Of a stretch of DNA of 64,000 nt, positions 1 to 64,000 are shown piece by piece (within the stretch, counting starts at the first letter, position 1; each line of letters opens with the position of its first letter). The notes under the pieces are model-generated. The model was not told the DNA's origin and did no database searches. It saw only the letters and a list, made by a program, of their open reading frames with translations. The position numbers were made by a program, and so were the translations under genes. This stretch comes from Bacteroidales bacterium (GTDB lineage Bacteria > Bacteroidota > Bacteroidia > Bacteroidales > VadinHA17): positions 117,195-181,194 of the forward strand of contig PLNT01000036.1 in the NCBI GenBank assembly GCA_003141895.1. Direction: 5' to 3'.

Positions 1-257
1 TGCATCGGACTGGCAGAGAATTTATCACATTTCAAAACTCCGGACCAGTTTTTCACCGGCGCAGGAGCTTTCCATCTCAATTCACCTACGGGAGGAGCAG
101 CAAAGGGAATACCCTTGAAAATATTTATTTCACCGCTTTTGTACCCGGAGACCTGCCCGTTTTCTGTATTAACAACTGACAATTGAGCAGATAAACCCAT
201 TGAACAGAACACAATGGCTATACAAAACCAAAATCGCTGACCTATTAAATTTTTCAT
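1..257 (-). CDS. type-B carboxylesterase family protein, N-terminal part only (3' end lies outside the window)
   Basis: Reverse translation from ATG at 257 gives MKNLIGQRFWFCIAIVFCSMGLSAQ (signal peptide) followed by GEINIFKGIPFAAPPVGELRWKAP. That is the conserved N-terminal motif of type-B carboxylesterases. Confidence 0.7.
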   Translation of the reverse strand, partial: MKNLIGQRFWFCIAIVFCSMGLSAQLSVVNTENGQVSGYKSGEINIFKGIPFAAPPVGELRWKAPAPVKNWSGVLKCDKFSASPM

Positions 258-475
258 TTTTTATATTTTTATTGCAGGTATCTTTTTTTGATAATTGAAT
301 TCAGCTATTCTATTTGAATAAGTTTAAATTAGTCAACCAAGTTAATGATTCGAAAGATAAAATTGAACAGATAGGGAATATTTAAAGAATTTTGATAAGC
401 ATGTGAAAACCCTTTGTCGCTTCCCGCGGCATTCAGTGAGATAAATGAGAAGCACCGAGTTACACGGAGGAGCTT

Positions 476-533
476 CAACCTTAACCTTAACCTTAACCTT
501 ATGTGTTATGCCATTATGCCATTATGCCATTAA
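476..533. repeat. TTAACC hexamer run (476-502) followed by an octamer array, family B variant GCCATTAT x3 (503-533)
   Basis: Direct reading: caacct taacct taacct taacct ta / tgtgttatg ccattatg ccattatg ccatta. It lies about 58 nt upstream of the start codon at 591. Confidence 0.9.
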
Positions 534-590
534 AATTATATCTTTATATCGCCATTAAATACATGATAATCGAATTTTAAAATTTATACT

Positions 591-1040
591 ATGTCACTAA
601 CTGAGAAAATTGCCAGCGATCTGATTGCAGCAATGAAAGCTAAAGATAAAGTTGTCCTGGAAGCTATAAGGGCTGCAAAAACGGCATTTACCCTTGCCAG
701 AACCGAAAAAAGCGGTGATACAGTCCTGACTCCTGAAGAGGAATTGAAAATCATTCAGAAATTAGTAAAGCAGCGCAGGGAATCTGCTGCTATTTATAAA
801 GAACAAAACAGACCCGATTTATATGAGAAAGAGGTGATCGAAGCAGATGTTCTTGAAAAATATCTGCCTGCAAAAATGAGTGAAGAGGAATTGGTAAAAA
901 TTCTTAAAGTAATTATTGAACGTCTGGGTGCCAAATCACCTTCTGATATGGGCAAGGTAATGGGTATTGCCACAAAAGAACTCGCAGGAAAAGCCGATGG
1001 GAAAGAGATTTCTGAAAAGGTTAAACAATTGCTCGGATAA
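591..1040 (+). CDS. GatB/YqeY domain-containing protein
   Basis: 149 aa. The sequence MSLTEKIASDLIAAMKAKDKVVLEAIRAAKTAF...LVKQRRESAAIYKE...EKEVIEADVLEKYLP is the typical YqeY-like pattern. Confidence 0.8.
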   Translation: MSLTEKIASDLIAAMKAKDKVVLEAIRAAKTAFTLARTEKSGDTVLTPEEELKIIQKLVKQRRESAAIYKEQNRPDLYEKEVIEADVLEKYLPAKMSEEELVKILKVIIERLGAKSPSDMGKVMGIATKELAGKADGKEISEKVKQLLG

Positions 1041-1045
1041 AAAAA

Positions 1046-1084
1046 GGCGTAAGGGCGTAAAGGCCCAAAGACATAAGGGCTTAG
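1046..1084. repeat. octamer tandem array, family B in reverse orientation
   Basis: GGCGTAAG GGCGTAAA GGCCCAAA GACATAAG GGCTTAG. It starts 6 nt after the stop at 1040, between convergent genes. Confidence 0.9.
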
Positions 1085-1119
1085 TGTACAATGATACTCG
1101 ATAAGTAATATGCGGTGAG

Positions 1120-2505
1120 TTATTCAGTAATAAAACACGAAGCCGGTAAATTTGCCCCATTATAAAGGTTCGGAACCGCGGTATTTCTCCAGGCAAAACG
1201 TACTGAAACAGGAATTTTTACATTTTTTGACTGAACAATAACCTGCTGTCCTTTTATTTTTGCATCCGCATGGAAATATATTTTATCTGCACCTGCAATC
1301 TCAAAGTATGTAAGTTTGTCTCCCATTACATGTAATCCTTCACTATGATCAAATGAAATAATGGCTTTGTTCTTATCAATAGTGATATCCTTATAAAGCG
1401 GACCTGAATCCTCGGGTAATCCCTTTTTGTAGTACCTGTTCAAAGCAAGATAAGTGAGTCGCATAGCAGCATCCTGTTTATCTTTCGGATGAATATTCAA
1501 GGTATCACAAAGATCGCTCAGGACAGCCATACCAGTATTTGGCACGACGAGAGCTTTTCTCTGTGCATCCCTGACAATGACTCCTTCAAATGGATTTCCA
1601 TATTTATAAGGTGCTATCTGTGCGAAATAAAATGGGAAATCATATCCCCATTTTGATCTCCAGCTTCCAATTAAAGCGGAAAGCATTTCTTTATAAGCAT
1701 ATCCGTTAATTGTATTTGCCTCGCCCTGATACCACAGTGCTCCTGCAATATGGAATTGTATCATCGGTGAAATCATTGCATTATAAATTCTTGCAGGTTC
1801 AACCGGTCCCCATGGAACAGTTTTTTGCTTTGCAGCAGCTTCACGAAGAAAATCATCCTTCTGAGTGGCATCCTCAGGCATCCACGATTCGGCAGGTGTA
1901 CCGCCCCAGCTGGAATTAATGATCCCTATGGGCACGCCCAACTCTTTATTGAGTTTCCTTGCAAAGAAATAACCTATTGCACTGAAGTTCTTCATCACCT
2001 CAGGAGTACAAACTGACCAGTTACCGGAAAAATGATCCTGCGGATAGAGTGATGTTGAAGTATTAACAATGAATAAACGTATCTCCGGATAGTTGGCATT
2101 TTTTATTTCTTCTTCTCCGTTATCAATTCCCCACTGGGCTGACATTTCCATGTTTGACTGGCCGGAGCACAACCAAACCTCTCCTATTAATACATTTTTC
2201 AATACGATTTCATTCTGTCCTTTAATATGTATATTGAATGGCCCGCCTGCTGCTGGTGTCTTCATGGTTATCTTCCATGTACCCTGAACGCTTCCCAGTA
2301 CAGTGATCTCTTCATTCATCCAATCAGCTTTGATCACAACTTTTTCACCCGGTCTGGCCCATCCCCAGAAAATCACATCTGATTTCTGCTGCAGAACCAT
2401 GTTGTCTGAAAATATTTCCGGGAGAGAAATATTGGCCTTGCTGAACTGAAGAAAGATGAATAAAACAACTATTGTTATTGGAACTCTTTTTATAAATGTT
2501 TCCAT
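1120..2505 (-). CDS. sialate O-acetylesterase-like SGNH hydrolase
   Basis: 461 aa with a signal peptide. It carries the WLCSGQSNME block typical of sialic-acid 9-O-acetylesterase family proteins. Confidence 0.75.
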   Translation of the reverse strand: METFIKRVPITIVVLFIFLQFSKANISLPEIFSDNMVLQQKSDVIFWGWARPGEKVVIKADWMNEEITVLGSVQGTWKITMKTPAAGGPFNIHIKGQNEIVLKNVLIGEVWLCSGQSNMEMSAQWGIDNGEEEIKNANYPEIRLFIVNTSTSLYPQDHFSGNWSVCTPEVMKNFSAIGYFFARKLNKELGVPIGIINSSWGGTPAESWMPEDATQKDDFLREAAAKQKTVPWGPVEPARIYNAMISPMIQFHIAGALWYQGEANTINGYAYKEMLSALIGSWRSKWGYDFPFYFAQIAPYKYGNPFEGVIVRDAQRKALVVPNTGMAVLSDLCDTLNIHPKDKQDAAMRLTYLALNRYYKKGLPEDSGPLYKDITIDKNKAIISFDHSEGLHVMGDKLTYFEIAGADKIYFHADAKIKGQQVIVQSKNVKIPVSVRFAWRNTAVPNLYNGANLPASCFITE

Positions 2506-2592
2506 TTTGATATAATTTAGTGTACAAACATAATCAGAATCTCTGTTGTCCGTAAGTTTTTTACTGTCGAACCAGTCTGAGTTTTATTTCCA

Positions 2593-3942
2593 TTATTCAA
2601 GGATTAGTGTATATTCATTTCCCTTCCTGATCTTATCAATATATTTCCATTTTATTTCAACAGCGCTATTATCAGATATGATTAACTTATTGTCATGAAA
2701 GCTGATTGATTCTTCCGGGACAAAAATTTCTATCGATTTTACAAACCATATCTGATCTGCTATAACTGAAACTGTTTTATAATTAACAATATTCAGACTG
2801 TTATCTCCTTTTGCCAGTTTTAATAGGGTCGAATGGAGGATGGTAGAATCGTTTATTGCCTCAGCATGCATCGGGTCAAAGCCCTGAAATTCAGGAAATT
2901 CTTTAAATTTAAGAATAACCCTTATCCCGGGTTGTTTCATAAAAGCCTCATAGTTGATCATATGTTTTTGCTTCTCAAGTGTAGTGAAAATGTCTGCCTT
3001 TGCTCTCTCATAATGCATTTCAGGTAAGGCAGTTACATGCGGTGACATTTTTTTAATAAAGTAGTCATAAAGAAAGAGGCCGGATGAATAATACTCAGAT
3101 TGCCAGTTTTTATAATGTTTTGATAGAATTATGCACTGGGCCATTCCTGTTAATAAACATCTTCCTCTGAGGCTGTTTCTGCTGTACAAAGGTTCTTCCA
3201 GTGAATATAAGTACCTGTGGTTAATGTATTCCTGATCTGCAATATCTTTGGAAAAATGCTGAAGATAGCTATATTCGCAAAAAGTTGCCGGGCCCTCAAT
3301 TGATTCTGCTCCTTTTTCATAATCAATATATTTTGTTCCGATTATCTCTTCCCTTCTGGTTCTGCAGGAATAAAAAAGATCCAGGTTCTTTTGGAATTTT
3401 TCAGGAGGGCCGGATACCATTTCGAGCAATAATATATTTTCGAATTGCTTTATTGCAAAATTTCGTGCATCCTCAGGATAAGTCAGAAGATCCGCAGGAT
3501 TATCAAATTTGAGGTCTTTCACAAAATTGCGTTGATAAACGTGATGGAGCTCATGAAATAGCTCGGCATAGAACTGATTAATTGAAGAGTAGAATTGCTG
3601 GCCATAATCGTTATGTGCAGTTAATGTTCCATTAATCATTGTCTGTGTTGCGCCGAACAGTCCATATTCCGATTGATTTAACACATATATTCCATAGTTT
3701 AATAATCGGGCATCTTGAGGTGGAGCGGGATGATTAATAAGAAATGCCGGGCCGTTTAATCTGAATATGCAATATGGACCAATTTTCATGTCTGGCCATA
3801 TTGAGTTCTTAATGCTTTCAAGATTTTTTGAAAAATCAGAAAGTGAGTTCATGAAGACACTGTCAATAGCTTCAAGTTTTTGACCATCTGCCTTACAATA
3901 TGTTGACAGAACCAGTATTAGAATAAAAAAATAGCGTTTCAT
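2593..3942 (-). CDS. secreted hypothetical protein with HExxH motif (putative zinc metallopeptidase)
   Basis: 449 aa. The signal peptide is MKRYFFILILVLSTYCKADG and there is a single HELHH motif (AELFHELHHVYQ). I recognise no other family. Confidence 0.5.
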   Translation of the reverse strand: MKRYFFILILVLSTYCKADGQKLEAIDSVFMNSLSDFSKNLESIKNSIWPDMKIGPYCIFRLNGPAFLINHPAPPQDARLLNYGIYVLNQSEYGLFGATQTMINGTLTAHNDYGQQFYSSINQFYAELFHELHHVYQRNFVKDLKFDNPADLLTYPEDARNFAIKQFENILLLEMVSGPPEKFQKNLDLFYSCRTRREEIIGTKYIDYEKGAESIEGPATFCEYSYLQHFSKDIADQEYINHRYLYSLEEPLYSRNSLRGRCLLTGMAQCIILSKHYKNWQSEYYSSGLFLYDYFIKKMSPHVTALPEMHYERAKADIFTTLEKQKHMINYEAFMKQPGIRVILKFKEFPEFQGFDPMHAEAINDSTILHSTLLKLAKGDNSLNIVNYKTVSVIADQIWFVKSIEIFVPEESISFHDNKLIISDNSAVEIKWKYIDKIRKGNEYTLILE

Positions 3943-3999
3943 GAAATTTATGTTAATGTATTATATAGGGTTAGGTTTGCAAATATACAGTTTTGGATT

Positions 4000-4614
4000 T
4001 TATCTGGTATATGGCTGAATTTGTCCTTTCCAGAATTCGTTGAAGTCAGCTGCATAACTGTCAATTGCTAAATTAACAGATAATGTATTTGATCCATTCA
4101 GATATTTCTTAAACGCCATAATTGAAAAATAGCAGATCCCCACGCATACTACTACTTCCCAAAAAGAAAGAAAAAGAGATCTCCAGTGGAACCCGCCAAT
4201 ATATTCAACCATGTGTGCCGGATTTTTTGTTAAATCACACCAGGCCATGACCATAAGAGGAATAACGGCTAAAGCTGCTATGAACCATAATATTGATTTA
4301 TTATATAAAAGTTTGTCCATCCATTTTTTTCGTCTGGCAATAATACCAAGAATGTAATAAGAAATGTAAAGCGTAAAATATCCCAGTTGCAAACCAATTA
4401 TGTTTTTTCCTCCTATAGGATACACACAACGTAACAAAAATGCCGTTAAGCCACAAATCAGAATAAAAAGGGCAACATTCCATTGCGCAGGAGTATTCTC
4501 AGGTGTTATGTAACACCAGCCTCCTGAAGCTCCATAACCAATAGCAGTATGATGAATAAAAACAAGGACTGTTAATACAATTCGTAAATTGTCGAAATAA
4601 GGCGATCTTTTCAC
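4000..4614 (-). CDS. acyltransferase-3 (OafA/OpgC-like) family membrane protein, unusually short and possibly truncated
   Basis: The N-terminus YFDNLRIVLTVLVFIHHTAIGYG is the hallmark of the acyltransferase_3 family. It is only 204 aa, whereas family members as I recall them are about 350-400 aa. Confidence 0.5.
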   Translation of the reverse strand: MKRSPYFDNLRIVLTVLVFIHHTAIGYGASGGWCYITPENTPAQWNVALFILICGLTAFLLRCVYPIGGKNIIGLQLGYFTLYISYYILGIIARRKKWMDKLLYNKSILWFIAALAVIPLMVMAWCDLTKNPAHMVEYIGGFHWRSLFLSFWEVVVCVGICYFSIMAFKKYLNGSNTLSVNLAIDSYAADFNEFWKGQIQPYTR

Positions 4615-4659
4615 AACTGAATAGATTAGTTTGTATTATTTATGGTTTAGATTATGGAT

Positions 4660-4875
4660 CTATTTTAACCCGAACCGGTAGCTGAATTTAATAAGAAATA
4701 CATTATGGGGTTTATTATCAACGGTACTGAACAGGTTACCAAGATCGTTAAAAAGATCAAGACTTCCGTTAGTGTTTGAACTGTTTCTTGTCTGGCTCCA
4801 GATAAGATAGACAGAAGAACCTGGATCATATTCCCATCTGACTACCAGGTTGGACAGAAAAGCCTGGTAATTAAA
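4660..4875 (-). pseudogene. 3'-terminal remnant of an outer-membrane beta-barrel (DUF5916-like) gene
   Basis: The C-terminal about 70 aa read LVVRWEYDPGSSVYLIWSQTRN...NVFLIKFSYRFGLK, which resembles the end of a large beta-barrel protein. The upstream part of the track ORF overlaps the GT39 3' end and is not protein-like. Confidence 0.4.
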
Positions 4876-4978
4876 ATCCATTACGCCCTTTGAACTTACA
4901 CCGAATAGCAATCCGCACAGAGAGGTTAAAAATGTTAAATAAACAGATTTGAAAATCAATATATTATAAAATGATGAT

Positions 4979-6547
4979 CTACTTTTTTCGATAGATCTTC
5001 TTCTCCTCAACCGCTTTTTTCCTGTATACTTCCCTTACATTAACAGCATCGTTACACAAAAAAATAAGCAGCCCTTTTTCCCTTGACCAGGGATCGGATA
5101 TATGACCGATTTCTGTAACACTATTAAAAAGCTTTTTAATATCTCCAATCTCACTATTTATGTAAATAAACGGTCCGGCAGGAATTGTATCCGGTGCCCA
5201 CATCACATAGCTTTCCAGAAATGTTATAGCATCAGGTAAATTATATTCTTTCCCGTAGAAATGAATTGCTCCGGCGGCACCATAATCTCTTTCAACATAA
5301 ACTGTACACTTTTTTTGGTCAGCCGCGGTTAATTGTTCATATACTTTTCCTGTATAACCTGCCAGTTCATGCCAGCCGGTCATGTCGGCGTATATCTGGG
5401 AAATATTGTGGGTTTTCCCATCTTCCCACCGCGAGAAGGGATAATTGATCCAATGCTCCGTTTTTGCAGTATAACTATTTAATTTTTCGAATGATAATAA
5501 AGGCAATCCGTATGGTAATGCCACAAGGGAAAAGGCAACAGATATAACTAAAACAACATAATTTACCACGACCAGTCTGCCAGCAAAATATCTTTCCATG
5601 GCGAGACCACCATATGCAAACAGGAATGGCACTAAACCAAGTATATAATATCCTTTACCTTTAATAATAAAGAAGATAAGGATAATGATAAATGAGGCCA
5701 TACCCAGGTATTGGTTATTCTTTTCCCTTTTCATGAATAAAAGTGAAAAAAGACCAAACAGCCATATGAATGTAGAAGCCAGATTCAGACTATAGATATC
5801 TGTGAAGTAGTTAATGTACTTCAGATTTACCATTTGGGTCCGTTTTAATTCACTAATATGAAATATCACAGGCCATCCATGAATATATTGCCACAGAATG
5901 TTGGGAAGAATGATCGCTATTCCAAGAATCAGGGAGAAATAAAAATACTTTGAATTCAACAATTTTCTGTAACTGGAAAACATTAAAGCAATGAAAAATC
6001 CAATTATGTAAAACAGCACCGAATACTTGTTCATAAACGACAGCCCCAATAAAATGCCAATCATGATCCAGAGCCTGGGATTGCTTTGACTTGTCATTCT
6101 GAATATAATATAGGTTGTCAGGAGCCAAAGGAATTGTTCAATGACATTAGGAGTGAATAATGTATCAAAGAGTAAAAAACCGGTTGATAAAAGGAATGCG
6201 GTTGATGCTATGACAAGGGCGAGGATGCCACCTCCTGAAACCTTTACTATTCTTGCAACTATAAACAGTGAAGATGCTCCAAGTAACGCAGGGATAAACC
6301 TGATGCCAAATACGGAATAACCGAAAATTGTTTTAACAACAAATGCCAGAAATCCCATAACGGGCGGTACTGTTGCATAACCGAGACTGAGATGATCTGC
6401 CATGTTGAAGTAAAGCATTTCATCGCGATGAAGCTCGTAATTAGTATTTGTGAAGAGATGCAAGCAGAGTTTGGCAATAATGAAGAGGCTTGCGACAACC
6501 CAGTATTTGCTTATTTTAAGTTTAGAAAGGGCTCTATAATCAGTCAT
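4979..6547 (-). CDS. glycosyltransferase family 39 (ArnT/PMT-like) membrane protein
   Basis: 522 aa with more than 10 predicted TM helices. The N-terminal HRDEMLYF...GYATVPP motif and the soluble C-terminal domain are typical of GT39. Confidence 0.75.
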   Translation of the reverse strand: MTDYRALSKLKISKYWVVASLFIIAKLCLHLFTNTNYELHRDEMLYFNMADHLSLGYATVPPVMGFLAFVVKTIFGYSVFGIRFIPALLGASSLFIVARIVKVSGGGILALVIASTAFLLSTGFLLFDTLFTPNVIEQFLWLLTTYIIFRMTSQSNPRLWIMIGILLGLSFMNKYSVLFYIIGFFIALMFSSYRKLLNSKYFYFSLILGIAIILPNILWQYIHGWPVIFHISELKRTQMVNLKYINYFTDIYSLNLASTFIWLFGLFSLLFMKREKNNQYLGMASFIIILIFFIIKGKGYYILGLVPFLFAYGGLAMERYFAGRLVVVNYVVLVISVAFSLVALPYGLPLLSFEKLNSYTAKTEHWINYPFSRWEDGKTHNISQIYADMTGWHELAGYTGKVYEQLTAADQKKCTVYVERDYGAAGAIHFYGKEYNLPDAITFLESYVMWAPDTIPAGPFIYINSEIGDIKKLFNSVTEIGHISDPWSREKGLLIFLCNDAVNVREVYRKKAVEEKKIYRKK

Positions 6548-6878
6548 AATAAAGGAATTTCTTAAAAAACAGATTTAGTCCGGCTCCATCGGTTGGTGTG
6601 TGATTCATATTAATACAAAGCACATCTTTATTACCGCTTCTGAAGACTTTGGCTCTTACGATAAGGAACCTGAATGGTTGTATTTCACTGGTCAGAAATT
6701 CATTAATCTCTGGTTCAGGGTCGCCGTTTACTTCAGTCAGATCAATCAATAGATCAGAAAAGAATATTACACATCGCATCAGCTGGTCATAGTATGAACG
6801 TAGAAAAAACTGAATCTGGTCTGAAATTTCTGAAGATATCTCAGCCGGGATACTTTTTTGAAGATATTCAATATTCAT
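6540..6878 (-). CDS. short hypothetical protein ending in an HxxxDG (condensation/acyltransferase-like) motif, possibly a gene fragment
   Basis: An internal Met (MNIEYLQKS...) lies at 6878. The C-terminus reads CINMNHTPTDGAGLNLF. The track ORF (to 7022) is extended artificially through a sigma-factor remnant in another frame. Confidence 0.35.
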   Translation of the reverse strand: MNIEYLQKSIPAEISSEISDQIQFFLRSYYDQLMRCVIFFSDLLIDLTEVNGDPEPEINEFLTSEIQPFRFLIVRAKVFRSGNKDVLCINMNHTPTDGAGLNLFFKKFLYYD

Positions 6879-6918
6879 GATTATGCTTATTAGATAAATA
6901 TAGACAAAAAACTTTTTG

Positions 6919-7177
6919 TCATTTTCCGAATACAGTAATGATCCTGCTCCTTGCCCTTGAAAAAATTGAATGCGAAGTACTGCTTGGTATGCACAATATT
7001 TCAGCAATCTCTTCATGGTCATAACCTTCTAAAAGATAAAGTGAAATGATATTCCGGTATTTTTCAGGAAGTTTACTGATAAACCCTCATAACTTTATTC
7101 ATCCTTGGATCAGATTCATTTTCAGCATAATCTGACTCATTAATATTATCTTCCACAAAGTCCCTGAAATGTAAGCT
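6919..7177 (-). pseudogene. ECF sigma-70 factor remnant (regions 3/4 only) with frameshift
   Basis: My translation gives FRDFVEDNINESDYAENESDPRMNKVMRV, then a frameshift near 7085. It continues ISKLPEKYRNIISLYLLEGYDHEEIAEILCIPSSTSHSIFSRARSRIITVFGK with a stop at 6919-6921. Region 2 is absent. Confidence 0.6.
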
Positions 7178-7433
7178 TTACAATAATGAAGATTACAATA
7201 ACAACAGAAATATGGTAAACCATATTTCTTAATGATCTGATAACTTCATCTTTAGTCCTGAAAATTGATTCTCCTGACGCTCGAACCTTGATTACCAGAA
7301 GCCTCATAGATAGCCATGCATAGATAATTAGCTGAACTCCCGTAGCGGGATTAATGAAAAAACCAATGCCATTCGGAGAAGGCAGTCATGCATTTCCAAA
7401 CGACATTGGTAACCTAAAATTTAAACTAACTTT

Positions 7434-8258
7434 CTATTTGGATGCTTTTTTCACATATATATCTCCCTGCATATTCTTCATCATCATTTCAGGTCCCCCA
7501 CCATTTATTTTCCCATAAACCCAATCATCCTTTTTTATCTTGTATAACCCTGGCTCGGTGGTCTTGTCTATTTTTGCAGGAGTTTTATCAACATCGATGT
7601 CAAAGTCACTGAATACATCTCCGTTATCTGATTTTAGTTTCAGATTTGCTTTTGTATCAGCAGGAAGAGTAACATTAACATCGCCGTTCAGTGTTGAGAA
7701 TGCCATGGCTGCCTTAGGATCAATCGCCTTAAAGTTAACTTCAACATCTCCGTTAACAGTGTTGGCAACAACGGAGCCTGAAATATTAGTAAGAGTGATC
7801 TTGTCATTGACGTTATTTACTTCCAGTTCACCCCTGATATTTTCAACCGTCACGTCTCCATCGTTAACTGTACCTATCTGAAGTTTTACATCCTGGGGGG
7901 CTTTAATATCCAGATCAATAGCTTTATTAGGGTTACCTGTATTCACTGTAACATTATTATCAGCCTCCTTAGCAGTAACTTCAAAGCTGCCATGAGTTGA
8001 AATACGTTTCATACCGCTTACGGTTTTCGATCCTTCATCATCATTGCCATCTCTTGGACTTACGTTGATTACGACGTCTTTTCCTTCGTAACCAGTAACC
8101 TTAATTGATCCTGAAACAAGGTGTACTTTCAGTGAGTAAGATTTACCTGGACTGCTTAAAGGAACAGTCAGGGTCTGAGTTGCATCTGATTGAGCTAATG
8201 ACTTCAGTGTAAACATGAGGCTTAGTAATACCAGGCCTGCAATTTTCATTTTTTTCAT
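7434..8258 (-). CDS. DUF4097 family beta-strand repeat protein (putative adhesin-like), secreted
   Basis: 274 aa with a signal peptide. It has repeated G(D/S)V.V..... motifs (NTVNGDVEVNF, LNGDVNVTL, SDNGDVFS). Confidence 0.7.
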   Translation of the reverse strand: MKKMKIAGLVLLSLMFTLKSLAQSDATQTLTVPLSSPGKSYSLKVHLVSGSIKVTGYEGKDVVINVSPRDGNDDEGSKTVSGMKRISTHGSFEVTAKEADNNVTVNTGNPNKAIDLDIKAPQDVKLQIGTVNDGDVTVENIRGELEVNNVNDKITLTNISGSVVANTVNGDVEVNFKAIDPKAAMAFSTLNGDVNVTLPADTKANLKLKSDNGDVFSDFDIDVDKTPAKIDKTTEPGLYKIKKDDWVYGKINGGGPEMMMKNMQGDIYVKKASK

Positions 8259-8269
8259 AATTGTATGGA

Positions 8270-9136
8270 TTAAGATTGTTTTTTAATATATACGTTTCCA
8301 TTAAGTGTTTCGAATTTAAATGTCTTGCCTCCTTTTCCAAAACGGACAGAGGTAGTGCTGTTGAGTTTGTAAACAATTCCATCGCCTTTCTTATCCTGCA
8401 CTTTTGATACTGAAGCAGGTAATAATTCTGCTTTCGGGAAATCGGTATAGAATTCACCATTCATGCTTTTGAATTGCAGATCGGCTGAAAGATCGGGCTG
8501 ATAGTTTACATTAATATTCCCATTTATGGTATAATAGGATGATTCTTCAGGCGGATTTGTAAGGTACGTTACAGTCACATCACCATTCACTGTGTGTGCG
8601 AAAGTAGTTCCCTTAGCGTTTTTAATTGATATTTCCTCATTCACATTGTTTACATGCAATGTTCCGCTTACATTATTTACCGTAATTATGCCATCATTCA
8701 CTGTTGAAATGTGAAGGTTCACACCATACGGAACTTTAACAGTAAAATCAACATTGTAATTATAATCTATTTCAGTACGATCGTCATTATAATGCCAGTT
8801 ACTATGAGGCCTTGAATCATAAGGAGATGAAATGTAAGCCATTATTGTATCTGTTCTCTCGTCAAAACCCAGTTTGAATTCCTTTTTGCCAATTTCAAGG
8901 TTTTTGTCATCATCAGCCATGATTGTTTTATCCATCTCAAGCACTACTTTATTCCCAGCGTAGCCTTCCACTTTTATAAAACCTGAAATATTATAGATAT
9001 ACAATATAGATTCAGTTGCATTACCGGTTATTGTAAATTCTTTGCTAACATGCTCTTTAAATTCCCTGGCATTTGCCATTGGAATAGTGCATATGATTCC
9101 CAGTCCCATTAGTAGGGTGACTATTACTTTTTTCAT
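8270..9136 (-). CDS. DUF4097 family beta-strand repeat protein, secreted (paralogue of the downstream gene)
   Basis: 288 aa with a signal peptide. Motifs are VNDGIITVNNVSGTLHVNNVNEEISI, TVNGDVTVTY, INGNINVNY and LNGNVYIKK. Confidence 0.7.
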   Translation of the reverse strand: MKKVIVTLLMGLGIICTIPMANAREFKEHVSKEFTITGNATESILYIYNISGFIKVEGYAGNKVVLEMDKTIMADDDKNLEIGKKEFKLGFDERTDTIMAYISSPYDSRPHSNWHYNDDRTEIDYNYNVDFTVKVPYGVNLHISTVNDGIITVNNVSGTLHVNNVNEEISIKNAKGTTFAHTVNGDVTVTYLTNPPEESSYYTINGNINVNYQPDLSADLQFKSMNGEFYTDFPKAELLPASVSKVQDKKGDGIVYKLNSTTSVRFGKGGKTFKFETLNGNVYIKKQS

Positions 9137-9157
9137 AATCTATTGAATATTAGTTTT

Positions 9158-9976
9158 TCAGATCAGTTTTTGAATGCTTTTCTCGATTTTGATTTTAACC
9201 ATCTTATTCAGATCTTTTTTAGCAAGCAGTTTCTGCAGAGACTGAACAGAGCTTTTCTCCTGCAATAGAACCATGATATCTGCTATCGCCGATTGCATGA
9301 TTGGCGATTCCTGCGTGTTTATGCTTCTCACAAGACCTTCGCGGACGCGTGGATTGCCCGATAATTTTGCAAGAGCTTCAAGAGTAGCAAGACGCACGTT
9401 TACATTTGGATCTTCATTTAAAGTTGTAAAAAGAGCGTCAATTACTTTGGTATCCACATTTTTTATATCGTCGGTATATGACACTGCCTGTATCCGTTGT
9501 GAAGCCGATGGATCCTGAAGAAGTGATAGCATCATAACCTGTTTCATTTCCGAAATCTGCGAAGAGAGAGACTCAATCTGCCTGTTATAAGAGCTTGTTG
9601 TTTCACCGGGTCTGTGCAGCAGATAACCTAAAGTGAGACCACATATTACCAGGAGAAGGCTGAATGCCATACGAGGCCGGGCTTTCAGTGACCAATATTC
9701 GCGAAGCATGTTAATCCATTCGGTTGCCGGATTTCTCCTGGAAATAAGTTCTTCCTTATAATTAGAGAGTAAAGCGTCGAAACCGGCGTGCATAGCAGTG
9801 GAAGGTTCCGGCTGGGGAATTTCGCCCATAAGTTCCCATACTTTTCTGGCGGCATCAAATTCAGCCCGGCAATCTGCACAACCTTCCAGATGTCTTTCAA
9901 TCTCATTTCTCTGTTCCTGATCAAGATCGTCAGTCAGCATTAATAGAAATTGTTCCCTGTAGTCTTTGCAATTCAT
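9158..9976 (-). CDS. anti-sigma factor (zf-HC2) with one TM helix and a C-terminal HEAT-repeat domain
   Basis: The zinc-finger motif is HLEGCADCRAEF. The TM helix is FSLLLVICGLTLGYLL. The C-terminus carries HEAT-like repeats (NVNVRLATLEALAKLSGNPRVREGL). Confidence 0.75.
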   Translation of the reverse strand: MNCKDYREQFLLMLTDDLDQEQRNEIERHLEGCADCRAEFDAARKVWELMGEIPQPEPSTAMHAGFDALLSNYKEELISRRNPATEWINMLREYWSLKARPRMAFSLLLVICGLTLGYLLHRPGETTSSYNRQIESLSSQISEMKQVMMLSLLQDPSASQRIQAVSYTDDIKNVDTKVIDALFTTLNEDPNVNVRLATLEALAKLSGNPRVREGLVRSINTQESPIMQSAIADIMVLLQEKSSVQSLQKLLAKKDLNKMVKIKIEKSIQKLI

Positions 9977-9984
9977 ATTAGTTT

Positions 9985-10566
9985 CTATTTCTCAATTTTC
10001 AAATAATTATTTTTTAACTGACTCAGGGCCCTGTAAACCCTCACCTTTATAGCCCCTTCTGTTGTATTCAGAATTTTCGCTATTTCGTTATATTTCAATT
10101 CCTGGTACCGGCATAGTATCAATAGTTCCCTGTTTTCGTCGCTTAATTTTCCCATCGCACTTTCAAGCATTTTTAATTCCTCATCTTTCTCTATTTGTGC
10201 ATCAGTAATTTGTCCTCCTTCAATTTTTTCTTCATAGTCCTTCACATCGGAGTGTGCGGGAGTTCTTTTAACTTTTCTGAAATGATCATATACTACATTT
10301 CTGGCAATATGATACATCCACATTTTAAATTCACCAAAGCCCATGAAACCTTCCGGATATTTCAGCATTCTTAAAAATATATTCTGTACCATGTCTTCAC
10401 TTAACTCTTTCTGTCGCGTCATATTAAAAAGAAATCTGAATAGCTGACGATGATATCGTTCATAAAGGAGGCCCATTTTATCAATGTCACCATTTTTTAC
10501 TTTCAGCATTAACGCATTATCCGAGAGAGTATCCAAGTTTTGTTGTTTTTGTTTTGGTTCATTCAT
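9985..10566 (-). CDS. RNA polymerase ECF-type sigma-70 factor
   Basis: 193 aa. Region 2 is LYERYHRQLFRFLFNMTRQKELSEDMVQNIFLRM. Region 4 is LSDENRELLILCRYQELKYNEIAKILNTTEGAIKVRVYRAL. Confidence 0.85.
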   Translation of the reverse strand: MNEPKQKQQNLDTLSDNALMLKVKNGDIDKMGLLYERYHRQLFRFLFNMTRQKELSEDMVQNIFLRMLKYPEGFMGFGEFKMWMYHIARNVVYDHFRKVKRTPAHSDVKDYEEKIEGGQITDAQIEKDEELKMLESAMGKLSDENRELLILCRYQELKYNEIAKILNTTEGAIKVRVYRALSQLKNNYLKIEK

Positions 10567-10695
10567 TACTGTAAACCTATGTAAAATTAAAAGGTTACAG
10601 GGAATCAGTCACTTTTTTTAAAATATGAAAAGACATTTAATCAATAGATAATAAAAAATAGAACAAAAGACTCCAGCTCTGAGTAAAAGATAGTA

Positions 10696-10785
10696 GATTC
10701 CGAGCGGAGTGAGGAATCTCCTTGGCCTAAAAGGCTGCTTTTGCGTGTATGGAGTTTAGTCCACCAAGGGGGAGAGAATTCTAGT
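10696..10785. repeat. GC-rich palindromic mosaic element (REP/BIME-like)
   Basis: The hairpins are GATTCC-gagcggagtga-GGAATC and CCTTGG...CCAAGG. They are followed by the GGGGGAGAGAATTCT module, which is also seen at 46430 and 47980. Confidence 0.7.
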
Positions 10786-10802
10786 CCTTAAGCTGATATG
10801 CT

Positions 10803-12974
10803 CTAGCTAAAATATTTATTTATTAATCCTAAAAGAACATTTTTGTTGATTGGTTTTAAAATATAGTCAGTACATCCCGCATACAGGGCCTTATCCTTCT
10901 CACCTATCAGTCCAAAGGCGGTTTGAGCTATTATGACAACATCATTATTAAATTCCCTTATCAACCGGGTTGCTTCATAACCATCCATCTCAGGCAACTT
11001 AATATCCATCAGAATGAGATCTATATCAGGATTATCATGTACGGTTTCAACAGCTTCAGTGCCAGTTGTCACTTTCAAAATCTTTTTACAAAAAGGTCCA
11101 ACGAACCTTGTAATTAATAATTCCGAAGGTTTATCATCCTCAGCAATTAATACGACCAGATTCTTAGGATTGTCCGATGTGCCATGGAGAACCTCAGAAT
11201 TGGCTTGCCTTGGCTCTGCAGGAGAATCATATGGGATATTAAAGTAGAAGTCCGAGCCTTCCCCGTATTTGCTTTTGAACCAGATTTCCCCGCCAAGCAT
11301 CTCTATATAAGCTTTCGAGATTGATAACCCCAGACCCGTTCCTTCGTAATTTCTTGTAAGTGAATCGCTGCCCTGTCTGAATCGTTCAAAAATTAATTCA
11401 TGTTGTTCATTTTTGATACCGATTCCTGTGTCTTTCACAAAAAACTCAAGAAATCCGTCTTTTTTCTCATAACCAAATTCAACCGTACCTGCCCGGGTGA
11501 ATTTGATAGCATTTTTTACCAGGTTAGTTAATATCGCATAAATCTTGTCCGGGTCGGTTCTGATTTCAGCTTCTTCAACTGATAATGCTTTACTGAAAAC
11601 CAGCCGGAGTCTTTTTGCCTCAGCCTCGGGAAGAAAAAAAGACGAAATAGATTCAATCTGTTCATTAATATTTGTGCGGGACAAATTAACCGGCATCAGT
11701 CCCGATTCAATTTTTGATATGTCAATAATGTCATTTATAATACTCAGCATGCGTTCACCACCCTCTTTAATGATCTGAAGATATGCTTTTTGTTGCTCAA
11801 CTGTTGTGCCCGGCATTTTCAGAAGTTCAGTAAATCCCAAAATTCCATTCATTGGAGTCCTTATTTCATGGCTCATATTTGCCAGAAAAGAGGATTTCAA
11901 CCTGTCACTTTCTTCTGCCCGTTCTTTGGCTCTGATCAGTTCTTTTTCTGCCTTCTTGCGGTCGCTGATGTCGTGTATGATTATAAGGTGGCTTCCAGGC
12001 TGATTTTTAATGCCCTGTTTAAAGATCCGGTAAGTTTTAATATCTTCATTTTCACCAATTTCAATCTGATCAACATAATTATTATCAATTGCTGCATTAA
12101 GTAATTGCTGGTTTGAGGCACCTGAAGAACCAGCAGAAATTCCTGTTACGTGTTTGTTCCTGATGCCGAGAATGGATTTAGCAGCTTTATTTATGTCCTG
12201 AATTCTGTTCTGAGAATCCAGCGCCAGTATCCCGTCGGGTAATATTTCAACTAGTGTCTCACGCGCAACCGGGATCAGATCGAGGAAGCGGAAATTCAGT
12301 ACTGCATATGCAGCAAGAATGCCGCTTAATGTAATACTGAAAGGAGTTAAATCAAGACCCGGAACGGGACTTTTTCCTGCAAGATAAATGACACTGACGA
12401 TCCAGGGGAAAAGGCCGCCGCTCAGGATAACCAATGCCTGCGATCGGAAAGCTTTATGCTGGTGAAAAATAAAAATCAGCAGGTAAACAGCTGCTGAAAA
12501 CAGAAGGATGTATGAGTAAACTATATATCCTATCCAGAACCATATTCCATGATAATATTCCATCAGATTTGTTGTTCCGGATATAGATGAATAGTCTGTC
12601 CAGATCAGATGATGTTTCTCATTCGTAATCACGAGAATCCAGGTAATAGCCGGAATTATGAAAAGATAAAAGATGTTTCTGGTGGATAACAGTTTTTCTT
12701 TACCGGTAAAGCGAAGAACAAAAATAAGGTAAAGCACAGGTGTTGTTAGTCCTCCGATATATTCAAGTTTTGACCATACTATTTTTTCTGAAGCTACATG
12801 CGCTGCCGTTTCGAAAATTACAAAGAAAGCTCCTGTTCCTGCTGCAATCATTAACCATGCAAGTTCTCTGGCAGCGACAACCGATCTTCTTTGCAGGGCA
12901 ATAAATGCAACGAAGAAGGATACAAGTGTTGATGCGATAAAGAATACCGAATATACTGTGAAAAGTTGGTTCAT
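10803..12974 (-). CDS. hybrid sensor histidine kinase/response regulator with N-terminal 7TM sensor and PAS domain
   Basis: The H-box is [14 protein letters not shown] and the HATPase G-boxes are DTGIGI and GTGLGLSI. The C-terminal receiver reads [15 protein letters not shown]. The start is moved to M50 ([12 protein letters not shown]) because the first 49 track codons are AT-rich, non-protein-like sequence. Confidence 0.85.
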
Positions 12975-13154
12975 AAAAATTAACCTTTTATAGAGATTGA
13001 AAGGTAGGAATAATATCAAAATACAATTCATTCCAATGAAAACATATTTGTTTTGAATAACATTATTGGCATATAAATTAAACATTTTATAAATTTGTTT
13101 TGTTTTCCTGTAATTAAACATGTTTCGATTATACTATAACTAAAATTAACGGGG

Positions 13155-13432
13155 ATGAAAAAAATATCTTTAACCTTGATTGTTTTTTCACTCTGACTAC
13201 ACTGTCTATTGCTCAGCCGTTCGATGCCAAAACTGATATAACGAGTGATATTAATAAGTTGAACTTCGGGTTGACGGGAGGCGGAGGTTTTTCGCAACAG
13301 ATTAGTTCCGGAGAAATATTTATGGATATCCGGAGTGCTTACGGACTGAAAGTCATTCAGAAATTAAGTCAGAATGGAAGCAGTCATAATGGAAATCTGC
13401 TTATAGATCTGGGATATGCTCTTATGTTTTAA
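13155..13432 (+). pseudogene. remnant of a small outer-membrane beta-barrel gene (frameshifted signal peptide plus N- and C-terminal strands only)
   Basis: MKKISLTLIVFSL hits a stop. In the +2 frame it continues LTTLSIAQPFDAKTDITSDINKLNFGLTGGGGFS...NLLIDLGYALMF, with the C-terminal Phe typical of OMPs. The total is only about 90 codons. Confidence 0.35.
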
Positions 13433-13469
13433 TTATCCTTATTTTCGTCGTTGTACCTTTAATAGGAAT

Positions 13470-13504
13470 GTCCTGCGGTCTTTCGGTCTTGCAGTCCTGC
13501 AGTC
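13470..13504 (+). repeat. octamer tandem array, family A (GGTCTTGC-like)
   Basis: GTCCTGCG GTCTTTCG GTCTTGCA GTCCTGCA GTC. Confidence 0.9.
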
Positions 13505-13554
13505 AAATTTTGATTATAAAGAAAGTTTAGTTCTCTATTTATTAGAGCCTTGTC

Positions 13555-13594
13555 GGCCGTTACGCCTCTACGCCTTTAAGCCGTTGCGCCGTTA
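13555..13594 (+). repeat. octamer tandem array, family B (GCCGTTAC/GCCTTTAA)
   Basis: GGCCGTTA CGCCTCTA CGCCTTTA AGCCGTTG CGCCGTTA. The last unit overlaps the stop codon of the minus-strand gene ending at 13592. Confidence 0.9.
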
Positions 13595-14395
13595 TTTATC
13601 CCTGAAGAGCCTTACACTCAGACCATAATTCGGTTCAACCTTTTCAAGGGTTGCCGATTCGGTATATACACCAATTTTGATCTGCCAAACTTCTTTTTCA
13701 TCAACCGGAGTACTGCTCCAGTAATGAGCACATGCCCCAAGGCTGTTAAAAACTCCACGCGCATAACGTTCTCCTCCATACAGGCTGTTGAATCCGCTTT
13801 CGCCACCTGTTTTCAGCTGTTCATAGACCTTCTTACTGTCACCTCCAAGGTATGTATGTAAAGATTCCCATTCTTCTTTGGTAGGCAAATGCCATCCTTT
13901 TGGGGGTATTGTCTTTGCCGCTTCCCAATCATAAAGAAAACCGTAATTTATAAGTTTATTCTTCTTCTCATCTTCATATTCCCAGTAATTGCCCCGGGAA
14001 GGTTTTTTTGCGAGGTTTTCAGCCATGATGACATGTTCGCCTATTTTTATTACATTATGAGTTGATCCGTCACTCTCATCATAAAAGGTACCATGTCCGC
14101 AGATTTCACATATATCATTCTTCATGTGATGCATATTATGGCGTATCTGACCGCATTTAGTACATTTTTCACAGTTCTTAATCCAATTATGATGATTCTG
14201 ACGGATTTTTCCGCAAACTGAACATTTTTCACAATCGTGCGACCAGTCATGCTCTTCCTCACCAAATACCTGACCACATCTGGAACATTTTCCGCAATCA
14301 GCTGAGACCTCATGTTCAGCGTCTCTTACTTTACCACATTCGGAACACTTACACCCGTCCCACGAATGAATACCAAATTTACATTTGAATGACAT
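13592..14395 (-). CDS. FISUMP (Fibrobacter succinogenes major paralogous, TIGR02145-type) domain protein with N-terminal tandem Cys/His zinc-knuckle repeats
   Basis: The C-terminal half reads FLYDWEAAKTIPPKGWHLPTKEEWESL...GFNSLYGGERY...HYWSST...GLSVRLFRD. The N-terminal half has 4-5 repeats of H-x-W-x3-C-x-K-C-x2-C-G. No signal peptide is present. Confidence 0.7.
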   Translation of the reverse strand: MSFKCKFGIHSWDGCKCSECGKVRDAEHEVSADCGKCSRCGQVFGEEEHDWSHDCEKCSVCGKIRQNHHNWIKNCEKCTKCGQIRHNMHHMKNDICEICGHGTFYDESDGSTHNVIKIGEHVIMAENLAKKPSRGNYWEYEDEKKNKLINYGFLYDWEAAKTIPPKGWHLPTKEEWESLHTYLGGDSKKVYEQLKTGGESGFNSLYGGERYARGVFNSLGACAHYWSSTPVDEKEVWQIKIGVYTESATLEKVEPNYGLSVRLFRDK

Positions 14396-14540
14396 GTATA
14401 CCTCCTTTTAAATTATTAAACACGCCTTTTCAGGTTTAAAAATTATTGGGCAATGGATTGACCTCTGACATTCCAATAATTTTCTTTACTAATATAGAAC
14501 AGATTTTGTTCAGTTGCTAATGTTATTCACAAAAAACCGG

Positions 14541-14595
14541 TAAGCACTGCAGCTTACTTATTATTCATTTCTTTTGCTTGCACAAAAGAAATGAA
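14541..14595. other. two adjacent perfect hairpins in the tail-to-head gap
   Basis: The first is GTAAGC-actgca-GCTTAC (14541-14558). The second is TTCATTTCTTTT-gcttgcac-AAAAGAAATGAA (14564-14595, 12-bp stem). The half-site TTCATTTCTTTTGC recurs near 28210. Confidence 0.6.
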
Positions 14596-14601
14596 CAAAC
14601 C

Positions 14602-15519
14602 CTATTCAAACTCCACAGTAACACCGGTTTCCGTGAGCTGATTTATCTGTTCAATATCAACATTATTACCCGACAATTCAACATATTCGAGGTTTTTCAA
14701 TTCAAAAAGCGGAGATATATCATTTATGTAATTGTTTGATAATAACAGGTTTTTAAGTCTTTTTAAATAGCTTAATTCATCAATTATGCCAACCTGGTTG
14801 TCTGAAAGATTCAATTCTTCCAGATCGTCGAGTCCGATGAGAGGTGACAGATCACTGATCCTGTTATCTGAAACATCAATTGTTTTTGCATGGATACAGA
14901 ACTGTACACCGTCAAGATCGTTTACATCTGATGATGACAATTCTAATTCTTCAATCTCCTCCAGATAGAAGGGAGGATATTCAACATCCGGATCGCCATA
15001 TTCCCTTATTTTTATAGCATCATAAAACGTATAGCCAACCAAATCTGTATGAGTTTTGGACCTGACAGGATCAGGCGGTTCATTTACATTAATTATTGTG
15101 AAGCCCTCTTCATTCAGATCCCATTCATAAACGGGCGAATAGTCGATATCTTCATAACTTTTCAGAGAAGAGGTTATCTCCTCTATCCTTTCCAGTTTCA
15201 GTATGTGCGAATATGCCAGTAATCCATTAAAATCGTTTTGTTCTTTCAGCCGGTTTATCTCTTTGATATGGTACCCGACCCTGTCGGGATGATAAAGCAT
15301 CATTAATTTGGAAAAACCTTTGCCGTCATCAGCAATTTTTACAATTACAAAATCGCTGATTATCTCAGATATTTTTTGAAGAACTGTATATTGCTGACTC
15401 CTGAATAAATTAATCAATGTAAGAGATATGGTATTCAGATTACTGACAGAATATGCATCTGTGAGATCTTCATGTAATTCATTTATTGTCATTCTGTCTT
15501 TATTAGTTTTACTAAACAC
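14602..15519 (-). CDS. hypothetical protein with a J-domain-like HPD segment and C-terminal leucine-rich repeats
   Basis: FSKLMMLYHPDRVGY resembles J-domain helix II plus the HPD loop. The C-terminus has about 5 internalin-type 22-residue LRRs (LEELNLSDNQVGIIDELSYLKRLKNLLLSNNYINDISPLFELKNLEYVELSGNNV). Confidence 0.5.
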   Translation of the reverse strand: MFSKTNKDRMTINELHEDLTDAYSVSNLNTISLTLINLFRSQQYTVLQKISEIISDFVIVKIADDGKGFSKLMMLYHPDRVGYHIKEINRLKEQNDFNGLLAYSHILKLERIEEITSSLKSYEDIDYSPVYEWDLNEEGFTIINVNEPPDPVRSKTHTDLVGYTFYDAIKIREYGDPDVEYPPFYLEEIEELELSSSDVNDLDGVQFCIHAKTIDVSDNRISDLSPLIGLDDLEELNLSDNQVGIIDELSYLKRLKNLLLSNNYINDISPLFELKNLEYVELSGNNVDIEQINQLTETGVTVEFE

Positions 15520-15720
15520 AAAATAAACCGCAATGTTAAATAAAAATATTAAACGATGTTCTTAAGATGTTTGTATAAACCCCACCACTTTTATATTTTC
15601 AAGACCTGAAAGAAATTATTGTTAGTTAACTCTCTGATCTCAAGCCATGAAGGAGGCCTAATTTACCACCCGGCCCGAATTTAGATTTTCTGTTTGTGCA
15701 GATTTCGGTCAAAGAAGGCT

Positions 15721-15772
15721 TACCCCCCTTTAGAGCTTGCATTGAGCGGAGCGAAGTGGGGGCAGGAGGGTC
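15721..15772 (+). repeat. palindromic module TACCCCCC-TTTA-GGGGGGCAGG carrying a nested 24-nt insert
   Basis: tacccccctttag-AGCTTGCATTGAGCGGAGCGAAGT-gggggcaggagggtcgcc. Compare the uninterrupted copy at 28542-28572. Confidence 0.75.
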
Positions 15773-15776
15773 GCCA

Positions 15777-16913
15777 TTACTTATCAAAATTTATCTTCTT
15801 GAACTCAGCCAGTTTCAAAGCCTCTTTCCTGTAAGTTTTCCTTGTATGTTTTTCGTCATCGACGTTTATCCTGCTGAGTCCAAAATAAGCATAGGCTGTA
15901 TACTCATTCCCATATTTGCCAAACAATGAAAGCTCGTTGATCCCTTTATTGTAATATTGTTGGGCCAATTTATAGTCATTATATCTTTTTTCCTGCAAGA
16001 TCCCTTTTAAAATAATTAGCTGGGCCCTGATAAAATTGCTTCCATCAGTTACTGATGATTCAGAAATCAGCTTTTCAGCTTCATCATACTTCTTCATAAG
16101 CAGAAGGTTTCTTATATACATCTCAAGATAAAGCCCGTTTCTCTTATAATTCTCGTGAAGAGTCATGCAATAATAAGTGCTTTCAGGTAAATTATTTTCA
16201 AATCCCAAAAAAGTCCCGACAAGAACAATTGATGCTTCAGCTCTTAATACAATGGCACTTAATGCGGCTGTCTGTAATTGTTTTAATCCGGCATCTATAT
16301 CGCCCGGAGGAAACAGGAATACAAGTGATTTGTACACAGGATATGTTTTTGGATATTCCTCACGATAATAATTGTAAAGACCGGTAAAATAGTACAAATC
16401 TGTACAACCGGAAGTATAATCAAATGCATGCCTCAAATATTTATATGTGCTTATTGTAAGAGGTGTCACCTCCATAATGAGATCATTATTATCATAAAAC
16501 AGAAGAAGAAAACCCCTTGCGCATAAATCTGACAGCAAATATTCTGCATGGTCCTCTGGTTTCTTATTAAGTTCGGATAACCTGATGCATTCCCTCATAT
16601 CTTCTTCAAAGGATACATGAGATGGAGATGTATGAAGCAAAGGATAATTTTGCCAGTAGGTCATCATGCCATTCAGCAGGTACACGATTGGATGCTCCGG
16701 ATATAAACTTACAATCTTTGAATATACTTCCCGCGCATTATTAAACTGCAGATTATAGATGTAATCAATATCCTTTTTAACAAGTCTGAGTGTGGCAGTA
16801 TCGTGAAGTAATTGTGCATTTAAAGGTATAGTGGATAGAATTGATATCAGACAAGAGCATATCACGATGATTTTGGATCTAAAGCGCATCATTAAGGAAT
16901 CATAAGGGTGCAA
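15777..16913 (-). CDS. secreted hypothetical protein, helical/TPR-like
   Basis: 378 aa. The signal peptide is IIVICSCLISILSTIPLNAQ. It has helical-repeat composition (YYNKGINELSLFGKYGNEYTAYAYFGLSR). I recognise no specific family. Confidence 0.45.
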   Translation of the reverse strand: MHPYDSLMMRFRSKIIVICSCLISILSTIPLNAQLLHDTATLRLVKKDIDYIYNLQFNNAREVYSKIVSLYPEHPIVYLLNGMMTYWQNYPLLHTSPSHVSFEEDMRECIRLSELNKKPEDHAEYLLSDLCARGFLLLFYDNNDLIMEVTPLTISTYKYLRHAFDYTSGCTDLYYFTGLYNYYREEYPKTYPVYKSLVFLFPPGDIDAGLKQLQTAALSAIVLRAEASIVLVGTFLGFENNLPESTYYCMTLHENYKRNGLYLEMYIRNLLLMKKYDEAEKLISESSVTDGSNFIRAQLIILKGILQEKRYNDYKLAQQYYNKGINELSLFGKYGNEYTAYAYFGLSRINVDDEKHTRKTYRKEALKLAEFKKINFDK

Positions 16914-16974
16914 AGTTATTCAAATCCTGTTTAATCTCAATCAATACTGAAGTTCATAAATTCATGTTTAATGA

Positions 16975-17006
16975 GCCTTTAAGCCGTTACACCGTTACGC
17001 CTTTTT
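16975..17006 (+). repeat. octamer tandem array, family B
   Basis: GCCTTTAA GCCGTTAC ACCGTTAC GCCTTTTT. It ends 1 nt before the stop codon (17007-17009) of the minus-strand gene. Confidence 0.9.
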
Positions 17007-17546
17007 TTAGTAAAACAGCAAAAGCCCGTCAAGAAAATAAAAGATTCCGATAGCTCCTAATATAATACCGCAGATCCATACGTATTTCTTTTTCGATAGA
17101 GTTGCAATAGAGGAAAGCAGGATAGAGATCTGCAGGAAGATTACACCTATCCCGAATTTATCAGAATGTATTTTAGATTCATCCCTTAAATTTTCGAATC
17201 CTTTTGCTGTTTTACTTATATCTTCTTTCTCCGACTCATAAGTCTTAATCTTCTGGGTATAATCTGCGATCTGTCCGTTGTATTTTGCTACAAGGGCCTC
17301 ATTTCCTTTTTGTTTTTCGAGTGAGGCAACCTGAACTTCAAGATTCTCCTTTCGCGCATCGTAAAGGTCTTTTTTGATGCTCTTGGCCTGAAAGAACGCC
17401 CATTGATCACTTGCTTTTGTTTGGTTCAAAAGGCTTCTGGTACTGAATCCCCCACCTTTGAATGTTGATAATGTTGCTGCCACAGCAATCAGTATTGTTG
17501 TAATAGCCATCCAGGTAAGCCATTTTTCTTTATTTACTTCTTCCAT
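17007..17546 (-). CDS. DUF4337-like membrane protein
   Basis: The start is moved to MEEVNKEKWLTW. The motif ASDQWAFFQAKSIKKDLY plus a C-terminal TM hairpin matches my recollection of DUF4337. The upstream 22 track codons run into a repeat array. Confidence 0.6.
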   Translation of the reverse strand: MEEVNKEKWLTWMAITTILIAVAATLSTFKGGGFSTRSLLNQTKASDQWAFFQAKSIKKDLYDARKENLEVQVASLEKQKGNEALVAKYNGQIADYTQKIKTYESEKEDISKTAKGFENLRDESKIHSDKFGIGVIFLQISILLSSIATLSKKKYVWICGIILGAIGIFYFLDGLLLFY

Positions 17547-17585
17547 AATACTAAATTTAAAATTTGGGCAAAAATATAAAAAATA

Positions 17586-17610
17586 GGTGTACGGTGCGCG
17601 GTGCGTGGTC
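17586..17610. repeat. short tandem array, GGTGCGNG family
   Basis: GGTGTACG GTGCGCG GTGCGTG GTC. Confidence 0.7.
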
Positions 17611-17638
17611 AAATCATCCCATGTGAAGGTCTGAAGCT

Positions 17639-18307
17639 TTACTTTTTTCTTTTATATCCCACAGTCTGCCCAAAAAGTACATGTTGATCGACCCGCAAAT
17701 TTAGTTTTTCCTCCAAACCTGATTTATCGCAGTTATGAAACCAGGCAACCAGACCTGTTGATGCAGCAAATAAGTAAACATTCGACGCAATGAGACCTGT
17801 ATCAACATAAAAATATGATTTCTGTATTTCGGTGTTAAGTAGTCCAGGTTCCTGGTAACCCTGGGAATGGATAAGTTTGTCTATATCTGCAACATAAATC
17901 AGACGAACAGGAGCTTTGTTTCCAAAGTTAACCTGGCCCTTACCAATTACCATAGCACGAAGGTCGCCGGCAACAACAGGTATGAGGCAATGTTTAAATG
18001 GGTCGTAATAATAAGTCCCTTCCTGTAATGCAACATAAAGATCAATTTCCTGGGAGTTACTTGCGGTGGCTGCAGTCCTTCCGTGAATTCCAAACGGGCC
18101 TTTTTTACGATTTACACCACAGGCTGCCCAGAGAAGATTTGACAAAACCTGCAGAGATAATTTCTTATCACTAATTTCACGTACAGTCTTTCGAAGCTGT
18201 AATGATTTAAGAACTGATTTCCCTTTATCAGTTTCAGGTTTCATCAGTTTAATAGGTGAAAGACCTTTCGGAGAAGATATTCTTTTTTCAGCCATGCGAT
18301 TTGTCAT
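17639..18307 (-). CDS. nitroreductase family (SagB-type-like) protein
   Basis: 222 aa. It carries LSNLLWAACGVNR and a later YVDTGLIASNVYLFAAS block typical of the nitroreductase fold. Confidence 0.7.
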   Translation of the reverse strand: MTNRMAEKRISSPKGLSPIKLMKPETDKGKSVLKSLQLRKTVREISDKKLSLQVLSNLLWAACGVNRKKGPFGIHGRTAATASNSQEIDLYVALQEGTYYYDPFKHCLIPVVAGDLRAMVIGKGQVNFGNKAPVRLIYVADIDKLIHSQGYQEPGLLNTEIQKSYFYVDTGLIASNVYLFAASTGLVAWFHNCDKSGLEEKLNLRVDQHVLFGQTVGYKRKK

Positions 18308-18350
18308 TTAGAATTCTAACCGCAAATTTAGGATAAATAAGTAAAGAATT

Positions 18351-18478
18351 GTCTTGCGGTTCCCGAGTCGCTTCGCTCTCGGGATTTGGCTTCGCCGAAC
18401 TCTCCCGCTACGCGGGAGCGGTTCGTCACTTCCCCGCTTTGCGGGGCAGGCTGTTCCTCAACTTGCGGTCTTGAAGTC
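18351..18478 (+). repeat. mosaic palindromic element, long form (3 hairpin modules)
   Basis: The modules are CCCGAG-tcgcttcgc-CTCGGG, CTCCCGC-tac-GCGGGAG and CCCCGC-tttgc-GGGGC. Its outer parts match the short inverted copy at 39231-39284. Confidence 0.8.
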
Positions 18479-18494
18479 TCTACTCCGTTATGCC

Positions 18495-18851
18495 TTACTT
18501 TACACCATGTATCAGCACCTGAAAAAAATTAACATGATACCATACTTTAGCGTAGAAATAAGCAAGCGTCAGCAATGCTAATAAGAATGTAAATAATAAC
18601 CCGAAAAATTTACCGGCGACCGACTTTCCTGATTTGATTGCTTTTACAGAAATAAACTTAACCCAGCTTTCGAGTTTAATAAAAAGAGGATAAAGGATCA
18701 CAACTGTTATTGCCATTCCGAGAAATGTGAATGCAATTGGTTTATAGTGATTTTTATAACTGACCATATAATCGGTTATGGCATTTGTTATAAGATTTAC
18801 TGTAAGGATGGTGAGTGTTATAACGACAAAGCGAAAGAAATAACGGTACAT
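18495..18851 (-). CDS. small integral membrane protein (3-4 TM), unknown function
   Basis: The start is moved to MYRYFFRFVVITLTIL, because the upstream 45 track codons cover octamer repeats. The profile is hydrophobic throughout. Confidence 0.5.
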   Translation of the reverse strand: MYRYFFRFVVITLTILTVNLITNAITDYMVSYKNHYKPIAFTFLGMAITVVILYPLFIKLESWVKFISVKAIKSGKSVAGKFFGLLFTFLLALLTLAYFYAKVWYHVNFFQVLIHGVK

Positions 18852-18943
18852 AATCGGAAATATTTGTGTTGCTAAAATTATTCTTTTATATGGAAATGAC
18901 AACATAATCCGGTACGTATGCGATATTGCGGTACACAAAGTCA

Positions 18944-19014
18944 AGTCTTGCGGTCCTGCGGTACCCCACACTCCCAGGCTCTCCATTTTTTCCTTTACGC
19001 CTTTGCGCCTTTTT
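18944..19014 (+). repeat. octamer arrays: family A (18944-18966) then family B (18991-19014)
   Basis: AGTCTTGC GGTCCTGC GGTACC ... TCCTTTAC GCCTTTGC GCCTTTTT. It lies about 32 nt upstream of the start codon at 19046. Confidence 0.9.
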
Positions 19015-19045
19015 CATTATATTAGACGTTCAAACTTATCACCCA

Positions 19046-19384
19046 ATGAGCGATATTCAAATACTGATAAATGAACTCGTTAAGTTCAGAGATGACCGGA
19101 ACTGGTCGCAATTTCATAAAACGAAAGATCTTGCCCTTGCAATATCGATTGAAGCTGCCGAGTTGAACGAGCTCTTTCTGTGGAAGACAACTGAGGAATC
19201 CGAACTTGTCGACAGGAATAAGCTGAAGGAGGAATTAGCGGATATTTTGGCATTCAGCCTTTTGCTTGCAGGGAAACATGGTTTTGATGTTAAGGATATC
19301 GTTCTTGAAAAGATTAAGAAGAACGGAGAGAAATACCCGATAGAAAAATCAAAAGGAACTGCAAAGAAGTATAATGAATTGTAG
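19046..19384 (+). CDS. MazG-like nucleotide pyrophosphohydrolase
   Basis: MSDIQILINELVKFRDDRNWSQFHKTKDLALAISIEAAELNELFLWK...ELADILAFSLLLA carries the EExxE/ExxD MazG signature. The start is moved to an internal Met. Confidence 0.8.
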   Translation: MSDIQILINELVKFRDDRNWSQFHKTKDLALAISIEAAELNELFLWKTTEESELVDRNKLKEELADILAFSLLLAGKHGFDVKDIVLEKIKKNGEKYPIEKSKGTAKKYNEL

Positions 19385-19396
19385 TTTTCTTGTTTA

Positions 19397-19448
19397 TGTC
19401 TTGCGGTCTTGCGGTCATAATGACGACATGACCGCACGACTGCATGAC
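19397..19448. terminator. bidirectional hairpin built from two inverted family-A octamer arrays
   Basis: TGTCTTGCGGTCTTGCGGTCAT-aatgacgac-ATGACCGCACGACTGCATGAC, followed by TTTTATTA. It lies between convergent genes ending at 19384 (+) and 19454 (-). Confidence 0.55.
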
Positions 19449-19453
19449 TTTTA

Positions 19454-19636
19454 TTATAAGGTGATAATAATATTCAGCAACTCCTGTTTTGTCTTTCCAA
19501 GCTTAAAAGCCAGCACTTTAATCATCTCTTCTTCCTTGCCTTCATCAAAACGCAAATCTTTATCAGTAAGTGTCTTATATCTCTTCAGAAGCTTTCCTTT
19601 CTTATCTTTCCAGTATCCTACTGAATCGGTTTTCAT
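19454..19636 (-). CDS. CsbD-like small stress protein
   Basis: 60 aa. The sequence KGKLLKRYKTLTDKDLRFDEGKEEEMIKVLAFKLGKTKQELLNIIITL resembles the CsbD pattern (K.kY..LTddDl...GK.d.l.g.lQ.klGktkee). A paralogue lies at 28235-28417. Confidence 0.55.
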   Translation of the reverse strand: MKTDSVGYWKDKKGKLLKRYKTLTDKDLRFDEGKEEEMIKVLAFKLGKTKQELLNIIITL

Positions 19637-19954
19637 AGTGGGCGCTATTGAAAATTATTTATATTAAGAGTGTTTATCAATGATTAATCAAATGGTATGC
19701 CAGAAAGCAATGGAAATTTATAATAATTAATTTCTGATGGCTAATGATCTTATTATCAAGTGATAGGAATAATTAGTTTTTTGGGGGGAAAATAGGCTTA
19801 TCGGAATTATTTTCTCAAAATGAGAATATTTTTAAGAATTTTAGAAACAGTAAAATCCATTAAACACTCCCATCTGCAAAGCCCGGGGTAAGAACACAAA
19901 GGTAAGCACAAAGAATTGCAAAGGTTAGAGTAACAAAACACTGCCAGGTGTTCT

Positions 19955-19994
19955 GGCCCTTAAGCCTTTGCGCCGTTATGTCTTTATGCCGTTT
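19955..19994 (+). repeat. octamer tandem array, family B
   Basis: GGCCCTTA AGCCTTTG CGCCGTTA TGTCTTTA TGCCGTTT. Confidence 0.9.
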
Positions 19995-20001
19995 AAAAAA
20001 G

Positions 20002-20050
20002 AATCACCTTACATCCAGGGTTGACCAATTTAATCCGGATGAAGGTGATT
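20002..20050 (-). terminator. orphan intrinsic-terminator-like hairpin
   Basis: AATCACCTT-a-CATCC ... GGATG-AAGGTGATT forms 14 bp in two segments. On the minus strand it is followed by CTTTTTT. No annotated minus-strand gene lies upstream. Confidence 0.5.
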
Positions 20051-20332
20051 AACGCAGAATAGTTTTCCCGGTCAGAACAATTTTTTGCTACAGGTATCTA
20101 ACTTTTGTACCCATCTGGCATTAAATTTAATGGAGTCAATACCATTTTACGAAGATACGGTTGAAGTATACATCTTACTTTTGTCAATGACCTTGCTGTT
20201 ATCTGCCTTTAGAACAAGCTTGTAGCGCTCATTTTTTCTTAGAGGCTGTCCTTAACAAAGGTGAGTTTATTAATCAGGGGAATTGTTACATAAAACCAAC
20301 AATGAATTACATAATTCGCAGTATTTTCTTAC

Positions 20333-20420
20333 GGTCCTGCGGTCTTGCTGTCTTGCTGTTCTGCTGTCTTGCAGTCTTGCTGTCCTTCTGATTGAAAGCC
20401 GTTACACCGTTACGCCGTTA
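20333..20420 (+). repeat. octamer arrays: family A x7 (20333-20390) then family B x3 (20398-20420)
   Basis: GGTCCTGC GGTCTTGC TGTCTTGC TGTTCTGC TGTCTTGC AGTCTTGC TGTCCTTC ... AGCCGTTAC ACCGTTAC GCCGTTA. It lies 69 nt upstream of the start at 20489. Confidence 0.9.
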
Positions 20421-20488
20421 ATAAAATTAGACGTATCTTGTCCTCATGTCCTTTACATATTCCGCTCATTAACAGAAAGGATAATGTT

Positions 20489-21187
20489 ATGTGTTTTTCA
20501 CCGGAAGCAAGTTTTGCAGGAGGCGTTATAATTTCTGCTATTGGTGTTGTTACTCTCAAAAAGATCCATAAACCTTCACAGATACTTTTTGCTTGTATCC
20601 CATTATTCTTTGGTTTTCAGCAATTTGCAGAAGGTTTTGTGTGGCTGACGCTCCCCATGCCTGATCATATTCTATTCCTGAAAATATTCGTTTATATATT
20701 CCTGATAACGGCGCAGGTCATATGGCCTGTTATGATTCCTCTTTCAGTGTTGCTGATGGAAAAGTCGAATAAGAAAAAAGAAACCTTGAAAGTTCTTCTC
20801 TTGATTGGAGTCGCATTATCGATGTACTATGCATTTTGTTTATTGAATTTTCATATCAATCCGCGGATTGAGGGCTTTCATATTATATACTATAATGACT
20901 TCCCCGAATCTCTTTCGATGATCGCTACCATAATCTATTTAATTGTAACGATACCGCCTCTCTTTATATCTAGCGTTAATAGAACTCATCTGCTTGGCAT
21001 ACTTATGACATTCTCATGTATAGTAACAGTAATCTTTTTCAAGCAATATCTTACATCGGTGTGGTGTTTCTTTGCAGCTCTTATCAGTGGGGTGATCTAT
21101 TGGATCTTAAATGATCTGCAAAAAGAATTCCTGTTATCCAGATTCAGGTTGATAAGAATACGTACGGGAAAGACGGAAGAGAAATAA
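20489..21187 (+). CDS. polytopic membrane protein (DUF6629-like by recollection)
   Basis: The start is moved to MCFSPEASFAGGVIISAIGV. It has about 7 TM helices. The upstream track codons derive from repeat arrays. Confidence 0.5.
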   Translation: MCFSPEASFAGGVIISAIGVVTLKKIHKPSQILFACIPLFFGFQQFAEGFVWLTLPMPDHILFLKIFVYIFLITAQVIWPVMIPLSVLLMEKSNKKKETLKVLLLIGVALSMYYAFCLLNFHINPRIEGFHIIYYNDFPESLSMIATIIYLIVTIPPLFISSVNRTHLLGILMTFSCIVTVIFFKQYLTSVWCFFAALISGVIYWILNDLQKEFLLSRFRLIRIRTGKTEEK

Positions 21188-21190
21188 AAA

Positions 21191-21252
21191 GTCGTGCAGT
21201 CTTTCAATCTTAAAGATTTTGCCTTTGCGCCTTTATGCCTTTGTATCTTTTA
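21191..21252 (+). repeat. octamer arrays: family A (21191-21212) then family B (21221-21252)
   Basis: GTCGTGCA GTCTTTCA ATCTTA ... GCCTTTGC GCCTTTAT GCCTTTGT ATCTTTTA. It starts 4 nt after the stop at 21187. Confidence 0.85.
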
Positions 21253-21271
21253 GTTACATGGATGAAAAAGA

Positions 21272-21300
21272 GGCACGGATTAAATATCCGCACCTTTTTT
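21272..21300 (+). terminator. weak hairpin followed by T6
   Basis: GGCACGGAT-taaat-ATCCGCACC has imperfect GG/CC plus CGGAT/ATCCG pairing and is followed by TTTTTT. Confidence 0.4.
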
Positions 21301-21301
21301 G

Positions 21302-21333
21302 AGCCTTTACGACATTAGGCCGTTATGCCGTTA
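21302..21333 (+). repeat. octamer tandem array, family B
   Basis: AGCCTTTAC GACATTAG GCCGTTAT GCCGTTA. The last unit overlaps the stop codon of the minus-strand gene ending at 21331. Confidence 0.85.
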
Positions 21334-22206
21334 ATTATTATAAGGAGCAATAACTTTCTTTACTAAAGTAATCGATGCTTTAATCCCTTCATCTTCACTT
21401 AAAATATTCCCTTCGTACTCAACATCGATGTATCCTGAATATTTTGAATCTGAAATTATCTTCATCATCTTTGCATAGTCAATCTGTGTCTCATTTCCTT
21501 CCGCATCAAAATCATGGGTTTTCCCGCTTACTCCCTTGGCATAAGGCATCATATCTGCTACGCCTTTATAACGGTCGTATTCATAAAAATTACCAAGATC
21601 GGGTAATGTTCCGCAGTTGGGTTTATTAACGGTTTTCATTATTTCAGCAAGCCATTTCCCTATTGAAGAATTACCTCCGTGATTTTCCACAATGACATTG
21701 ATACCATAATCAGCAGCATAGGTAGATAATTTGCTCAACCCATCAATAGCTGCAGCCTGCATCTGTCCCATTGTTCCACGACCAGCTGCATTAACTCTTA
21801 TTGAATGACAGCCTAAAAACTTTGCTGCTTTTACCCATTTGTAGTGATTCTCAACAGCTTTTGTCCTGACTGCCAAAGAAGTATCTGCAAGGTTTCCTTC
21901 GCCATCAACCATAATTATCAGACTTTTCACACCGTATTTTGAGCATGAGTCTTTTAATGCTGTAAGGTAAGCCTGATCTTCACCTTTTCCTTTAAAGAAT
22001 GTGGAAACATACTCCACAGCGTCGAGGTTATATGTCTTTTTTGCTATTCTTGGAAAGTCGAGATTAGTAATAGTTTTCCCGTTCCCCAATGCACGATGTA
22101 AGGACCATTCAGCAAGTGAGATCTTGAATTCTTGTTTCTGACCGAATAAATTTACGCTGATAAATCCCCCGATCAGCGCTGTTAATAAAAGAGATTTGAT
22201 TTTCAT
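21331..22206 (-). CDS. xylose-isomerase-like TIM-barrel protein (sugar phosphate isomerase/epimerase family), secreted
   Basis: 291 aa with a signal peptide. The blocks are VEYVSTFF, GCHSIRVNAAG, VIVENHGG and GYIDVEYEG. Confidence 0.75.
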   Translation of the reverse strand: MKIKSLLLTALIGGFISVNLFGQKQEFKISLAEWSLHRALGNGKTITNLDFPRIAKKTYNLDAVEYVSTFFKGKGEDQAYLTALKDSCSKYGVKSLIIMVDGEGNLADTSLAVRTKAVENHYKWVKAAKFLGCHSIRVNAAGRGTMGQMQAAAIDGLSKLSTYAADYGINVIVENHGGNSSIGKWLAEIMKTVNKPNCGTLPDLGNFYEYDRYKGVADMMPYAKGVSGKTHDFDAEGNETQIDYAKMMKIISDSKYSGYIDVEYEGNILSEDEGIKASITLVKKVIAPYNN

Positions 22207-22454
22207 ACTTATCGATTTTTAAAATTAATGACAAATTATTGAAAGTTAGGCTATCGCAATTTAATCAATTCTGTCATTTGAAATCTACTATCAAAATAAA
22301 TGGCAAAAGATTTAAGATTTATTAACATAAGTCAGTTACACCTTCATACCCCGCCCGAACAACTGAAGATTTCCTAAATCAAATAACTATGTATAGTTCA
22401 ATCGGGTGGGCTTTATGCCATTTTATTCGTAACTTTGGTTGAAACTTATATGAT

Positions 22455-23540
22455 ATGTACAACAGGATTAAAAGTTCCTTGGAGGGTTCGCTCATTGTAA
22501 ACCTGGCTGCATTAATAATAATTCTTGCCGGTGTGATCTACGCGAAAGCGATTATCGCTCCCATTTTGCTTGCACTTTTCATAAGTATAATCTGTGCACA
22601 ACCTATATCATGGCTTGAGAAAAAGAGAATACCAAGATGGATTGCACTTATAATTGTTTTATTGGGAATGATTGTACTTTTTTCAGGATTTGCTTTCGTT
22701 ATCGGAGGAACAATATCTTCTTTCTCAGGTAACCTTTCTAAATATGAAGCTTCACTTACCACGATGAACAACGATTTTATCGGGAGCTTAAATGAACAGG
22801 GTCTGAAAATTCAGTCCGATCAGTTATCAAATCTTATTCAGCCGGCAAAGATCCTCGAATACACGGCAAGCGTTTTGAATAAACTTGTTAATATGGTGGG
22901 AAATACATTACTCGTCTTTCTTATTGTTGTATTTATTCTTCTGGAATTCGGGAGCTTTTCTATTAAAGCCAGGGCAGTAAGGAGCGAGTCGAATAAGACC
23001 ATTCCTTATTTTTCAACCATTTCTCAAAGTATCAGGCATTACCTGGCTATTAAAACCGTATTGTGCATTTCAGTAGGAGTTCTTATCTATATAGCACTCC
23101 TGATCATTGGGGTTGATTATCCCTTGCTATGGGCTTTGATTGCAGGCCTGATGAATTATATTCCAAATATCGGATCTATCATCGCGACGATTCCGACGGT
23201 TCTCTTTGCCCTTATACAGATCGGTCCGGGCGGAGCTCTCTGGACACTGGTAGCCTCAATGGTAGTCCACAATATACTGGGTAATTTTCTTGAACCCAGG
23301 ATAATGGGTAAAGGTCTGGGATTATCGACACTCGTTGTATTTCTTTCCCTTTTGTTCTGGGGATTTGTGTTCGGGCTGGTGGGTATGTTCCTGTCAGTTC
23401 CTTTCACTATGACAATAAAGATTATCCTGGAACAAAATGAGAAGACAAAATGGATCGCAATACTTCTGGGAACACCTGCTGATGCTAAAGCCCATCTTGA
23501 AAAAAGGCAAACCAGGGAAGGAACGGGAACTGAAGAATAG
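22455..23540 (+). CDS. AI-2E family transporter (PerM-like permease)
   Basis: 361 aa with 8 TM helices. It carries the conserved LMNYIPNIGSIIA...HNILGNFLEPRIMGKGLGLS block. Confidence 0.85.
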   Translation: MYNRIKSSLEGSLIVNLAALIIILAGVIYAKAIIAPILLALFISIICAQPISWLEKKRIPRWIALIIVLLGMIVLFSGFAFVIGGTISSFSGNLSKYEASLTTMNNDFIGSLNEQGLKIQSDQLSNLIQPAKILEYTASVLNKLVNMVGNTLLVFLIVVFILLEFGSFSIKARAVRSESNKTIPYFSTISQSIRHYLAIKTVLCISVGVLIYIALLIIGVDYPLLWALIAGLMNYIPNIGSIIATIPTVLFALIQIGPGGALWTLVASMVVHNILGNFLEPRIMGKGLGLSTLVVFLSLLFWGFVFGLVGMFLSVPFTMTIKIILEQNEKTKWIAILLGTPADAKAHLEKRQTREGTGTEE

Positions 23541-23654
23541 TCTTGCATTCCTGAGGTCTTACGGTCTTACGGTCTTGCGGTCTTGCAGATAATTATCCTT
23601 CCAATAGGTATTCAGCCTTTATACCTTTACGCCTTTGCGCCATTATGCCTTTTA
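23539..23654 (+). repeat. octamer arrays: family A x6 (23539-23588) then family B x5 (23614-23654)
   Basis: AGTCTTGC ATTCCTGA GGTCTTAC GGTCTTAC GGTCTTGC GGTCTTGC ... AGCCTTTA TACCTTTAC GCCTTTGC GCCATTAT GCCTTTTA. It starts inside the stop codon at 23538-23540 and ends about 50 nt before the next start. Confidence 0.95.
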
Positions 23655-23704
23655 TCATTATCTTTGCCACCTTAAGTAAATCAAATTAAACATTAAGAAT
23701 TTAA

Positions 23705-24955
23705 GTGATATTCGATGAATTAGATCTGAATCCTGAGTTGCTGGAATCAATAGATTACATGGGCTTCAGGGAGACAACTCCAATCCAGGAAAAGGCCATT
23801 CCGGTTATATTGGCGGGAAGTGATCTCATAGCCTGTGCACAGACAGGAACAGGAAAAACGGCTGCCTTTCTGCTGCCTATAATGAATTTTATTTGTGCTA
23901 AACGCCCTGCTCATACACATACTCTTGTACTTGTACCCACACGGGAACTGGCCATCCAGATTGACCAGCAGGTCCAGGGATTGGCTTATACACTGAACAT
24001 TACATCATTAGCTGTATATGGTGGTGGTGATGGCAGCGGATGGGACCAGGAGAGAACAGCTCTTTCGAAGGGGGCCGATATTATTGTTGCTACACCGGGA
24101 AGGCTGATCTCACATCTTAACCAGGGTTATGTGAAATTCAACAAGATAGAAGTACTGGTTCTGGATGAAGCAGACCGGATGCTCGATATCGGATTTTACG
24201 ACGATATTATGCGTATAATTTCCTATTTGCCTAAAATTCGTCAGACATTGATGTTCAGCGCCACCATGCCCCCAAGCATAAGATCGATGTCGAAGCATAT
24301 TATGAAGAATCCGGTTGAGATTGCTCTCGAAAGGTCGAAGCCCGCAGAAGGGGTTATCCAGACAGTATACATGTTAAATGATAGTCAGAAATTACCTTTG
24401 ATAAACAGTATCATTGCTGACCACACTGAATACCGCAGTATATTGATATTCAGTTCCACAAAGAAGAAATTGAGTGAGATTGTGCGTGGACTCCGTTCAA
24501 AAGATTATCATGTTGAAGGCATTTCATCGGATCTTGAGCAAAAACAAAGGGAGGAGATGCTCGCCAGGTTCAAATCGCGAAAAACCCGTGTACTTGTTGC
24601 TACCGATGTGCTGAGTCGGGGAATCGATATTAAGGATATTGATATGGTAATAAACTTTGATGCTCCGTCTGATCCTGAGGATTATGTACACCGGGTCGGC
24701 CGTACTGCACGTGCTGAAACAACAGGTGCTGCTGTAACGCTTGTCAACAGGATGGATACAATCAAATTGCAGCGCATTGAGAAACTAATCGGATACCCGG
24801 TTCCCAGGCAGCCGGTACCTGCATTCATAGCGGAGCTGCATGATAAAACTCCTGGCAAACCTGCTGCCATGAAATCTGAAAAGCGTGGGTTTAAAAGGAG
24901 GTTTAATCAGAAAAAGAGGAGTAAAGGATTTGGTGGTCCCAGACGGGAAGCTTAA
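23705..24955 (+). CDS. DEAD-box ATP-dependent RNA helicase (RhlE-like)
   Basis: It has a Q-motif region, AQTGTGKT, PTRELA, DEAD (VLDEADRM), SAT and HRVGRTARA, plus a basic C-terminal tail. It appears to use a GTG start, with an in-frame stop immediately upstream. Confidence 0.9.
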   Translation: MIFDELDLNPELLESIDYMGFRETTPIQEKAIPVILAGSDLIACAQTGTGKTAAFLLPIMNFICAKRPAHTHTLVLVPTRELAIQIDQQVQGLAYTLNITSLAVYGGGDGSGWDQERTALSKGADIIVATPGRLISHLNQGYVKFNKIEVLVLDEADRMLDIGFYDDIMRIISYLPKIRQTLMFSATMPPSIRSMSKHIMKNPVEIALERSKPAEGVIQTVYMLNDSQKLPLINSIIADHTEYRSILIFSSTKKKLSEIVRGLRSKDYHVEGISSDLEQKQREEMLARFKSRKTRVLVATDVLSRGIDIKDIDMVINFDAPSDPEDYVHRVGRTARAETTGAAVTLVNRMDTIKLQRIEKLIGYPVPRQPVPAFIAELHDKTPGKPAAMKSEKRGFKRRFNQKKRSKGFGGPRREA

Positions 24956-24995
24956 AGTCTTAATGTCTTGCGGTCCTGTCGTCCTGCCGTCTTTT
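24956..24995 (+). repeat. octamer tandem array, family A
   Basis: AGTCTTAA TGTCTTGC GGTCCTGT CGTCCTGC CGTCTTTT. It starts at the first nt after the stop codon (24953-24955). Confidence 0.9.
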
Positions 24996-25046
24996 AGAGA
25001 GTCAATTCTCCCTTTCTCCCACTCTCCCAAACACCATATCTTTCTC

Positions 25047-25460
25047 CTATTCGCATGATCTGTAAGTGGGATTCCCCTTGGCCGGTCCGAACCACCTGTA
25101 TCTATACTTCGCAATAACATCATATACCGGATCTCTAATGAATCCGGGGACGATAATAAACATGTAAAATACCGGCCACAAGCCATCAAGGCATTTTAAA
25201 ATATGCAGAACTGCATTGGATTTCGTGAAGATCTTATCATCCTGAATTAATAATACCGATCCTTTATTTACGTTTTTTGTTTGATAACGGTTAAGATAAT
25301 CCGCTGCCTTTTCCGATTCGAGAGGTATGAAACAGAATATTTGTATGCTGTCATTTTTTGCAATGAATTTGACAACATTATTGCACAGTTTGCAGGTACC
25401 ATCAAAAAGAATGATATACTTTTTCCCTTTTTTTTTATCTTCTGAAATCCCGTTTGACAT
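25047..25460 (-). CDS. DCC1-like thiol-disulfide oxidoreductase (DUF393)
   Basis: 137 aa. It has ILFDGTCKLCN at the N-terminus and a C-terminal VYDVIAKYRYRWFG block. Confidence 0.75.
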   Translation of the reverse strand: MSNGISEDKKKGKKYIILFDGTCKLCNNVVKFIAKNDSIQIFCFIPLESEKAADYLNRYQTKNVNKGSVLLIQDDKIFTKSNAVLHILKCLDGLWPVFYMFIIVPGFIRDPVYDVIAKYRYRWFGPAKGNPTYRSCE

Positions 25461-25536
25461 AATAAGCAGGTTTACCGTACAGATAGAAAATGTTTATCAG
25501 ATATAAAACACAAAACTCGGGATTCTGTTCAAGCCA

Positions 25537-25625
25537 GGTCTTGCAGTCTTGCGGTCGTGTGGTCTTCATCATTCAGCAAAGATATTTACGTTGTAAAATA
25601 TCTTTACGCCTTGGAGCCTTTGCAC
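25537..25625 (+). repeat. octamer arrays: family A (25537-25568) then family B (25600-25625) in a divergent promoter region
   Basis: GGTCTTGC AGTCTTGC GGTCGTGT GGTCTTCA ... ATCTTTAC GCCTTGGA GCCTTTGC AC. It lies 47 nt upstream of the start at 25672. Confidence 0.9.
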
Positions 25626-25671
25626 AAAGAAAGTAACAATATAAACAATAACATCAATTATTCGTTCGTAT

Positions 25672-26676
25672 ATGCAGAAACTGATAAACCATGACATTAT
25701 GAATCCAAATGCAATAAGAGAATTTACTTCTTCTTTTCAAAAAAGCAGAATCCTATTAAGTGGTTTTGAGCTTAATATTTTTACAAATATTGAGAAATCG
25801 GGCACTACAAACAAACAGATTGCCAACAATCTGAAATTAGATGAACATGCCTGTGAGCGTCTTATGAATGCCCTGGTAAGCTTAGGTTTTCTTAAAAAGC
25901 AAAACCAGTTATTCTTCAATACTGACGAAAGTTTTGCGTTTCTATCCCGGAAGAGTCCCGACTATTTAGGTGGTCTGATGCATTCAAACCATCTGTGGAA
26001 TACGTGGAGTAATCTGACGAAGGTTGTAAGAACCGGTGTCTCAGCTCATCCTGATGAAATTAATTCAAGAGGAGAAGACTGGCTCACACCTTTTATTACT
26101 GCGATGCACGACAGGGCAAAAAAGCAGGCTCCCGAGCAACTGGCAAGTATTGATTTGTCGGAAGTAAATTCTCTTCTGGATATCGGAGGTGGTTCAGGAG
26201 CATATTCTATGGAATTTGTTTCACGAAAGCCCGGACTTGAAGCAACTGTTTTTGATCTTCCTAATGTTGTACCGATAACAAAAACGTTTCTTGAGAAAGA
26301 AGGATTTTCGGGAAAAGTAAAGACTTCTGCCGGCGACTACACAACGGATGACCTGCCTGGGGGATTTGATATGGTATTTCTATCAGCTATTATTCACAGC
26401 AACTCGCTGGAGGTGAATCGCGCTCTGATAAAAAAATGCTTCGTCGCATTAAATAAGAATGGCCGGATTGTAATCCAGGACTGGATTATGAACAATGACC
26501 GGACGCAACCAACATCCGGAGCTGTCTTTGCAATAAATATGCTTGTTGGAACCGAATCGGGAGATTGTTTTACCGAGCAGGAAGTTTCAGGAATGTTAAG
26601 TGATTCAGGATTTAAAGAAATAACAATAACGGAATTTGAAACGGGGATTAGCAGGATGGCTGGGAGAAAGGAATAA
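25672..26676 (+). CDS. class I SAM-dependent O-methyltransferase (Methyltransf_2-like with N-terminal winged-helix dimerisation domain)
   Basis: 334 aa. The SAM motif I is LLDIGGGSGAYS. The acidic loop is VFDLPNV. The overall layout matches small-molecule O-methyltransferases. Confidence 0.75.
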   Translation: MQKLINHDIMNPNAIREFTSSFQKSRILLSGFELNIFTNIEKSGTTNKQIANNLKLDEHACERLMNALVSLGFLKKQNQLFFNTDESFAFLSRKSPDYLGGLMHSNHLWNTWSNLTKVVRTGVSAHPDEINSRGEDWLTPFITAMHDRAKKQAPEQLASIDLSEVNSLLDIGGGSGAYSMEFVSRKPGLEATVFDLPNVVPITKTFLEKEGFSGKVKTSAGDYTTDDLPGGFDMVFLSAIIHSNSLEVNRALIKKCFVALNKNGRIVIQDWIMNNDRTQPTSGAVFAINMLVGTESGDCFTEQEVSGMLSDSGFKEITITEFETGISRMAGRKE

Positions 26677-26677
26677 T

Positions 26678-26707
26678 TGTCTTGCGGTCATGCGGTCATG
26701 CGGTTCC
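26678..26707 (+). repeat. octamer tandem array, family A
   Basis: TGTCTTGC GGTCATGC GGTCATGC GGTTCC. It starts 2 nt after the stop at 26676. Confidence 0.9.
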
Positions 26708-26757
26708 CGTTTGCCCAATTATGTCGGCCGAAGTCCGAAGCCTAATGAACAAAGTAT

Positions 26758-28149
26758 TTATTTCTTTCTAAACAAACTCCACTCATTCCCCGGCATATCA
26801 CGGAGAAAATCTTTCTGAACATTATATTCCGGATGAGCATCCATGAACTTTTTTGCATAGAATGTTTCCCCGCAAGGATGACCCATAATTGCCCAGAACT
26901 GCATTTTTGACGCAAGCTTACTATCAGTCGCCTTTGCCTGCACTGCTCCTGCAGCGAAATATGCTGAACCCCATGTTACACCGTCAACACCTGCAGAATC
27001 TTCATCCAGATGGCCGCACAACGAAAAACGACCACCTTTTTCCTTATTCCGTGTTAAGTCAAAATGATCACTCATAAAAGATTTCGCAGACTGGATGTCA
27101 ATCTTACCCTTATTTTCTTTCATCAGATACTCCCATCTCTGACGGCGTATATTTGCTGAATTATCGGGTGCGAATTCATCAAATGATGTCTCTTCCTTCC
27201 GGAGCTTCTCATTTACCGGGAAATTAGCCCCGGTAAAATAGCCATCAGAAGTACGTTCAAGAAATTGATTTTTCAGTCCGAGTTCCAGACGTGCTATCTC
27301 TCCTGTCTTATTATCTCCTAATAACCAGGCGTTTGCATAGCCTCCGTTGTTCCTGTCAACCATTAATGAAACCCATTCGTCAATTGATGATGCATATTGA
27401 ATTGCTTTTCGTGCCCTGACAAATTCAGCCACCTGAGTTGTGTCGAATCCTTTAAAAGCTGAAATTGTGGTTTCGGTCGCAATAATTCCTGCACTGTTTA
27501 TATTAAAATCATCACCGCTGTGAATAAAACCAGGAAGAGCATCCATGAATATCCTGTTTCCCTTTTCCGGGACAATATCCATGATGATATTCCAACGTTC
27601 GCCAATGAGGTATTCACTCCAGTTATTATGAGCTATTACAATTTTGCCATCGGTTGTCCATGATCCGGTAGCTGCAAAGGCGCTGCAATGTTCCGGAGGA
27701 GTAGGTTTCTCCTGTTCTTCAAGCCATGGAACATAATAATCGGGTATTTCGAGGAAAGAATTTATTGCAACCATATCCTTTATGTCAATCTTTCCATTTC
27801 CTGATTTTGCATTTACGCCCGATGCAATCCCTTTCAGCTCCTCCTGGTATTCAGGAGGGATGTTGTGCCATAATATTCTGTAGGATTCATTCCTGTAGAA
27901 CTCCCAGTCGCGTCCGGTCATCTGTTTGTTCCTCACTTCCATCGCACCACGAAGGTCGATTATCTCATCAGCAAGAAGATAACCATGCTGGAAGCCAATA
28001 ACCTTTGGGGAACCTTCAAGATGGATCTGTATCCAACCATTTTTTTCTGTCCGGCTTGCCTTTGCCATCATCTGATCCAGCTGTGTCTTTTGAGTGCAGC
28101 TTACCAGTAAGCAAGAGAATGCTAATACGGAGATAAAGAGTTTTTTCAT
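26758..28149 (-). CDS. Ntn-hydrolase, C45 peptidase/acyltransferase-like (or phospholipase-B-like) lipoprotein
   Basis: 463 aa. The lipoprotein signal is LLVSCTQ. PPEHCSAFAATGSWTTDGKIVIAHNNW fits an N-terminal-nucleophile Cys exposed by autoprocessing. Confidence 0.5.
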   Translation of the reverse strand: MKKLFISVLAFSCLLVSCTQKTQLDQMMAKASRTEKNGWIQIHLEGSPKVIGFQHGYLLADEIIDLRGAMEVRNKQMTGRDWEFYRNESYRILWHNIPPEYQEELKGIASGVNAKSGNGKIDIKDMVAINSFLEIPDYYVPWLEEQEKPTPPEHCSAFAATGSWTTDGKIVIAHNNWSEYLIGERWNIIMDIVPEKGNRIFMDALPGFIHSGDDFNINSAGIIATETTISAFKGFDTTQVAEFVRARKAIQYASSIDEWVSLMVDRNNGGYANAWLLGDNKTGEIARLELGLKNQFLERTSDGYFTGANFPVNEKLRKEETSFDEFAPDNSANIRRQRWEYLMKENKGKIDIQSAKSFMSDHFDLTRNKEKGGRFSLCGHLDEDSAGVDGVTWGSAYFAAGAVQAKATDSKLASKMQFWAIMGHPCGETFYAKKFMDAHPEYNVQKDFLRDMPGNEWSLFRKK

Positions 28150-28234
28150 AAGGAGGTATCGATGTAATTACGATCCAAAAGATAGATAAATTATCTGAAT
28201 TTAATGTTCATTTCTTTTGCTCCTCCAAATTAGA

Positions 28235-28417
28235 TTATAGAGTTATAATCAGATTAAGCAATTCCTGATTTGATTTTCCGAGTTTATTACTCAGCAATTC
28301 CAACATGGCATTTTCCTCCCCCACTTTGAATTCCAGGTCTTTCTGAGAAAGATTCTGATACATTTTCAGGAGTTTTTCTTTTCTGGTATTCCAGTATCCT
28401 CCTTTATTCGCTTTCAT
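28235..28417 (-). CDS. CsbD-like small stress protein (paralogue of 19454-19636)
   Basis: 60 aa reading KEKLLKMYQNLSQKDLEFKVGEENAMLELLSNKLGKSNQELLNLIITL. It shares about half of its residues with the other copy, including the identical ELLN(I/L)IITL tail. Confidence 0.55.
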   Translation of the reverse strand: MKANKGGYWNTRKEKLLKMYQNLSQKDLEFKVGEENAMLELLSNKLGKSNQELLNLIITL

Positions 28418-28541
28418 GACTCTGATGTTTTATTCTTTAATATTAGGACCTTTAATACAAAGACACACCCTATTGAGGAAATGTTGCAGGATAATGAATA
28501 AAATCGGTAGGTGGAGGACAGCAATCGGTAAAATGCGTGGA

Positions 28542-28682
28542 GGCCCCCCTGCCCCCCTAAAGGGGGGTAAATTCTCAGTCTTTCAGTATATTCATCAAGG
28601 ATACCGAATTTGTCCCCCTTCCTAGCTTGACGAGGAAAGGGGGACATCCCGATAGCTATCGGGAGCGCAGCGGCAGGGGGCC
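28542..28682 (-). repeat. about 140-nt mosaic palindromic element (inverted copy of 36338-36478)
   Basis: Its reverse complement begins GGCCCCCTGCCGCTGCGCTCCCGATAGCTATCGGGATGTCCCCCT and ends TTTACCCCCCTTTAGGGGGGCAGGGGGGCC. The first 45 nt are identical to 36339-36383. Confidence 0.85.
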
Positions 28683-28710
28683 ACTGAGGGGTTGTCGTAA
28701 CGCCAATTAT

Positions 28711-30108
28711 TTATTTCATTTTCCCTATCAACTCTTTATAACGTTTATCACTCCGGATCATCCCGAACGCTGGATCGGCTTCTACAATTTTTCGTGAAGT
28801 GAAACCATGATTCATAGCTGCAGTTAATGCATCAACCGACTTCTTTGAATTACCAGCCTGAGCCAGGGATTTGGCCAGGTTATAATAGTTATTTGGGTTT
28901 TCACTATCCGACAAGGTGCAGATCTCAAACAGTGAGGCTGCCTGTGAATAATACTTGTTCTTGTAAAATGATGTCCCCTGTTCAGAGCAGAGGATAGAAA
29001 TGAAATTCAGGACTCTTGATGCCATATCTCTGTTTTCAGGAGTACCCTTATCGCAAAGCCGTTTAAGTGCTCTTGTCTCATTTTTACACCAGGCTGATAC
29101 ACTGTCGGGCAATGTACCCGATTTAAAGATCTGACTCAGGTAGTTCAGAAAATTTTCTTTTCTCTCCTGTTCAGTTGCTGTCATTTTATTCCATTTGTTG
29201 ATTGTCTTTTGATATTCAGGCGATTTTTCTGAATCAGTCAGCAACTTTGCCATACGGGAGGCAAAAGGAGTTCCCTGGAAATCTCTTGCGGCAAACCTCA
29301 TGTATCTTATTGCATCAGTCTTGTTCCCAGCGGTAAACATCGAGTTGATCAGGTTGTGTGTTTTATTTTCAACGTACGAAATGAATGTCTGATCGGCTGC
29401 TATTATTTTCCTGTTCATTGTCTGAAGGACTAACCATTCCACAGCGTCAGTGATCAGATCGGGACCGGGCCATTGATGACCCCCGGAGAATGTTCTGAGA
29501 TATGATATCACCCTGGTCCTTTTGTTGAAGAAGTCAGTCAGGTCGAACATTTCGAGATAATTCATATCACGGGTACCGGCAATGCCGTAATATAAGAAAT
29601 CGGAATTTCCTGACGGGACATAATTATTGTCATTAGGCAGGCCGGCTCCGCAACCTATAACGCCGGAGATGCTCCTTTCAATTACGGCAAAGGCCATTGC
29701 GACACGTGATCCTCCTGAAAAACCTGCTGCATAGATCCTTTTGTGATCCACATTGAATCGTTCTTCAACATCCTGAAGCATTGCTGCTGCAGCAGTGAAG
29801 CTATCTCCCATCGATCCGTTGTGGGAATTGTTTGAACAGGCCAAAATAAATCCATATTTTCTGCCTGCTTCAATGAAGGTATTAACGCCGGTTCTTCCCC
29901 TTGCTGCCGGATCAAAAATAAGGATAACCGGCCAGTTCTTTTTATTATCATATTGGGCAGGCAGGTATAGGGCATAACTCTGTCCGGCAGAGTCACGACA
30001 TCTGACTGTATCAGTGATCTGATCTTTGCCAGGCACCTGGGGGAACAGGAGTAATTGAGAAGTGAAGGTCAGCAAGAACAGGTTGAATATTTTTAAGATC
30101 GTTCCCAT
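28711..30108 (-). CDS. alpha/beta hydrolase (esterase/peptidase-like, GFSGG serine motif) with a C-terminal TPR domain
   Basis: 465 aa. The nucleophile elbow is AAGFSGGSRVA. The preceding block is WPVILIFDPAARG. The C-terminus has TPR-like repeats (YYNLAKSLAQAGNSKKSVDAL). Confidence 0.6.
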   Translation of the reverse strand: MGTILKIFNLFLLTFTSQLLLFPQVPGKDQITDTVRCRDSAGQSYALYLPAQYDNKKNWPVILIFDPAARGRTGVNTFIEAGRKYGFILACSNNSHNGSMGDSFTAAAAMLQDVEERFNVDHKRIYAAGFSGGSRVAMAFAVIERSISGVIGCGAGLPNDNNYVPSGNSDFLYYGIAGTRDMNYLEMFDLTDFFNKRTRVISYLRTFSGGHQWPGPDLITDAVEWLVLQTMNRKIIAADQTFISYVENKTHNLINSMFTAGNKTDAIRYMRFAARDFQGTPFASRMAKLLTDSEKSPEYQKTINKWNKMTATEQERKENFLNYLSQIFKSGTLPDSVSAWCKNETRALKRLCDKGTPENRDMASRVLNFISILCSEQGTSFYKNKYYSQAASLFEICTLSDSENPNNYYNLAKSLAQAGNSKKSVDALTAAMNHGFTSRKIVEADPAFGMIRSDKRYKELIGKMK

Positions 30109-30136
30109 TCCCCGAAGATATTAAATTTATTTTAAC

Positions 30137-30216
30137 GGTGCGAAATGCGGGGTGCGAGTTGTGCGGAAGACTACATGACCGCATGACCGCAAGACAATTA
30201 TGGCCTTTACGCACCC
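30137..30216. repeat. composite arrays: GGTGCGNN units (30137-30168), family A reversed (30168-30196), family B forward (30202-30216)
   Basis: CGGTGCGA AATGCGGG GTGCGAGT TGTGCGGA AGACTACA TGACCGCA TGACCGCA AGACAA ... GGCCTTTAC GCACCC. It lies downstream of the stop of the minus-strand permease gene (30236). Confidence 0.85.
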
Positions 30217-30235
30217 TTCCCCCACTCCCGCCTCT

Positions 30236-32614
30236 TTATTCATCCTTCAGAATATCCACCAGTCTCACGCATAAGGCTTTTATTATCTGGTAACTTATGG
30301 TCCCAACAGCAACAATGAGAATCAGAAGTGTAGCGAAAACAAATTCCCAGATCTGCAGATCATACTTATTTGCGCCTGCAGGCAAAACATGGTATACATA
30401 ATAAGCAGCAGGCCAGGCAAGAAGGACAGAGATTAATATCAGCTTTATGAATTCAGATGAAAGCGTCATATACAGACTGGCATGTGAGAATCCCAGTACC
30501 CTGCGGATGCCGACTTCCTTCATCTTTCGCTGTGTAAGGAACAGGATCAGCCCGAATAAGCCTATCGATGAAATTATGATTGTTATAATTGCTGTAAGTG
30601 TCATTATTTTTGAGAAACCTTTCCATGCCTTAAGAGCATTCTCATTTTGTGTAAGGAATTGCATGTTCCTGAACTCAAATGCATCGTTAGGGAAAAATTG
30701 ACTGAATTCATTCTTTACGATCCCCATTGCTTTCTTTTCCTGTCCTCTTGAAAAATTAACCGCATAGACAGCATCACTCATAACCGAATCTTTGGCAAGC
30801 TTGTAGAAGTGTGGCTCATTAGGAGAATACACCGAAAATACAACATAATCTTTAATTACTCCGATTACTTCAAAGTCTTTATTATAGACCTTCATGTGTC
30901 TGCCAACTGCATCTTTCCATCCGAAAACTTTCGCAGCTGTTTCGTTTATCAGACACTTGGATCTGTCAGCCGGAAATTCTCTCGAAAAATTTCTACCGTC
31001 CAGCATTTTTAACCCGAATGTCGGAACGAAATCGTAATTGACATTACTGATTCTCACAAACACTTTTTCGTCGGGTTTTCCACCTTCCCAGTTGAGATCA
31101 TCCCCGCCCGGCAGAATGAATGGAATATAATCTGAAACGCACATATTTTTGATTTCCGGATGTTGCAGCAGTTTCTGGCGTAATGGTTCCAGTGATCCTT
31201 TCTGATCTGTAACAATGTTAGTAAACATAACCGTTTCTGAGTTGAATCCCAGCTCTTTCTTTAGCATATGCTGGGTCTGCCTGTAAATAATGAAGCCAAC
31301 TATCAGCATAAAAATGGATATGCTGAACTGAATTGTTACCAGGGTTTTCTTGAGACTGATTCCATTAGTTTTTTCAGAAATGAATTTCTGCTTAAGAGCA
31401 GCAACCGGATTATAAGAAGAGATGACGTAAGCCGGATGCAATCCTGATAATAATCCTGTCAGAAGTGTGACCACAAAGATCACAACGAGTAACCTCCAGT
31501 CTTTAAAAGTTCCTGAGAAAGTTTCACTTCCTAACATATTGTTCATAGCCGGTATTGCAAGTTGCGCCAGGAAGAGTCCGGTTATTGCAGCAATAAATGT
31601 CAGAATAACTGATTCTCCCATGAACTGTTTCCATAAGCGTTTTTTATTAAAACCAAGCGTTTTCTTAATCCCGATTTCACGGAAACGTGTAGTGGCATTT
31701 GCAGTCTGCAGGTTAATGAAGTTGATCGACGATAATATAAGTATCAGAGCTGAGAGAAATGAAATAAGCCCGACAATAATATACATCGTCTTTTCAAAAT
31801 AGGGGTCTATATATAGCTTTGACATTGGACGCAGGTAAGGATGATGTTCTTTAGTGTATTCCCTGAGAGCGTCATATATTTTATTATCTACTGACGATGA
31901 GCTTGCATGCGGTTTTAACAGTACATAGGTGTAAAAAGAGTATGACTTATATTCTTTTTCATATGTTGACCAGCCGGTGAGAGGTGTGAATATTTTCATT
32001 GGTATTAAAAACGTCGGCCGCCAACTTGATTTCAGAGGAATGTCCTCATAAACTCCTGTAACATTGAAAACAACTTTGTTTTCACCATAAACCTGTTTGC
32101 CAAGAGCATTCCCTCCCGGAAACATACGGTTTGCAACCTCTTTTGACAATACCATTGAATATGGCTGAACAAGGGCATTTGCAGGGTCACCCTCAATGAA
32201 TTTGAAAGTGAAAATATCAAAGACGGTTTGATCAGCATAATAACCGAAACGTGTGAGGAACTGATTCTTTTTGTCGACAGAAAGAAATACTCCGCTTTTA
32301 TTATTGTCACCCACATCGTGCATGAGTGCAATTTTTTCTATTTCAGGAAGATCAACGAGATCTTTCCGGCTTAGAGCTGCAGTTACGCTCCAGGTATGTT
32401 TTATCGTATTCTCCTTCTGGTCCATGAAAAGCTGTAGCCGGTAGATGCGGTCATACTTTTTATTTTGTTTATCGTAGTTGAACTGGTCGGATATAAATGT
32501 GCTGAGCACAACGAAGGCGGCAAACCCGACTGCAAGGTTTGTCAGGATGATGAGATATAAAACTTTATCCCTGGTGATTCGTCTCAGAAGAATATATAAG
32601 GAATGTCTGATCAT
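30236..32614 (-). CDS. ABC transporter permease, FtsX/MacB-type (two FtsX domains)
   Basis: 792 aa. An N-terminal TM helix, a large periplasmic MacB_PCD-like domain and 4 TM helices are repeated twice. This is typical of Bacteroidota MacB-like permeases. Confidence 0.85.
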   Translation of the reverse strand: MIRHSLYILLRRITRDKVLYLIILTNLAVGFAAFVVLSTFISDQFNYDKQNKKYDRIYRLQLFMDQKENTIKHTWSVTAALSRKDLVDLPEIEKIALMHDVGDNNKSGVFLSVDKKNQFLTRFGYYADQTVFDIFTFKFIEGDPANALVQPYSMVLSKEVANRMFPGGNALGKQVYGENKVVFNVTGVYEDIPLKSSWRPTFLIPMKIFTPLTGWSTYEKEYKSYSFYTYVLLKPHASSSSVDNKIYDALREYTKEHHPYLRPMSKLYIDPYFEKTMYIIVGLISFLSALILILSSINFINLQTANATTRFREIGIKKTLGFNKKRLWKQFMGESVILTFIAAITGLFLAQLAIPAMNNMLGSETFSGTFKDWRLLVVIFVVTLLTGLLSGLHPAYVISSYNPVAALKQKFISEKTNGISLKKTLVTIQFSISIFMLIVGFIIYRQTQHMLKKELGFNSETVMFTNIVTDQKGSLEPLRQKLLQHPEIKNMCVSDYIPFILPGGDDLNWEGGKPDEKVFVRISNVNYDFVPTFGLKMLDGRNFSREFPADRSKCLINETAAKVFGWKDAVGRHMKVYNKDFEVIGVIKDYVVFSVYSPNEPHFYKLAKDSVMSDAVYAVNFSRGQEKKAMGIVKNEFSQFFPNDAFEFRNMQFLTQNENALKAWKGFSKIMTLTAIITIIISSIGLFGLILFLTQRKMKEVGIRRVLGFSHASLYMTLSSEFIKLILISVLLAWPAAYYVYHVLPAGANKYDLQIWEFVFATLLILIVAVGTISYQIIKALCVRLVDILKDE

Positions 32615-32651
32615 GACTTTGTTGATTTACGGTGAATAAGCTGTTTTTGTT

Positions 32652-33356
32652 TTACACGACTCTGTTAATCGATTCAAATACTTTCTCAGATCTTTCCATC
32701 ACAAGATTCCCATCGAAAAGGTTAACGATCCTGTGTGCTCTCTCTGCATGATTGAGTGAGTGGGTAACCATAATTATGGTTGTTCCTGCAGCATTCATCT
32801 CCTCGAGGAGCTGCATAACCTGCTCACCATTACTGGAATCAAGGTTACCTGTCGGTTCATCAGCAAGGATCAGTTTTGGGGAAGTGATCAGGGCACGGGC
32901 AATTGCAGCCCTCTGCTGCTGTCCTCCTGAAAGCTGCCTCGGGAAATGACTCCTCCGGTGACCGATCCGCATCTGATCGAGGATCTCTTCAACCCTTACT
33001 TTGCGTTCTGCCATCGGCACCTTCATTGCCAGGAGAGGCAATTCAACATTTTCAAAAATTGTCAGTTCGTCAATGAGGTTGAAGCTCTGGAAGATGAATC
33101 CGATATTTCCTTTGCGCAGGTTCGTTCTTTGCTTCTCACCGAAGCCCGATACATCTATACCTTCGAAATAATATTCCCCCGAATCGGAATTATCGAGGAG
33201 GCCCAGGATATTAAGAAGTGTTGACTTTCCGCAACCCGATGGTCCCATTATTGCAACAAATTCACCTTTGCTGACTTTAAAATTTACTTCGTGAAGGGCT
33301 GTCGTTTCAACCATTTCGGTCCGGAAGATCTTGGATAAATTGACTGTTCGTATCAT
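32652..33356 (-). CDS. ABC transporter ATP-binding protein (MacB/LolD-type)
   Basis: Walker A is GPSGCGKST, the signature is LSGGQQQR and Walker B is LILADEPT. The start is moved to [11 protein letters not shown], because the upstream track codons overlap a sigma54-type promoter. Confidence 0.9.
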
Positions 33357-33378
33357 AAATTGATTTTTCTTCATAGAA

Positions 33379-33393
33379 GCCAAGTTCATGCCA
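33379..33393 (-). promoter_or_regulatory. candidate sigma54 (-24/-12) promoter for the ABC transporter operon
   Basis: The minus strand reads TGGCATGAACTTGGC, against the consensus TGGCAC-N5-TTGC. The GG-N10-GC spacing is kept with 2 mismatches. It lies about 23 nt upstream of the ATG at 33356 and is divergent from a sigma54-dependent activator gene. Confidence 0.55.
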
Positions 33394-33510
33394 GAAAATT
33401 ACTTTATTGATAATCAGCGATATGAAAAAATACAATTCCATCCCAGGTAAAAAAATTTGACATGAATTCATAAAAAAATTTTACATTTAATTAATATTTG
33501 AACCTGACAC

Positions 33511-34872
33511 ATGAAGAAAAACAAACTTCTTATAGTCGACGATAACAAGGCGCTGTTGAATGCTCTGAGACTATTGCTTAAAGAGGAATTTGAGGTCATC
33601 AGAACAATCTCCGGTCCAAATCAGCTTATTGGCGAGCTGGAAAAAGGTGATTTGGATTTGGTGCTGCTTGATATGAATTTTAAGGCAGGCGTGAATACAG
33701 GAAATGAAGGCTTATTCTGGCTCAGGGAGATAAAAAAGAAAAATCCTCTTGTTGAAGTTGTGATGATTACTGCTTATGGCGATGTTGAGCTCGCAGTAAA
33801 ATCACTTAAGGAAGGTGCGGCAGATTTTGTATTAAAACCATGGGACAACGATAAATTAAAAGCCACACTTGAAGCAGCAGCCAGATTGAGGAATTCAAAT
33901 CTTGAAATATCCAACCTGCGATCAAGAGAAAAACTGTTTAAGCAGGATGCCAACCGGACCACCGGACTTATTACCGGTAAATCAGCCGTTATAAAGGGAA
34001 TAATGAACCTGGTGGATAAAATTGCCGTCACGGATGCCAGTGTTCTGATAACAGGAGAAAATGGAACAGGAAAGGAGATCATTGCCCGTGAGATACATAA
34101 CAGATCAAAACGTGGTAATGAACTTTTCGTTCTGGTGGATCTCAACTCACTGTCTGAATCGCTGTTTGAAAGCGAGCTTTACGGACATAAAAAAGGCTCA
34201 TTTACGAATGCCTATGAGGATAAGACCGGCAGGTTTACGATGGCAGACAAAGGCACATTATTCCTCGATGAAATAGGAAATATACCTGTAAGTCTCCAGG
34301 CGAAGATCTTAACAGTACTACAGACCCGTATTGTTACACCGGTAGGTTCGGTGAAGGAGATACATGTCGATTTCCGGCTTATAAGCGCCACCAACAAAAA
34401 TCTTTCGGCGATGGTCGCTCAGAATCAGTTCAGGCAGGACCTTCTTTTCAGAATGAATACGATACAGATCCATCTTCCCCCACTAAGGGAAAGAACCGAG
34501 GATATTGAAGATCTTGCTTTGCATTATCTTAAGATATATGGAAGAAAGTACGATAAACCTGACCTGGAATTTGCAGAAGATGCAATTGAAAAATTAAGAA
34601 GAAATCCATGGTATGGAAATATCAGGGAGTTGCAGCATACCATAGAGAAAGCGGTTATCCTGTCGGAGGGAGACAGGCTGCGTGCTTCAGACTTTATTCT
34701 CATTGACAGTGACATTGCTCCGATGAATCAGACAGAGACATTTGAGGATATGGAGAGGAAGATGATAATCAGTACATTGAAGAAGAATAATTTTAACCAG
34801 GGGCTGACAGCTGAACAGCTGGGCATCACCAGGCAGACCCTCTACAATAAAATTAAAAAATATGGTGTCTGA
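33511..34872 (+). CDS. sigma54-dependent response regulator (NtrC family: REC + AAA+ + Fis-type HTH)
   Basis: The receiver reads LVLLDMNF...MITAYGD. Walker A is GENGTGKE. The GAFTGA-like loop is GHKKGSFTNA. The C-terminal HTH is AEQLGITRQTLYNKIKKYG. Confidence 0.9.
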   Translation: MKKNKLLIVDDNKALLNALRLLLKEEFEVIRTISGPNQLIGELEKGDLDLVLLDMNFKAGVNTGNEGLFWLREIKKKNPLVEVVMITAYGDVELAVKSLKEGAADFVLKPWDNDKLKATLEAAARLRNSNLEISNLRSREKLFKQDANRTTGLITGKSAVIKGIMNLVDKIAVTDASVLITGENGTGKEIIAREIHNRSKRGNELFVLVDLNSLSESLFESELYGHKKGSFTNAYEDKTGRFTMADKGTLFLDEIGNIPVSLQAKILTVLQTRIVTPVGSVKEIHVDFRLISATNKNLSAMVAQNQFRQDLLFRMNTIQIHLPPLRERTEDIEDLALHYLKIYGRKYDKPDLEFAEDAIEKLRRNPWYGNIRELQHTIEKAVILSEGDRLRASDFILIDSDIAPMNQTETFEDMERKMIISTLKKNNFNQGLTAEQLGITRQTLYNKIKKYGV

Positions 34873-36223
34873 AAAACTCCTTACTTACCGGGCAGGAATT
34901 GTCCTGCTGCTGCTGAATATTATTTCATTTACAGGTGCAGGAATTATGATTGCCGGCGGACACTTTCTTTCTGCTACATTGTTTGTGGTCGCAGGAGGGA
35001 TAGTTATACTGCTGCTTGTAAGGATCTACAACGCAACAAACGAGACAATTACATTCTTCTTTGATTCTCTGCGAAATGACGATACAACACTTCATTTCGC
35101 GACAAACATAAGGAACAGGACTCTGACCCGGTTGTATGAAAGCATGAACCACCTGAACCGCCATTTTCAGGAAATCAGGATAAAAAATGAATATAACGAA
35201 TCGTACTACAAGACATTAATTCAGCATGCATCAACAGGCTTAATAGTACTTGATGCTAACAACAAGGTGGAGCTGATAAACAAAGCGGCATGCCAGTATG
35301 CAGGATTCTCCCCTGAATCTACAAATCTGAATACGCTTATTATAAAGCATCCTGCCTTTTATGAGGCGGTTTGTAATCTTAAGCCGGGGGAGAATGTAAC
35401 ATATAGAAATCTGATTTCAAATAACCTTCAGATACTTGTGTTCAGGGCATCGATGATTACCAGAAAAGATGCAGAGCTCAAGCTTGTTTCCATCCAGGAC
35501 ATCAGGCATGAACTGGAATTCAGGGAGCTTGATTCATACAGGAAACTGATCAGTGTGTTGACTCACGAGATCATGAATCTGCTCTCACCCCTAACCACCG
35601 TTTCAAAGGAGCTCTACTCAATGTTTCGCATCAATGACAGACCCAAAATGCTGTCGCAGATCGACGACAGTACGATAAAGACTGCTGTTACCGGTCTTCA
35701 GCTTATAAATGATCAGAGTAACGGACTCCTTAATTTTGTCAGCAATTACCGGAAGATATCGAAGCTTCCACAACCTGAATTTGCGAAATTTGTTGTTGAT
35801 GAATGGGTGGAGCAGCTTAGAATTGCATTCTCAGGGAAGGTGAGTGAGAATAACATTGTCTTCACAATTACTGCAGATAAGTCATTGAAAGAAATCATTG
35901 CAGATAAAAAGCTTCTTAACCAGGTTATTATAAATCTTATAAACAATTCAGTAGAAGCTCTTCTGGAAAGCACCCAGGACAGGAAGATAAATATGCAACT
36001 GCTGAGAACGCCTCAGAACAATGTAGTCATTAAGGTAATCAATAACGGGCCTCTGATTCCTCCTGAACTGCTTGAAAAGATCTTTGTCCCCTTCTTTACA
36101 ACTAAAAAGAACGGATCGGGTATCGGATTGAGCATTTCACAGGAGATAATGAAATTGCACAACGGTTCCATTACGGCTGTCTCGTCAGAGGAGAGTAAAA
36201 CCTGTTTTATTGTGGAATTCTAG
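34862..36223 (+). CDS. sensor histidine kinase (2 TM, PAS-like, HisKA, HATPase)
   Basis: The H-box is LISVLTHEIMNLLSPL, the N-box is INLINNSVEAL and the G-box is GSGIGLSISQEIMKLHNG. It overlaps the regulator gene by 11 nt. Confidence 0.85.
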   Translation: MVSEKLLTYRAGIVLLLLNIISFTGAGIMIAGGHFLSATLFVVAGGIVILLLVRIYNATNETITFFFDSLRNDDTTLHFATNIRNRTLTRLYESMNHLNRHFQEIRIKNEYNESYYKTLIQHASTGLIVLDANNKVELINKAACQYAGFSPESTNLNTLIIKHPAFYEAVCNLKPGENVTYRNLISNNLQILVFRASMITRKDAELKLVSIQDIRHELEFRELDSYRKLISVLTHEIMNLLSPLTTVSKELYSMFRINDRPKMLSQIDDSTIKTAVTGLQLINDQSNGLLNFVSNYRKISKLPQPEFAKFVVDEWVEQLRIAFSGKVSENNIVFTITADKSLKEIIADKKLLNQVIINLINNSVEALLESTQDRKINMQLLRTPQNNVVIKVINNGPLIPPELLEKIFVPFFTTKKNGSGIGLSISQEIMKLHNGSITAVSSEESKTCFIVEF

Positions 36224-36255
36224 TATCGGTATTCGGCGTGCGGCGTCAGCCGAAG

Positions 36256-36327
36256 CCGACCCCCTGCCGCCTCTCCGAATTGAATTTTGCCTTTTATGAT
36301 GGGCGGCTGTCCCCCAAAAGGGGGACT
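36256..36327 (+). repeat. palindromic module GACCCCCTGCCGC...GCGGCTGTCCCCCAAAAGGGGGACT, long form with insert
   Basis: It has the same ends as the 43-nt copy at 38928-38970, plus an internal segment CTCTCCGAATTGAATTTTGCCTTTTATGATGG. Confidence 0.75.
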
Positions 36328-36337
36328 TAAGATCAAG

Positions 36338-36478
36338 AGCCCCCTGCCGCTGCGCTCCCGATAGCTATCGGGATGTCCCCCTAAAGGACCAATTCGGTGT
36401 CATTAATGAATTAATTAAAACCAGAGTATTTACCCCCCCTGCCTACCGGCAGGCAGGCTTTAGGGGGGCAGGGGGGCC
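36338..36478 (+). repeat. about 140-nt mosaic palindromic element (inverted copy of 28542-28682)
   Basis: GCCCCCTGCCGCTGCGCTCCCGATAGCTATCGGGATGTCCCCCT ... TTTACCCCCCC-[ctgcctaccggcaggcaggc]-TTTAGGGGGGCAGGGGGGCC. Confidence 0.85.
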
Positions 36479-36485
36479 AACTTCA

Positions 36486-36507
36486 GCAAGACTGCAAGAC
36501 TGCAGAC
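36486..36507 (-). repeat. octamer tandem array, family A (reverse orientation)
   Basis: GCAAGACT GCAAGACT GCAGAC. Confidence 0.85.
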
Positions 36508-36552
36508 AATTTTTCACAATAAGATCATTTCAATTCAAATAATTCTTATATT

Positions 36553-36605
36553 TGCATGAATTATCATGCATTAACCTTTAATATGTCACTTAATGACTGA
36601 CATAT
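36553..36605. promoter_or_regulatory. two palindromes in the hipB promoter/start region (candidate HipB operators)
   Basis: The first is TGCATGA-atta-TCATGCA (36553-36570). The second is ATATGTCA-cttaatgac-TGACATAT (36581-36605), and it spans the ATG at 36593. Confidence 0.4.
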
Positions 36606-36952
36606 CATACATAACCATGCAAGCTGCAAGCGATACTGCCCTGCTCAGGACATTAGGAGCTTTTATAAAGCATCACCGGGTACAGCAAAATAAATCTCAG
36701 TCACAACTGGCTAAGGAGGCCGGGATAGTCCGGTCAACGTTGAGTCTTTTCGAGAATGGAGAGAATACAAGCTTAATGGTATTTATCCAGTTACTCCGGG
36801 CTTTAAAACTGCTCCAGCTGCTTCAGCAATTTGAAATTAAAGAGGAACTGAGCCCTCTGCAACTGGCAAAACTTGAATATTCTCCTAAAAAGACAAGGGC
36901 TCGCAAAAAAGATACAGAAAGTAAGAACCCTGAACCTAAATCTGACTGGTAA
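36593..36952 (+). CDS. hipB: HipB-like XRE-family antitoxin/transcriptional repressor
   Basis: The HTH is KSQSQLAKEAGIVRSTLSLFENGE. A disordered basic tail ends in ...KSDW, and E. coli HipB also ends in a C-terminal Trp. The gene sits 2 nt upstream of hipA. Confidence 0.7.
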   Translation: MTDISYITMQAASDTALLRTLGAFIKHHRVQQNKSQSQLAKEAGIVRSTLSLFENGENTSLMVFIQLLRALKLLQLLQQFEIKEELSPLQLAKLEYSPKKTRARKKDTESKNPEPKSDW

Positions 36953-36954
36953 CA

Positions 36955-38250
36955 ATGGATACAGCTTATGTTAATCTCTGGAATAACCGTGTTGGCGCAG
37001 TTGCATGGAACGCTGAAAGAGGAATAGGCACCTTTCAGTTTGAACCCTCCTTTATAACCGGTAACCTGGATATAGCGCCTTTGAAAATTCCATTGAGAGA
37101 AGTCCGGAATCAGCCTAAAAATTTTCCGGAACTTAGAAATAGTATCGCATTTAAAGGGCTCCCCGGGTTACTGGCTGATGTTCTTCCCGACAAGTACGGG
37201 AATGCACTTATCAATACCTGGCTTGCACGAAACGGACGCCCTTCTGATAGTCTGAATCCTGTTGAAATGCTCTGCTTCATCGGCAAACGAGGTATGGGAG
37301 CCCTGGAATTTGAGCCTGCCATTCCAAAGGGACCAGATACATCCACAATTGTCGAGATTGGAAGCCTGGTACAGATTGCAAATGAAATACTTTCGGGCAG
37401 ACAGGATTTTTCAACAAATCTTTCCGAAAACGAAGAACGGGCGCTGCTTGATACATTGAAAATCGGTACCTCGGCAGGGGGGGCAAGAGCAAAAGCAGTG
37501 ATTGCTTTTAATCCTGTAACCAGGGAGGTCAGAAGCGGACAGGTCACTGCACTGAAGGGATTCACTCACTGGCTGATAAAATTCGATGGTGTTACTGACT
37601 CCCAGTTCGGTGCAACACACGGATATGGTCGTGTTGAAATGGCATACCACCTGATGGCTAAAGCCGCAGAAATTGAAATGACCGAATGCCGGTTGTTTGA
37701 AGAAGACGGAAGAGCCCATTTCATGACACGAAGATTTGACCGCGAACCTGGGAAAGGTAAAATTCATATGCAGAGTTTTTGCGCAATGCAGCATTATGAT
37801 TTCACCGATATAGCCGATTTCAGTTACGAACAACTCTTTGAGACCATGCGGATGCTTGGCCTTCCATATCCTGAAGCGGAACAGTTGTTCAGAAGAATGG
37901 TATTTAACGTAATTGCACGGAACTGCGATGACCATACAAAAAACTTTGCGTTCCTGATGGATAAAACCGGCAACTGGAGGCTCTCACCGGCCTTTGATGT
38001 CTGCCATTCATTCAGACCGAGGAGCACCTGGGTAAGCCAGCAATCACTTAGTGCGAATGGCAAGAGGAAAGATATCACCCGCGATGATTTTTTATCGGTT
38101 GCTAAAAACATGAATATCAAAAAAGCCGGAAATATAATAACACAAATAAATGAGATTGTAAAAAACTGGCAATCTTATGCAGAAGAGACTAAAGTAAAAC
38201 CGGAGCTAAGAGATGCAATAAATAAAACCCTTATAGATTTAAATAGCTAG
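36955..38250 (+). CDS. hipA: HipA-family serine/threonine kinase toxin
   Basis: 431 aa. The N-terminal coupling domain reads VNLWNNRVGAVAW. The P-loop-like segment is GTSAGGARAKAV. The catalytic loop is NCDDHTKNFAF and it is followed by LSPAFDV. Confidence 0.85.
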   Translation: MDTAYVNLWNNRVGAVAWNAERGIGTFQFEPSFITGNLDIAPLKIPLREVRNQPKNFPELRNSIAFKGLPGLLADVLPDKYGNALINTWLARNGRPSDSLNPVEMLCFIGKRGMGALEFEPAIPKGPDTSTIVEIGSLVQIANEILSGRQDFSTNLSENEERALLDTLKIGTSAGGARAKAVIAFNPVTREVRSGQVTALKGFTHWLIKFDGVTDSQFGATHGYGRVEMAYHLMAKAAEIEMTECRLFEEDGRAHFMTRRFDREPGKGKIHMQSFCAMQHYDFTDIADFSYEQLFETMRMLGLPYPEAEQLFRRMVFNVIARNCDDHTKNFAFLMDKTGNWRLSPAFDVCHSFRPRSTWVSQQSLSANGKRKDITRDDFLSVAKNMNIKKAGNIITQINEIVKNWQSYAEETKVKPELRDAINKTLIDLNS

Positions 38251-38409
38251 GTAGTTGCACACTGTTCCGGAAGTGCAGTGGTAAATCCCGAAGGCCCGGC
38301 TTAAGTGAGTTACGTACAACTCTAAAAGATTGCTTCGTCTCCGCCAGTTGGCGGATCCTCGCAATGACATCGATACAGTACAATTCTGTGAAAACCAATT
38401 CCCTGGTGA

Positions 38410-38445
38410 ACCATTGCGCCATTGCGCCGTTCTGCCGTTACGTCA
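38410..38445 (+). repeat. octamer tandem array, family B
   Basis: ACCATTGC GCCATTGC GCCGTTCT GCCGTTAC GTCAC. Confidence 0.9.
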
Positions 38446-38519
38446 CTAAAGCAAGGGAACAAGGCACAACGTATGTGAAGATTGGTTTTGTCCCCTGTTC
38501 CCTATGCCTCTTAGTCCCG

Positions 38520-38786
38520 TTATACCATTACCGGGACAGAAACAATTATAGGATCTTTAACCGTGTGCCTGTCTTTATCCTTCTGAATTTTGGGATCAGT
38601 CATGATTGAATTAAGTTTATCCATATCTGTTACCTCGAGGACCATTACAACAGATTTTGGATCATCAGCATCCTGAAACGTTTTAAAACTTTTTACTGCC
38701 GGAGCAAATAACCGGGTTCTGTCTTCATGACCTTTCAGCCATGCTTTGATGTCACCTACTTTGTGACGGACTACTTCTGTTGGCAT
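38520..38786 (-). CDS. small hypothetical protein (88 aa), possibly ferredoxin-like/ABM fold
   Basis: It is a clean ORF with protein-like composition (VGDIKAWLKGHEDRTRLFAPAVKSFKTFQDADDPKSVVMVLEVTDMDKLNSIM). I recognise no family. Confidence 0.4.
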   Translation of the reverse strand: MPTEVVRHKVGDIKAWLKGHEDRTRLFAPAVKSFKTFQDADDPKSVVMVLEVTDMDKLNSIMTDPKIQKDKDRHTVKDPIIVSVPVMV

Positions 38787-38927
38787 AATTAAATATTTTT
38801 AGTTAATAATATAAACTGAAGAAGCTGAGTCAATCTTCTGATAATAAGGTTTAATATAACACAGGATTATTGGATAAGTTCAATTTCACTTTCAGGCGGT
38901 TTGAGGCAATTAAATCTGCGTAAATCT

Positions 38928-38970
38928 GCGACCCCCTGCCGCTTCGCGGCTGTCTCCCCAAAGGGGGACT
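38928..38970 (+). repeat. palindromic module, short form of 36256-36327
   Basis: GCGACCCCCTGCCGCTTCGCGGCTGTCTCCCCAAAGGGGGACT. Confidence 0.75.
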
Positions 38971-39029
38971 AATTCAGTATCTTTTCAGAGTTTTTTGGAC
39001 TGGCATGGGGTAAGGGTCATGCTCAAACT

Positions 39030-39085
39030 AATTTCCCTCCTTGGAGAGCCTGCCCCGCTTCGGCGGGAGGTAAGGGGTGGGTTTT
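39030..39085 (+). repeat. hairpin module AATTCCCTCC..GGAGA.CCTGCCCCGCTTC.GC.GG.GGT.AGGGGTGGGTTTT (copy 1)
   Basis: It is about 85 percent identical to 49337-49394 in the same orientation. Confidence 0.8.
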
Positions 39086-39141
39086 GATAAAAGGCTCAAC
39101 CTTAGTTTTAACCTGCCATGCGCTCTGTTCTATTAAAACAT

Positions 39142-39234
39142 CCTTAACCTTAACCTTAGCCTCAACCTGCTCTGTGCCCTGAGCCCTGTGCTCTGTGCCT
39201 GAGCTTAATGACTGCAGGACCGCAGGGCTGCAAG
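39142..39234. repeat. composite arrays: TTAACC-like hexamers (39142-39167), CTGTGCC/CTGAGCC heptamers (39168-39204), family A reversed (39210-39234)
   Basis: ccttaacc ttaacc ttagcc tcaacc / tgctctg tgccctg agccctg tgctctg tgcctg agc / gactgcag gaccgcag ggctgcaag. Confidence 0.85.
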
Positions 39235-39284
39235 TTGAGGAACGAAGTGACGAAATCCCGAGAGCGAAGCGACTCGGGAACTGC
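39231..39284 (-). repeat. mosaic palindromic element, short form of 18351-18478
   Basis: The reverse complement reads GCAGTTCCCGAGTCGCTTCGCTCTCGGGATTTCGTCACTTCGTTCCTCAACTTG. It has the same ends as the long copy but lacks two internal hairpin modules. Confidence 0.8.
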
Positions 39285-39295
39285 ACTACTATTCT

Positions 39296-39336
39296 TGCCG
39301 TTACGCCTTTGAGCCCTTACGCAGTTATGCCTTTCA
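39296..39336 (+). repeat. octamer tandem array, family B
   Basis: TGCCGTTAC GCCTTTGA GCCCTTAC GCAGTTAT GCCTTTCA. Confidence 0.9.
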
Positions 39337-39478
39337 TAATATCACTTAAAAGCGTGATAAATCAAATTATCACGTTATTTGGGTCAACTTATTGAATGTC
39401 CATAAAATTTCCTAATTTTATATAGTACGTTATATCTTAATCAGCGACGCACCTCATACCGCGTACAGCAAACTATTT

Positions 39479-41356
39479 ATGCTAATCTACCAGGCTCCTT
39501 CCGGGAAATTTATTGATGATGTCAGGGAAAACACGATTTCAGATATCATGTCGGGAAATTACAAAGCCCGGCTTGGTAAAGAACCCGGGATCCCTGAGTT
39601 TGTATCGTGGCAGAACAGTCTTTCGAGAGTAAGGGATCTTCTTGAACTTGGCAGCATTCACGATACTTTTGTTGCTCTTGAATATGAAGTGCCTTATAAT
39701 CAGAGTCGTCTTGATTGCCTGCTGTTTGGCAAAGGAAAAAATGATATCTCAAATGTCGTGCTGATAGAATTGAAGCAATGGTCGAGTGTTAAGGCACTGG
39801 CTGAAGAAGGAAACTTTGTAGAGACATATACAGGAGGCAGGGAAAGGATTGTCCCCCACCCTTCCCAGCAAGTTAAGGGCTACCATTATTATATGAAGGG
39901 ATTCGTGGAGGAGTTTGAGAAAGAGCCAACCCTTTCACTTTTCAGCTGTGCCTACTGTCATAATTATTCCAGGACAGATGGAAAAGGATTACATGATCCT
40001 GTTTATAAAGAATTAATTGGCGAATTCCCTCTTTTTACAAAAGAAGACACAAAATTACTTGGTCTCAGGATCAGAGAACTGCTTGAAAATGGATCTGGGC
40101 TTGAAATCTTCAACCGTTTCATGCAGAGCCGTCTGCACCCTTCAAAGAAGCTGCTGGAAAATGTGCATAAGATAATAAAAAACGATGTTGTCTTCTCCCT
40201 GCTTAATGAGCAGCTTGTTGCAAAAAATCTTATCTGGGCAAGGTACCGGATGGCAGATAAGAAGAAAGAAAAGTCTGTTATTTTAGTACATGGCGGACCA
40301 GGGACAGGCAAGTCGGTTATTGCATTGAATATACTTGCCGAGGCAGCAATGCGGAAGAAGAATGTTCTTTACGGCTGCAAATCGAAACCATTCATTGAGG
40401 GGTTGAGAAAAATGGTCGGCCCGGATGTCAGAATTATATTCTCCAATCTTTATCGTTTCGTACCAAATAAAACAAAGGAAAACGAGTTTGACATACTTCT
40501 GATTGATGAGGCTCACAGGATTGAAAAGAATAGCAATCACCAGTATACAAAACCGCAGGATCGTAGCGATATGCCACAGATGGAGCAGCTGGTGCGGTGT
40601 TCAAAAACGACTGTATTTTTTATCGACGACAGGCAGAATGTGAGGTCGTCGGAGGTAGGAAGTTCACAGCTTATAAGGGATGCAGCGGCGAAGTATGGTG
40701 CAGGTATCCACGAAGTAACACTCGAAACCCAGTACAGGTGTATGGGGTCGAATGATTACCTGTTGTGGATTGAATCGGTTCTGGGGTATTCAGAAGAAGG
40801 AAGGATTTTCAGGAAAGATGATCAGTTTGACTTCAGGATCTTCTCATCGCCGCAGGAGATTATAAATATCCTGAATGAAAAGGAGAAAGAGAAACCAAAC
40901 TCGGCCCGAATGACAGCAGGATTCTGCTGGCCATGGAGTTCTAAAACAGATTTTAACGAGGAGCTTGTTAAGGATGTTAAGATAGGCGATTTTGCCATGC
41001 CATGGGAGACACATGATAAGATAACTTCAATACCAAAAGGTTATGTGAAGTGGTATGAGTGGGCATACAAGCCTGAAGGAATTAAGCAGGTGGGTTGTAT
41101 CTATACAGCCCAGGGATTTGAATTCGATTATGTCGGTGTAATTATAGGGAATGACCTCTGTGTCGACAAATCCACAGGAAAGATAGTTGCCGATATCTCG
41201 GCCACAAAAGACCCTATGCTGAGAAGAAGTCCTGAGAATTTTGAAAAGCATGTGAAAAATATTTACAGAACACTTATGACCCGTGGTATGAAGGGGTGTT
41301 ATGTGTATTTCACGGATAAGGAGACGGAAAAGTATTTCAGGGAGAGGATGGAATGA
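39479..41356 (+). CDS. DUF2075-type protein: N-terminal PD-(D/E)xK nuclease-like domain plus P-loop helicase-like NTPase (Nhi/Schlafen-helicase-like)
   Basis: 625 aa. The nuclease-like motifs are E68 (ALEYEV), D79 (RLDCLLFG) and E97-x-K99 (VLIELKQW). Walker A is GGPGTGKS (272-279) and Walker B/DEAH is LLIDEAHR (340-347). The C-terminus reads TQYRC ... CIYTAQGFEFDYVGVIIG ... RTLMTRGMKGCYVYF. Confidence 0.8.
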   Translation: MLIYQAPSGKFIDDVRENTISDIMSGNYKARLGKEPGIPEFVSWQNSLSRVRDLLELGSIHDTFVALEYEVPYNQSRLDCLLFGKGKNDISNVVLIELKQWSSVKALAEEGNFVETYTGGRERIVPHPSQQVKGYHYYMKGFVEEFEKEPTLSLFSCAYCHNYSRTDGKGLHDPVYKELIGEFPLFTKEDTKLLGLRIRELLENGSGLEIFNRFMQSRLHPSKKLLENVHKIIKNDVVFSLLNEQLVAKNLIWARYRMADKKKEKSVILVHGGPGTGKSVIALNILAEAAMRKKNVLYGCKSKPFIEGLRKMVGPDVRIIFSNLYRFVPNKTKENEFDILLIDEAHRIEKNSNHQYTKPQDRSDMPQMEQLVRCSKTTVFFIDDRQNVRSSEVGSSQLIRDAAAKYGAGIHEVTLETQYRCMGSNDYLLWIESVLGYSEEGRIFRKDDQFDFRIFSSPQEIINILNEKEKEKPNSARMTAGFCWPWSSKTDFNEELVKDVKIGDFAMPWETHDKITSIPKGYVKWYEWAYKPEGIKQVGCIYTAQGFEFDYVGVIIGNDLCVDKSTGKIVADISATKDPMLRRSPENFEKHVKNIYRTLMTRGMKGCYVYFTDKETEKYFRERME

Positions 41357-41418
41357 ATGCGAGACTATAATTAATAGTGATATTAAAAACACCCTGGAAA
41401 TTTGCTAATATCAGATAT

Positions 41419-41440
41419 GTGTGGTAATTTTGTACCACAC
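41419..41440. promoter_or_regulatory. perfect palindrome upstream of the XRE gene (candidate operator)
   Basis: GTGTGGTA-attttg-TACCACAC. It ends 16 nt before the ATG at 41457. Confidence 0.4.
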
Positions 41441-41456
41441 TAACCTGAAATGAACA

Positions 41457-41831
41457 ATGAAATCATCATTTGCAAATTTTATTCGCGAAAAAAGAATAGC
41501 CAAAGGCTTGACTCTGCGGGAATTTTGCAGGCTCTGCGGATTTGACTCAAGCAACTGGAGCAAAGTTGAGAGAAGTCTCGCATCTCCTCCTCAAAGCAAA
41601 AATGTACTCGACTCAATTGCTTCTGCTCTTAAAATTGAAGCAGGCAGTCAGCTGTATAAAGAAATGTTTGATCTGGCGGCTCTTTCAACAATTCCTGAAG
41701 AATTGATAGAATCTGAAATTCTGGAACAACTACCTGTTTTCTTCAGAACAGTAAGGGGAGAAAAACCTACTGAAGAAGAGTTGAAAACGTTGATAAATAA
41801 AATAAGGTCATCATGGACCCCGGAAAAATAG
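41457..41831 (+). CDS. XRE-family HTH transcriptional regulator
   Basis: 124 aa. The HTH is LTLREFCRLCGFDSSNWSKVERS. It overlaps the next gene by 19 nt. Confidence 0.75.
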   Translation: MKSSFANFIREKRIAKGLTLREFCRLCGFDSSNWSKVERSLASPPQSKNVLDSIASALKIEAGSQLYKEMFDLAALSTIPEELIESEILEQLPVFFRTVRGEKPTEEELKTLINKIRSSWTPEK

Positions 41832-42448
41832 TCTCTATAAAAATGACCCTGGATAAAATCAGGGAAGAGGCAGAATCTTTCAGGGCAACCCACATCTTTT
41901 CCTCGAATTTGCCGGTAGATATCGAAAATGTGGTCGAAGCTACTCTTGGTATGAGGATAATTCCAATAGAGAATCTCCAGAAATTATGTGATATGGAAGG
42001 CTTTATTTCAAATGACTTTACCTCAATCTATGTTGATAAATTTCTTTATCAGGATGACCGATACTATAAGCGGGTCAGATTCACAATAGCTCATGAAATT
42101 GGTCATTATGTACTGCATCGCAGTACAATTGACAGTCAGAAGTTCGATGATGGAAATGATTGGATTAAATTCAGAATTGGCCTAAAAGATGACACTCTGG
42201 GCTGGTTTGAAACACAGGCTTCTGAATTTGCCGGCAGACTATTGGTTCCATTGGATTCTCTGGTAGAAGAATTCAGATCAAAACGGCAAATAGTTATTAA
42301 AAAGTTTTCCTCATGGGATTCACCTAAAATCAATGATGACGATTTGTTTTCAATTATTGCTCCTTTGATCTGCAGCAGATTTGATGTTTCCGCGGAAGTT
42401 ATTGAAAGAAGACTTAGAAAAGAGAATATTATGAATTTGATTGGATAA
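41813..42448 (+). CDS. ImmA/IrrE-family zinc metallopeptidase
   Basis: It has an HEXXH motif in FTIAHEIGHYVLH and a downstream EFAGRLLVP block. It is paired with an XRE regulator in the classical ImmR/ImmA layout. An alternative start lies at 41843. Confidence 0.8.
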   Translation: MDPGKIVSIKMTLDKIREEAESFRATHIFSSNLPVDIENVVEATLGMRIIPIENLQKLCDMEGFISNDFTSIYVDKFLYQDDRYYKRVRFTIAHEIGHYVLHRSTIDSQKFDDGNDWIKFRIGLKDDTLGWFETQASEFAGRLLVPLDSLVEEFRSKRQIVIKKFSSWDSPKINDDDLFSIIAPLICSRFDVSAEVIERRLRKENIMNLIG

Positions 42449-42489
42449 TAAGGGATCGGATGCATACCTATATGCTCGAAAAAATCCTG

Positions 42490-42657
42490 GATATGGCTGC
42501 AACTAAAGACCCGACTTTATGAAAAGACCCATAAAATTTTGAGACCTATATGAAAAATGTTTACAGGGCTCTTCTTACAAGGGGAATGAAGGGGTGTTAT
42601 GTGTATTTTACTGATAAAGAGACGGAGGAGTATTTCAGATCTAAAATGGAGATTTGA
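42490..42657 (+). pseudogene. decayed duplicate of the DUF2075 gene 3' end
   Basis: It translates as DMAATKDPTL*KDP*NFETYMKNVYRALLTRGMKGCYVYFTDKETEEYFRSKMEI. The intact gene end (41192-41356) reads DISATKDPMLRRSPENFEKHVKNIYRTLMTRGMKGCYVYFTDKETEKYFRERME. The remnant has two in-frame nonsense codons. Confidence 0.8.
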
Positions 42658-42810
42658 TCATTGTAACAACTTTTTGAATAATAATAAATTTGTCAAAGTT
42701 GTTTTTTGTGATTAACAACCTTTTTAAGTTATAATTTGCTTATTATCAATAACCTGCTGCCTTTTGTTAATGGTTGTACGGAATCAAAACTGGATATTCA
42801 CGTAAGTAAG

Positions 42811-43130
42811 GATTTGTCATGTCACAATAAAGTCGTCTAAGTGGCGATGCAAAAACCATGACAACTACGCTTAGGCAGGCAGCCCTATTGACTTTGTCAC
42901 GTTAGAAGGATCTGTCCGGGTGAAATAAGATATAATAAGTTGGTTTATGTTTTCTCGCATAGAGTTTGGGGGCCTATTAAGAAGTTGTCCGGGCTGCCGA
43001 CCGTTTCCCGCGAAGCCGATGTCATGATATAACGAATTTCTCTCGGGTAAGAAAGCGAAGCGGGAAGCCAACCGAGGAGACCGCGTCAGCGGGCGACGAG
43101 CTCATCGAATCCATTGCGCAGCAATGGTGA
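42811..43130. other. GC-rich non-coding block with multiple long-range complementarities (candidate structured RNA, class unknown)
   Basis: There is no credible ORF. The pairings I could verify are 42814-42821/42857-42864 (8 bp), 42878-42885/42991-42998 (GGCAGCCC/GGGCTGCC) and 43005-43011/43060-43066 (TTCCCGC/GCGGGAA). Two more are 43081-43084/43089-43092 and 43111-43117/43121-43127 (CCATTGC-gca-GCAATGG). Several GNRA-like loops (GTGA, GTAA, GCGA/CGAA) are present. Confidence 0.3.
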
Positions 43131-43168
43131 GATAATTAATTATACCGTCCGTGTTTGCTGGAGTGATT

Positions 43169-43786
43169 TTAAACTTTAGAATAATCAGAGTTAATTTGTC
43201 TTGGAGCAAAATATCCTTTTATACAGTTTTTGTTTCGAATACAAATCTGAATATGGTTTTTCTCTTTGAATCCAGCATTTGGATAGATATCATCTCCTTC
43301 CCAAAATACACCTCTTACAGAATCAAATGATCTTAATTCAGAATTAGGAGATCTCAGTGAATGTAATGTTTCAATAACTGCACAATCTAAGTCTCTAAGA
43401 AGGAGATCTCTATTCTCTCCAATAGGTTTGTTTGCTAATTTGATTCCCGACTTTGAAATTGCTGTCATTAAAAGGTCATATCCATCTTTTAATAATTGTA
43501 GGTTTGCGTAATCAGTAAAATCAAGACAATAACCAAGGTCAATTACTGCCCCAATAACTGCAGGTGTTTTAATAGGATTTTTTGCTTTTTGTGGATGATC
43601 CCTGAGAAATCTTGCAAATTCAAGAGCTCTTGATGGGCTATTCTCCCAAAAATAAATACCATGACCTAACCAATCATAAGTATTGTCACTTTGTTTTAGA
43701 TCTTCTTTCCCTAAAAGAATATTATCAACAATGGATTCATCACAACCATGAAATCCAAGGATTAATCCTGTTTTGGTTGTATACAT
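43169..43786 (-). CDS. hypothetical protein with a PARP/ART-like H-Y signature (DUF3990-like by recollection), candidate toxin/effector
   Basis: 205 aa. The motif LILGFHGCD (H13) is followed by DWLGHGIYFWENSPSRALEFA (Y45), then PAVIGAVIDLGYCLDF. The gene is clearly more AT-rich than its neighbours. Confidence 0.45.
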   Translation of the reverse strand: MYTTKTGLILGFHGCDESIVDNILLGKEDLKQSDNTYDWLGHGIYFWENSPSRALEFARFLRDHPQKAKNPIKTPAVIGAVIDLGYCLDFTDYANLQLLKDGYDLLMTAISKSGIKLANKPIGENRDLLLRDLDCAVIETLHSLRSPNSELRSFDSVRGVFWEGDDIYPNAGFKEKNHIQICIRNKNCIKGYFAPRQINSDYSKV

Positions 43787-43941
43787 AGATTGGAATAAGA
43801 CTTGGTCAAATTACCTCTGGAAGTAATTATACCACTAGAAATAAGAAGTGCTCTGGCACTAGACTTAGATTTTGAGACAGTCTTAGTTTTAGCTTTTATA
43901 ACCTTTTTAAAATCTCTTACTTCCCTTGTTGTCATAGCCAT
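43762..43941 (-). CDS. 59-codon ORF overlapping the start of the ART-like gene by 25 nt (candidate antitoxin/partner), below the 60-aa cutoff of the track
   Basis: My translation is MAMTTREVRDFKKVIKAKTKTVSKSKSSARALLISSGIITSRGNLTKSYSNLCIQPKQD. The overlap with the downstream gene is in TA-like arrangement. Confidence 0.4.
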   Translation of the reverse strand: MAMTTREVRDFKKVIKAKTKTVSKSKSSARALLISSGIITSRGNLTKSYSNLCIQPKQD

Positions 43942-44789
43942 AAAATTGTTACTGCAAAGTTGCGAATTTCTTTTATTAAATCAAAAACCTATACTGGTAA
44001 AAATATTGCTTCGAAAAATAACTACAAGGTGTTCTATATCTATTCAATAACAGATTTGAATTGTAAAAGGTTTCTATTGGTGCCGAGGTCCCAAATTTGT
44101 GTGCCATTCCAGCTAACTTGTCAATATAATCAAATATCTTACGATTTTCTGCCTTCCCGAAAGAGTGGTGAAGAAGATAAATAAAGGCTAAAGGAGAAAG
44201 TTGTAAATCAGCTTTACTTTCAACTTTCTAGTTTTTCCTTTCTCCTTGTTTTTAAGATGCTTCCGCCCCATCAGTCACAATATAAGGCGCAGGGCAAAAA
44301 GGCAAAAAATGAGCTGGATTATGTAAATTTCGATCAGGTTAATCATGCTCACGCCACGTCAGTCACAATACAAAAAGGACTAACGATCCGTTAACCTATT
44401 AAGAATCATTGTTTAATAGGGATTGAGGGGGAATTGTTACTTTCAGGCCATGGGACATGGAGCAAGGGGCATAGAGCAAAATCCTAAATCCTTTAACCGC
44501 AAAGGTCGCAAAGACCACCTTCGGTGGTTAAGACGCAAAGGGCACAAAGGTTCTCACCGATTTCCCTTTTCTACTCGCAAATTCCAATTTATTCCACCGT
44601 CATTGCGAGGAGCTTGCGATGCAGCAATCCCCTGAACAGACAGTAATTAATTTCGTGGTTACTCCGGGAGATTGCTTCGCTCCGCTCGCAATGACCTTTT
44701 AATTTTATAGGATTTAGCAAGGCTGTGGTTCAGAAGTTTTTCAGGCTTGGGATCATCTTCTTCGTCTTCAAAATCCATAATAATTTGAA

Positions 44790-45332
44790 TTAATTAGTTT
44801 TAAATCCGATTCTCTTTCGTTGCTTAAAATCGGTTTGTTCTTGTTTTGATTGTTCAAGTTCTTTGAGATATTCGAATATCAGAGTTACTTTTTCATCAAG
44901 CTCCAGATCCTTCTTTTCAAGCATTTCAAGTTTATTCAAAATATCCTTATGTGATTCAATCATTGCTCTCATCCTTGTAAACACCCGGATAATCTGAATA
45001 TTAACGGAATTTGCTCTTTCACTGTTTAATACACTCGAGAGCATTGCTACTCCTTGTTCGGTAAAAGCGAATGGCCTGGCTCCTCCAAAGAATTTTTTTG
45101 ATGGTATCAACTTTTGTGATACCATCAAATTAATTTCATCATCTGTCAATTCGAACATAAAATCTTCCGGAAACCTATCTTTATTCCGTCTGACTGTTTG
45201 TTTTAATATTCTGGTTTCCACCGCATAAAGAGAAGCGAGATGATAATCGAGCATCACTTTTTCCCCACGGATTATATAAATGAGGCTCGAAATACTTTCT
45301 TCATTTGGTATTGGCAAGCGGCTCATAATCAA
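44790..45332 (-). CDS. ORF6N (KilA-N/Bro-N-related) domain DNA-binding protein
   Basis: IYIIRGEKVMLDYHLASLYAVETRILKQTVRRNKDRFPEDFMFELT...FAFTEQGVAMLSSVLNSERA is the very characteristic ORF6N pattern. The tail is coiled-coil. Confidence 0.8.
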   Translation of the reverse strand: MIMSRLPIPNEESISSLIYIIRGEKVMLDYHLASLYAVETRILKQTVRRNKDRFPEDFMFELTDDEINLMVSQKLIPSKKFFGGARPFAFTEQGVAMLSSVLNSERANSVNIQIIRVFTRMRAMIESHKDILNKLEMLEKKDLELDEKVTLIFEYLKELEQSKQEQTDFKQRKRIGFKTN

Positions 45333-45336
45333 ATGG

Positions 45337-45353
45337 TATCACAAATTGTGATA
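45337..45353. promoter_or_regulatory. palindrome TATCACAA-A-TTGTGATA, copy 1 of 3
   Basis: It lies 5 nt upstream of the ORF6N start codon. It overlaps a second palindrome, GATAGCTT-A-AAGCTATC (45350-45366). Confidence 0.4.
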
Positions 45354-45450
45354 GCTTAAAGCTATCAATATTAATTATATCCATAATTCCAGACCTCTAA
45401 GGTCACATTTTTTGACCTTAAACAAGGCTTTATAAAAAGATTTTAAAATT

Positions 45451-45509
45451 GGAGGACGCAAATTGCGATCTCCAAATTTCATCTTGAGGACGCAAATTGC
45501 GACCTCAAG
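45451..45509 (-). terminator. tandem near-identical hairpins downstream of the Cys-rich gene
   Basis: The hairpins are GGAGGACGCAAATTGCGATCTCC (45451-45473) and CTTGAGGACGCAAATTGCGACCTCAAG (45483-45509, perfect 12-bp stem). On the minus strand they are followed by AATTTTAAAATCTTTTTA. Confidence 0.45.
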
Positions 45510-45527
45510 TTTTAACTCCGTACCAGT

Positions 45528-45546
45528 TTATCACAAATCGTGATAA
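45528..45546. promoter_or_regulatory. palindrome TTATCAC-AAATC-GTGATAA, copy 2 of 3
   Basis: It lies 13 nt downstream of the stop of the gene ending at 45559 and about 195 nt upstream of the ORF6N start. Confidence 0.35.
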
Positions 45547-45558
45547 GCTGGTCATGAA

Positions 45559-46041
45559 TTACAATTTCTCATATACCCCACATTTGAACTCTTTCTCATC
45601 TCTTTGATCGTTCCTGTTCATATCGCATAAAAGATTTCCTTCCCAATCATCGATATTATTTCTAATGCATGTTAAACAGAGTGGTTGCATTTTGATGGTG
45701 TCACGTCGGATTTCATATCCGTCATCATCAAAAAATCCATTTATATTACCTGGGTCCATGTTATTAATATTTATCCGGCCATCCTTATCCCTCTTATCGA
45801 GGGCGCCATCAATTTCATAATCACCTAAGGGTAACTCTTTTCCTGTAATACAACTAAAACATGCAAAAGGGGCAGAAGCTGAACCTACTATCCATATATC
45901 CTTACCGCATTTGCACTTTACACCTTTGTTGTAGTCATCCAACGCAGCTTCAATCCTGACTCTCAGAACTTTTTCATTTTCATTTGGATTATTCTGCAAA
46001 TGAATTTTTACATACTCGTCAATTGTAATCGGGATCCACAT
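45559..46041 (-). CDS. Cys-rich hypothetical protein (putative zinc-ribbon motifs)
   Basis: The start is moved to MWIPITIDEYVKIHL (160 aa). The upstream 111 track codons are translated repeat elements. The Cys motifs are CKCGKD...CFSC and CLTC...C...C. Confidence 0.5.
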   Translation of the reverse strand: MWIPITIDEYVKIHLQNNPNENEKVLRVRIEAALDDYNKGVKCKCGKDIWIVGSASAPFACFSCITGKELPLGDYEIDGALDKRDKDGRININNMDPGNINGFFDDDGYEIRRDTIKMQPLCLTCIRNNIDDWEGNLLCDMNRNDQRDEKEFKCGVYEKL

Positions 46042-46084
46042 AATTTTATAATTAAGGTTTTTATCCAGCACAATCTCAATGGAT

Positions 46085-46099
46085 ATCACAATTTGTGAT
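46085..46099. promoter_or_regulatory. palindrome ATCACAA-T-TTGTGAT, copy 3 of 3
   Basis: It lies 44 nt upstream of the start codon at 46041. Confidence 0.4.
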
Positions 46100-46340
46100 T
46101 TCCAATCTATCTTCAAAAACTTTTTTATTAAACGCAGCGAGCGTTTCAAATCAAATATACAAATATTTTGAATAAAAATGAAATCCTTTAACCCTGCCTC
46201 CCGGCAGGCAGGCGCACCCTTCGGCAAGCTCAGGGTAATTGAAGAACTTACACATATGTACACTGAGAAGCACAACTTGTCCCGCAAGGCGGGAGAGAGA
46301 CACAGAGAAAATCCTAAGAGAAAATTGCTCGTGGCATTGG

Positions 46341-46482
46341 GAGATTGCTTCGTTTCTCTAGCAATGACCAACATTTAATATGGATACAGTGTTGAGACCA
46401 GAACCCCCTCGGCCTTCGGCCACTCCCCCTTAAGGGGGAGAAAATTCTGGAAGTAATAAAATTCACCAGACACCCAGCAACC
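46341..46482 (+). repeat. 142-bp composite repeat, copy 1 (direct repeat of 47891-48032)
   Basis: GAGATTGCTTCG..GCAATGACCAACATTTAATATGGATACAGTGTTGAGACCAGAACCCCCTCGGCCTTCGGCCACTCCCCCTTAAGGGGGAGAAAATTCTGGAAGTAATA..ATTCACCAGACACCCAGCAAC. The offset to copy 2 is exactly 1550 nt, with about 8 mismatches. Confidence 0.9.
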
Positions 46483-46500
46483 AGCAGCCAGCAACCGACT

Positions 46501-47784
46501 TTACTCAAAATCAATGCACGAGTACCTGAAACTCATTAGTATCGACTTATACTGATTTACAAAATCTTTACCGATGCTTCCAAATAAATCGGGATGAAGA
46601 ATATTTTTCTTCTCCAGGGCTATATATGTATTTTTTAAAACAAAACTTTTCGAACCGCAATCCAGCTTAATTTCGGGCAATAACTTAGCCTTTTCGGTAA
46701 CAGTTCCTCCAACACTTGAATATGAAAATACCGTATCTCTCAATGATTTGAAATTCATCGAATCGATATCATACATGGTTTTATAGAAAGTCGTGTTTGA
46801 ATTCCCGGTGTCGAAGAAAAATGGCAGTCTTTTATTTTTATAAGTTACATCAATAATATAATCATCGCCCTTAATAAACAGATTGGGAATATTTGTTCCG
46901 GCGACCGGATCTTTTGGAATATATAGTAGCGAATCGGTAAAACGAATTGATTCGAAACGCATAATTAAAGGGAAACCAATAATCCCGTTTATTTTATACA
47001 TGCCATTGGCAAAGGTCAGCAGACTATCAGGGAAAACAATGAATTCCGCATTTTTGAATTCAATATTTTCGATAAATCCGTGGTCGGCAATAGCTATCCT
47101 GGAAGCATTACGCGTACCGGTTGCACCCGCCACGTAAACAAGCGAATTGGGTATTATCCTGAGATTTAACTTTTTTGCAGTAGATTCGCTGACCACATTT
47201 ACATTAGCGCCAGTGTCGAAAATCATATTAACAGTAGAGTCACTTTTTGCTTTCACCCGAAGCAAATTATAGCCTGCCAGATCTTTTATAACTTTAATTT
47301 CACTATCCGTATTTTTAATAACCTGCGTTGGTAATTCATCTTCTAAAAACCCATATGAGAGATTATCATCTTTCAGTTCGACATAATCACCCGAATCAAT
47401 AAATCGTTTATAATTTTCAATCAGATCCTCACTCAGTTCTTTCAGCTTTCTATAATTGAGAAGCTTCTGGTTGTTGTAATATTCATTCTGAATCAAAGTA
47501 TAACTCACTGTATCACTGAACTTATTGAACTGTCCGCGAAATTTTTGAATCAGTGCATTGGATTCGTCCGGCTGGTTTAAAACCGACTTCAGGATAAGAT
47601 CATAATAAATGAGTGTCTTTTCATAATAAGCGCTCCTGTTGGAAGATAGCTCAGTGTACAATTCACTGAATTTTTTACTGTTAGCCAGATCATTCAGTTT
47701 TTTGATTGGCCGGAATTCGTTTGTACATGCCATCTCGGTACATAATACCATGGCAAACAGGCAAAGTCTGTTTAATTTTTCCAT
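46501..47784 (-). CDS. retropepsin-like aspartyl protease family protein (two DTG lobes), lipoprotein/secreted
   Basis: 427 aa with a hydrophobic N-terminus containing Cys. The two motifs are MIFDTGANVNVVS and FFFDTGNSNTTFY. Confidence 0.7.
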   Translation of the reverse strand: MEKLNRLCLFAMVLCTEMACTNEFRPIKKLNDLANSKKFSELYTELSSNRSAYYEKTLIYYDLILKSVLNQPDESNALIQKFRGQFNKFSDTVSYTLIQNEYYNNQKLLNYRKLKELSEDLIENYKRFIDSGDYVELKDDNLSYGFLEDELPTQVIKNTDSEIKVIKDLAGYNLLRVKAKSDSTVNMIFDTGANVNVVSESTAKKLNLRIIPNSLVYVAGATGTRNASRIAIADHGFIENIEFKNAEFIVFPDSLLTFANGMYKINGIIGFPLIMRFESIRFTDSLLYIPKDPVAGTNIPNLFIKGDDYIIDVTYKNKRLPFFFDTGNSNTTFYKTMYDIDSMNFKSLRDTVFSYSSVGGTVTEKAKLLPEIKLDCGSKSFVLKNTYIALEKKNILHPDLFGSIGKDFVNQYKSILMSFRYSCIDFE

Positions 47785-47890
47785 AATTTAAATGTAGCAA
47801 TTTTTTAACCGGAAAGAACGCAAAGTAGGCGCAAAGTTCGCAAAGGAGAAGAACTTACACAGAGATCACGGAGAAGCACAGAGGGTCACA

Positions 47891-48032
47891 GAGATTGCTT
47901 CGCTGCGCTCGCAATGACCAACATTTAATATGGATACAGTGTTGAGACCAGAACCCCCTCGGCCTTCGGCCACTCCCCCTTAAGGGGGAGAAAATTCTGG
48001 AAGTAATAGGATTCACCAGACACCCAGCAACA
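47891..48032 (+). repeat. 142-bp composite repeat, copy 2
   Basis: See 46341-46482. The two copies flank the aspartyl protease gene. Confidence 0.9.
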
Positions 48033-48156
48033 AGCACCCGAATTAACAACCTCTGTTGATAATTATTCCCTCCGGTAAACGATGGAATCCGATAACAACA
48101 ACTACTTTTAAAATATATATTCCAGGGTGGAAAAACATAATTAAAGTATATAAGAA

Positions 48157-49248
48157 ATGGCGCAACAATATCTTGATCATTCAAAAGCAATTTTAACCTC
48201 CAAACGTTCGAATTTTAAAGGCGGAAGCAAAGAATCGGGGATCATCTCTTTATTCGGGTACCAGGATGAATATGATCTGAGAGAAGGATATCCGTTACTG
48301 ACCACCAAAAAGATGGCCACAAAATCTATGTTTCATGAAACAATATGGTTCCTGAGAGGGGATACAAATATTAAATATCTTGAAGACAATAACGCCCCTG
48401 TGTGGAGACCCGATGCATTTCAGGGCAACCTTCCCGGGATGATAAAAGCAGGAATTTTTTCTGAAGGGCTTTCAAAGTATTCTGCCGACTGGGACAAAGC
48501 CATGGAAGAATATGGTCAGAGAATAAGAGAAGATGCTGAATTTGCAGAGAGATGGGGAGATGCCGGACCAATTTACGGGAAACAATGGAGAAGATGGGAA
48601 TTTTTTGATCATGACAAAAACAAGTTTATTGAAATAGATCAACTGTCAAATCTGATAGATGGTCTGAGAAAGAAACCAACCGGGAAAAAACATATTGTTG
48701 ATTCATGGAATCCCGGAGACACTCCAAAAATGTCCTTACCTCCTTGTCATGTTTTATACCAGGCAACTGCAAATGAAGAAGGCGAGCTGGAATTGCAGCT
48801 CTACCAGAGAAGCTGTGATCAGTTTCTGGGTGTTCCTTTTAATATAGCCAGTTATGCTGCCCTCACCCAGGTAATTGCCCAGGAAGCAGGGATGATCCCT
48901 AAAACATTTATCCATACTTTCGGTGATTCACATTTTTATGCCGGTATCGGGAAGAGAACCGAATGGCATAAAGAGAATTTCAGGGAACTGCAGAAAAGAA
49001 TAAGAGCTGTTTCTGAAAAAGCAGGATATCTGGAGGTTGTTGAATGGATCAATAAAAATGCTCCCAGTGATGGCAATGAGGAAAAATATGATCATGTGAC
49101 TGCCATTCTTGAACAATTGTCGAGAGACCCAAAACCTCTGCCAAAGCTGCACATTACAAAAAAACCTTTTGATCAGCTGACTATTGATGATTTTGTGGTA
49201 GAAGATTATAATCCGCATCCGGCGATAAGAAGAAGTATGGCGGTGTAG
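48157..49248 (+). CDS. thyA: thymidylate synthase (ThyA) family protein, divergent, with two long insertions
   Basis: The conserved blocks are FHETIWFLRGDTN, GPIYGKQWR, LPPCHVLYQ, LYQRSCDQFLGVPFNIASYA and GDSHFY. It is 363 aa, against 264 aa for E. coli ThyA. Confidence 0.75.
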   Translation: MAQQYLDHSKAILTSKRSNFKGGSKESGIISLFGYQDEYDLREGYPLLTTKKMATKSMFHETIWFLRGDTNIKYLEDNNAPVWRPDAFQGNLPGMIKAGIFSEGLSKYSADWDKAMEEYGQRIREDAEFAERWGDAGPIYGKQWRRWEFFDHDKNKFIEIDQLSNLIDGLRKKPTGKKHIVDSWNPGDTPKMSLPPCHVLYQATANEEGELELQLYQRSCDQFLGVPFNIASYAALTQVIAQEAGMIPKTFIHTFGDSHFYAGIGKRTEWHKENFRELQKRIRAVSEKAGYLEVVEWINKNAPSDGNEEKYDHVTAILEQLSRDPKPLPKLHITKKPFDQLTIDDFVVEDYNPHPAIRRSMAV

Positions 49249-49285
49249 GGCGGTGTGGGGCGTGCGGCTTGCGGCTTGCGGCAGG
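49239..49285 (+). repeat. short tandem array, GGCGGTGT/CGGCTTG family, overlapping the thyA stop codon
   Basis: GGCGGTGT AGGGCGGTGT GGGGCGTG CGGCTTG CGGCTTG CGGCAGG. Confidence 0.8.
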
Positions 49286-49336
49286 AAGACGAAGGACTTA
49301 GGGCGCACGACACACGACACAAGGAAAACCAAACCA

Positions 49337-49394
49337 ATTCCCCTCCCCCGGAGAACCTGCCCCGCTTCAGCAGGGGGTTAGGGGTGGGTTTTTT
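49337..49394 (+). repeat. hairpin module (copy 2 of 39030-39085) ending in a T-run, possibly the thyA terminator
   Basis: AATTCCCCTCCCCCGGAGAACCTGCCCCGCTTCAGCAGGGGGTTAGGGGTGGGTTTTTT. Confidence 0.7.
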
Positions 49395-49563
49395 AAAAAA
49401 CCAGATTCTCTAAACCTGAATGTTTTTTTGAAATCCATTAACCGCAAAGCACACAAAGTAGGCGCAAAGTTCGCAAAGAAAAAACGAAGAACTTACACAA
49501 CTTGTCCCGCGAAGCGGAAGAGTAACACGGAGAAGCACAAAGGGACACAGAGTTAATACGACC

Positions 49564-49590
49564 TGAGCTCTGTGCTCTGTGCCCTGAGCC
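49564..49590. repeat. heptamer array CTGTGCY/CTGAGCC family
   Basis: TGAGCTC TGTGCTC TGTGCCC TGAGCC. It ends 5 nt before the stop of the minus-strand gene at 49595. Confidence 0.8.
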
Positions 49591-49594
49591 TTTT

Positions 49595-51253
49595 CTATTT
49601 AACCCTCTTCCCCTCGATATCTCTTCCTCCCTGGTGAAGGATCATCTTGTTGAATTTGCCTGATTCGTCCTTCACAAACTCGAGCTGTGCATCGAAAACC
49701 TTGAGGAAGAACTTAGTATCCGATTCGGGATAGATCTCTACTTTACTCTGTCCTGTCGCCTGGGTGAAGATCCTATCGCCCTCGAGTGTGACTGCTATTA
49801 CAAATCCCGGTGAAAGCTCAAATTCACCGGTGTAGTTGGTAAGTACCTCCGGTTCAAGCTTTATTTCTACATGTGAAGGAACAGGCTTGTCAGTTTTCTT
49901 ATAGATAGTAATTTCTGCCCTGTCATCTAAATCAGCACTTATAATACTGCCTGATGCATCGCGTTTAAATGTTAATACGGTGAGGTAGTCATCGAAGAAG
50001 AACTTATCCGGTGCAAATTGCTTGATTTTTAATTTCTCACCACCACTTCTCTGGGAAAAGAGCTGTGTTCCCTCCTTTGTGATCATTCTCAGGGTGCCAT
50101 TCTCATCATCATACACACCGGGGTATTGATCTATCATCTCCGCAGGAACAGGTGTCTCGGTACGTACATATGGCTTACCTATCGCAATTGCAGCCATTTT
50201 AGTAGAGACTGCATCGGGTCCCTTGGCAGTGTTGTTGGAAAAGACGGCAACAAAGACGTCCTCTTTCGGAAGGAAGATACCATTGGTGAGGTAACCGTTA
50301 ATACCGCCGCCATGCTCTATAGAAGGACTCCCCTGTACCTGGCTCAGGAACCATCCGTAACCGTAATGTGTCCCTTTTCCATCGGAGAGTTTGAATTCTG
50401 TCCAGGCTTTTTCAAGGGTTTCCCTCTTTACAAATTTGTTGGATAAGAGTGCGCGGTTCCACTTATAAAGATCCTCCACCGTCGACATCAGCGAGCCGGC
50501 TGAATAAGGCAGAAGCATGCTCATATAGTCGGCATTTACGACATTATCACCATCAGCCTGGTATGGATATGCGCGGTTTTTGATGATCTTCCTGTCGCTT
50601 CCATAAAGAGAGTTTGTCATACCGGCGGGCCTGAAGAGATTCTGCTCGATATAATCCTGGTATTTCATACCTGAGACCTTTTCAATAATATACCCCAGGA
50701 GAAAAAAACCTGAATTACTATAATTCCATTTTGTCCCTGGTGCAAATTCCATGGGCAGGTTCTTGAATTTATCTATTAGTTCCTCCGGCTTCAGATCTTC
50801 CTTTATGAATTTCATGAACTCCGGGCCGTCGGTGTAGCTCTTTATCCCGGAAGTATGAGTGAGCAGATTCTCTATTGTGATCTTATATGCCTGGGTGGGA
50901 TAGTCGGGGATGAATTTTGTGATATCATCCTGAAGCGACAGTTTACCCTGTTCCATCAGCTGGAGGATCGCGACAGCTGTGAACTGCTTTGTCATTGAAC
51001 CAATCCTGAAGACCATATCAGGCTGCATGGGAACATTCAACTCGAGGTTAGCCATACCGAAGGCCTTTTTATATACTATCTGTCCTTTTATTGCTACAAG
51101 GGCAGCACATCCGGTTTCGTCCGTTTTGAACTGTGCAGAGAGAAGCTTGTCAAATTCGGTACTCATGGCTTTTATATTCGGTGACTGTGCACTCGTAACC
51201 AATGTGGACGCCATCATAGCGGCGAGAAAGAAGAGTTTAATTCTGGTATTCAT
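49595..51253 (-). CDS. serine hydrolase, beta-lactamase/transpeptidase-like (class C fold), with a duplicated C-terminal domain
   Basis: The start is moved to MNTRIKLFFLAAMMASTLVTSAQS (signal peptide). The SxxK motif is IGSMTKQF, followed by YSNSG. The C-terminus has two similar about 100-aa beta-rich repeats. Confidence 0.8.
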   Translation of the reverse strand: MNTRIKLFFLAAMMASTLVTSAQSPNIKAMSTEFDKLLSAQFKTDETGCAALVAIKGQIVYKKAFGMANLELNVPMQPDMVFRIGSMTKQFTAVAILQLMEQGKLSLQDDITKFIPDYPTQAYKITIENLLTHTSGIKSYTDGPEFMKFIKEDLKPEELIDKFKNLPMEFAPGTKWNYSNSGFFLLGYIIEKVSGMKYQDYIEQNLFRPAGMTNSLYGSDRKIIKNRAYPYQADGDNVVNADYMSMLLPYSAGSLMSTVEDLYKWNRALLSNKFVKRETLEKAWTEFKLSDGKGTHYGYGWFLSQVQGSPSIEHGGGINGYLTNGIFLPKEDVFVAVFSNNTAKGPDAVSTKMAAIAIGKPYVRTETPVPAEMIDQYPGVYDDENGTLRMITKEGTQLFSQRSGGEKLKIKQFAPDKFFFDDYLTVLTFKRDASGSIISADLDDRAEITIYKKTDKPVPSHVEIKLEPEVLTNYTGEFELSPGFVIAVTLEGDRIFTQATGQSKVEIYPESDTKFFLKVFDAQLEFVKDESGKFNKMILHQGGRDIEGKRVK

Positions 51254-51403
51254 AGGATAAGGTTTTGTTAATGAACTATTAAAGGTATTGGTTTTTAAAA
51301 TAAGAAAGAAATCTATTGTTCGGAGAAGGCGCCTACGGAGTCGGGAGATCGCAAAGAATAACTTCGCTATCACATTCACTACGTTACAGCTTTGAAAAAA
51401 ACT

Positions 51404-51497
51404 AGCCGTTGCGCTGTGCCCTACGCCTTTTTTGACCGCAGGACTGCAAGACTACTTTGCCTTTAAGCCGTTGCGCTGGTATGCCGTTGTGCCATTT
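51404..51497. repeat. composite arrays: family B (51404-51433), family A reversed (51434-51455), family B (51458-51497)
   Basis: AGCCGTTG CGCTGTGC CCTACGCC TTTTTT / GACCGCAG GACTGCAA GACTAC / TGCCTTTA AGCCGTTG CGCTGGTA TGCCGTTG TGCCATTT. Confidence 0.9.
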
Positions 51498-51589
51498 TCC
51501 AAAAATAAATTTGACTTTAATTTTCATTTGGTATAACTTTAATCATCTTCAGGATAAACGATCCTTTATTAATTTAAAATCATTAAGCT

Positions 51590-52024
51590 ATGAATAACCT
51601 GATTATCGCACACAGGCGAAGGTTAATAAGCAGAAAAGTAGTTGGAGTTCTTTGGATCATAGTTGCCATCGGTTCTTTGATCGTAAGAAAAGACATCCTG
51701 GAAACAAGAGATTGGGTCAGATCAATAGCGTTTTTCATTATCGGGATTGTGTTTCTTACTCCTCTTCTGGGTTCTACCAAATCACAAATCGAGATATGTG
51801 AGGGATATCTAAAGATCATTTGGTTGAACTGGCTCAGAACGGTTACAATCCAGGATAGTGAAATTGAAAGAATTGTTTTCGCAAAAGATTCGGTTAAAAT
51901 TTACCGGAAGGAAGAGAAAGCTGTGAATATTTTACTTTTTTCCATGGGGAAAGAGCAAAAAAACCGGGTCTATAAATTTTTTACTGAATACGCTCAGCAA
52001 AAGAACATATTATTAGGGAATTAA
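51590..52024 (+). CDS. small membrane protein (2 TM plus a soluble C-terminal domain), unknown function
   Basis: 144 aa. Two hydrophobic helices are followed by a beta-rich segment. I recognise no family. Confidence 0.45.
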   Translation: MNNLIIAHRRRLISRKVVGVLWIIVAIGSLIVRKDILETRDWVRSIAFFIIGIVFLTPLLGSTKSQIEICEGYLKIIWLNWLRTVTIQDSEIERIVFAKDSVKIYRKEEKAVNILLFSMGKEQKNRVYKFFTEYAQQKNILLGN

Positions 52025-52050
52025 GGGAATCATAAGAAGGAAGGGAACCT

Positions 52051-52072
52051 TTCCGCCGTTGCGCGTCCTTTA
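52051..52072 (+). repeat. short family-B-like array abutting a stop codon
   Basis: TTCCGCCGTTGCGCGTCCTTTA. It overlaps the stop of the minus-strand gene ending at 52070. Confidence 0.6.
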
Positions 52073-52780
52073 ATCTAAACGGATTATTTTGCCGGTACCT
52101 CTTTTCTCAGCAAGTTTAATAACAGGATTCCCATAATAACAGATATTTCCCGGTCCGCGGATGAATGCTTCAATGTTATCGGAAGCATTGATATTAACAT
52201 CTCCTACCGATTCATTATAAATTACAGCATCCTTACAGAGAAGACTGTCGGCATACATGCATGAACCATAACGGTTCCAGATCCAACAACTTTCGGCTTT
52301 ACCTATAAAATGAAGGTACCCAAGAGTATTAGAATTATTGTTGGCAAGAAAAAAATTGCATTTAAACACAAGCCTTACCTCAGCAATTTCTCCTCCTGCA
52401 ATAAAAATGAACTGATCGGCTTTTATAGTATCTCTATTTGAAAGATTTATCGGATCGGAAGAATCGATATACTTAAGGTTGCTGAAATGAAGGACAAGTG
52501 TATTTTTATTCGGGTTAAATGACATTTTCTTATGATCATCTATAATAAGAGTATCGTCTTTAATAAGTGCATCGATGGAATGAATATCGTTTTTTCCTGT
52601 TATGACCAGCCGGTTTGTCGAATCCTGAATCAGAACGAAATTGTATATCCCCGAGATTTTCAAAGCATGAAAATTCTCAAGCAGGATTTCCCTTGTACTT
52701 TCATCCTCATTAAATAATATTTTCTGACACGAGATGATCAAAACAGAGACTAAAATAAGATAGATATAAAAGCTTTTCAT
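52070..52780 (-). CDS. DUF2807 (head GIN domain, autotransporter-adhesin-head-like) lipoprotein
   Basis: 236 aa with the lipoprotein signal LIISCQ. The typical C-terminal pattern is GDVNINASDNIEAFIRGPGNICYYGNPVI. Confidence 0.7.
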   Translation of the reverse strand: MKSFYIYLILVSVLIISCQKILFNEDESTREILLENFHALKISGIYNFVLIQDSTNRLVITGKNDIHSIDALIKDDTLIIDDHKKMSFNPNKNTLVLHFSNLKYIDSSDPINLSNRDTIKADQFIFIAGGEIAEVRLVFKCNFFLANNNSNTLGYLHFIGKAESCWIWNRYGSCMYADSLLCKDAVIYNESVGDVNINASDNIEAFIRGPGNICYYGNPVIKLAEKRGTGKIIRLD

Positions 52781-52802
52781 TTGGTTATTTAATTGTTTTC
52801 TG

Positions 52803-53894
52803 TCACCAGCAATACCCTATTCCATATTCCAGACAATCGGCTTTAGCCATATGCAATTTAATAGATATACTCCCAATAAGGTTTTTGGTGATCAGGTATT
52901 GTATCGATATTTTGTTGTAAACCCTGGTAATAACGGTATATTTTGAATAAAGATAATGTCCTATCTGAATTTCCATAATAAGTTGTTTATATCGGATGGC
53001 ATAAGATGTATGCAGACCAAACCGGATAAGTTTTTCAAAATGTTTATCAGGGGTACCGTCTTCACTGGCGAGGGCTTCACTTATGGAACCATCAAAAGAA
53101 AGATCGGCTCCCAGTCCAATTTTCCTTTTATGACTAATGATGCGCTCCAGATTATAAGAAACTGATGAGACAAAATATTTTTTACCGTACAGGTTGTCAT
53201 ATACCTTTGTTCCTGCCGAATATATAACCGATTGAACATACCGTTTATTGAACCCGGGAATTTCCGGGTCCTGTATGGTAGCACCTTTATTATCGAATAT
53301 ATAGTTTAAACCGAGTGAAAAGGAACCGGCATTAATGCCGTAATTGGGCGATCTCGTTTTTCCGTTCGAGAAATGCGTAGCACCCGCTTCAATTACCAGT
53401 CCGCAACGGGGGAATAACGTTATTTTCCCATCTATACCCAGGTGGATGTATATATTTGTATGAGAGCCTATTGCCCGGTCAAGGTGATCTTTGTATATAT
53501 CAAATATTTTGGGAAGATAGGCCCCCCCGCATGAAATCTGGTAATTGAAAGAAAACTTTTCAGCAGGCTTGAAAAACGGGATGTTGATAAAAGTGTATAA
53601 AACATATGCTTTGCCGAATACTTCATTATTGCCGAGACTCCAGTACGAAAATCCGACACCTTGCCTGGGGTAACGATATAGTTTTTCCCAGTAATCCTTT
53701 CCATATGTTGGGAAACTTACAGAAACGTCAAAAGCATAAATATCATCCTTAATAAGATAACGCAGGGCTTTGTAAAAGGGCAGATTCATGCCCATATGTA
53801 TCTTAGGTTCGATAATAATCGGCCTTTCAACTAATTGTGCATTAGCTGCCAATCCGGTCAAAACAAGTACAAAGATTAAAAGTACGTACTTCAC
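52803..53894 (-). CDS. acyloxyacyl hydrolase / lipid A deacylase (PagL-like) outer-membrane protein
   Basis: 363 aa with a signal peptide. It carries the ATHFSNG motif, beta-barrel-like alternation and an aromatic C-terminus. Confidence 0.6.
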   Translation of the reverse strand: MKYVLLIFVLVLTGLAANAQLVERPIIIEPKIHMGMNLPFYKALRYLIKDDIYAFDVSVSFPTYGKDYWEKLYRYPRQGVGFSYWSLGNNEVFGKAYVLYTFINIPFFKPAEKFSFNYQISCGGAYLPKIFDIYKDHLDRAIGSHTNIYIHLGIDGKITLFPRCGLVIEAGATHFSNGKTRSPNYGINAGSFSLGLNYIFDNKGATIQDPEIPGFNKRYVQSVIYSAGTKVYDNLYGKKYFVSSVSYNLERIISHKRKIGLGADLSFDGSISEALASEDGTPDKHFEKLIRFGLHTSYAIRYKQLIMEIQIGHYLYSKYTVITRVYNKISIQYLITKNLIGSISIKLHMAKADCLEYGIGYCW

Positions 53895-54079
53895 AGTTTA
53901 CAAAATAGGAAAAAAAGATGAAATTTTATTATGGAGTATTTCATAAGTATTCAATACCAGGCAACAAAAACTATGAATAATACAACTTTTTTCAATAATT
54001 GTGTAAGGCTGAGACTTAAATATGGGCTTACCTTTCGGGTTATTGATATAATCATAAAACAAATTAAGGAGGAAATAAC

Positions 54080-55075
54080 ATGAAAATTGATGAAAACATC
54101 GATCCTAAGCCTGTAGATGACAATGCAGAAGCCAGGAAAAAAGAAGCCCTTATCAGAGAAAATGAGAAGAAAGAAGGAATAAAAAAAGCGGTTATGACGA
54201 CTTCAATCATTGGGATTGTAGTGCTGCTGATTGTCGTTTTTATTGCTCATTCAATCTATAAACATGATCATAAACTACTTGTCAGCCAGATGGAAATACA
54301 GAAGAATTCATTTACAGAGAAACTAACCTCGCGTGATTCATCGATAGGAGAATGGGTTACCACTTTTGGTGAAATTGAAAAGAACATCGCACTCATAAAG
54401 GAAAAAGAGCATATAATTTCGACTAATTCATCTGCCGGAGAATTATCCAATAATAAGAAACAACAAATTCTGGAAGATATTAAATACATCAATACGCTGC
54501 TTGAACAAAATAAAAAGAAAATTGCCTCTTTAAATAGTCAATTGACCAAATCAGGAGGAACAATAAAGGGATTGCAAAGTACAATTACCGGATTGGAGGC
54601 ATCTGTTAAACAGAGTGAAAGTGATATTGCGGATCTGAAGACTTCGCTGCTAGGCAAAAAATTCGAAATTGAACAGTTGAGTACTGAGAAGACCGTTCTG
54701 CAGGATACTATTGTGCAAAAGAATGAGAAAATTAATACTCAGACTAATGAGATGAACAAGGCATTCTATGCATTTGGAACGTTTAAAGAGTTGAAGGCAA
54801 AAGGTCTTTTAACTAAAGAGGGAGGATTCATCGGTTTAGGCAAAACGAAAACATTATCAGGAAGCTTTCGCGATAGCTCATTGACGCAAATCGATATCAC
54901 AGTTATGAAATCGATTAAGCTAAATTCAAAAAGTGCTAAGCTTATCTCTGAGCATCCAGCAAATTCATATAAGTTTATACTTGATAAAAACAAGAAAATT
55001 GAATCAATGGAGATAACAGATCCTGTTCAGTTTTGGAAAATTTCAAAATATGCAGTTGTAGAGATAACCAAATAA
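54080..55075 (+). CDS. membrane-anchored coiled-coil protein, unknown function
   Basis: 331 aa. It has one TM helix (AVMTTSIIGIVVLLIVVFIA), a long heptad-rich region and a C-terminal beta-rich domain. Confidence 0.5.
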   Translation: MKIDENIDPKPVDDNAEARKKEALIRENEKKEGIKKAVMTTSIIGIVVLLIVVFIAHSIYKHDHKLLVSQMEIQKNSFTEKLTSRDSSIGEWVTTFGEIEKNIALIKEKEHIISTNSSAGELSNNKKQQILEDIKYINTLLEQNKKKIASLNSQLTKSGGTIKGLQSTITGLEASVKQSESDIADLKTSLLGKKFEIEQLSTEKTVLQDTIVQKNEKINTQTNEMNKAFYAFGTFKELKAKGLLTKEGGFIGLGKTKTLSGSFRDSSLTQIDITVMKSIKLNSKSAKLISEHPANSYKFILDKNKKIESMEITDPVQFWKISKYAVVEITK

Positions 55076-55126
55076 AGCAATGAAATATTCCAGGAATAAC
55101 TATTTCCCGGATAATTAATTCGTTAA

Positions 55127-55160
55127 CCCCGCAAGATAGATGATCTGCGGGGTTTTCTAT
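55127..55160 (+). terminator. rho-independent terminator
   Basis: CCCCGCA-agatagatgatc-TGCGGGG, followed by TTTTCTATTTT. It begins 52 nt downstream of the stop at 55075. Confidence 0.7.
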
Positions 55161-55191
55161 TTTAAAAGATGCCACCCAGACATGTGACAAA

Positions 55192-55410
55192 TATGAACAA
55201 GAATTTGAAGCGTTTAAACTTGGAGTTCTGATTCAGTAAGCCCGGAAGAGAAGATACCTTACCCGGAAGGAGCTTGCACTAAAAGCCGGGACTGCCAAAA
55301 ATTACATTTCAAGGCTTGAAAATGATGCAAGTGATATCAGGCTCTCAACGATGATGAAAATAATCACAGATGGACCAGATGGTCCTGAATATTACACCGT
55401 TCTGAATTAA
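55192..55410 (+). pseudogene. HigA-like XRE antitoxin remnant (no start codon, in-frame stop)
   Basis: It translates as YEQEFEAFKLGVLIQ*ARKRRYLTRKELALKAGTAKNYISRLENDASDIRLSTMMKIITDG..., with a TAA at 55237-55239. No toxin partner is visible. Confidence 0.6.
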
Positions 55411-57707
55411 TTCAATTTCTGATATGCCTTTATAAGGGATTTTGGAAGTTCCCCGCTGTAAACAATTTTGTAGAATGAGAAGCCATTGTAAGGGATTTCA
55501 TTTCCATCTTTATATATCTTTACCCGGCTTTCCAAACCTTCTTTCTTAAATTGCATCAGAAACGCGTCTTCTCTTTTTTTGTTTAATTGTTCAAACCTGG
55601 AATTGATAACAGATAAGCCAACAAACCTGTTGCATTTTTCCTGTATGGTATAGACCATGCTATCGTGAACCTGTGTGTTTAAAAACTTAACGAACAATGA
55701 ATCCTTTACAGGCATGTTTTCAACTTTCATGGAATCCTCCTTACTGAGAATCAGAGCATTTGACTTTCCGGATATCAAAAAATATTTCTTCCGGGCTTCA
55801 AAAAAACCTATGTATTCTTTTTCTTTTTCAGCATACTGATCCGGATAAACACCAATCGTTGCCTCAGGATTCTTTTTCAGAAAATCTGCTAATTTATTTA
55901 CAAATTTTTCCTGTTGGCGCTGAAGTGAATTCTGTCTTATTTCCCACTGCAATATAAGCGCTTTATCAATTTCTTTCCCCGGTTTTTTCTCCAGTAATCT
56001 GAAAGGAATCAATGCCGGATTAACAAATATTTTTCCAATAATATTAAAAACAACCTGGTGCAGATGAAATGTCGGATCCTTCAGATTGCCGGTTATAGGA
56101 ATCTGATAGTCAATGATATTCCCGTGCTGGCGGATTAAGAACAATATTAAAGGTGAGGAAATCAGTTTTGTGGTTTTGTAACTTTGTTGTCTGAGAACAT
56201 GCGGATCAATTACGGTCAGGTGATTTTCGCTTTTGATAATTCCGTGTCTTACTTTCCAGTTGCCGGAAATTTCTATTGTACCCCTGTCTAACGGGAAAGA
56301 AGTATAGGTAATAAGATAGGGGTTAAAAATTGAAACAGGCAATCTTTGAAGATGATATTTCATATCAAAATCTCCACTATCTTTTGGACTTATATTCAGT
56401 GCTACTTCGATATTGCCGTAAGGCTTAATTCCTGATTTCAGGAATACCTTAACCCAATTGCCGTTTTTATTAACAGAATCAGCAACAACATTTAGCGGAT
56501 TTGCTTCAATTGAAAATTTTTCCTTCGAAGAATAGTCATTGAATGTGAAACGACCTTTGTAAATCGCCAACCTGTTTATCTTGTAATCGCTCTGGAAAAA
56601 ATTTTTCACAAGTACCTTTATGTACTTCCCGATTATAAAGATAAGGTTAAACCGCGCGGGTTCTGCCTTATTTCCAGAAGTGCTGGTTCCGTATTTTCCA
56701 AAGATTTTTTGCACGTTATCCAAATAATCATAAAGCTCATATCTGATAAAAGGATGGCTTAGTGATAATGAATCGAAAAGATATTTATGGTCAACGGGAC
56801 TTAATTCATCTATTTTTAATACCAGTTTGCTGAAGGATGCATAGTCATCATTAGCTTTTATACCAAAATGAAAGTCATTCAGTGCCAGCAGTCCTCTGGC
56901 ATTTATTTTTTCTTTATCGCTGAAATTTCCTGTTGCAATTACATCAGCATCAAGGTTGGCTTTGAAAGTGCCATAGTTGACTAAGTTTTTGAGGTATTGG
57001 TCCAAAATATTTAAATCATACCTGTGAATTACAGCAGCCAGCCGATAATCGAGATTTTTTAAGTTTATAGTAAAATTGCCTCTTAAGCTACCGGAATCAA
57101 TTCCAGCCAGGAAAGAAATATTGGCCTCTATGGTATCCGTATTCCAATACTTCCCTTTACTTTCAATATTAACTTCTTTAATAAAATAATTTATCGGGAT
57201 TACTGTTTCACGGTAATGGAACTCACCGTTTTGAATTTTTATATTCAGGATATTAAAGTGAAAAGGCAATGTAGTTGCCGGAGTCTTATCAGCCGCGATT
57301 TTTTTTACCAGATCATTGAAATTAAAGTCCTTTTTGTTTTGAATTATTATTCCCACCGGATGATCCAGTGTGAGGTCCTTTATTTCTATAGTTCTCGATA
57401 AAAGTTTAAGCAACGCAAAATGTGCACCGATCCCTTTTGCTGAGAAGAAAACACTGTCGGTTCCGACTGTATCAGTCTGGTTTTTCGATTCATAAATTTT
57501 CAGGTTGCTGATATGAATATACCCTGTAAACAGATTTACATAAACCCGTCCCGTTTTAATTTCCCTTCCAATGTATTTGATGTCATTTTTCTCAATCAGA
57601 TGTTTTGTGACCGGTGAGGTCAATAAAATAACAGCTATTACTATAACGACGATTGAAATGATTACGGTAATTAATGGCTTTTTATATCTGGAGGTTGGAA
57701 TTTTCAT
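55407..57707 (-). CDS. DUF748/AsmA-like membrane-anchored protein
   Basis: 766 aa with an N-terminal TM anchor. IGREIKTGRVYVNLFTGYIHISNLKIYE resembles the DUF748 start. The body is beta-rich. Confidence 0.45.
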   Translation of the reverse strand: MKIPTSRYKKPLITVIISIVVIVIAVILLTSPVTKHLIEKNDIKYIGREIKTGRVYVNLFTGYIHISNLKIYESKNQTDTVGTDSVFFSAKGIGAHFALLKLLSRTIEIKDLTLDHPVGIIIQNKKDFNFNDLVKKIAADKTPATTLPFHFNILNIKIQNGEFHYRETVIPINYFIKEVNIESKGKYWNTDTIEANISFLAGIDSGSLRGNFTINLKNLDYRLAAVIHRYDLNILDQYLKNLVNYGTFKANLDADVIATGNFSDKEKINARGLLALNDFHFGIKANDDYASFSKLVLKIDELSPVDHKYLFDSLSLSHPFIRYELYDYLDNVQKIFGKYGTSTSGNKAEPARFNLIFIIGKYIKVLVKNFFQSDYKINRLAIYKGRFTFNDYSSKEKFSIEANPLNVVADSVNKNGNWVKVFLKSGIKPYGNIEVALNISPKDSGDFDMKYHLQRLPVSIFNPYLITYTSFPLDRGTIEISGNWKVRHGIIKSENHLTVIDPHVLRQQSYKTTKLISSPLILFLIRQHGNIIDYQIPITGNLKDPTFHLHQVVFNIIGKIFVNPALIPFRLLEKKPGKEIDKALILQWEIRQNSLQRQQEKFVNKLADFLKKNPEATIGVYPDQYAEKEKEYIGFFEARKKYFLISGKSNALILSKEDSMKVENMPVKDSLFVKFLNTQVHDSMVYTIQEKCNRFVGLSVINSRFEQLNKKREDAFLMQFKKEGLESRVKIYKDGNEIPYNGFSFYKIVYSGELPKSLIKAYQKLN

Positions 57708-57723
57708 TTTTGGAAAATTATAA

Positions 57724-60267
57724 TCAGATGTCAGGTATAAGGTGTGAGGTATGAGGTATGAGGTTAATCCTGAATGGTTTCACTTTCCAGATCTTTTCGC
57801 AATAATCATTGATGGACCGGTCTGATGAGAATTTTCCCATCCTGGCTACGTTCATTATAGCCATCCTGTTCCATTCAGATGGGTTTTTCCAGGTTTCAGC
57901 AACCAGGTCCTGGCAGGCAATATACAATGGATAATCAGCCATAAGCATAAACGGATCGTCCCACAACAGGTTGTCGGTGATGGATTTAAACAGGTTGCAA
58001 TCGCCCCTGGAGAAATAGCCTGAATTAATCATGTTTATCACTTCGCGTAACTCATTGTTATGATCGTAAATAAAGTGCGGGTTGTACACATTACGTTTGG
58101 ATTCTTCAACCTGGGCAGCAGTGAGACCAAACATGAAGAAATTATCTTCACCCACTTCTTCCCGTATTTCGACATTTGCCCCATCGAGAGTGCCGATGGT
58201 GAGTGCGCCATTCATAGAAAACTTCATGTTGCCGGTACCACTTGCTTCTTTCCCCGCTGTAGATATCTGTTCCGAAAGGTCTGCTGCCGGGTAAATATGC
58301 TGCGCATTGGTTACGTTAAAATCAGGGAAGAAAACCACCTTGAGCCTGTCTTTAACATCAGGGTCGCCGTTTATCACATCACCCACTGAGTTGATCAGCT
58401 TGATCATGAGTTTAGCTGTATGATATCCGGGAGCTGCCTTGCCCCCAAAAATGAATGTCCGGGGAGCCAGATCAATGTCCGGGTTTTGCTTTATGCGCAA
58501 GTAACGCGTAATGATATTCAATATATTAAGATGCTGCCGTTTGTACTCGTGAATGCGCTTTACCTGTATGTCAAACATGGAAGAAGGATCAACGATAATG
58601 CCGGTCCTTTCTTTAATTAGTGTCGCGAGGAGTTTTTTATTCTCCAGTTTTACATTCCTGAACTTTTCTCTGAAAGCAGCATCGCCGGCAAAAGGTTCCA
58701 GCTTACGCAGTTCATCAAGCTTGCCTGGCCATTTATCACCAATTGAATCTGTTATGAGCTTGCTTAATCCCGGATTACTCAATATAATAAAGCGACGTGG
58801 TGTTACTCCGTTTGTAACATTATAAAAACGTTGCGGGAACATTTCCACCCAGTCGGGCAAAACCTGTTGTTTAAGAAGTTCAGTATGCAGTTCTGCCACG
58901 CCGTTAATTGCACAGCTGCCAGCACATGCAAGGTTGGCCATACGGATATATTTTCCCCCGGTCTCATCGATGAGGGACATTCTCGATAGTTTGCCTTCAT
59001 CACCCGGGTACTGCTCACTTACTTTTTTCAGAAAGCGTGAATTAATTTCATAGATAATCTCCAGCACGCGTGGGATCAGATAAGAGAAAAGGCCTACAGA
59101 CCATTTTTCTAACGCTTCAGGCAGCAGTGTATGATTCGTATAACTAAATGTTTTGCAGGTTGTATCCCATGCTGTGTCCCAATCAATTTTATATTCATCC
59201 ACCAGTATGCGCATTAGTTCAGCCACTGACACTGAAGGATGCGTATCATTAAGTTGTATGGCCCATCTTTTATGAAATTCCTGTGGTTTGCCATCAAATC
59301 TCAGGTGTATATTCATCATATCCTGCAGTGAGCATGAAACAAAGAAGTACTGTTGTTTGAGACGCAGCTTTTTCCCTTCAAGCATTTCATCATTTGGATA
59401 TAATACTTTGCTGATATTTTCCGACTTCACTTTATAGTCTACAGCCTTATAATAATCGCCATGATTGAAGGATTCAAAGTCAAATGATTCCTCTGCTTCA
59501 GACTTCCACAGGCGGAGAAAGTTGCATGAGGGTACCTTGTATCCCATAACCGGAGTGTCATAGGGTATTCCTTTCACCATATATGCAGGTTTCCACCGGA
59601 AGTAATTATGTCCATCGGAGTCAATATATGACTCGGTGGAGCCACCGAAATTAACATTCACAGAAAGCTCAGGTCTGGCAATCTCCCAGGGGTTTCCCTT
59701 AAGTAACCATTTGTCGGTTCTTTCCACCTGCCAGCCATCATGGATTTCCTGATCGAAGATGCCAAACTCATAGCGTATTCCATATCCAATGGCAGGTATT
59801 TGTTGTGAGGCAAGTGAGTCGATATAACAGGCTGCCAAACGCCCCAAACCTCCATTGCCAAGCCCTGGTTCTTCTTCCTGTGCTATAATCTCGTCGAAGT
59901 TAAAACCAAGCTCTTCAATGGCCTGCTTCATCTCATCAAAAACATTCAGGGCAATAAGGTTAACGCCTAACTGCGGCCCCAGAAGAAACTCAGCTGACAG
60001 GTAACTGACAAGCCGTACATCTTTATTTTCAAACACTGCGTTCATCGTACTATGTTCCCGCTGTTTGAGTCTGTCGCGTACGGTATACGAAACAGCCATG
60101 TACAGGTCATTAAGAGAAGTATTCACAATGTTTCTGCCCTGCTGGTAAAACAAATGTTCAGTAACAGCCTGTTTCAGGGAGTTTACATCCATGCCGGCAC
60201 GCACATCAATGATTGTTGTCGAAGCACTCTTAGGCTTACTATCGCCTATATTGGTCTTTATTGCCAT
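57724..60267 (-). CDS. glgP: glycogen/alpha-glucan phosphorylase
   Basis: The blocks are EEPGLGNGGLGRLAAC, the PLP-site block EASGTGNMKFSMNGALTIGTLDGANVE, and KRIHEYKRQ. The start is moved to MAIKTNIGD (60267). Confidence 0.9.
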   Translation of the reverse strand: MAIKTNIGDSKPKSASTTIIDVRAGMDVNSLKQAVTEHLFYQQGRNIVNTSLNDLYMAVSYTVRDRLKQREHSTMNAVFENKDVRLVSYLSAEFLLGPQLGVNLIALNVFDEMKQAIEELGFNFDEIIAQEEEPGLGNGGLGRLAACYIDSLASQQIPAIGYGIRYEFGIFDQEIHDGWQVERTDKWLLKGNPWEIARPELSVNVNFGGSTESYIDSDGHNYFRWKPAYMVKGIPYDTPVMGYKVPSCNFLRLWKSEAEESFDFESFNHGDYYKAVDYKVKSENISKVLYPNDEMLEGKKLRLKQQYFFVSCSLQDMMNIHLRFDGKPQEFHKRWAIQLNDTHPSVSVAELMRILVDEYKIDWDTAWDTTCKTFSYTNHTLLPEALEKWSVGLFSYLIPRVLEIIYEINSRFLKKVSEQYPGDEGKLSRMSLIDETGGKYIRMANLACAGSCAINGVAELHTELLKQQVLPDWVEMFPQRFYNVTNGVTPRRFIILSNPGLSKLITDSIGDKWPGKLDELRKLEPFAGDAAFREKFRNVKLENKKLLATLIKERTGIIVDPSSMFDIQVKRIHEYKRQHLNILNIITRYLRIKQNPDIDLAPRTFIFGGKAAPGYHTAKLMIKLINSVGDVINGDPDVKDRLKVVFFPDFNVTNAQHIYPAADLSEQISTAGKEASGTGNMKFSMNGALTIGTLDGANVEIREEVGEDNFFMFGLTAAQVEESKRNVYNPHFIYDHNNELREVINMINSGYFSRGDCNLFKSITDNLLWDDPFMLMADYPLYIACQDLVAETWKNPSEWNRMAIMNVARMGKFSSDRSINDYCEKIWKVKPFRINLIPHTSHLIPDI
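57733..57767. repeat. short tandem array AGGTATG family lying inside the last about 14 codons of the glgP ORF
   Basis: AGGTATAA GGTGTG AGGTATG AGGTATG AGGTTAA. It is translated on the minus strand as ...LIPHTSHLIPDI*. Confidence 0.75.
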
Positions 60268-60360
60268 AGGAAGTTTTTGATTTTTTTCAGTTGCTATCGT
60301 AAATAAAGGCAGGAAAAGGTACAAAAAAAATATCTTTCATCGGGCGAACACTTCCATTGT

Positions 60361-60405
60361 GACTGCAAGACCGCAGGACCGCAAGACCGCAGGACTGCAG
60401 GACTA
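60361..60405 (-). repeat. octamer tandem array, family A (reverse orientation on the plus strand)
   Basis: GACTGCAA GACCGCAG GACCGCAA GACCGCAG GACTGCAG GACTA. The last unit overlaps the stop codon (60403-60405) of the minus-strand gene. Confidence 0.95.
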
Positions 60406-63400
60406 TTCCTTCCCCTTCTCCGCAAGTGCCTGGCGTATCAGCTTCCTCAACTCCAGTTGTTTGGTTTCAACCTCATGTCTCGCGGTCGGTCTGAAATATT
60501 CCGCGTAACGGCATTTGACAAGCTTATATGACAGTTTATCCACATTGCCTTTTATATCGACTCCGAGCTTAATAGGCAGCGGACAATCAACCACGGAAAC
60601 ATGGTAATCGAAAGTCATGTCCAGGTTATGACGCCCTGCTACAACTGCCTTGTATTTATCCATGACAATCAGGAAAGGATAGATATCAATTTCGTTACGG
60701 AAGATCGTGAATTCAGCCGCCAGGGAATCAACCTTGTTCTGGGTCTTTTTGTTGAACCTGAGCTTTTTGGCAATCTCAGTGAAGGTCTGACCATCCATCA
60801 GTATCAGGTTATTTCCTTTAATTGCCGCAGCGCCACGTAATGTCGATTTTTTGGGATTATATAAAGAATCGAGGTATGTTTCGACAGCAATGTGAAATTC
60901 ACCCTTCCCACCGAATGATCTCAGCATGGGCATCATAGAATCAATGTCAGGGATCATAGTGAGCAATTGACTGATCTCGATATCCATCATATGATAATCA
61001 ATTCCGAGATACAGGTGGTTTTTGCGGGGTGTGCGGTACATAGCCGTCAGCTGCATCCTTGCTGCAGGAGTAGTAAATTTAAGTCCGTCGAGAAGGAGTA
61101 TGCCGTCATGAACCTGCACGGCACCTGTAATATTTGTAGCTGTGTCAACGCCTATAGTAGCCAGTTTGATGTCAGCATTAAGAGTCACATCAATTTTCTT
61201 TGGCACCATATAGGGACCGGTGCTGACAGTATCAACCGATGTGTTTTCATACTTGGTTGCACTTGTTGAATCATGAGTGCCTATTCCGCTTGTCAGTGCC
61301 ATGAGCTGGGCAACATCGGTCTTATTCGATACAAAACTGAATTTTCCTCTCAAAATTGAATCGCCGCGGAAATATGATAACACGTTATTTAAATTGCCTG
61401 TCAGCTGAAAATCAGATTTGCCTATTTTCATGCTGCTTTCCTTAATGCTGAACGTCTCAGGGTCGAAATCCATCTTTACGGATGGGATCTCGATCTGATT
61501 TGTAAGTTCCGACATGGTAATCAAGCCCTGATTCATGTCAATGTAACCTTTCACGAGCCACTGCAGGAATATATCTTTCTGTGTGTTGTCATTCGAAATG
61601 TCAAGGTCTGTATTAATTTTATTAATAGTTGCAGTGTTTTTACCCATAGCTGTTTTCAGCTCACCGCTGTTATACGATAAAATTATATGCGGCTGAAGAG
61701 GGTTACCCGGTCTGGGAGATACCGCCACTTTTCCATGTGGAGCTGCAATTGAGATTGACATGTCATTCATTCCTGCTGACATTGCGTCCATGCTGAAGCT
61801 GCAAATAAAATCGGGTATCCTCGTAGTATCTCTGACGTCTGATGTTTCAAGGATAAATGACGATCTTGTAAACGAGGCGTTATAGCTTGCAATTTTCCCT
61901 GCCACAAGATTGTCCGAAATTATTGATGCAAAAACAAACCCGGTGTTTTTTGATAAAGGTTTATTGTTTGGCAATGCAAAATCGATCTTTGACCTGTCGG
62001 TTTTAAGCGATATGCTGTCATATTTAACATCAAAGTCAGACAATGTTACGGAGCCAGATAATTTCATCTTTTCAAATTGCATCTTCTCAACCTGGCTCAT
62101 TGTAAAACCCGACTTTACCTGTCCCGATGCTTTTCCCCTGACAGTAGTCTTCATACCCGCCGGGATCATACTGTTAAATTCATCAAGTGTCAATCCTGCT
62201 GTGCTGGTAAGATTGCATGAAATATCTTTAAACAGATGAGTTACCATACCCTCTGTGCTGAAAGTTGACTGCGGTGTTTTTGCCGTGAACCGGTTAATAC
62301 GGACGAACGAAAGTACGTCGCTTGTAAGATCAGTGTGAATCGTCAGATCACCATTAACATCATGAAGCGGTAACGGAAAAGCGGAGTACTTCAATGTTCC
62401 CTTTTCAAACAAGAGATGTATATCCATAAGCGGCATATGCGAACCGTTATAGATGCCTTTGATACTCCCATCTGACGAGAGCAATCCGTCAACATCAATT
62501 CCGTTGAAATATGACTTATATGAAGCCGGCACAAGTGCCAGGATATTTTTAACCGGCCATGATACGAGTTTATAAGTCAGGTCTGTACTAATGTTCTTGC
62601 TTACTGTGTCATTTTCAATAGTCCCGTTAAGCATCAATTTCAAATCATTTATTGAAGCAGTTGCGTTTTTGAGTGTTATGAACTCACGTGAAGTGATTAC
62701 ATCTAACGGAAGATCAAATTCTACTGCAGCCTGCTGAAGATATTTTTCTCCGCCATAATCGAGCGATATCATTGAAGAGCTTACCTTAATATTGCCGCTT
62801 ATATTATCCTTTATAACTGTTCCGCTAATTTTTGCACTCAGGTCATGGATCTCAGTGTTAAGCTTTTCTTTGGTATCTGTAACCGATAACATTGAAGTGT
62901 TTACGGTAACATTTCCGCTTATACTATCGTGGGAAACTTTTCCGTTAATTTTAGCACTCAGGTTACGGATCACAGTGTTAAGCTTTAATGACAGATCGTT
63001 ATAATGAAGACTGACATTTTTCACTTCAATATTCCTTATGTCAATGAAAGGCATTTCGGTTTTTGACGCTGCTGCCGGGGCCGGGTTTGTATCCGGAGGC
63101 ATGATGTTATAGTTAGTATGTCCGAGGCTGTCGGAATAAACGTTAACCGATCCCCCGTTCATCTCCAACCCAATAAGAATAATATCTTTATTTTTCCAGT
63201 ATGCCTTTGCATCTACGACTCCAACCAGCTCATTTACACTCACCAGGGTATCAGTCATAGAACCATTGACAGGGTTGATTAATGCAAAATCCTTCACCTT
63301 CAATCCAAAGTTCGGGAATGTGCTGAAGAATGTTAATTCCACTGAACCTATTTCCGACTTGCAGGTGATATATTTCGCTGCCTGTTTGCGAACTATAGGA

Positions 63401-63510
63401 GTGATCCTTGCAGGAGTAAAAACAATCCAGATTACAATACATATCGCAACGATCAGAACTCCCAGCAATGAAAGAAGAGAAATAAAGAAAATCTTTATGA
63501 ATTTTTTCAT
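60403..63510 (-). CDS. AsmA family / AsmA-like C-terminal domain protein (large membrane-anchored beta-rich protein)
   Basis: 1035 aa with an N-terminal TM anchor (FFISLLSLLGVLIVAICIVIWIV) and a long beta-rich body. An internal 40-aa tandem duplication lies at DNA 62768-63000. Confidence 0.6.
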   Translation of the reverse strand: MKKFIKIFFISLLSLLGVLIVAICIVIWIVFTPARITPIVRKQAAKYITCKSEIGSVELTFFSTFPNFGLKVKDFALINPVNGSMTDTLVSVNELVGVVDAKAYWKNKDIILIGLEMNGGSVNVYSDSLGHTNYNIMPPDTNPAPAAASKTEMPFIDIRNIEVKNVSLHYNDLSLKLNTVIRNLSAKINGKVSHDSISGNVTVNTSMLSVTDTKEKLNTEIHDLSAKISGTVIKDNISGNIKVSSSMISLDYGGEKYLQQAAVEFDLPLDVITSREFITLKNATASINDLKLMLNGTIENDTVSKNISTDLTYKLVSWPVKNILALVPASYKSYFNGIDVDGLLSSDGSIKGIYNGSHMPLMDIHLLFEKGTLKYSAFPLPLHDVNGDLTIHTDLTSDVLSFVRINRFTAKTPQSTFSTEGMVTHLFKDISCNLTSTAGLTLDEFNSMIPAGMKTTVRGKASGQVKSGFTMSQVEKMQFEKMKLSGSVTLSDFDVKYDSISLKTDRSKIDFALPNNKPLSKNTGFVFASIISDNLVAGKIASYNASFTRSSFILETSDVRDTTRIPDFICSFSMDAMSAGMNDMSISIAAPHGKVAVSPRPGNPLQPHIILSYNSGELKTAMGKNTATINKINTDLDISNDNTQKDIFLQWLVKGYIDMNQGLITMSELTNQIEIPSVKMDFDPETFSIKESSMKIGKSDFQLTGNLNNVLSYFRGDSILRGKFSFVSNKTDVAQLMALTSGIGTHDSTSATKYENTSVDTVSTGPYMVPKKIDVTLNADIKLATIGVDTATNITGAVQVHDGILLLDGLKFTTPAARMQLTAMYRTPRKNHLYLGIDYHMMDIEISQLLTMIPDIDSMMPMLRSFGGKGEFHIAVETYLDSLYNPKKSTLRGAAAIKGNNLILMDGQTFTEIAKKLRFNKKTQNKVDSLAAEFTIFRNEIDIYPFLIVMDKYKAVVAGRHNLDMTFDYHVSVVDCPLPIKLGVDIKGNVDKLSYKLVKCRYAEYFRPTARHEVETKQLELRKLIRQALAEKGKE

Positions 63511-63556
63511 GGAATATTCAATTCAATGATTAACAACTTATGGCAGCAGTGGTATT

Positions 63557-63922
63557 TTACTTGCCCACCTTGGTAAAGGAGGAGCTTACTCCAAAACTAT
63601 CATGATATTTCAATGAAGTTGCAGTTAAATCCGTAACTGTATAGACCTTGGGTACGGAGCCGCCTATCTCAAGGGTGTGGATCTGTGTCAATAAATCTTT
63701 TTCAAGCGTCCAGGTAAATGCCTGTGCTTCTGCTTCGGTGACATTATCGGATGTATCCCAGGTGCCTCCTGTGCCGTCAGCAGCATATTTATAGAATAAG
63801 GTTCCTGACTGCCATTTTCCTGTCAGCAGGGATTGATCGAAAGTTGTATCAGTCTTTGTACATGAAACAGCAAGAAGAGTGACCACAGTCAGCATTGTGA
63901 GATATCGAAGTGTCTTTTTCAT
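63557..63922 (-). CDS. small lipoprotein, lipocalin-like
   Basis: The start is moved to MKKTLRYLTMLTVVTLLAVSCTK (lipobox). LTGKWQSGTLFYKY...WTLEKDLLTQIH is typical of lipocalin-like domain lipoproteins. Confidence 0.5.
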   Translation of the reverse strand: MKKTLRYLTMLTVVTLLAVSCTKTDTTFDQSLLTGKWQSGTLFYKYAADGTGGTWDTSDNVTEAEAQAFTWTLEKDLLTQIHTLEIGGSVPKVYTVTDLTATSLKYHDSFGVSSSFTKVGK

Positions 63923-64000
63923 AATTACAGTGGATTTAGAAATAAATTGATTAATAATCATTCATTAAAGTAGTTAGAAAATCCAATACTGAAATTCCAG

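Follow-up and report, generated by a model that had tools for sequence, protein, structure and literature searches.

Short tandem octamer and heptamer arrays accumulate in a fixed orientation at gene boundaries in an uncultured Bacteroidales lineage

The window, a 64,000-nt stretch of a Bacteroidales contig that was analyzed over its full length, carries short tandem arrays adjoining ordinary housekeeping genes (Table 1). A strict threshold returned 18 period-8 arrays, all 18 of them intergenic in a window where non-coding DNA makes up 17%, whereas simulating that DNA with a third-order Markov model predicts 0.03. Looser thresholds gave approximately 24–35 arrays with periods of 6–8, consistent with the original prediction of at least 24 tracts: 20 arrays of families A and B have three or more units, and GGTGCG and TTCTCCC arrays add to these. 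At one common threshold the window holds 29 tracts at period 8 and 0–14 at each other period from 4 to 12. Period 7 (8 observed, 0.6 expected) and period 6 (4 observed, 0.27 expected) are also enriched in the window, while periods 9 and 10 showed no enrichment in the same comparison.

The example positions first proposed for A, B, GGTGCGNG, CTGTGCC, and TTAACC units all held on re-examination, with the GGTGCGNG arrays located at 17585–17610, 30137–30168, and 49239–49286. Describing the intergenic spaces as saturated was too strong: of the 42 intergenic regions that measure 60 nt or more, 21 contain arrays, and arrays account for 1.17 kb of the 10.97 kb between genes. The claim that arrays spare credible coding sequences is generally correct, with the single exception of a heptamer array (57733–57767) at the end of the phosphorylase ORF. 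Of the stop codons said to have an array at them or no more than 10 nt away, those at 13592, 17007, 21331, 23540, 24955, 26676, and 60403 were confirmed; the case at 52070 is weak, with two units. Neither a G4 motif nor a TAACTGA tandem is present in the window.

Table 1. Tandem arrays and associated elements in the window.
Feature	Position	Strand	Context
TTAACC hexamer array, ~5.7 copies	471–504	+	divergent intergenic region; C-rich on +, closer to right-hand gene; fits GC-skew rule
B-variant array GCCATTAT x4.4	502–536	+	54 nt upstream of start 591; followed by -7-like box TATCTTTA
B array	1041–1072	-	GCCTTTAC on - strand; GTAAAGGC in sense of + gene 591–1040, whose stop it abuts
A array GGTCYTGC x4.6	13469–13505	+	
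B array x5	13555–13595	+	overlaps stop (13592) of - gene 13592–14395
B array x4	16972–17006	+	abuts stop (17007) of - gene
GGTGCG(N) array x3.6	17585–17610	+	
A x2 (18944–18959), then B x3 (18986–19015)	18944–19015	+	B ends 31 nt before start 19046
Inverted A pair	19391–19450	.	+ (19397–19412) after stop of + gene; - (19434–19449) after stop of - gene; forms hairpin (-30.3 kcal/mol, z -6.3), then UUUUAUUA
B array x3-4	19964–19995	+	long divergent region
A array x8	20327–20391	+	24-nt higher-order period
B array x3.6	20395–20423	+	65 nt before start 20489
Convergent region: A x2 (21190–21205), B x3.6 (21217–21245), terminator, B x3.5 (21303–21334)	21190–21334	+	stop precedes first A; bidirectional hairpin terminator 21271–21295; last B overlaps stop 21331
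A array x6	23539–23590	+	first unit overlaps TAG stop of AI-2E transporter gene
B array x5	23614–23654	+	ends 4 nt before conserved -7 box TATCTTTG (23658–23665); TTTG 21 nt upstream of box; helicase start GTG 23705
A array x4-5	24956–24993	+	directly after helicase stop (24955)
TTCTCCCN array x3.8	25003–25032	+	14 nt from stop of - gene at 25047
A array x3.9	25536–25566	+	divergent region
A array x4, GGTCATGC variant	26676–26708	+	begins 1 nt after stop 26676
GGTGCGNN array	30137–30168 (in 30137–30198)	+	adjoins left gene
A array	30165–30198 (in 30137–30198)	-	37–39 nt from stop of right-hand - gene
A array x3.5	36480–36507	-	85 nt upstream of start 36593
B array x4.5 (GCCATTGC/GCCGTTMY)	38405–38440	+	convergent region
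Mosaic: TTAACC x5 (+, 39138–39168), CTGTGCC x5 (+, 39167–39204), A x3.4 (-, 39208–39234), GC-rich hairpin element, B x3-5 (+, from 39297)	39138–39335		
ACCAGCA heptamer array x4	46465–46497	+	3 nt from stop of - gene at 46501
G-rich heptamer array (GGCGTGC/GGCTTGC)	49239–49286	+	overlaps and follows stop 49248 of + gene
CTGWGCY heptamer array x4.7	49560–49592	+	2 nt from stop of - gene at 49595
A x2-3 (-, 51438–51453), immediately followed by B x5 (+, 51458–51498)	51438–51498	.	91 nt before start 51590
AGGTATG heptamer array x4.6	57733–57767	+	within last ~15 codons of glycogen phosphorylase ORF (- strand); encoded tail ...FRINLIPHTSHLIPDI
A array x6	60359–60406	-	16-nt higher-order period; first unit overlaps TAG stop of gene 60403–63510

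The window was taken from a metagenome-assembled genome, a setting in which short-read assembly can be suspected of producing repeats. The window arrays are, however, 100% identical in at least five independent assemblies (ENA, JGI, NCBI, and Logan), and A arrays also occur in contigs of 1.2–4.4 Mb. These observations, together with an ordered placement relative to genes that is unlike an artefact, leave an assembly origin with a negligible probability. Among 120 genome matches, 74 were Bacteroidota MAGs, and dozens of environmental Bacteroidales MAGs share GGTCTTGC, GCCKTTAC, CTGTGCC, and other units. The host lineage is one of uncultured Bacteroidales of peat and sediment. The array loci in the matched genomes span 616 kb and contain 147 arrays of period 8 and 144 of period 7, with units in common. 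Loci that had not been selected for arrays (361 kb) contain 24 period-8, 58 period-7, and 4 period-9 arrays, and none with a period of 10 or 11.

The arrays pile up at gene boundaries in a fixed orientation, at stop and start codons alike. Irrespective of the unit, the G-rich strand read 5' to 3' leads away from the gene that lies nearest (75:15, p≈1e-10), with a split of 63:13 at stops and 12:2 at starts; the ORF models of loci outside the window are crude, above all at starts. The same polarity was found for families other than A and B outside the window (57:12) and in the loci unselected for arrays (17:2). It is specific to the arrays, which have a GC skew of +0.15 compared to -0.044 in array-free flanks. 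An artefact of ORF calling was considered as a source of the polarity and ruled out. Within the window A is in the sense orientation next to stops in 8 of 8 cases and B is present as its complement in 5–6 of 6, in agreement with the orientations originally proposed. In other genomes A near stops is sense in 33 cases and antisense in 10. Upstream of starts A is antisense. The rule that the G-rich strand points away explains why A is sense behind stops, why B is antisense there and sense ahead of starts, and why A precedes B on one strand. Since family A itself has a GC skew near zero (G3:C2 or 3:3), its orientation bias needs another, or a very weak, cause.

Classical gene-end signals acting through RNA structure, such as intrinsic terminators or stabilizing 3' hairpins, are another reading, and the original prediction had listed both as candidates. 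Single arrays fold no better than their shuffled counterparts (z -1.7 to +1.25) and have no family match in Rfam, and being unstructured as RNA they are not hairpin terminators. The sole hairpin-forming arrays are the inverted A/A pair (19397–19449), which folds strongly and is followed by a U tail. This hairpin speaks for structural signals, as does the lower frequency of hairpin-plus-U terminators after stops that bear arrays (10% versus 19%, p=0.037). We regard structural signals of this kind, and the phase-variation switches considered below with them, as very improbable.

Protein-binding arrays, another of the three roles listed at the outset with no choice made among them, are a further candidate, and an unstructured RNA could be bound as a single strand. 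Family A in the mRNA sense might provide tandem sites, one per 8 nt, for a cold-shock-domain or OB-fold protein that coats the 3' UTR. The A core GTCTTGC has GTCTT-G in common with the optimal CspB heptamer GTCTTTG/T (PMC1904285), a single domain covers 6–7 nt (PMC7825780), and the 33:10 sense bias after stops and the lack of structure both fit. If so, RNA chaperoning, antitermination, or protection from decay could follow, and the Csp proteins of this organism would prefer (GGUCUUGC)n over (GCAAGACC)n. This is mere resemblance, however, to a motif of domains that are low in sequence specificity, and it fits neither the purine-rich complement of B nor the G-rich families that follow stops. As A is antisense upstream of starts and some arrays lie beyond terminators, we consider such coating improbable.

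A -7-like box lies 4–16 nt downstream of the B array in 9 of 25 cases, five of which represent one helicase promoter, and in 0 of 25 in the opposite direction. The helicase start was correctly placed at GTG 23705, as conserved coding sequence (FDELDLNPELL) is found upstream of ATG 23759. Automatic gene calls used ATG 23759 as the helicase start. Because TTTG recurs every 8 nt in B arrays, a Bacteroidetes-type promoter could stay intact with such an array lying over its -33 region. Orthologs of the helicase differ in their arrays, and some lack one, but every ortholog retains the -7 box. The recurrence of TTTG also means that a change in B copy number would leave promoter spacing unaltered, which argues against a phase-variation switch, as do array lengths that are invariant among assemblies and neighbours with housekeeping functions.

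Comparison of orthologous sites in relatives at 92–97% protein identity revealed that arrays have been gained, lost, or swapped for another unit family, and in one ortholog (L136) a lone TCTTGCGG unit is left after the stop. The arrays are not conserved gene-specific regulatory sites. Arrays contain adjacent identical variant units and higher-order periods of 16 and 24 nt. Among assemblies of the window's population no copy-number variation was found, indicating that slippage is slow or the population clonal. Of the slippage-prone mobile repeats originally suggested, slippage fits, given the higher-order periods, turnover, and single-unit remnant, although copy number is constant; nothing pointed to a discrete mobile element. 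Insertion at gene ends of pieces of small non-autonomous elements (MITE/REP/BIME-like mosaics) could explain the swapping of unit families at one site, the mosaics of several array types with GC-rich hairpins (e.g. 39138–39335), a hairpin element inside an A array (L134), and the inverted A arrays that flank a gene-containing segment (L055). Yet there are no conserved ends, target-site duplications, or spacers common to A and B arrays, each site has its own copy number and unit variants, and no associated transposase is encoded within the window. With the L136 remnant in keeping with expansion or contraction in situ, we think insertion unlikely to be the source.

Slipped-strand mispairing or unequal recombination would then create, lengthen, shorten, and replace the arrays, which would persist solely outside genes because 7 and 8 are not multiples of 3. 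The arrays might be no more than functionless by-products of this process, with no cis-acting role, whose position and orientation mark where they are harmless, for instance by keeping start codons out of 5' leaders and disruption out of coding sequences. Several observations favour this explanation: the extreme turnover at orthologous sites next to a conserved promoter, the many unit types, and the absence of any avoidance of single units within coding sequences. In viral contigs, octamer arrays of permuted units (19, 21, and 7 matches) are as frequent as those of A and B (9 and 10). Start and stop codon content is also at the level predicted by composition; the complement of B does place stops in all three frames, as originally noted, yet no more than its unit composition predicts. 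It is difficult to reconcile by-products with a polarity of 75:15 that is independent of the unit and absent from array-free flanks, since a polarity confined to the arrays needs a directional cause, or with the same few units across dozens of species of 37–53% GC. Avoidance of start codons could not supply the direction, as it accounts for neither the stop-side bias nor the geometry of GGGNATC repeats, which are free of start and stop codons whichever way they are read (PMC4692102). On balance we consider a purely passive origin somewhat unlikely.

We favour the reading that these are slippage-generated arrays of the STRR/LSSR type whose orientation has been filtered in a transcription-linked manner, and assign it a probability of about one half. 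Transcription is the most likely cause of the orientation, as a polymerase leaving the gene would make G-rich RNA and one heading into the gene would make unstructured RNA with C in excess of G and C-containing motifs every 7–8 nt. Rho loads on unstructured RNA with C in excess of G, each subunit holding ~5 nt with linkers of 4–5 nt, and suppresses antisense transcription; Rho of Bacteroidota has a large N-terminal insertion (PMC12360218). Since only the RNA made toward the gene would be of this type, an array would do no harm to the gene it adjoins and could halt read-through or antisense transcription that comes in from outside. A role as a polar insulator through Rho loading is therefore possible, though putative. 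The C-rich strand, however, has only ~27–32% C and 17–20% G, a mild skew by the standard of Rho sites. Arrays of 3–5 units (24–40 nt) would not span a full Rho footprint, and the period of 7–8 nt differs from the 9–10 nt per subunit in E. coli Rho. Two loci (L056 and L121), moreover, have a canonical terminator between the stop and the array. To our knowledge, cyanobacteria lack Rho. This, together with the same geometry in Nostoc (PMC4692102), implies that Rho is not the general cause. The resemblance to rut sites lies in unstructured RNA with C in excess of G and regularly spaced C-containing motifs when arrays are read toward the gene, with a putative orientation-dependent action. Rut sites are not tandem repeats, however, and with mild skew and short arrays in the window the likeness concerns a possible mode of action, not membership.

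The closest known systems are repeats of the same kind. STRR heptamers were reportedly described in heterocystous cyanobacteria by Mazel et al. in 1990; like the window arrays, several families of short tandem units per genome fill intergenic DNA genome-wide, but STRR are heptamers only, with other units in another phylum. The long SSRs (Mrazek 2007), TAACTGA repeats (PMC4679880), and GGGNATC repeats (PMC4692102) belong with STRR to this kind of feature, so to treat such arrays as undescribed would not be quite accurate. Long SSRs with units of 5–11 nt are mostly intergenic, phylogenetically patchy, and far beyond chance length, with 7–8-nt units favoured, 9–11 nt rare, and polymerase slippage as the proposed origin (Mrazek et al. 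2007, summarised in PMC4679880). The window arrays share these traits and the short tandem units, with slippage again the proposed origin, and differ in being dominated by octamers rather than heptamers and in a vocabulary common to many species. TAACTGA direct repeats occur in Beggiatoaceae, cyanobacteria, and some Bacteroidetes, where some have long arrays mixed with other heptamers, and close strains differ by unit-step indels (MacGregor 2015, PMC4679880). These too are short, tandem, and intergenic, but in Beggiatoaceae they lie directly upstream of start codons in the forward orientation, a placement that differs from that of the window arrays. GGGNATC/GGGGAYT heptamers of Xanthomonas and Nostoc are found on the coding strand 0–50 bp from the stop, which many of them overlap, and on the non-coding strand upstream of ORFs, with length and sequence highly variable among close relatives (Rehm et al. 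2015, PMC4692102). They likewise point their G-rich strand away from the gene; in contrast to the many unit families and 8-nt periods of the window, their units have G-tracts, form G-quadruplexes, and prefer four units. As far as the papers searched show, such arrays had no earlier description in this uncultured Bacteroidales lineage; the octamer form is new, and the underlying kind of repeat was already known.

Tandem arrays were detected with Tandem Repeats Finder and with our own period scan, in which periods 4-12 were compared at one threshold. At this threshold the window has 29 period-8 tracts; the other periods have between 0 and 14 each. Eighteen octamer arrays are strict (at least 3 copies, at least 78% self-match); all 18 are intergenic and none lies in a CDS, intergenic DNA making up 17% of the window. 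A third-order Markov model of the intergenic DNA predicts 0.03 such arrays. Heptamer arrays (8 observed, 0.6 expected) and hexamer arrays (4 observed, 0.27 expected) are enriched as well, and in the same comparison periods 9 and 10 are not. Units are 6, 7 or 8 nt long, with 3-8 copies per array. Of the main families, both octameric, A has the unit GGTCTTGC with a GTCTTGC/GTCYTGC core, and B consists of GCCTTTRC/GCCKTTAC-type octamers. The example coordinates of the original prediction proved correct on re-check, and its count of at least 24 tracts is reached when the 20 A or B arrays of at least 3 units are taken with the GGTGCG and TTCTCCC arrays. Its description of the spacers as saturated was too strong, as arrays occupy 1.17 of 10.97 kb of intergenic DNA, although an array is present in 21 of the 42 spacers that measure 60 nt or more. 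The claim that no array enters a credible CDS stands for the octamers but not for an AGGTATG heptamer array that runs into the glycogen phosphorylase ORF; here the 3' end of the gene has absorbed the repeat, and the gene itself is conserved. Single units are not avoided in coding sequence, where GTCTTGC, GCCTTTA and GCCGTTA occur at the median frequency of their letter permutations, and we therefore rejected the idea that the A and B heptamers are potent single-copy signals.

The arrays are not assembly artefacts. They are base-for-base identical in independent ENA, JGI, NCBI and Logan assemblies, and A-type arrays are present in MAG contigs of 1.2, 1.9 and 4.4 Mb, which we infer from their size to be of long-read origin. 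No variation in array length was seen among 6 further assemblies of the same population; the differences among same-population assemblies (N gaps, an 11-nt deletion in a CDS and a divergent contig end) all lie outside the arrays. Within the population, the arrays are stable.

The 64-kb window is chromosomal, with a GC content of ~39%, and its genes, called window-wide from exactly matching assembly records, are ordinary housekeeping and regulatory ones. They include a hybrid histidine kinase, an AI-2E transporter, a DEAD-box helicase, an O-methyltransferase, a MacB/FtsX ABC system, glycogen phosphorylase, DUF748 proteins and a beta-lactamase-fold protein. Peat metagenome assemblies match window proteins exactly, among them MAG GCA_003154725.1 (contig PMEL01000050.1) and several from ENA, JGI and Logan, and "Bacteroidales bacterium SPRUCE 222" has a gene 80% identical to one in the window. 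TAnnTTTG -7 boxes of the Bacteroidetes type are conserved, and the nearest relatives and the genomes with repeats shared with the window are labelled Bacteroidales. Sequence comparison thus points to an uncultured Bacteroidales lineage as the host.

Other features of the window are collected in the table. One region looks like a mobile or defence island; its GC skew deviates from that of the surroundings and it contains fewer octamer arrays. Short GC-rich hairpin elements, often chained and found in either orientation, form another class of intergenic repeat and lie beside the arrays. These elements (for example CCCGAGAGCGAAGCGACTCGGGA, CCCCGCTTCGGCGGGAGG, CCCCCTTAAGGGGGAG, GATTGCTTCGCTGCGCTCGCAATGAC and CCCGATAGCTATCGGGA) look like a REP/MITE-like family, and at the helicase locus of the related genome L134 one is inserted within an A array. 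Irregular A-rich repeats with a spacing of ~8-11 nt are not strict tandem arrays and escaped the period scans.

Features of the window and of comparison loci (L-numbers, loci from other genomes or contigs); positions are those of the window unless a locus is named
Feature	Position	Details
GC-rich hairpin elements	18335-18470, 28540-28700, 36290-36480, 38330-38370, 38930-39130, 39236-39290, 43060-43160, 44600-44650, 46400-46440, 47880-47990, 49330-49380	
Inverted A/A pair	19397-19449	Between convergent genes
Helicase promoter -7 box	23658-23665	TATCTTTG; conserved in 78 of 78 orthologs
DEAD-box helicase start	23705	GTG; automatic gene calls used ATG 23759 instead
Helicase 54-nt segment	23705-23759	Encodes FDELDLNPELLESIDY; conserved in 78 of 78 orthologs
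Putative island	36593-46400	Includes ORF6N-domain gene and many small ORFs
HipB/HipA-like toxin-antitoxin pair	36593-38250	Within island
Schlafen-group-3-like helicase	39479-41356	Within island
HTH and M78 peptidase pair	41457-42448	Within island
Irregular A-rich repeats	44500-44590, 47805-47895, 49430-49560	CGCAAAG-type (AACGCAAAGTAGGCGCAAAGTTCGCAAAGG) and CACAGAG/CACGGAG-type
149-nt direct copies	46341-46489, 47891-48039	95% identical; flank the protease gene; each ends in a hairpin element and an ACCAGCA heptamer array
Retropepsin-like aspartyl protease gene	46501-47784	
AGGTATG heptamer array	57733-57767	Encodes last ~15 residues of glycogen phosphorylase ORF
Glycogen phosphorylase ORF tail	57724-57767, - strand	FRINLIPHTSHLIPDI, from the heptamer array
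Tandem duplication	62764-62986	120 nt, 1.9 copies, 81% identity; in-frame protein repeat inside a 1035-aa DUF748-related gene, no relation to octamers
B arrays	Upstream of helicase -7 box	Window, L134, L136, L168, L171
GGTGTGAG x4	Upstream of helicase -7 box	L137
Reverse-A-like units	Upstream of helicase -7 box	L173, L176
No array	Upstream of helicase -7 box	Most orthologs at 85% identity
A array, then TTCTCCCN array	Downstream of helicase stop	Window
A x2 and B x5	Downstream of helicase stop	L134 (97% relative)
20-nt spacer	Downstream of helicase stop	L135, L136 (two of three 92% relatives); single TCTTGCGG remnant in L136
B x5	Downstream of helicase stop	L137 (third 92% relative); abuts stop of convergent gene
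GTCAGGC x6, GGGCGTAG x8 or GTTTYRC repeats	Downstream of helicase stop	More distant relatives
Longest B-type array seen	L055 6551-6780	~28 copies of GCCTTTCC/GCCCTTCC; directly upstream of promoter of an UpxY/NusG-like antiterminator gene in another Bacteroidales MAG
(GCGCCTTT)2-4 then GCGGGATAATCTTTC	L223 5347, 6607, 7360, 9715; also L221, L226	IMG/VR; one orientation
Long CCGTCYTG arrays, several per genome	L048, L090, L096, L111, L113, L117, L125, L130	Gemmatimonadota MAGs
CCGTCYTG arrays	L023, L063, L080	Chloroflexota MAG; also long and several per genome

Scanning one genome per species for 3 consecutive GTCYTGC units returned at least 120 stretches. Among the 120 matches listed, 74 are from Bacteroidota, and nearly all of these are MAGs labelled "Bacteroidales bacterium" and obtained from environments such as peat, soil, sediment and digesters. 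The 8-kb Bacteroidota loci around the matches listed (616 kb, GC 37-53%) contain 147 period-8 and 144 period-7 arrays; the GCCTTTMC, CTGTGCC-type and GGTGCG-type families of the window are also found in these array-selected loci, where copy number rises to ~28. A sample unselected for arrays, comprising 78 metagenomic loci retrieved via the DEAD-box helicase (~361 kb), holds 24 period-8, 58 period-7, 31 period-6 and 4 period-9 arrays and none of period 10 or 11. These counts indicate that the lineage is generally rich in 6-8-nt repeats and that the window genome is unusually rich in octamers. Matches from high-GC phyla are CCGTCYTG-type arrays, often within long open frames, and their recurrence in Gemmatimonadales and Chloroflexota MAGs indicates that octamer-array-rich genomes exist in other phyla too. 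In viral contigs, octamer arrays of three permuted units gave 19, 21 and 7 matches, compared with 9 for A and 10 for B; as permuted units are equally common there, we rejected the view that A and B are universally special.

What the families have in common is their direction. The original prediction held that A reads in sense after stop codons, that B reads in antisense, and that A precedes B on one strand. The two orientation rules hold in the window, and that for A holds elsewhere: in other genomes, 33 A arrays within 40 nt of a stop are in sense and 10 in antisense. A tends to point away from the nearest gene in convergent (17 versus 7) and divergent regions (10 versus 1), and in tandem regions it is the sense A arrays that adjoin the stop (13 versus 1). 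Scored by its T-rich strand, B runs in the opposite direction to A. The two families agree once G is compared with C: the strand that leads away from the gene is the one in which G outnumbers C, for A (GGTCTTGC), for the complement of B (GTAAAGGC) and for the minor families alike.

We scored this polarity blind to the unit, restricting the count to arrays of period 6-8 with one ORF no more than 60 nt away and an absolute GC skew of 0.15 or more. Seventy-five arrays have the G-rich strand outward and 15 do not (p≈9e-11). The rule holds outside the window when A and B are set aside (57 versus 12), in the loci unselected for arrays (17 versus 2), at stop ends (63 versus 13) and at start ends (12 versus 2). 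In the window alone the ratio is 15 to 5, with 15 more arrays, including most of the window's A arrays, too weakly skewed to score. AT skew has no polarity among the arrays overall (54 versus 52). The G-outward polarity is therefore independent of the unit, holding here for dozens of unrelated ones, and the A-then-B order follows from it, since the array next to the left gene is G-rich and that next to the right gene C-rich.

Three controls support the polarity. General flank composition does not account for it, as array-free DNA after stops has a skew of -0.044, compared with +0.15 in arrays. Nor does ORF calling, because G also exceeds C on the sense strand of arrays that ORF 3' ends have taken in (11 versus 2). 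Selection for fail-safe stops or against start codons is equally unsuitable: the arrays contain 39 stop codons where composition predicts 35.8, and 4 start codons where it predicts 4.7.

Comparison of DEAD-box helicase orthologs with 73-97% protein identity revealed how quickly the arrays change. Every ortholog keeps the -7 box ACTATCTTTGCC and the leader, whereas the DNA directly upstream of the box is hypervariable. At this locus the arrays turn over faster than the flanking non-repeat spacer, and their replacement among orthologs shows that they are not conserved regulatory sites of particular genes. Some variant units stand next to identical copies, and higher-order periodicity is seen at 16 and 24 nt; both are the expected product of slippage or unequal exchange.

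Single arrays as RNA fold no better than shuffles (z -1.7 to +1.25). The sole strong hairpin is formed by the inverted A/A pair (-30.3 kcal/mol, z -6.3), which is also the only case among the arrays to qualify as an intrinsic terminator, with a GC-rich hairpin and a U tract. Canonical hairpin-plus-U terminators are rare overall, occurring at 10% of stops with arrays and 19% of stops without (p=0.037); two arrays lie beyond such terminators. An Rfam 15 scan of the window returned no family at gathering score.

The B arrays have a possible connection with promoters. They place a TTTG every 8 nt, and at the helicase one of these precedes the -7 box by 21 nt, as is usual for the -33 and -7 elements of Bacteroidetes promoters. 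A -7-like box is found 4-16 nt downstream of 9 of 25 B arrays and of none of 25 in the other direction, although five of the nine cases are one and the same helicase promoter. Because orthologs that lack the array keep the promoter, a B array is compatible with a promoter but not required for it. A sigma-70 scan, uninformative for a Bacteroidetes-type organism, gave 67 sites versus 57 in shuffles. In one viral contig (GCGCCTTT)n followed by GATAATCTTTC occurs four times in one orientation; the viral (GCGCCTTT)2-4 layout resembles a repeated Bacteroidetes-type promoter with a B-type array as the -33 region. The heptamer optimal for CspB binding, GTCTTTG/T (PMC1904285), is similar to the A core, which is a lead only.

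The observation is real, dense and non-random: the repeats are tandem, excluded from CDS, clustered at gene boundaries, quickly turned over between relatives and free of RNA structure. Slippage would create and remodel the arrays, and a transcription-linked filter would set their orientation. The G-outward rule narrows the causes to processes that discriminate G from C on a transcribed strand, such as Rho loading, R-loops or polymerase pausing. From an array, a polymerase entering a gene would produce unstructured RNA with more C than G and a C-containing motif every 7-8 nt, on which Rho would load. Expansion promoted by R-loops would also distinguish G from C, as would the pausing of polymerases leaving a gene, and either is a possible alternative. 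Rho loads on unstructured RNA with more C than G, the best established of its general functions is the suppression of antisense and read-through transcription, and in Bacteroidota it has a large N-terminal insertion that is believed to influence which sites it uses (PMC12360218). Given these properties, and since most genes here have no intrinsic terminator, a role for the arrays as polar insulators acting through Rho is plausible. We rate it a minority possibility because the skew is mild, and almost nil in family A, because many of the arrays are short and because two arrays are placed behind a canonical terminator; Nostoc, moreover, has the same geometry, and cyanobacteria are not known to have Rho. 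In its general form, the proposal is that short-unit repeats at gene boundaries are unrecognised strand-specific insulators, whose inward C-rich reading in Bacteroidales would load Rho or another single-stranded-RNA binder, such as a cold-shock protein, and stop read-through and antisense transcription; we consider this unlikely, with a probability of roughly 0.18. If the insulator reading were true, arrays would not read the same to a polymerase leaving a gene as to one entering it, and their repeat form would let sites arise and change quickly by slippage. For annotation, the arrays are a source of false ORFs and misplaced start codons, and they can extend real proteins by repeat-encoded tails, as in the phosphorylase; they should be masked in peat and sediment MAGs.

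Intergenic tandem repeats of 7-8 nt have been known in bacteria since 1990. The window arrays belong to this class. Like the long simple sequence repeats with 5-11-nt units surveyed by Mrazek in 2007, as summarised in PMC4679880, they consist of head-to-tail units (here 6-8 nt), exceed chance frequency (18 versus 0.03; 8 versus 0.6) and, with units that are not multiples of 3, are excluded from coding regions, except in the last 15 codons of one ORF. According to the same summary, the polymerase footprint has been proposed to favour 7-nt slippage. Cyanobacterial STRRs differ in having heptanucleotide units and heterocystous hosts; the main families here are 8 nt, with heptamers in the minority, and the window has Bacteroidetes-type boxes and Bacteroidales relatives. 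TAACTGA heptamers form long mixed arrays in some Bacteroidetes (MacGregor 2015, PMC4679880), but the window has 10 single copies and no tandem pair. The arrays lack the palindromic stem-loop unit of REP/BIME elements, although separate GC-rich hairpins exist alongside, and their 6-8-nt units without spacers are unlike the ~23-50-nt repeats and unique spacers of CRISPR. Unlike contingency repeats, which vary in copy number within populations and switch a gene, they show no length variation among the assemblies and lie outside CDS and promoter spacers. Rho utilisation sites are unstructured RNA of ~60-80 nt with more C than G, upstream of Rho-dependent 3' ends; read towards the gene, the arrays have more C than G and are unstructured, and they are often shorter than 60 nt. 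Our literature search, with incomplete full-text coverage, found no description of octamer arrays in Bacteroidales, which is not proof of absence.

The closest parallel is with the GGGNATC heptamers of Xanthomonas and Nostoc, which lie on the coding strand 0-50 bp from stops, often overlapping them, and on the non-coding strand upstream of ORFs, and which vary extensively between close species, with no function found (Rehm et al. 2015, PMC4692102). The arrays differ from them in having no G-quadruplex motif (at least four tracts of at least three G) on either window strand, but likewise lie near ORFs, with the G-rich strand as the coding strand after a gene and as the non-coding strand before it (75:15). 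The G-outward rule thereby ties the Bacteroidales arrays to the Xanthomonas and Nostoc observations, this lineage being a dense case with many unit families and one simple, testable regularity. We conclude that the arrays are a new, octamer-rich variant, in uncultured Bacteroidales, of a known class of short-unit intergenic tandem repeats, and that what is new here is the generality of the G-outward polarity and its agreement with the Xanthomonas and Nostoc reports.

What the first reader, a model, noticed from the sequence alone, without database searches (positions are those of the whole stretch)
43169..43941. Two-gene module: 59-codon ORF overlapping a 205-aa protein with a PARP-like H-Y signature (possible ADP-ribosyltransferase toxin-antitoxin or defence pair)
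The 205-aa protein starts with LILGFHGCD (His-Gly). About 30 residues later comes GHGIYFWENS...ALEFA. Further on is a hydrophobic strand with an acidic residue (AVIGAVIDLGY). This order mimics the H-Y-[E/D] core of PARP/diphtheria-toxin-clade ADP-ribosyltransferases. From memory, it also mimics the YHGS...GxGFYLT pattern of DUF3990 proteins, which are often paired with a small DUF3791 gene. An unannotated 59-codon ORF lies just below the track cutoff (43941-43762; MAMTTREVRDFKKVIKAK...ARALLISSGIITSRGNLTKSY). It ends 25 nt inside the larger gene, which is a TA-like translational coupling. The pair is AT-rich relative to the flanks and sits in the island next to the structured non-coding block.
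Basis: inference. Interest (0 to 1): 0.65.

Follow-up and report, generated by a model that had tools for sequence, protein, structure and literature searches.

The report
CmdT-like ADP-ribosyltransferase with small partner
A mobile two-gene cassette, found in hundreds of bacterial species, on plasmids and in prophages, pairs an uncharacterised enzyme distantly related to the RNA-modifying phage-defence toxin CmdT with a tiny basic protein that is probably its antidote; neither gene is in any curated family.

Summary
Both ORFs exist as described: a 59-aa ORF (43762-43941, minus strand) overlaps a 205-aa ORF (43169-43786, minus strand) by 25 nt. The pair is AT-rich.

**The 205-aa protein.** It belongs to a very large family that is annotated only as hypothetical (5,538 close hits; 3,130 clusters at 50% identity). 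It has no Pfam or NCBIfam model. H13 and Y45 are invariant. E163, H178 and Q180 are 94-98% conserved. A confident AlphaFold model (pLDDT 93.5) retrieves almost only ADP-ribosyltransferase folds, with weak scores. All 68 diverse members tested match the PADLOC model of CmdT, the mRNA ADP-ribosylating toxin of CmdTAC. The match covers only the N-terminal NAD-binding part.

**The small ORF.** It is a real gene. A homologue lies immediately upstream on the same strand in 80 of 80 genome loci, and its dN/dS is about 0.15.

**Context.** No other neighbour is conserved, and there is no SecB-like chaperone or macrodomain. The cassette sits in defence islands, on 70 plasmids and in 74 viral contigs.

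**Interpretation.** The best reading is a chaperone-free, type II toxin-antitoxin or abortive-infection module with an ART toxin. Toxicity, neutralisation and target are all untested. The DUF3990/DUF3791 assignment and the proposed acidic residue D83 are not supported.

The parts
43762..43941 (-). Small upstream gene of 59 aa (57 aa if translation starts at the second ATG, 43935). The protein is basic, pI 10.6. Its conserved core is ...SK..A..FL..AGI.T..G.L...Y. It is the putative antitoxin or partner.
   Evidence: The ORF is shown. A homologue lies immediately upstream on the same strand in 80 of 80 genome loci. It is also present in at least 51 of 62 independent viral loci with a full-length ART. 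dN/dS is 0.13-0.17. It has no Pfam, NCBIfam, PADLOC or PDB match. The family is basic, with median pI 9.8.
43169..43786 (-). 205-aa CmdT-like ADP-ribosyltransferase-fold protein, the putative toxin or effector.
   Evidence: It has 5,538 homologues, all hypothetical and without a Pfam domain, and 3,130 clusters at 50% identity. The AF2 model has pLDDT 93.5. Foldseek hits are dominated by ART-fold proteins. The PADLOC CmdT HMM matches 68 of 68 members, best E 1e-9. PHROG 14664 matches at 2.9e-25.
43745..43750 (-). Codons for H13-G14 at the end of strand beta1. This is the NAD-binding His of the H-Y-[EDQ] triad.
   Evidence: H13 is conserved in 68 of 68 members and G14 in 92%. Strand 8-16 is in the model. 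The position lies within the stretch aligned to the CmdT HMM.
43643..43660 (-). Codons for G43-I-Y45-F-W-E48, strand beta2, carrying the invariant Tyr.
   Evidence: G43, Y45 and W47 are 100% conserved, F46 97% and E48 91%. Window residues 9-55 align to CmdT HMM positions 6-52, which puts Y45 at about the position of the catalytic Y41 of CmdT (PMC11618068).
43247..43300 (-). Region from E163-G164 to H178-x-Q180. It is a loop followed by the penultimate beta-strand and holds the two candidates for the third catalytic residue.
   Evidence: E163 is 98% conserved, G164 97%, H178 97%, and Q180 is 94% Q plus 4% E. Strands 156-161, 178-183 and 189-193 are in the model. The assignment of these residues to the catalytic position is inference. 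No superposition could be made.
43762..43786 (-). 25-nt overlap of the two reading frames, consistent with translational coupling.
   Evidence: The overlap is shown. The same +24 arrangement occurs in 21 of 80 loci. In the others the stop of the small gene lies 0-32 nt (two loci: about 70 nt) upstream of, or up to 19 nt inside, the ART gene.
43942..43986 (-). Leader or promoter-proximal stretch of about 45 nt, conserved together with the two genes in relatives that are 76-79% identical in DNA.
   Evidence: blastn alignments of the module to L001 and L002 begin 45 nt upstream of the small ORF and end at the ART stop codon.
42809..44440 (.). 1.63-kb segment containing the cassette and its flanks. 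It is shared at 96% identity between two different genomic islands.
   Evidence: The identical ART protein occurs in the window-type island and in a Vsr/Dcm/HATPase_c_3/Z1 island. Homology between the two islands, apart from a 78%-identical ORF6N gene, is confined to this stretch.

Best explanation
The locus is a self-contained, mobile two-gene operon that works like a type II toxin-antitoxin or abortive-infection module.

The downstream 205-aa protein is an ADP-ribosyltransferase of the H-Y-[EDQ] clade. It is a distant relative of CmdT, the toxin of CmdTAC that ADP-ribosylates mRNA. It would use NAD+, bound by H13 and Y45. Catalysis would be completed by Q180 and/or E163. It would attach ADP-ribose to an essential cellular target, most plausibly a nucleic acid such as RNA, and so arrest growth or translation.

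The upstream 57-59-aa basic protein is made from the same transcript. It is translationally coupled to the enzyme through a 25-nt overlap. It would bind and neutralise the enzyme, and possibly help it fold, through its conserved core of about 30 residues (FL..AGI.T..G.L...Y). Loss of this partner, by proteolysis or a shut-off of synthesis during phage infection or plasmid loss, would free the enzyme.

Unlike CmdTAC, no SecB-like chaperone is involved. Unlike DarTG, no macrodomain is involved.

**Shown here:** the fold family, the conserved H and Y, homology to the CmdT HMM, the obligate gene pairing, mobility, and RNA contigs that span the junction of both genes.

**Inferred:** enzymatic activity, toxicity, neutralisation by the small protein, the target, and any defence role.
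For: **ART identity**
- H13, Y45, G43, W39, W47 and C87 are invariant. E163, Q180, H178, R53 and D134 are 94-98% conserved in 68 diverse members.
- The AF2 model has pLDDT 93.5 and pTM 0.89.
- About 30 of the top 32 PDB Foldseek hits are ART-superfamily structures: AcrIF11, PARP1/2/3/10/13/15, KptA/Tpt1, RhsP2 and NatT.
- BFVD hits annotated ART-PolyVal have E 5e-5 to 1e-3 and probability 1.0.
- 68 of 68 members hit the PADLOC PD-T4-9_A (CmdT) HMMs, best E 1e-9, always over HMM positions of about 6-60 and at most 97. This stretch contains the H and Y motifs.
- 6 of 68 members weakly hit Pfam PARP.
- CmdT is an experimentally shown NAD-dependent mRNA ART with an H-Y-[EDQ] triad and catalytic Y41 (PMC11618068; bioRxiv 10.1101/2024.02.24.581848).

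**TA-like organisation**
- The small gene lies immediately upstream on the same strand in 80 of 80 loci from many phyla. It is present in 51-55 of 62 independent viral loci.
- Both genes are under purifying selection.
- No other neighbour is shared by more than 4 of 80 loci.

**Mobility and context**
- The family is on 70 plasmids, including an 8.5-kb MOBQ Acinetobacter plasmid and P. syringae plasmids where it sits beside ParA and RelE/ParE.
- It is on 74 IMG/VR viral contigs and matches a PHROG.
- The identical protein occurs in two different defence-type islands.
- Window neighbours are HipBA, an SLFN/DUF2075 helicase, XRE+M78 and ORF6N.
- Segatella copri carries tandem arrays of the pair.
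- In four loci the ART reading frame is split while the small gene is intact.

**Expression**
- Peat metatranscriptome contigs cover both genes and their junction.
Against: - No experiment shows toxicity, neutralisation, NAD use or any defence phenotype.
- Structural matches are weak. No PDB hit has E<1e-3, and TM scores are 0.2-0.46.
- Similarity to CmdT is confined to the N-terminal third to half of the protein.
- The third catalytic residue is unresolved. If it is Q180, the enzyme may be a weak transferase, a non-canonical one, or have a different chemistry.
- The small protein has no recognisable antitoxin, DNA-binding or CmdA-like domain. It is basic rather than acidic.
- CmdT alone was not toxic in E. 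coli and needed CmdA to fold (PMC11445053; PMC11618068). A partner of an ART need not be a simple antidote.
- Metatranscriptome contigs can contain DNA and carry no strand information.
- The split ART frames are in MAGs and could be assembly errors.
Confidence: 0.6

Rival explanations
1. The pair is an anti-defence or anti-CRISPR-type module. In this reading the ART is a counter-defence enzyme carried by plasmids and prophages. Like AcrIF11, it would ADP-ribosylate a host immune protein. The small basic protein would be its regulator or a specificity or adaptor subunit, not an antidote.
For: - AcrIF11 (6kyf) is the second-best PDB fold match, with E 0.015 and TM 0.44 relative to the target.
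- The best fold matches overall are phage ART-PolyVal proteins and a cyanophage ejectosome protein.
- The family is found on 70 plasmids and 74 viral contigs and has a PHROG.
Against: - The only consistent sequence-level relative is the toxin CmdT, matched by 68 of 68 members.
- Most copies are chromosomal, and in this organism the pair sits among defence and TA genes.
- The universal, tightly coupled upstream small gene is the classical antitoxin-toxin layout. Acr-associated regulators are HTH proteins, usually downstream, and the small protein has no HTH hit.
- Tandem arrays and decayed enzyme genes beside intact small genes fit TA dynamics.
Confidence: 0.12
2. The ART-fold protein is an NAD+-consuming effector, an NADase or NAD+ phosphorylase like the RES-domain toxins MbcT and NatT. 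It would kill or arrest the cell by depleting NAD+. The small protein would still be the antitoxin.
For: - NatT (8qnl) is among the top fold matches.
- The probable third active-site residue is Gln rather than Glu. That could disfavour transfer to a macromolecule.
- The TA-like organisation is the same as in the best explanation.
Against: - The conserved residues are H and Y, not the R-E-S signature of RES domains, and there is no Pfam RES hit.
- Sequence similarity is to CmdT and PARP, which are transferases.
- E163 is 98% conserved and could supply the catalytic carboxylate.
Confidence: 0.13
3. The pair has a non-conflict, housekeeping or regulatory role. The enzyme would be a reversible regulatory modifier, or an RNA-repair enzyme like the 2'-phosphotransferase KptA/Tpt1. 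The small protein would be a substrate or cofactor.
For: KptA/Tpt1 structures are frequent among the fold matches, over about 80 aligned columns. Both genes are under purifying selection.
Against: - Distribution across phyla is patchy, and the family is carried on plasmids and prophages.
- The identical cassette occurs in two unrelated islands.
- There are tandem paralogous arrays and apparent pseudogenes.
- No functionally linked neighbour is conserved.
- The active site is H-Y, not the H-H-h type of Tpt1 (clade definitions in PMC7955679).
Confidence: 0.05
4. The small ORF is not a functional protein. In this reading it is a conserved leader or upstream ORF that merely regulates translation of the enzyme.
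For: The ORF is very short. It overlaps the start of the enzyme gene, matches no known domain, and has a low-complexity, Lys-rich N-terminal half.
Against: - The amino-acid motif is conserved across phyla where the DNA is no longer alignable. The HMM gives E<=1e-3 in 79 of 80 loci.
- dN/dS is 0.13-0.17 in the part that does not overlap the enzyme gene.
- The core motif occurs as a tandem duplication within one polypeptide in P0271 and P0272.
- RefSeq and JGI call it as a gene.
Confidence: 0.03

Closest known systems
CmdT of the CmdTAC (PD-T4-9) toxin-antitoxin-chaperone phage-defence system of E. coli
   Same: - It is the only family with a consistent sequence-level match. 68 of 68 members hit the CmdT HMMs.
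- The size is similar, about 190-205 aa.
- It has an H-Y-[EDQ]-type ART. The catalytic Tyr (Y41 in CmdT) falls at the position of Y45 here.
- It is encoded in mobile defence contexts with a small helical partner.
   Different: - Similarity covers only HMM positions of about 6-60 and at most 97. The C-terminal half has diverged, and here it includes a helical insertion at residues 93-144.
- Gene order is reversed. The partner is upstream here, whereas cmdA is downstream of cmdT.
- The partner has no long disordered ChAD tail and no match to the CmdA model.
- No SecB-like chaperone gene is present in the window or in 80 loci.
DarTG toxin-antitoxin system (a DNA ADP-ribosyltransferase with a macrodomain antitoxin)
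   Same: It is a two-gene ART toxin module that acts on nucleic acid and defends against phage. It belongs to the same ART superfamily.
   Different: No DarT Pfam match was found. The partner is a protein of about 55 aa, not a macrodomain hydrolase. Neutralisation here would have to be by binding rather than by enzymatic reversal.
ParST, Res-Xre, MbcTA and NatRT modules (an ART or RES toxin with an upstream antitoxin that blocks the NAD site)
   Same: The antitoxin gene is upstream of an NAD-utilising ART-fold toxin. NatT is among the fold matches. Direct-binding neutralisation is the mechanism proposed here.
   Different: Those toxins carry R-type or RES active sites, and their antitoxins carry Xre HTH plus DUF2384 domains. 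Neither was detected here.
ART-PolyVal domains of phage polyvalent or ejected proteins, and the anti-CRISPR AcrIF11
   Same: These give the best structural matches: BFVD E 5e-5 to 1e-3, and AcrIF11 E 0.015. They have a minimal H-Y-type ART core and are carried by mobile elements.
   Different: There is no sequence-level match to Pfam ART-PolyVal. Those are domains of giant proteins, or a stand-alone enzyme of about 130 aa, with no conserved small upstream partner.
   Same: DUF3990 is a member of the Pfam ART clan (PMC7955679). One of 68 relatives touches it at E 0.03.
   Different: The window protein has no match, and the small protein has no DUF3791 match. This is not that family.

Membership tests
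ADP-ribosyltransferase superfamily, H-Y-[EDQ] clade | Conserved His, usually as H-G, at the end of strand beta1 | tested here: met
   H13 is present in 68 of 68 diverse members and G14 in 92%. It lies in predicted strand 8-16.
ADP-ribosyltransferase superfamily, H-Y-[EDQ] clade | Conserved Tyr in strand beta2, in a G-x-Y-F type motif | tested here: met
   G43 and Y45 are present in 68 of 68 members and F46 in 97%. They lie in predicted strand 43-48.
ADP-ribosyltransferase superfamily, H-Y-[EDQ] clade | Glu, Asp or Gln at the start of strand beta5 | tested here: inconclusive
   There are two candidates. Q180 (94% Q, 4% E) lies in the penultimate strand 178-183. E163 (98%) lies in the loop before it. 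No coordinates were available for superposition on a solved ART.
ADP-ribosyltransferase superfamily, H-Y-[EDQ] clade | Split beta-sheet ART fold | tested here: met
   The model has pLDDT 93.5. Top Foldseek hits are nearly all ART-fold proteins. The scores are modest: PDB best E 5e-3, BFVD ART-PolyVal E 5e-5 with probability 1.0, and TM 0.2-0.46.
ADP-ribosyltransferase superfamily, H-Y-[EDQ] clade | NAD+-dependent transfer of ADP-ribose | not testable with these tools
   This requires a biochemical assay.
CmdTAC (PD-T4-9) system | CmdT-family toxin | tested here: inconclusive
   68 of 68 members match the PADLOC PD-T4-9_A HMMs. The match is only to the N-terminal part, HMM positions of about 6-60 and at most 97. 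E-values run from 1e-9 to 2e-3, and the window protein scores 1.8e-3. This is a distant relative, not a clear member.
CmdTAC (PD-T4-9) system | Downstream antitoxin CmdA with a chaperone-addiction tail | tested here: not met
   The partner is upstream and is 47-70 aa long. It has no PD-T4-9_B match. No conserved downstream ORF was found.
CmdTAC (PD-T4-9) system | [quoted passage not shown] | tested here: not met
   No neighbour is shared by more than 4 of 80 loci. The window neighbours carry none.
DUF3990 / DUF3791 pair | Match to Pfam PF13151 (large protein) and to DUF3791 (small protein) | tested here: not met
   Neither window protein has a Pfam hit at E<=1. One of 68 relatives hits DUF3990 at E 0.03. 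DUF3791 is not among the 25 families listed (of 41) for the 39 small proteins.
PARP catalytic domain (PF00644) | Match to the Pfam model above its cut-off | tested here: not met
   The window protein has no hit. 6 of 68 relatives have weak hits, best E 2.4e-4.
DarTG | DarT domain together with a macrodomain antitoxin | tested here: not met
   There is no DarT hit in Pfam or PADLOC. The partner is a 59-aa protein with no known domain.
Type II toxin-antitoxin module (generic) | Two small co-oriented genes, closely spaced or overlapping, inherited as a unit | tested here: met
   The window pair overlaps by 25 nt. The pairing is present in 80 of 80 loci, with the stop of the small gene lying from about 72 nt before to 24 nt after the ART start.
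Type II toxin-antitoxin module (generic) | Patchy, mobile distribution (plasmids, prophages, islands) | tested here: met
   The family is on 70 plasmids and 74 viral contigs. It occurs in many phyla. The identical cassette sits in two different islands.
Type II toxin-antitoxin module (generic) | The toxin arrests growth, and the antitoxin binds and neutralises it | not testable with these tools
   This requires expression and rescue assays.
Type II toxin-antitoxin module (generic) | Antitoxin with a DNA-binding domain that autoregulates the operon | tested here: inconclusive
   No HTH, RHH or AbrB family was detected. The protein is strongly basic, with median pI 9.8, which would allow nucleic-acid binding.

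The most novel reading that the evidence does not exclude
This would be the founding example of one of the largest still-uncharacterised ART toxin families in bacteria. In this reading it is a chaperone-free and hydrolase-free system. A peptide motif of about 30 residues, in a new kind of miniature antitoxin, directly gates a CmdT-related enzyme. That enzyme would have an unusual H-Y-Q (+E) active site, and its diverged C-terminal half would direct it to a nucleic-acid or other target different from the GA sites in mRNA that CmdT modifies.
Probability: 0.3. Interest if true: 0.75.

Novelty: new variant of a known kind. Interest (0 to 1): 0.6.

Why it matters
ADP-ribosylation of nucleic acids has only recently been recognised as an immune and toxin mechanism, through DarT, CmdT and RhsP2. 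This family is much larger than its database footprint suggests:
- It has at least 3,130 clusters at 50% identity.
- It occurs in at least 588 species genomes, on 70 plasmids and on 74 viral contigs.
- It has no Pfam or NCBIfam model, and every copy seen is annotated as a hypothetical protein.

Three things would follow from defining it:
- Thousands of genes could be annotated.
- A minimal two-protein ART system, with no chaperone and no macrodomain, would be available for mechanistic work.
- A new small inhibitor motif for an NAD-dependent enzyme could be tested.

The family is frequent in Bacteroidota, including gut Segatella/Prevotella, where TA and defence systems are poorly charted.

Tried and rejected
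- **Family scans of both window proteins.** Pfam and NCBIfam gave nothing.
- **PDB sequence searches.** A search with the single sequence and one with the family profile gave only chance-level hits.
- **First AF2 run.** An alignment of 25 close homologues gave an unusable model, pLDDT 61. A 68-sequence diverse alignment fixed this.
- **Small protein.** It has no consistent Pfam, PDB or PADLOC match. Weak hits to albumin-binding three-helix modules, HA2 winged helix and others are scattered and were not pursued. It shows no similarity to CmdA.
- **A third conserved component.** I looked for a chaperone, a macrodomain or a regulator. All-against-all comparison of flanking ORFs in 80 loci found nothing shared by more than 4 loci.
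- **XRE+M78 and ORF6N neighbours.** They sit next to the pair in the window, and an ImmA/IrrE+HTH pair sits next to it in an Acinetobacter plasmid. The association is not general, at most 1 of 80 loci.
- **GC-rich block downstream (42809-43168).** It has no Rfam match at E<=1. It folds no better than shuffled sequence on either strand, z 0.2 and 0.04. The apparent high RNA depth there comes from 31-nt words shared with other abundant sequences. It is not conserved with the cassette in more distant relatives.
- **Promoter and terminator scan.** Nothing exceeded shuffled expectation. Bacteroidota promoters are not covered by that scan.
- **Repeats.** No terminal repeats bound the cassette.
- **Literature.** Searches for a description of this family ('CmdT-like', DUF3990, and combinations of ART, TA and defence terms) found none in the library searched.
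- **CmdT sequence.** I could not obtain one, so no profile-profile alignment to CmdT or to solved ARTs was possible.
Full report
**1. The observation**

A 205-aa ORF occupies 43169-43786 on the minus strand. A 59-aa ORF occupies 43762-43941 on the same strand. Its last 25 nt lie inside the larger gene, in another frame. The quoted peptide motifs are all present. The pair has 32.6% G+C, against 39.4% for the window and 37.4% for the surrounding island.

**2. The large protein belongs to a huge, unnamed family**

- A search of 5.8 billion proteins found 5,538 homologues at E<=1e-3. Almost all are 200-206 aa, none has a Pfam domain on record, and every source name is 'hypothetical protein'.
- A profile search of 1.84 billion cluster representatives found 3,130 clusters at 50% identity, of which 2,033 score E<=1e-10.
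- A scan of one genome per species for a single 10-residue pattern (WLGxGxYFWE) found at least 588 relatives. They are in Bacteroidota, Bacillota, Planctomycetota, Pseudomonadota (including Thiomargarita), Armatimonadota, Ignavibacteriota, Spirochaetia, Nitrospirales and others.
- Pfam and NCBIfam gave no hit for the window protein. RefSeq annotates both genes as hypothetical.

**3. It is an ADP-ribosyltransferase-fold protein related to CmdT**

*Conservation.* In 68 diverse members (38-55% identical to the window protein), H13, W39, G43, Y45, W47, G79, C87 and F193 are invariant. R53, D134, E163, G164, H178 and Q180 are 94-98% conserved.

*Structure model.* A first AlphaFold model from 25 close homologues was poor, pLDDT 61. 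With the diverse alignment the model reached pLDDT 93.5 and pTM 0.89. H13 sits at the end of strand 8-16 and Y45 in strand 43-48. These are the positions of the H and Y of H-Y-[EDQ] ARTs (clade definitions in PMC7955679).

*Fold searches.*
- No PDB match reaches E<1e-3. Even so, about 30 of the first 32 matches are ART-superfamily structures. They include AcrIF11, PARP1/2/3/10/13/15, KptA/Tpt1, the RhsP2 toxin and the RES toxin NatT.
- Against predicted viral structures, five matches have E<=1e-3 and probability at least 0.98. Several of the top viral hits are annotated ART-PolyVal.

*Sequence similarity.*
- The window protein hits the PADLOC model PD-T4-9_A at E 1.8e-3, over residues 9-55.
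- All 68 diverse members hit that model, best E 1e-9. The match is always to HMM positions of about 6-60 and at most 97.
- PD-T4-9_A is CmdT, the first gene of cmdTAC (PMC9519451).
- CmdT is an ART with an H-Y-[E,D,Q] triad and catalytic Y41. It ADP-ribosylates mRNA and blocks translation (PMC11618068; independent confirmation). The alignment offset places Y45 at the position of that Tyr.
- Six of 68 members also weakly hit Pfam PARP, and one hits DUF3990.

I conclude with high confidence, about 0.85-0.9, that this is an ART-fold enzyme. It is a distant relative of CmdT whose C-terminal half has diverged, including a helical insertion at residues 93-144.

The real candidates are Q180 and E163. 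Q180 (Q 94%, E 4%) lies in the penultimate strand followed by a tight hairpin, as expected for strand beta5. E163 (98%) lies in the preceding loop. I could not superpose coordinates, so this stays open.

**4. The small ORF is a real, obligately linked gene**

- In all 80 genome loci an ORF of 37-72 aa lies immediately upstream on the same strand. It carries the motif ...SK..A..FL..AGI.T..G.L...Y.
- An HMM built from 39 of these proteins finds a match there in 80 of 80 loci, 79 of them at E<=1e-3. The only matches elsewhere in those loci are extra copies that precede extra ART genes.
- In an independent set of 62 viral loci with a full-length ART, 51 have the small protein at E<=1e-3. Four more score E 0.007-0.015 or are recognisable by eye. 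The loci that lack it carry the most divergent ARTs.
- The stop codon of the small gene lies between about 72 nt before and 24 nt after the first base of the ART gene. The window's 25-nt overlap recurs in 21 of 80 loci.
- dN/dS in the non-overlapping 49 codons is 0.13-0.17. The ART gene gives 0.04-0.10.
- The protein is basic: pI 10.6 in the window and a median of 9.8 in the family. The ART is near neutral.
- It matches nothing in Pfam, the PDB or PADLOC, and it does not match CmdA. All 109 database homologues are hypothetical.
- In two of those homologues the core of about 30 residues is duplicated in tandem within one polypeptide. This points to the core as the functional unit.

**5. The cassette is just these two genes, and it moves**

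- No other neighbouring protein is shared by more than 4 of 80 loci. In particular there is no SecB-like chaperone and no macrodomain.
- In relatives that are 76-79% identical in DNA, similarity starts 45 nt upstream of the small gene and ends at the ART stop codon.
- The identical 205-aa protein occurs in two different islands of peat and wetland Bacteroidales. One is the window's island, with thyA, an Asp protease, ORF6N, the cassette, XRE+M78, an SLFN/DUF2075 helicase and HipBA. The other has ORF6N, PLDc_2, the cassette, and Vsr, Dcm, HATPase_c_3 and Z1 genes. The two islands share 1.63 kb (window 42809-44440) at 96% identity.
- Seventy plasmids carry the family. They include an 8.5-kb mobilisable Acinetobacter plasmid and conjugative P. 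syringae plasmids where it sits near ParA and a RelE/ParE pair.
- 74 IMG/VR contigs and PHROG 14664 (E 2.9e-25) show that prophages or phages carry it too.
- Segatella copri carries two or three tandem copies of the pair. In four loci the ART frame is split while the small gene is intact, although assembly error cannot be excluded.
- Peat metatranscriptome contigs cover both genes and span their junction (43157-43874, 43846-44122 and 43511-43922). This is consistent with one transcript. The caveats are that such contigs have no strand information and may include DNA.

**6. Mechanism proposed**

The best-supported model, at confidence about 0.6, is a type II toxin-antitoxin or abortive-infection module.
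- *Toxin.* The ART binds NAD+ through H13 and Y45 and ADP-ribosylates an essential target.
- *Target.* By analogy with its only sequence relative CmdT, this is most likely RNA or another nucleic acid. This step is inference, and I would put it at about 0.35.
- *Antitoxin.* The co-translated small basic protein binds and silences the enzyme and may assist its folding, as CmdA does for CmdT. Its loss frees the enzyme.

The system differs from CmdTAC in three ways: gene order, a partner with no chaperone-addiction tail, and no chaperone. It is therefore not a CmdTAC system, even if it works like one.

Rival readings:
- an anti-defence ART of the AcrIF11 kind (0.12);
- an NAD+-depleting effector like RES toxins (0.13);
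- a housekeeping enzyme (0.05);
- a non-coding role for the small ORF (0.03).

**7. Novelty and verdict**

ART toxins in TA and defence modules are a known kind. Examples are DarTG, ParST, Res-Xre and CmdTAC. This is a new variant of that kind, for four reasons:
- It is a very large family without any curated model or publication that I could find.
- It has a new miniature partner protein.
- It has a minimal two-gene architecture.
- It may have an unusual H-Y-Q (+E) active site.

The DUF3990/DUF3791 label and the D83 assignment do not. All functional statements remain to be tested by the ordinary expression, rescue and NAD-labelling experiments listed under next steps.

Noticed in passing
window 42550-42657 (+): A 35-aa ORF (MKNVYRALLTRGMKGCYVYFTDKETEEYFRSKMEI) nearly repeats the C-terminus of the SLFN/DUF2075 helicase at 39479-41356. 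The XRE-HTH + M78/IrrE pair (41457-42448) lies between the intact gene and this relic. That suggests an insertion or a recombination scar.
   Followed up: partly
window 46341-46486 and 47891-48036: Two 146-bp copies, 95% identical, bracket the aspartyl-protease-like gene at 46501-47784. They could be a repeat-flanked mobile unit or REP-type elements.
   Followed up: no
window 44665-44698 (and palindromic sequence 44440-44720): A 31-nt word here occurs in many unrelated metatranscriptome contigs, at depth up to about 440. The surrounding sequence gives the spurious ORFs typical of REP-like palindromes (…CERSEAIS…, …LLAMT…). It lies at the edge of the 1.63-kb segment shared between the two islands.
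   Followed up: partly
window 42809-43168: A block of about 360 bp, relatively GC-rich (about 45%), lies just downstream of the ART gene. It travels with the cassette between the two islands but is absent from more distant relatives. It has no Rfam match and no excess folding on either strand. Words at 42986-43016 are shared with abundant transcripts. Its nature is unknown.
   Followed up: partly
window 44183-44241 and 44257-44373: A 24-bp-arm hairpin and a pair of 29-nt direct repeats, 88 nt apart, lie 240-430 nt upstream of the small gene. They are inside the segment shared between the islands. Weak miRNA-model hits there are chance.
   Followed up: no
L024, L028, L030, L031 (Segatella copri and relatives): Two or three tandem copies of the small-gene + ART pair lie within a few kb. 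This looks like paralogous expansion of the cassette in gut Prevotellaceae.
   Followed up: partly
proteins P0271, P0272: These small-protein homologues have the core of about 30 residues (KTKEEAL.FLY.AGIVTK.GN.RK.Y) duplicated in tandem within one polypeptide of 106-112 aa.
   Followed up: no
Synechococcus phage S-B28, MK016662.1 24419-24667 (also L160): A cyanophage encodes a homologue of only the N-terminal, NAD-binding part (residues 7-91, 39% identity). BFVD annotates it as a 117-aa DUF6321 protein. It could be a truncated ART or a decoy.
   Followed up: no
L081, L082, L084, L085, L087 (second genomic context of the identical ART protein): The cassette lies beside a Vsr + Dcm methylase + HATPase_c_3 + Z1-domain cluster and a PLDc_2 nuclease-like gene. 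This is a second defence-type island in related peat Bacteroidales.
   Followed up: partly
window 36593-38250 and 39479-41356: A HipB-like HTH + HipA kinase pair and an SLFN group-3/DUF2075 helicase lie in the same island. They confirm that the region is a TA and defence hotspot.
   Followed up: no
L003, L017, L021, L060: The ART reading frame is split by a frameshift or stop while the upstream small gene is intact. This could be real decay of the toxin gene or errors in MAG assemblies.
   Followed up: no
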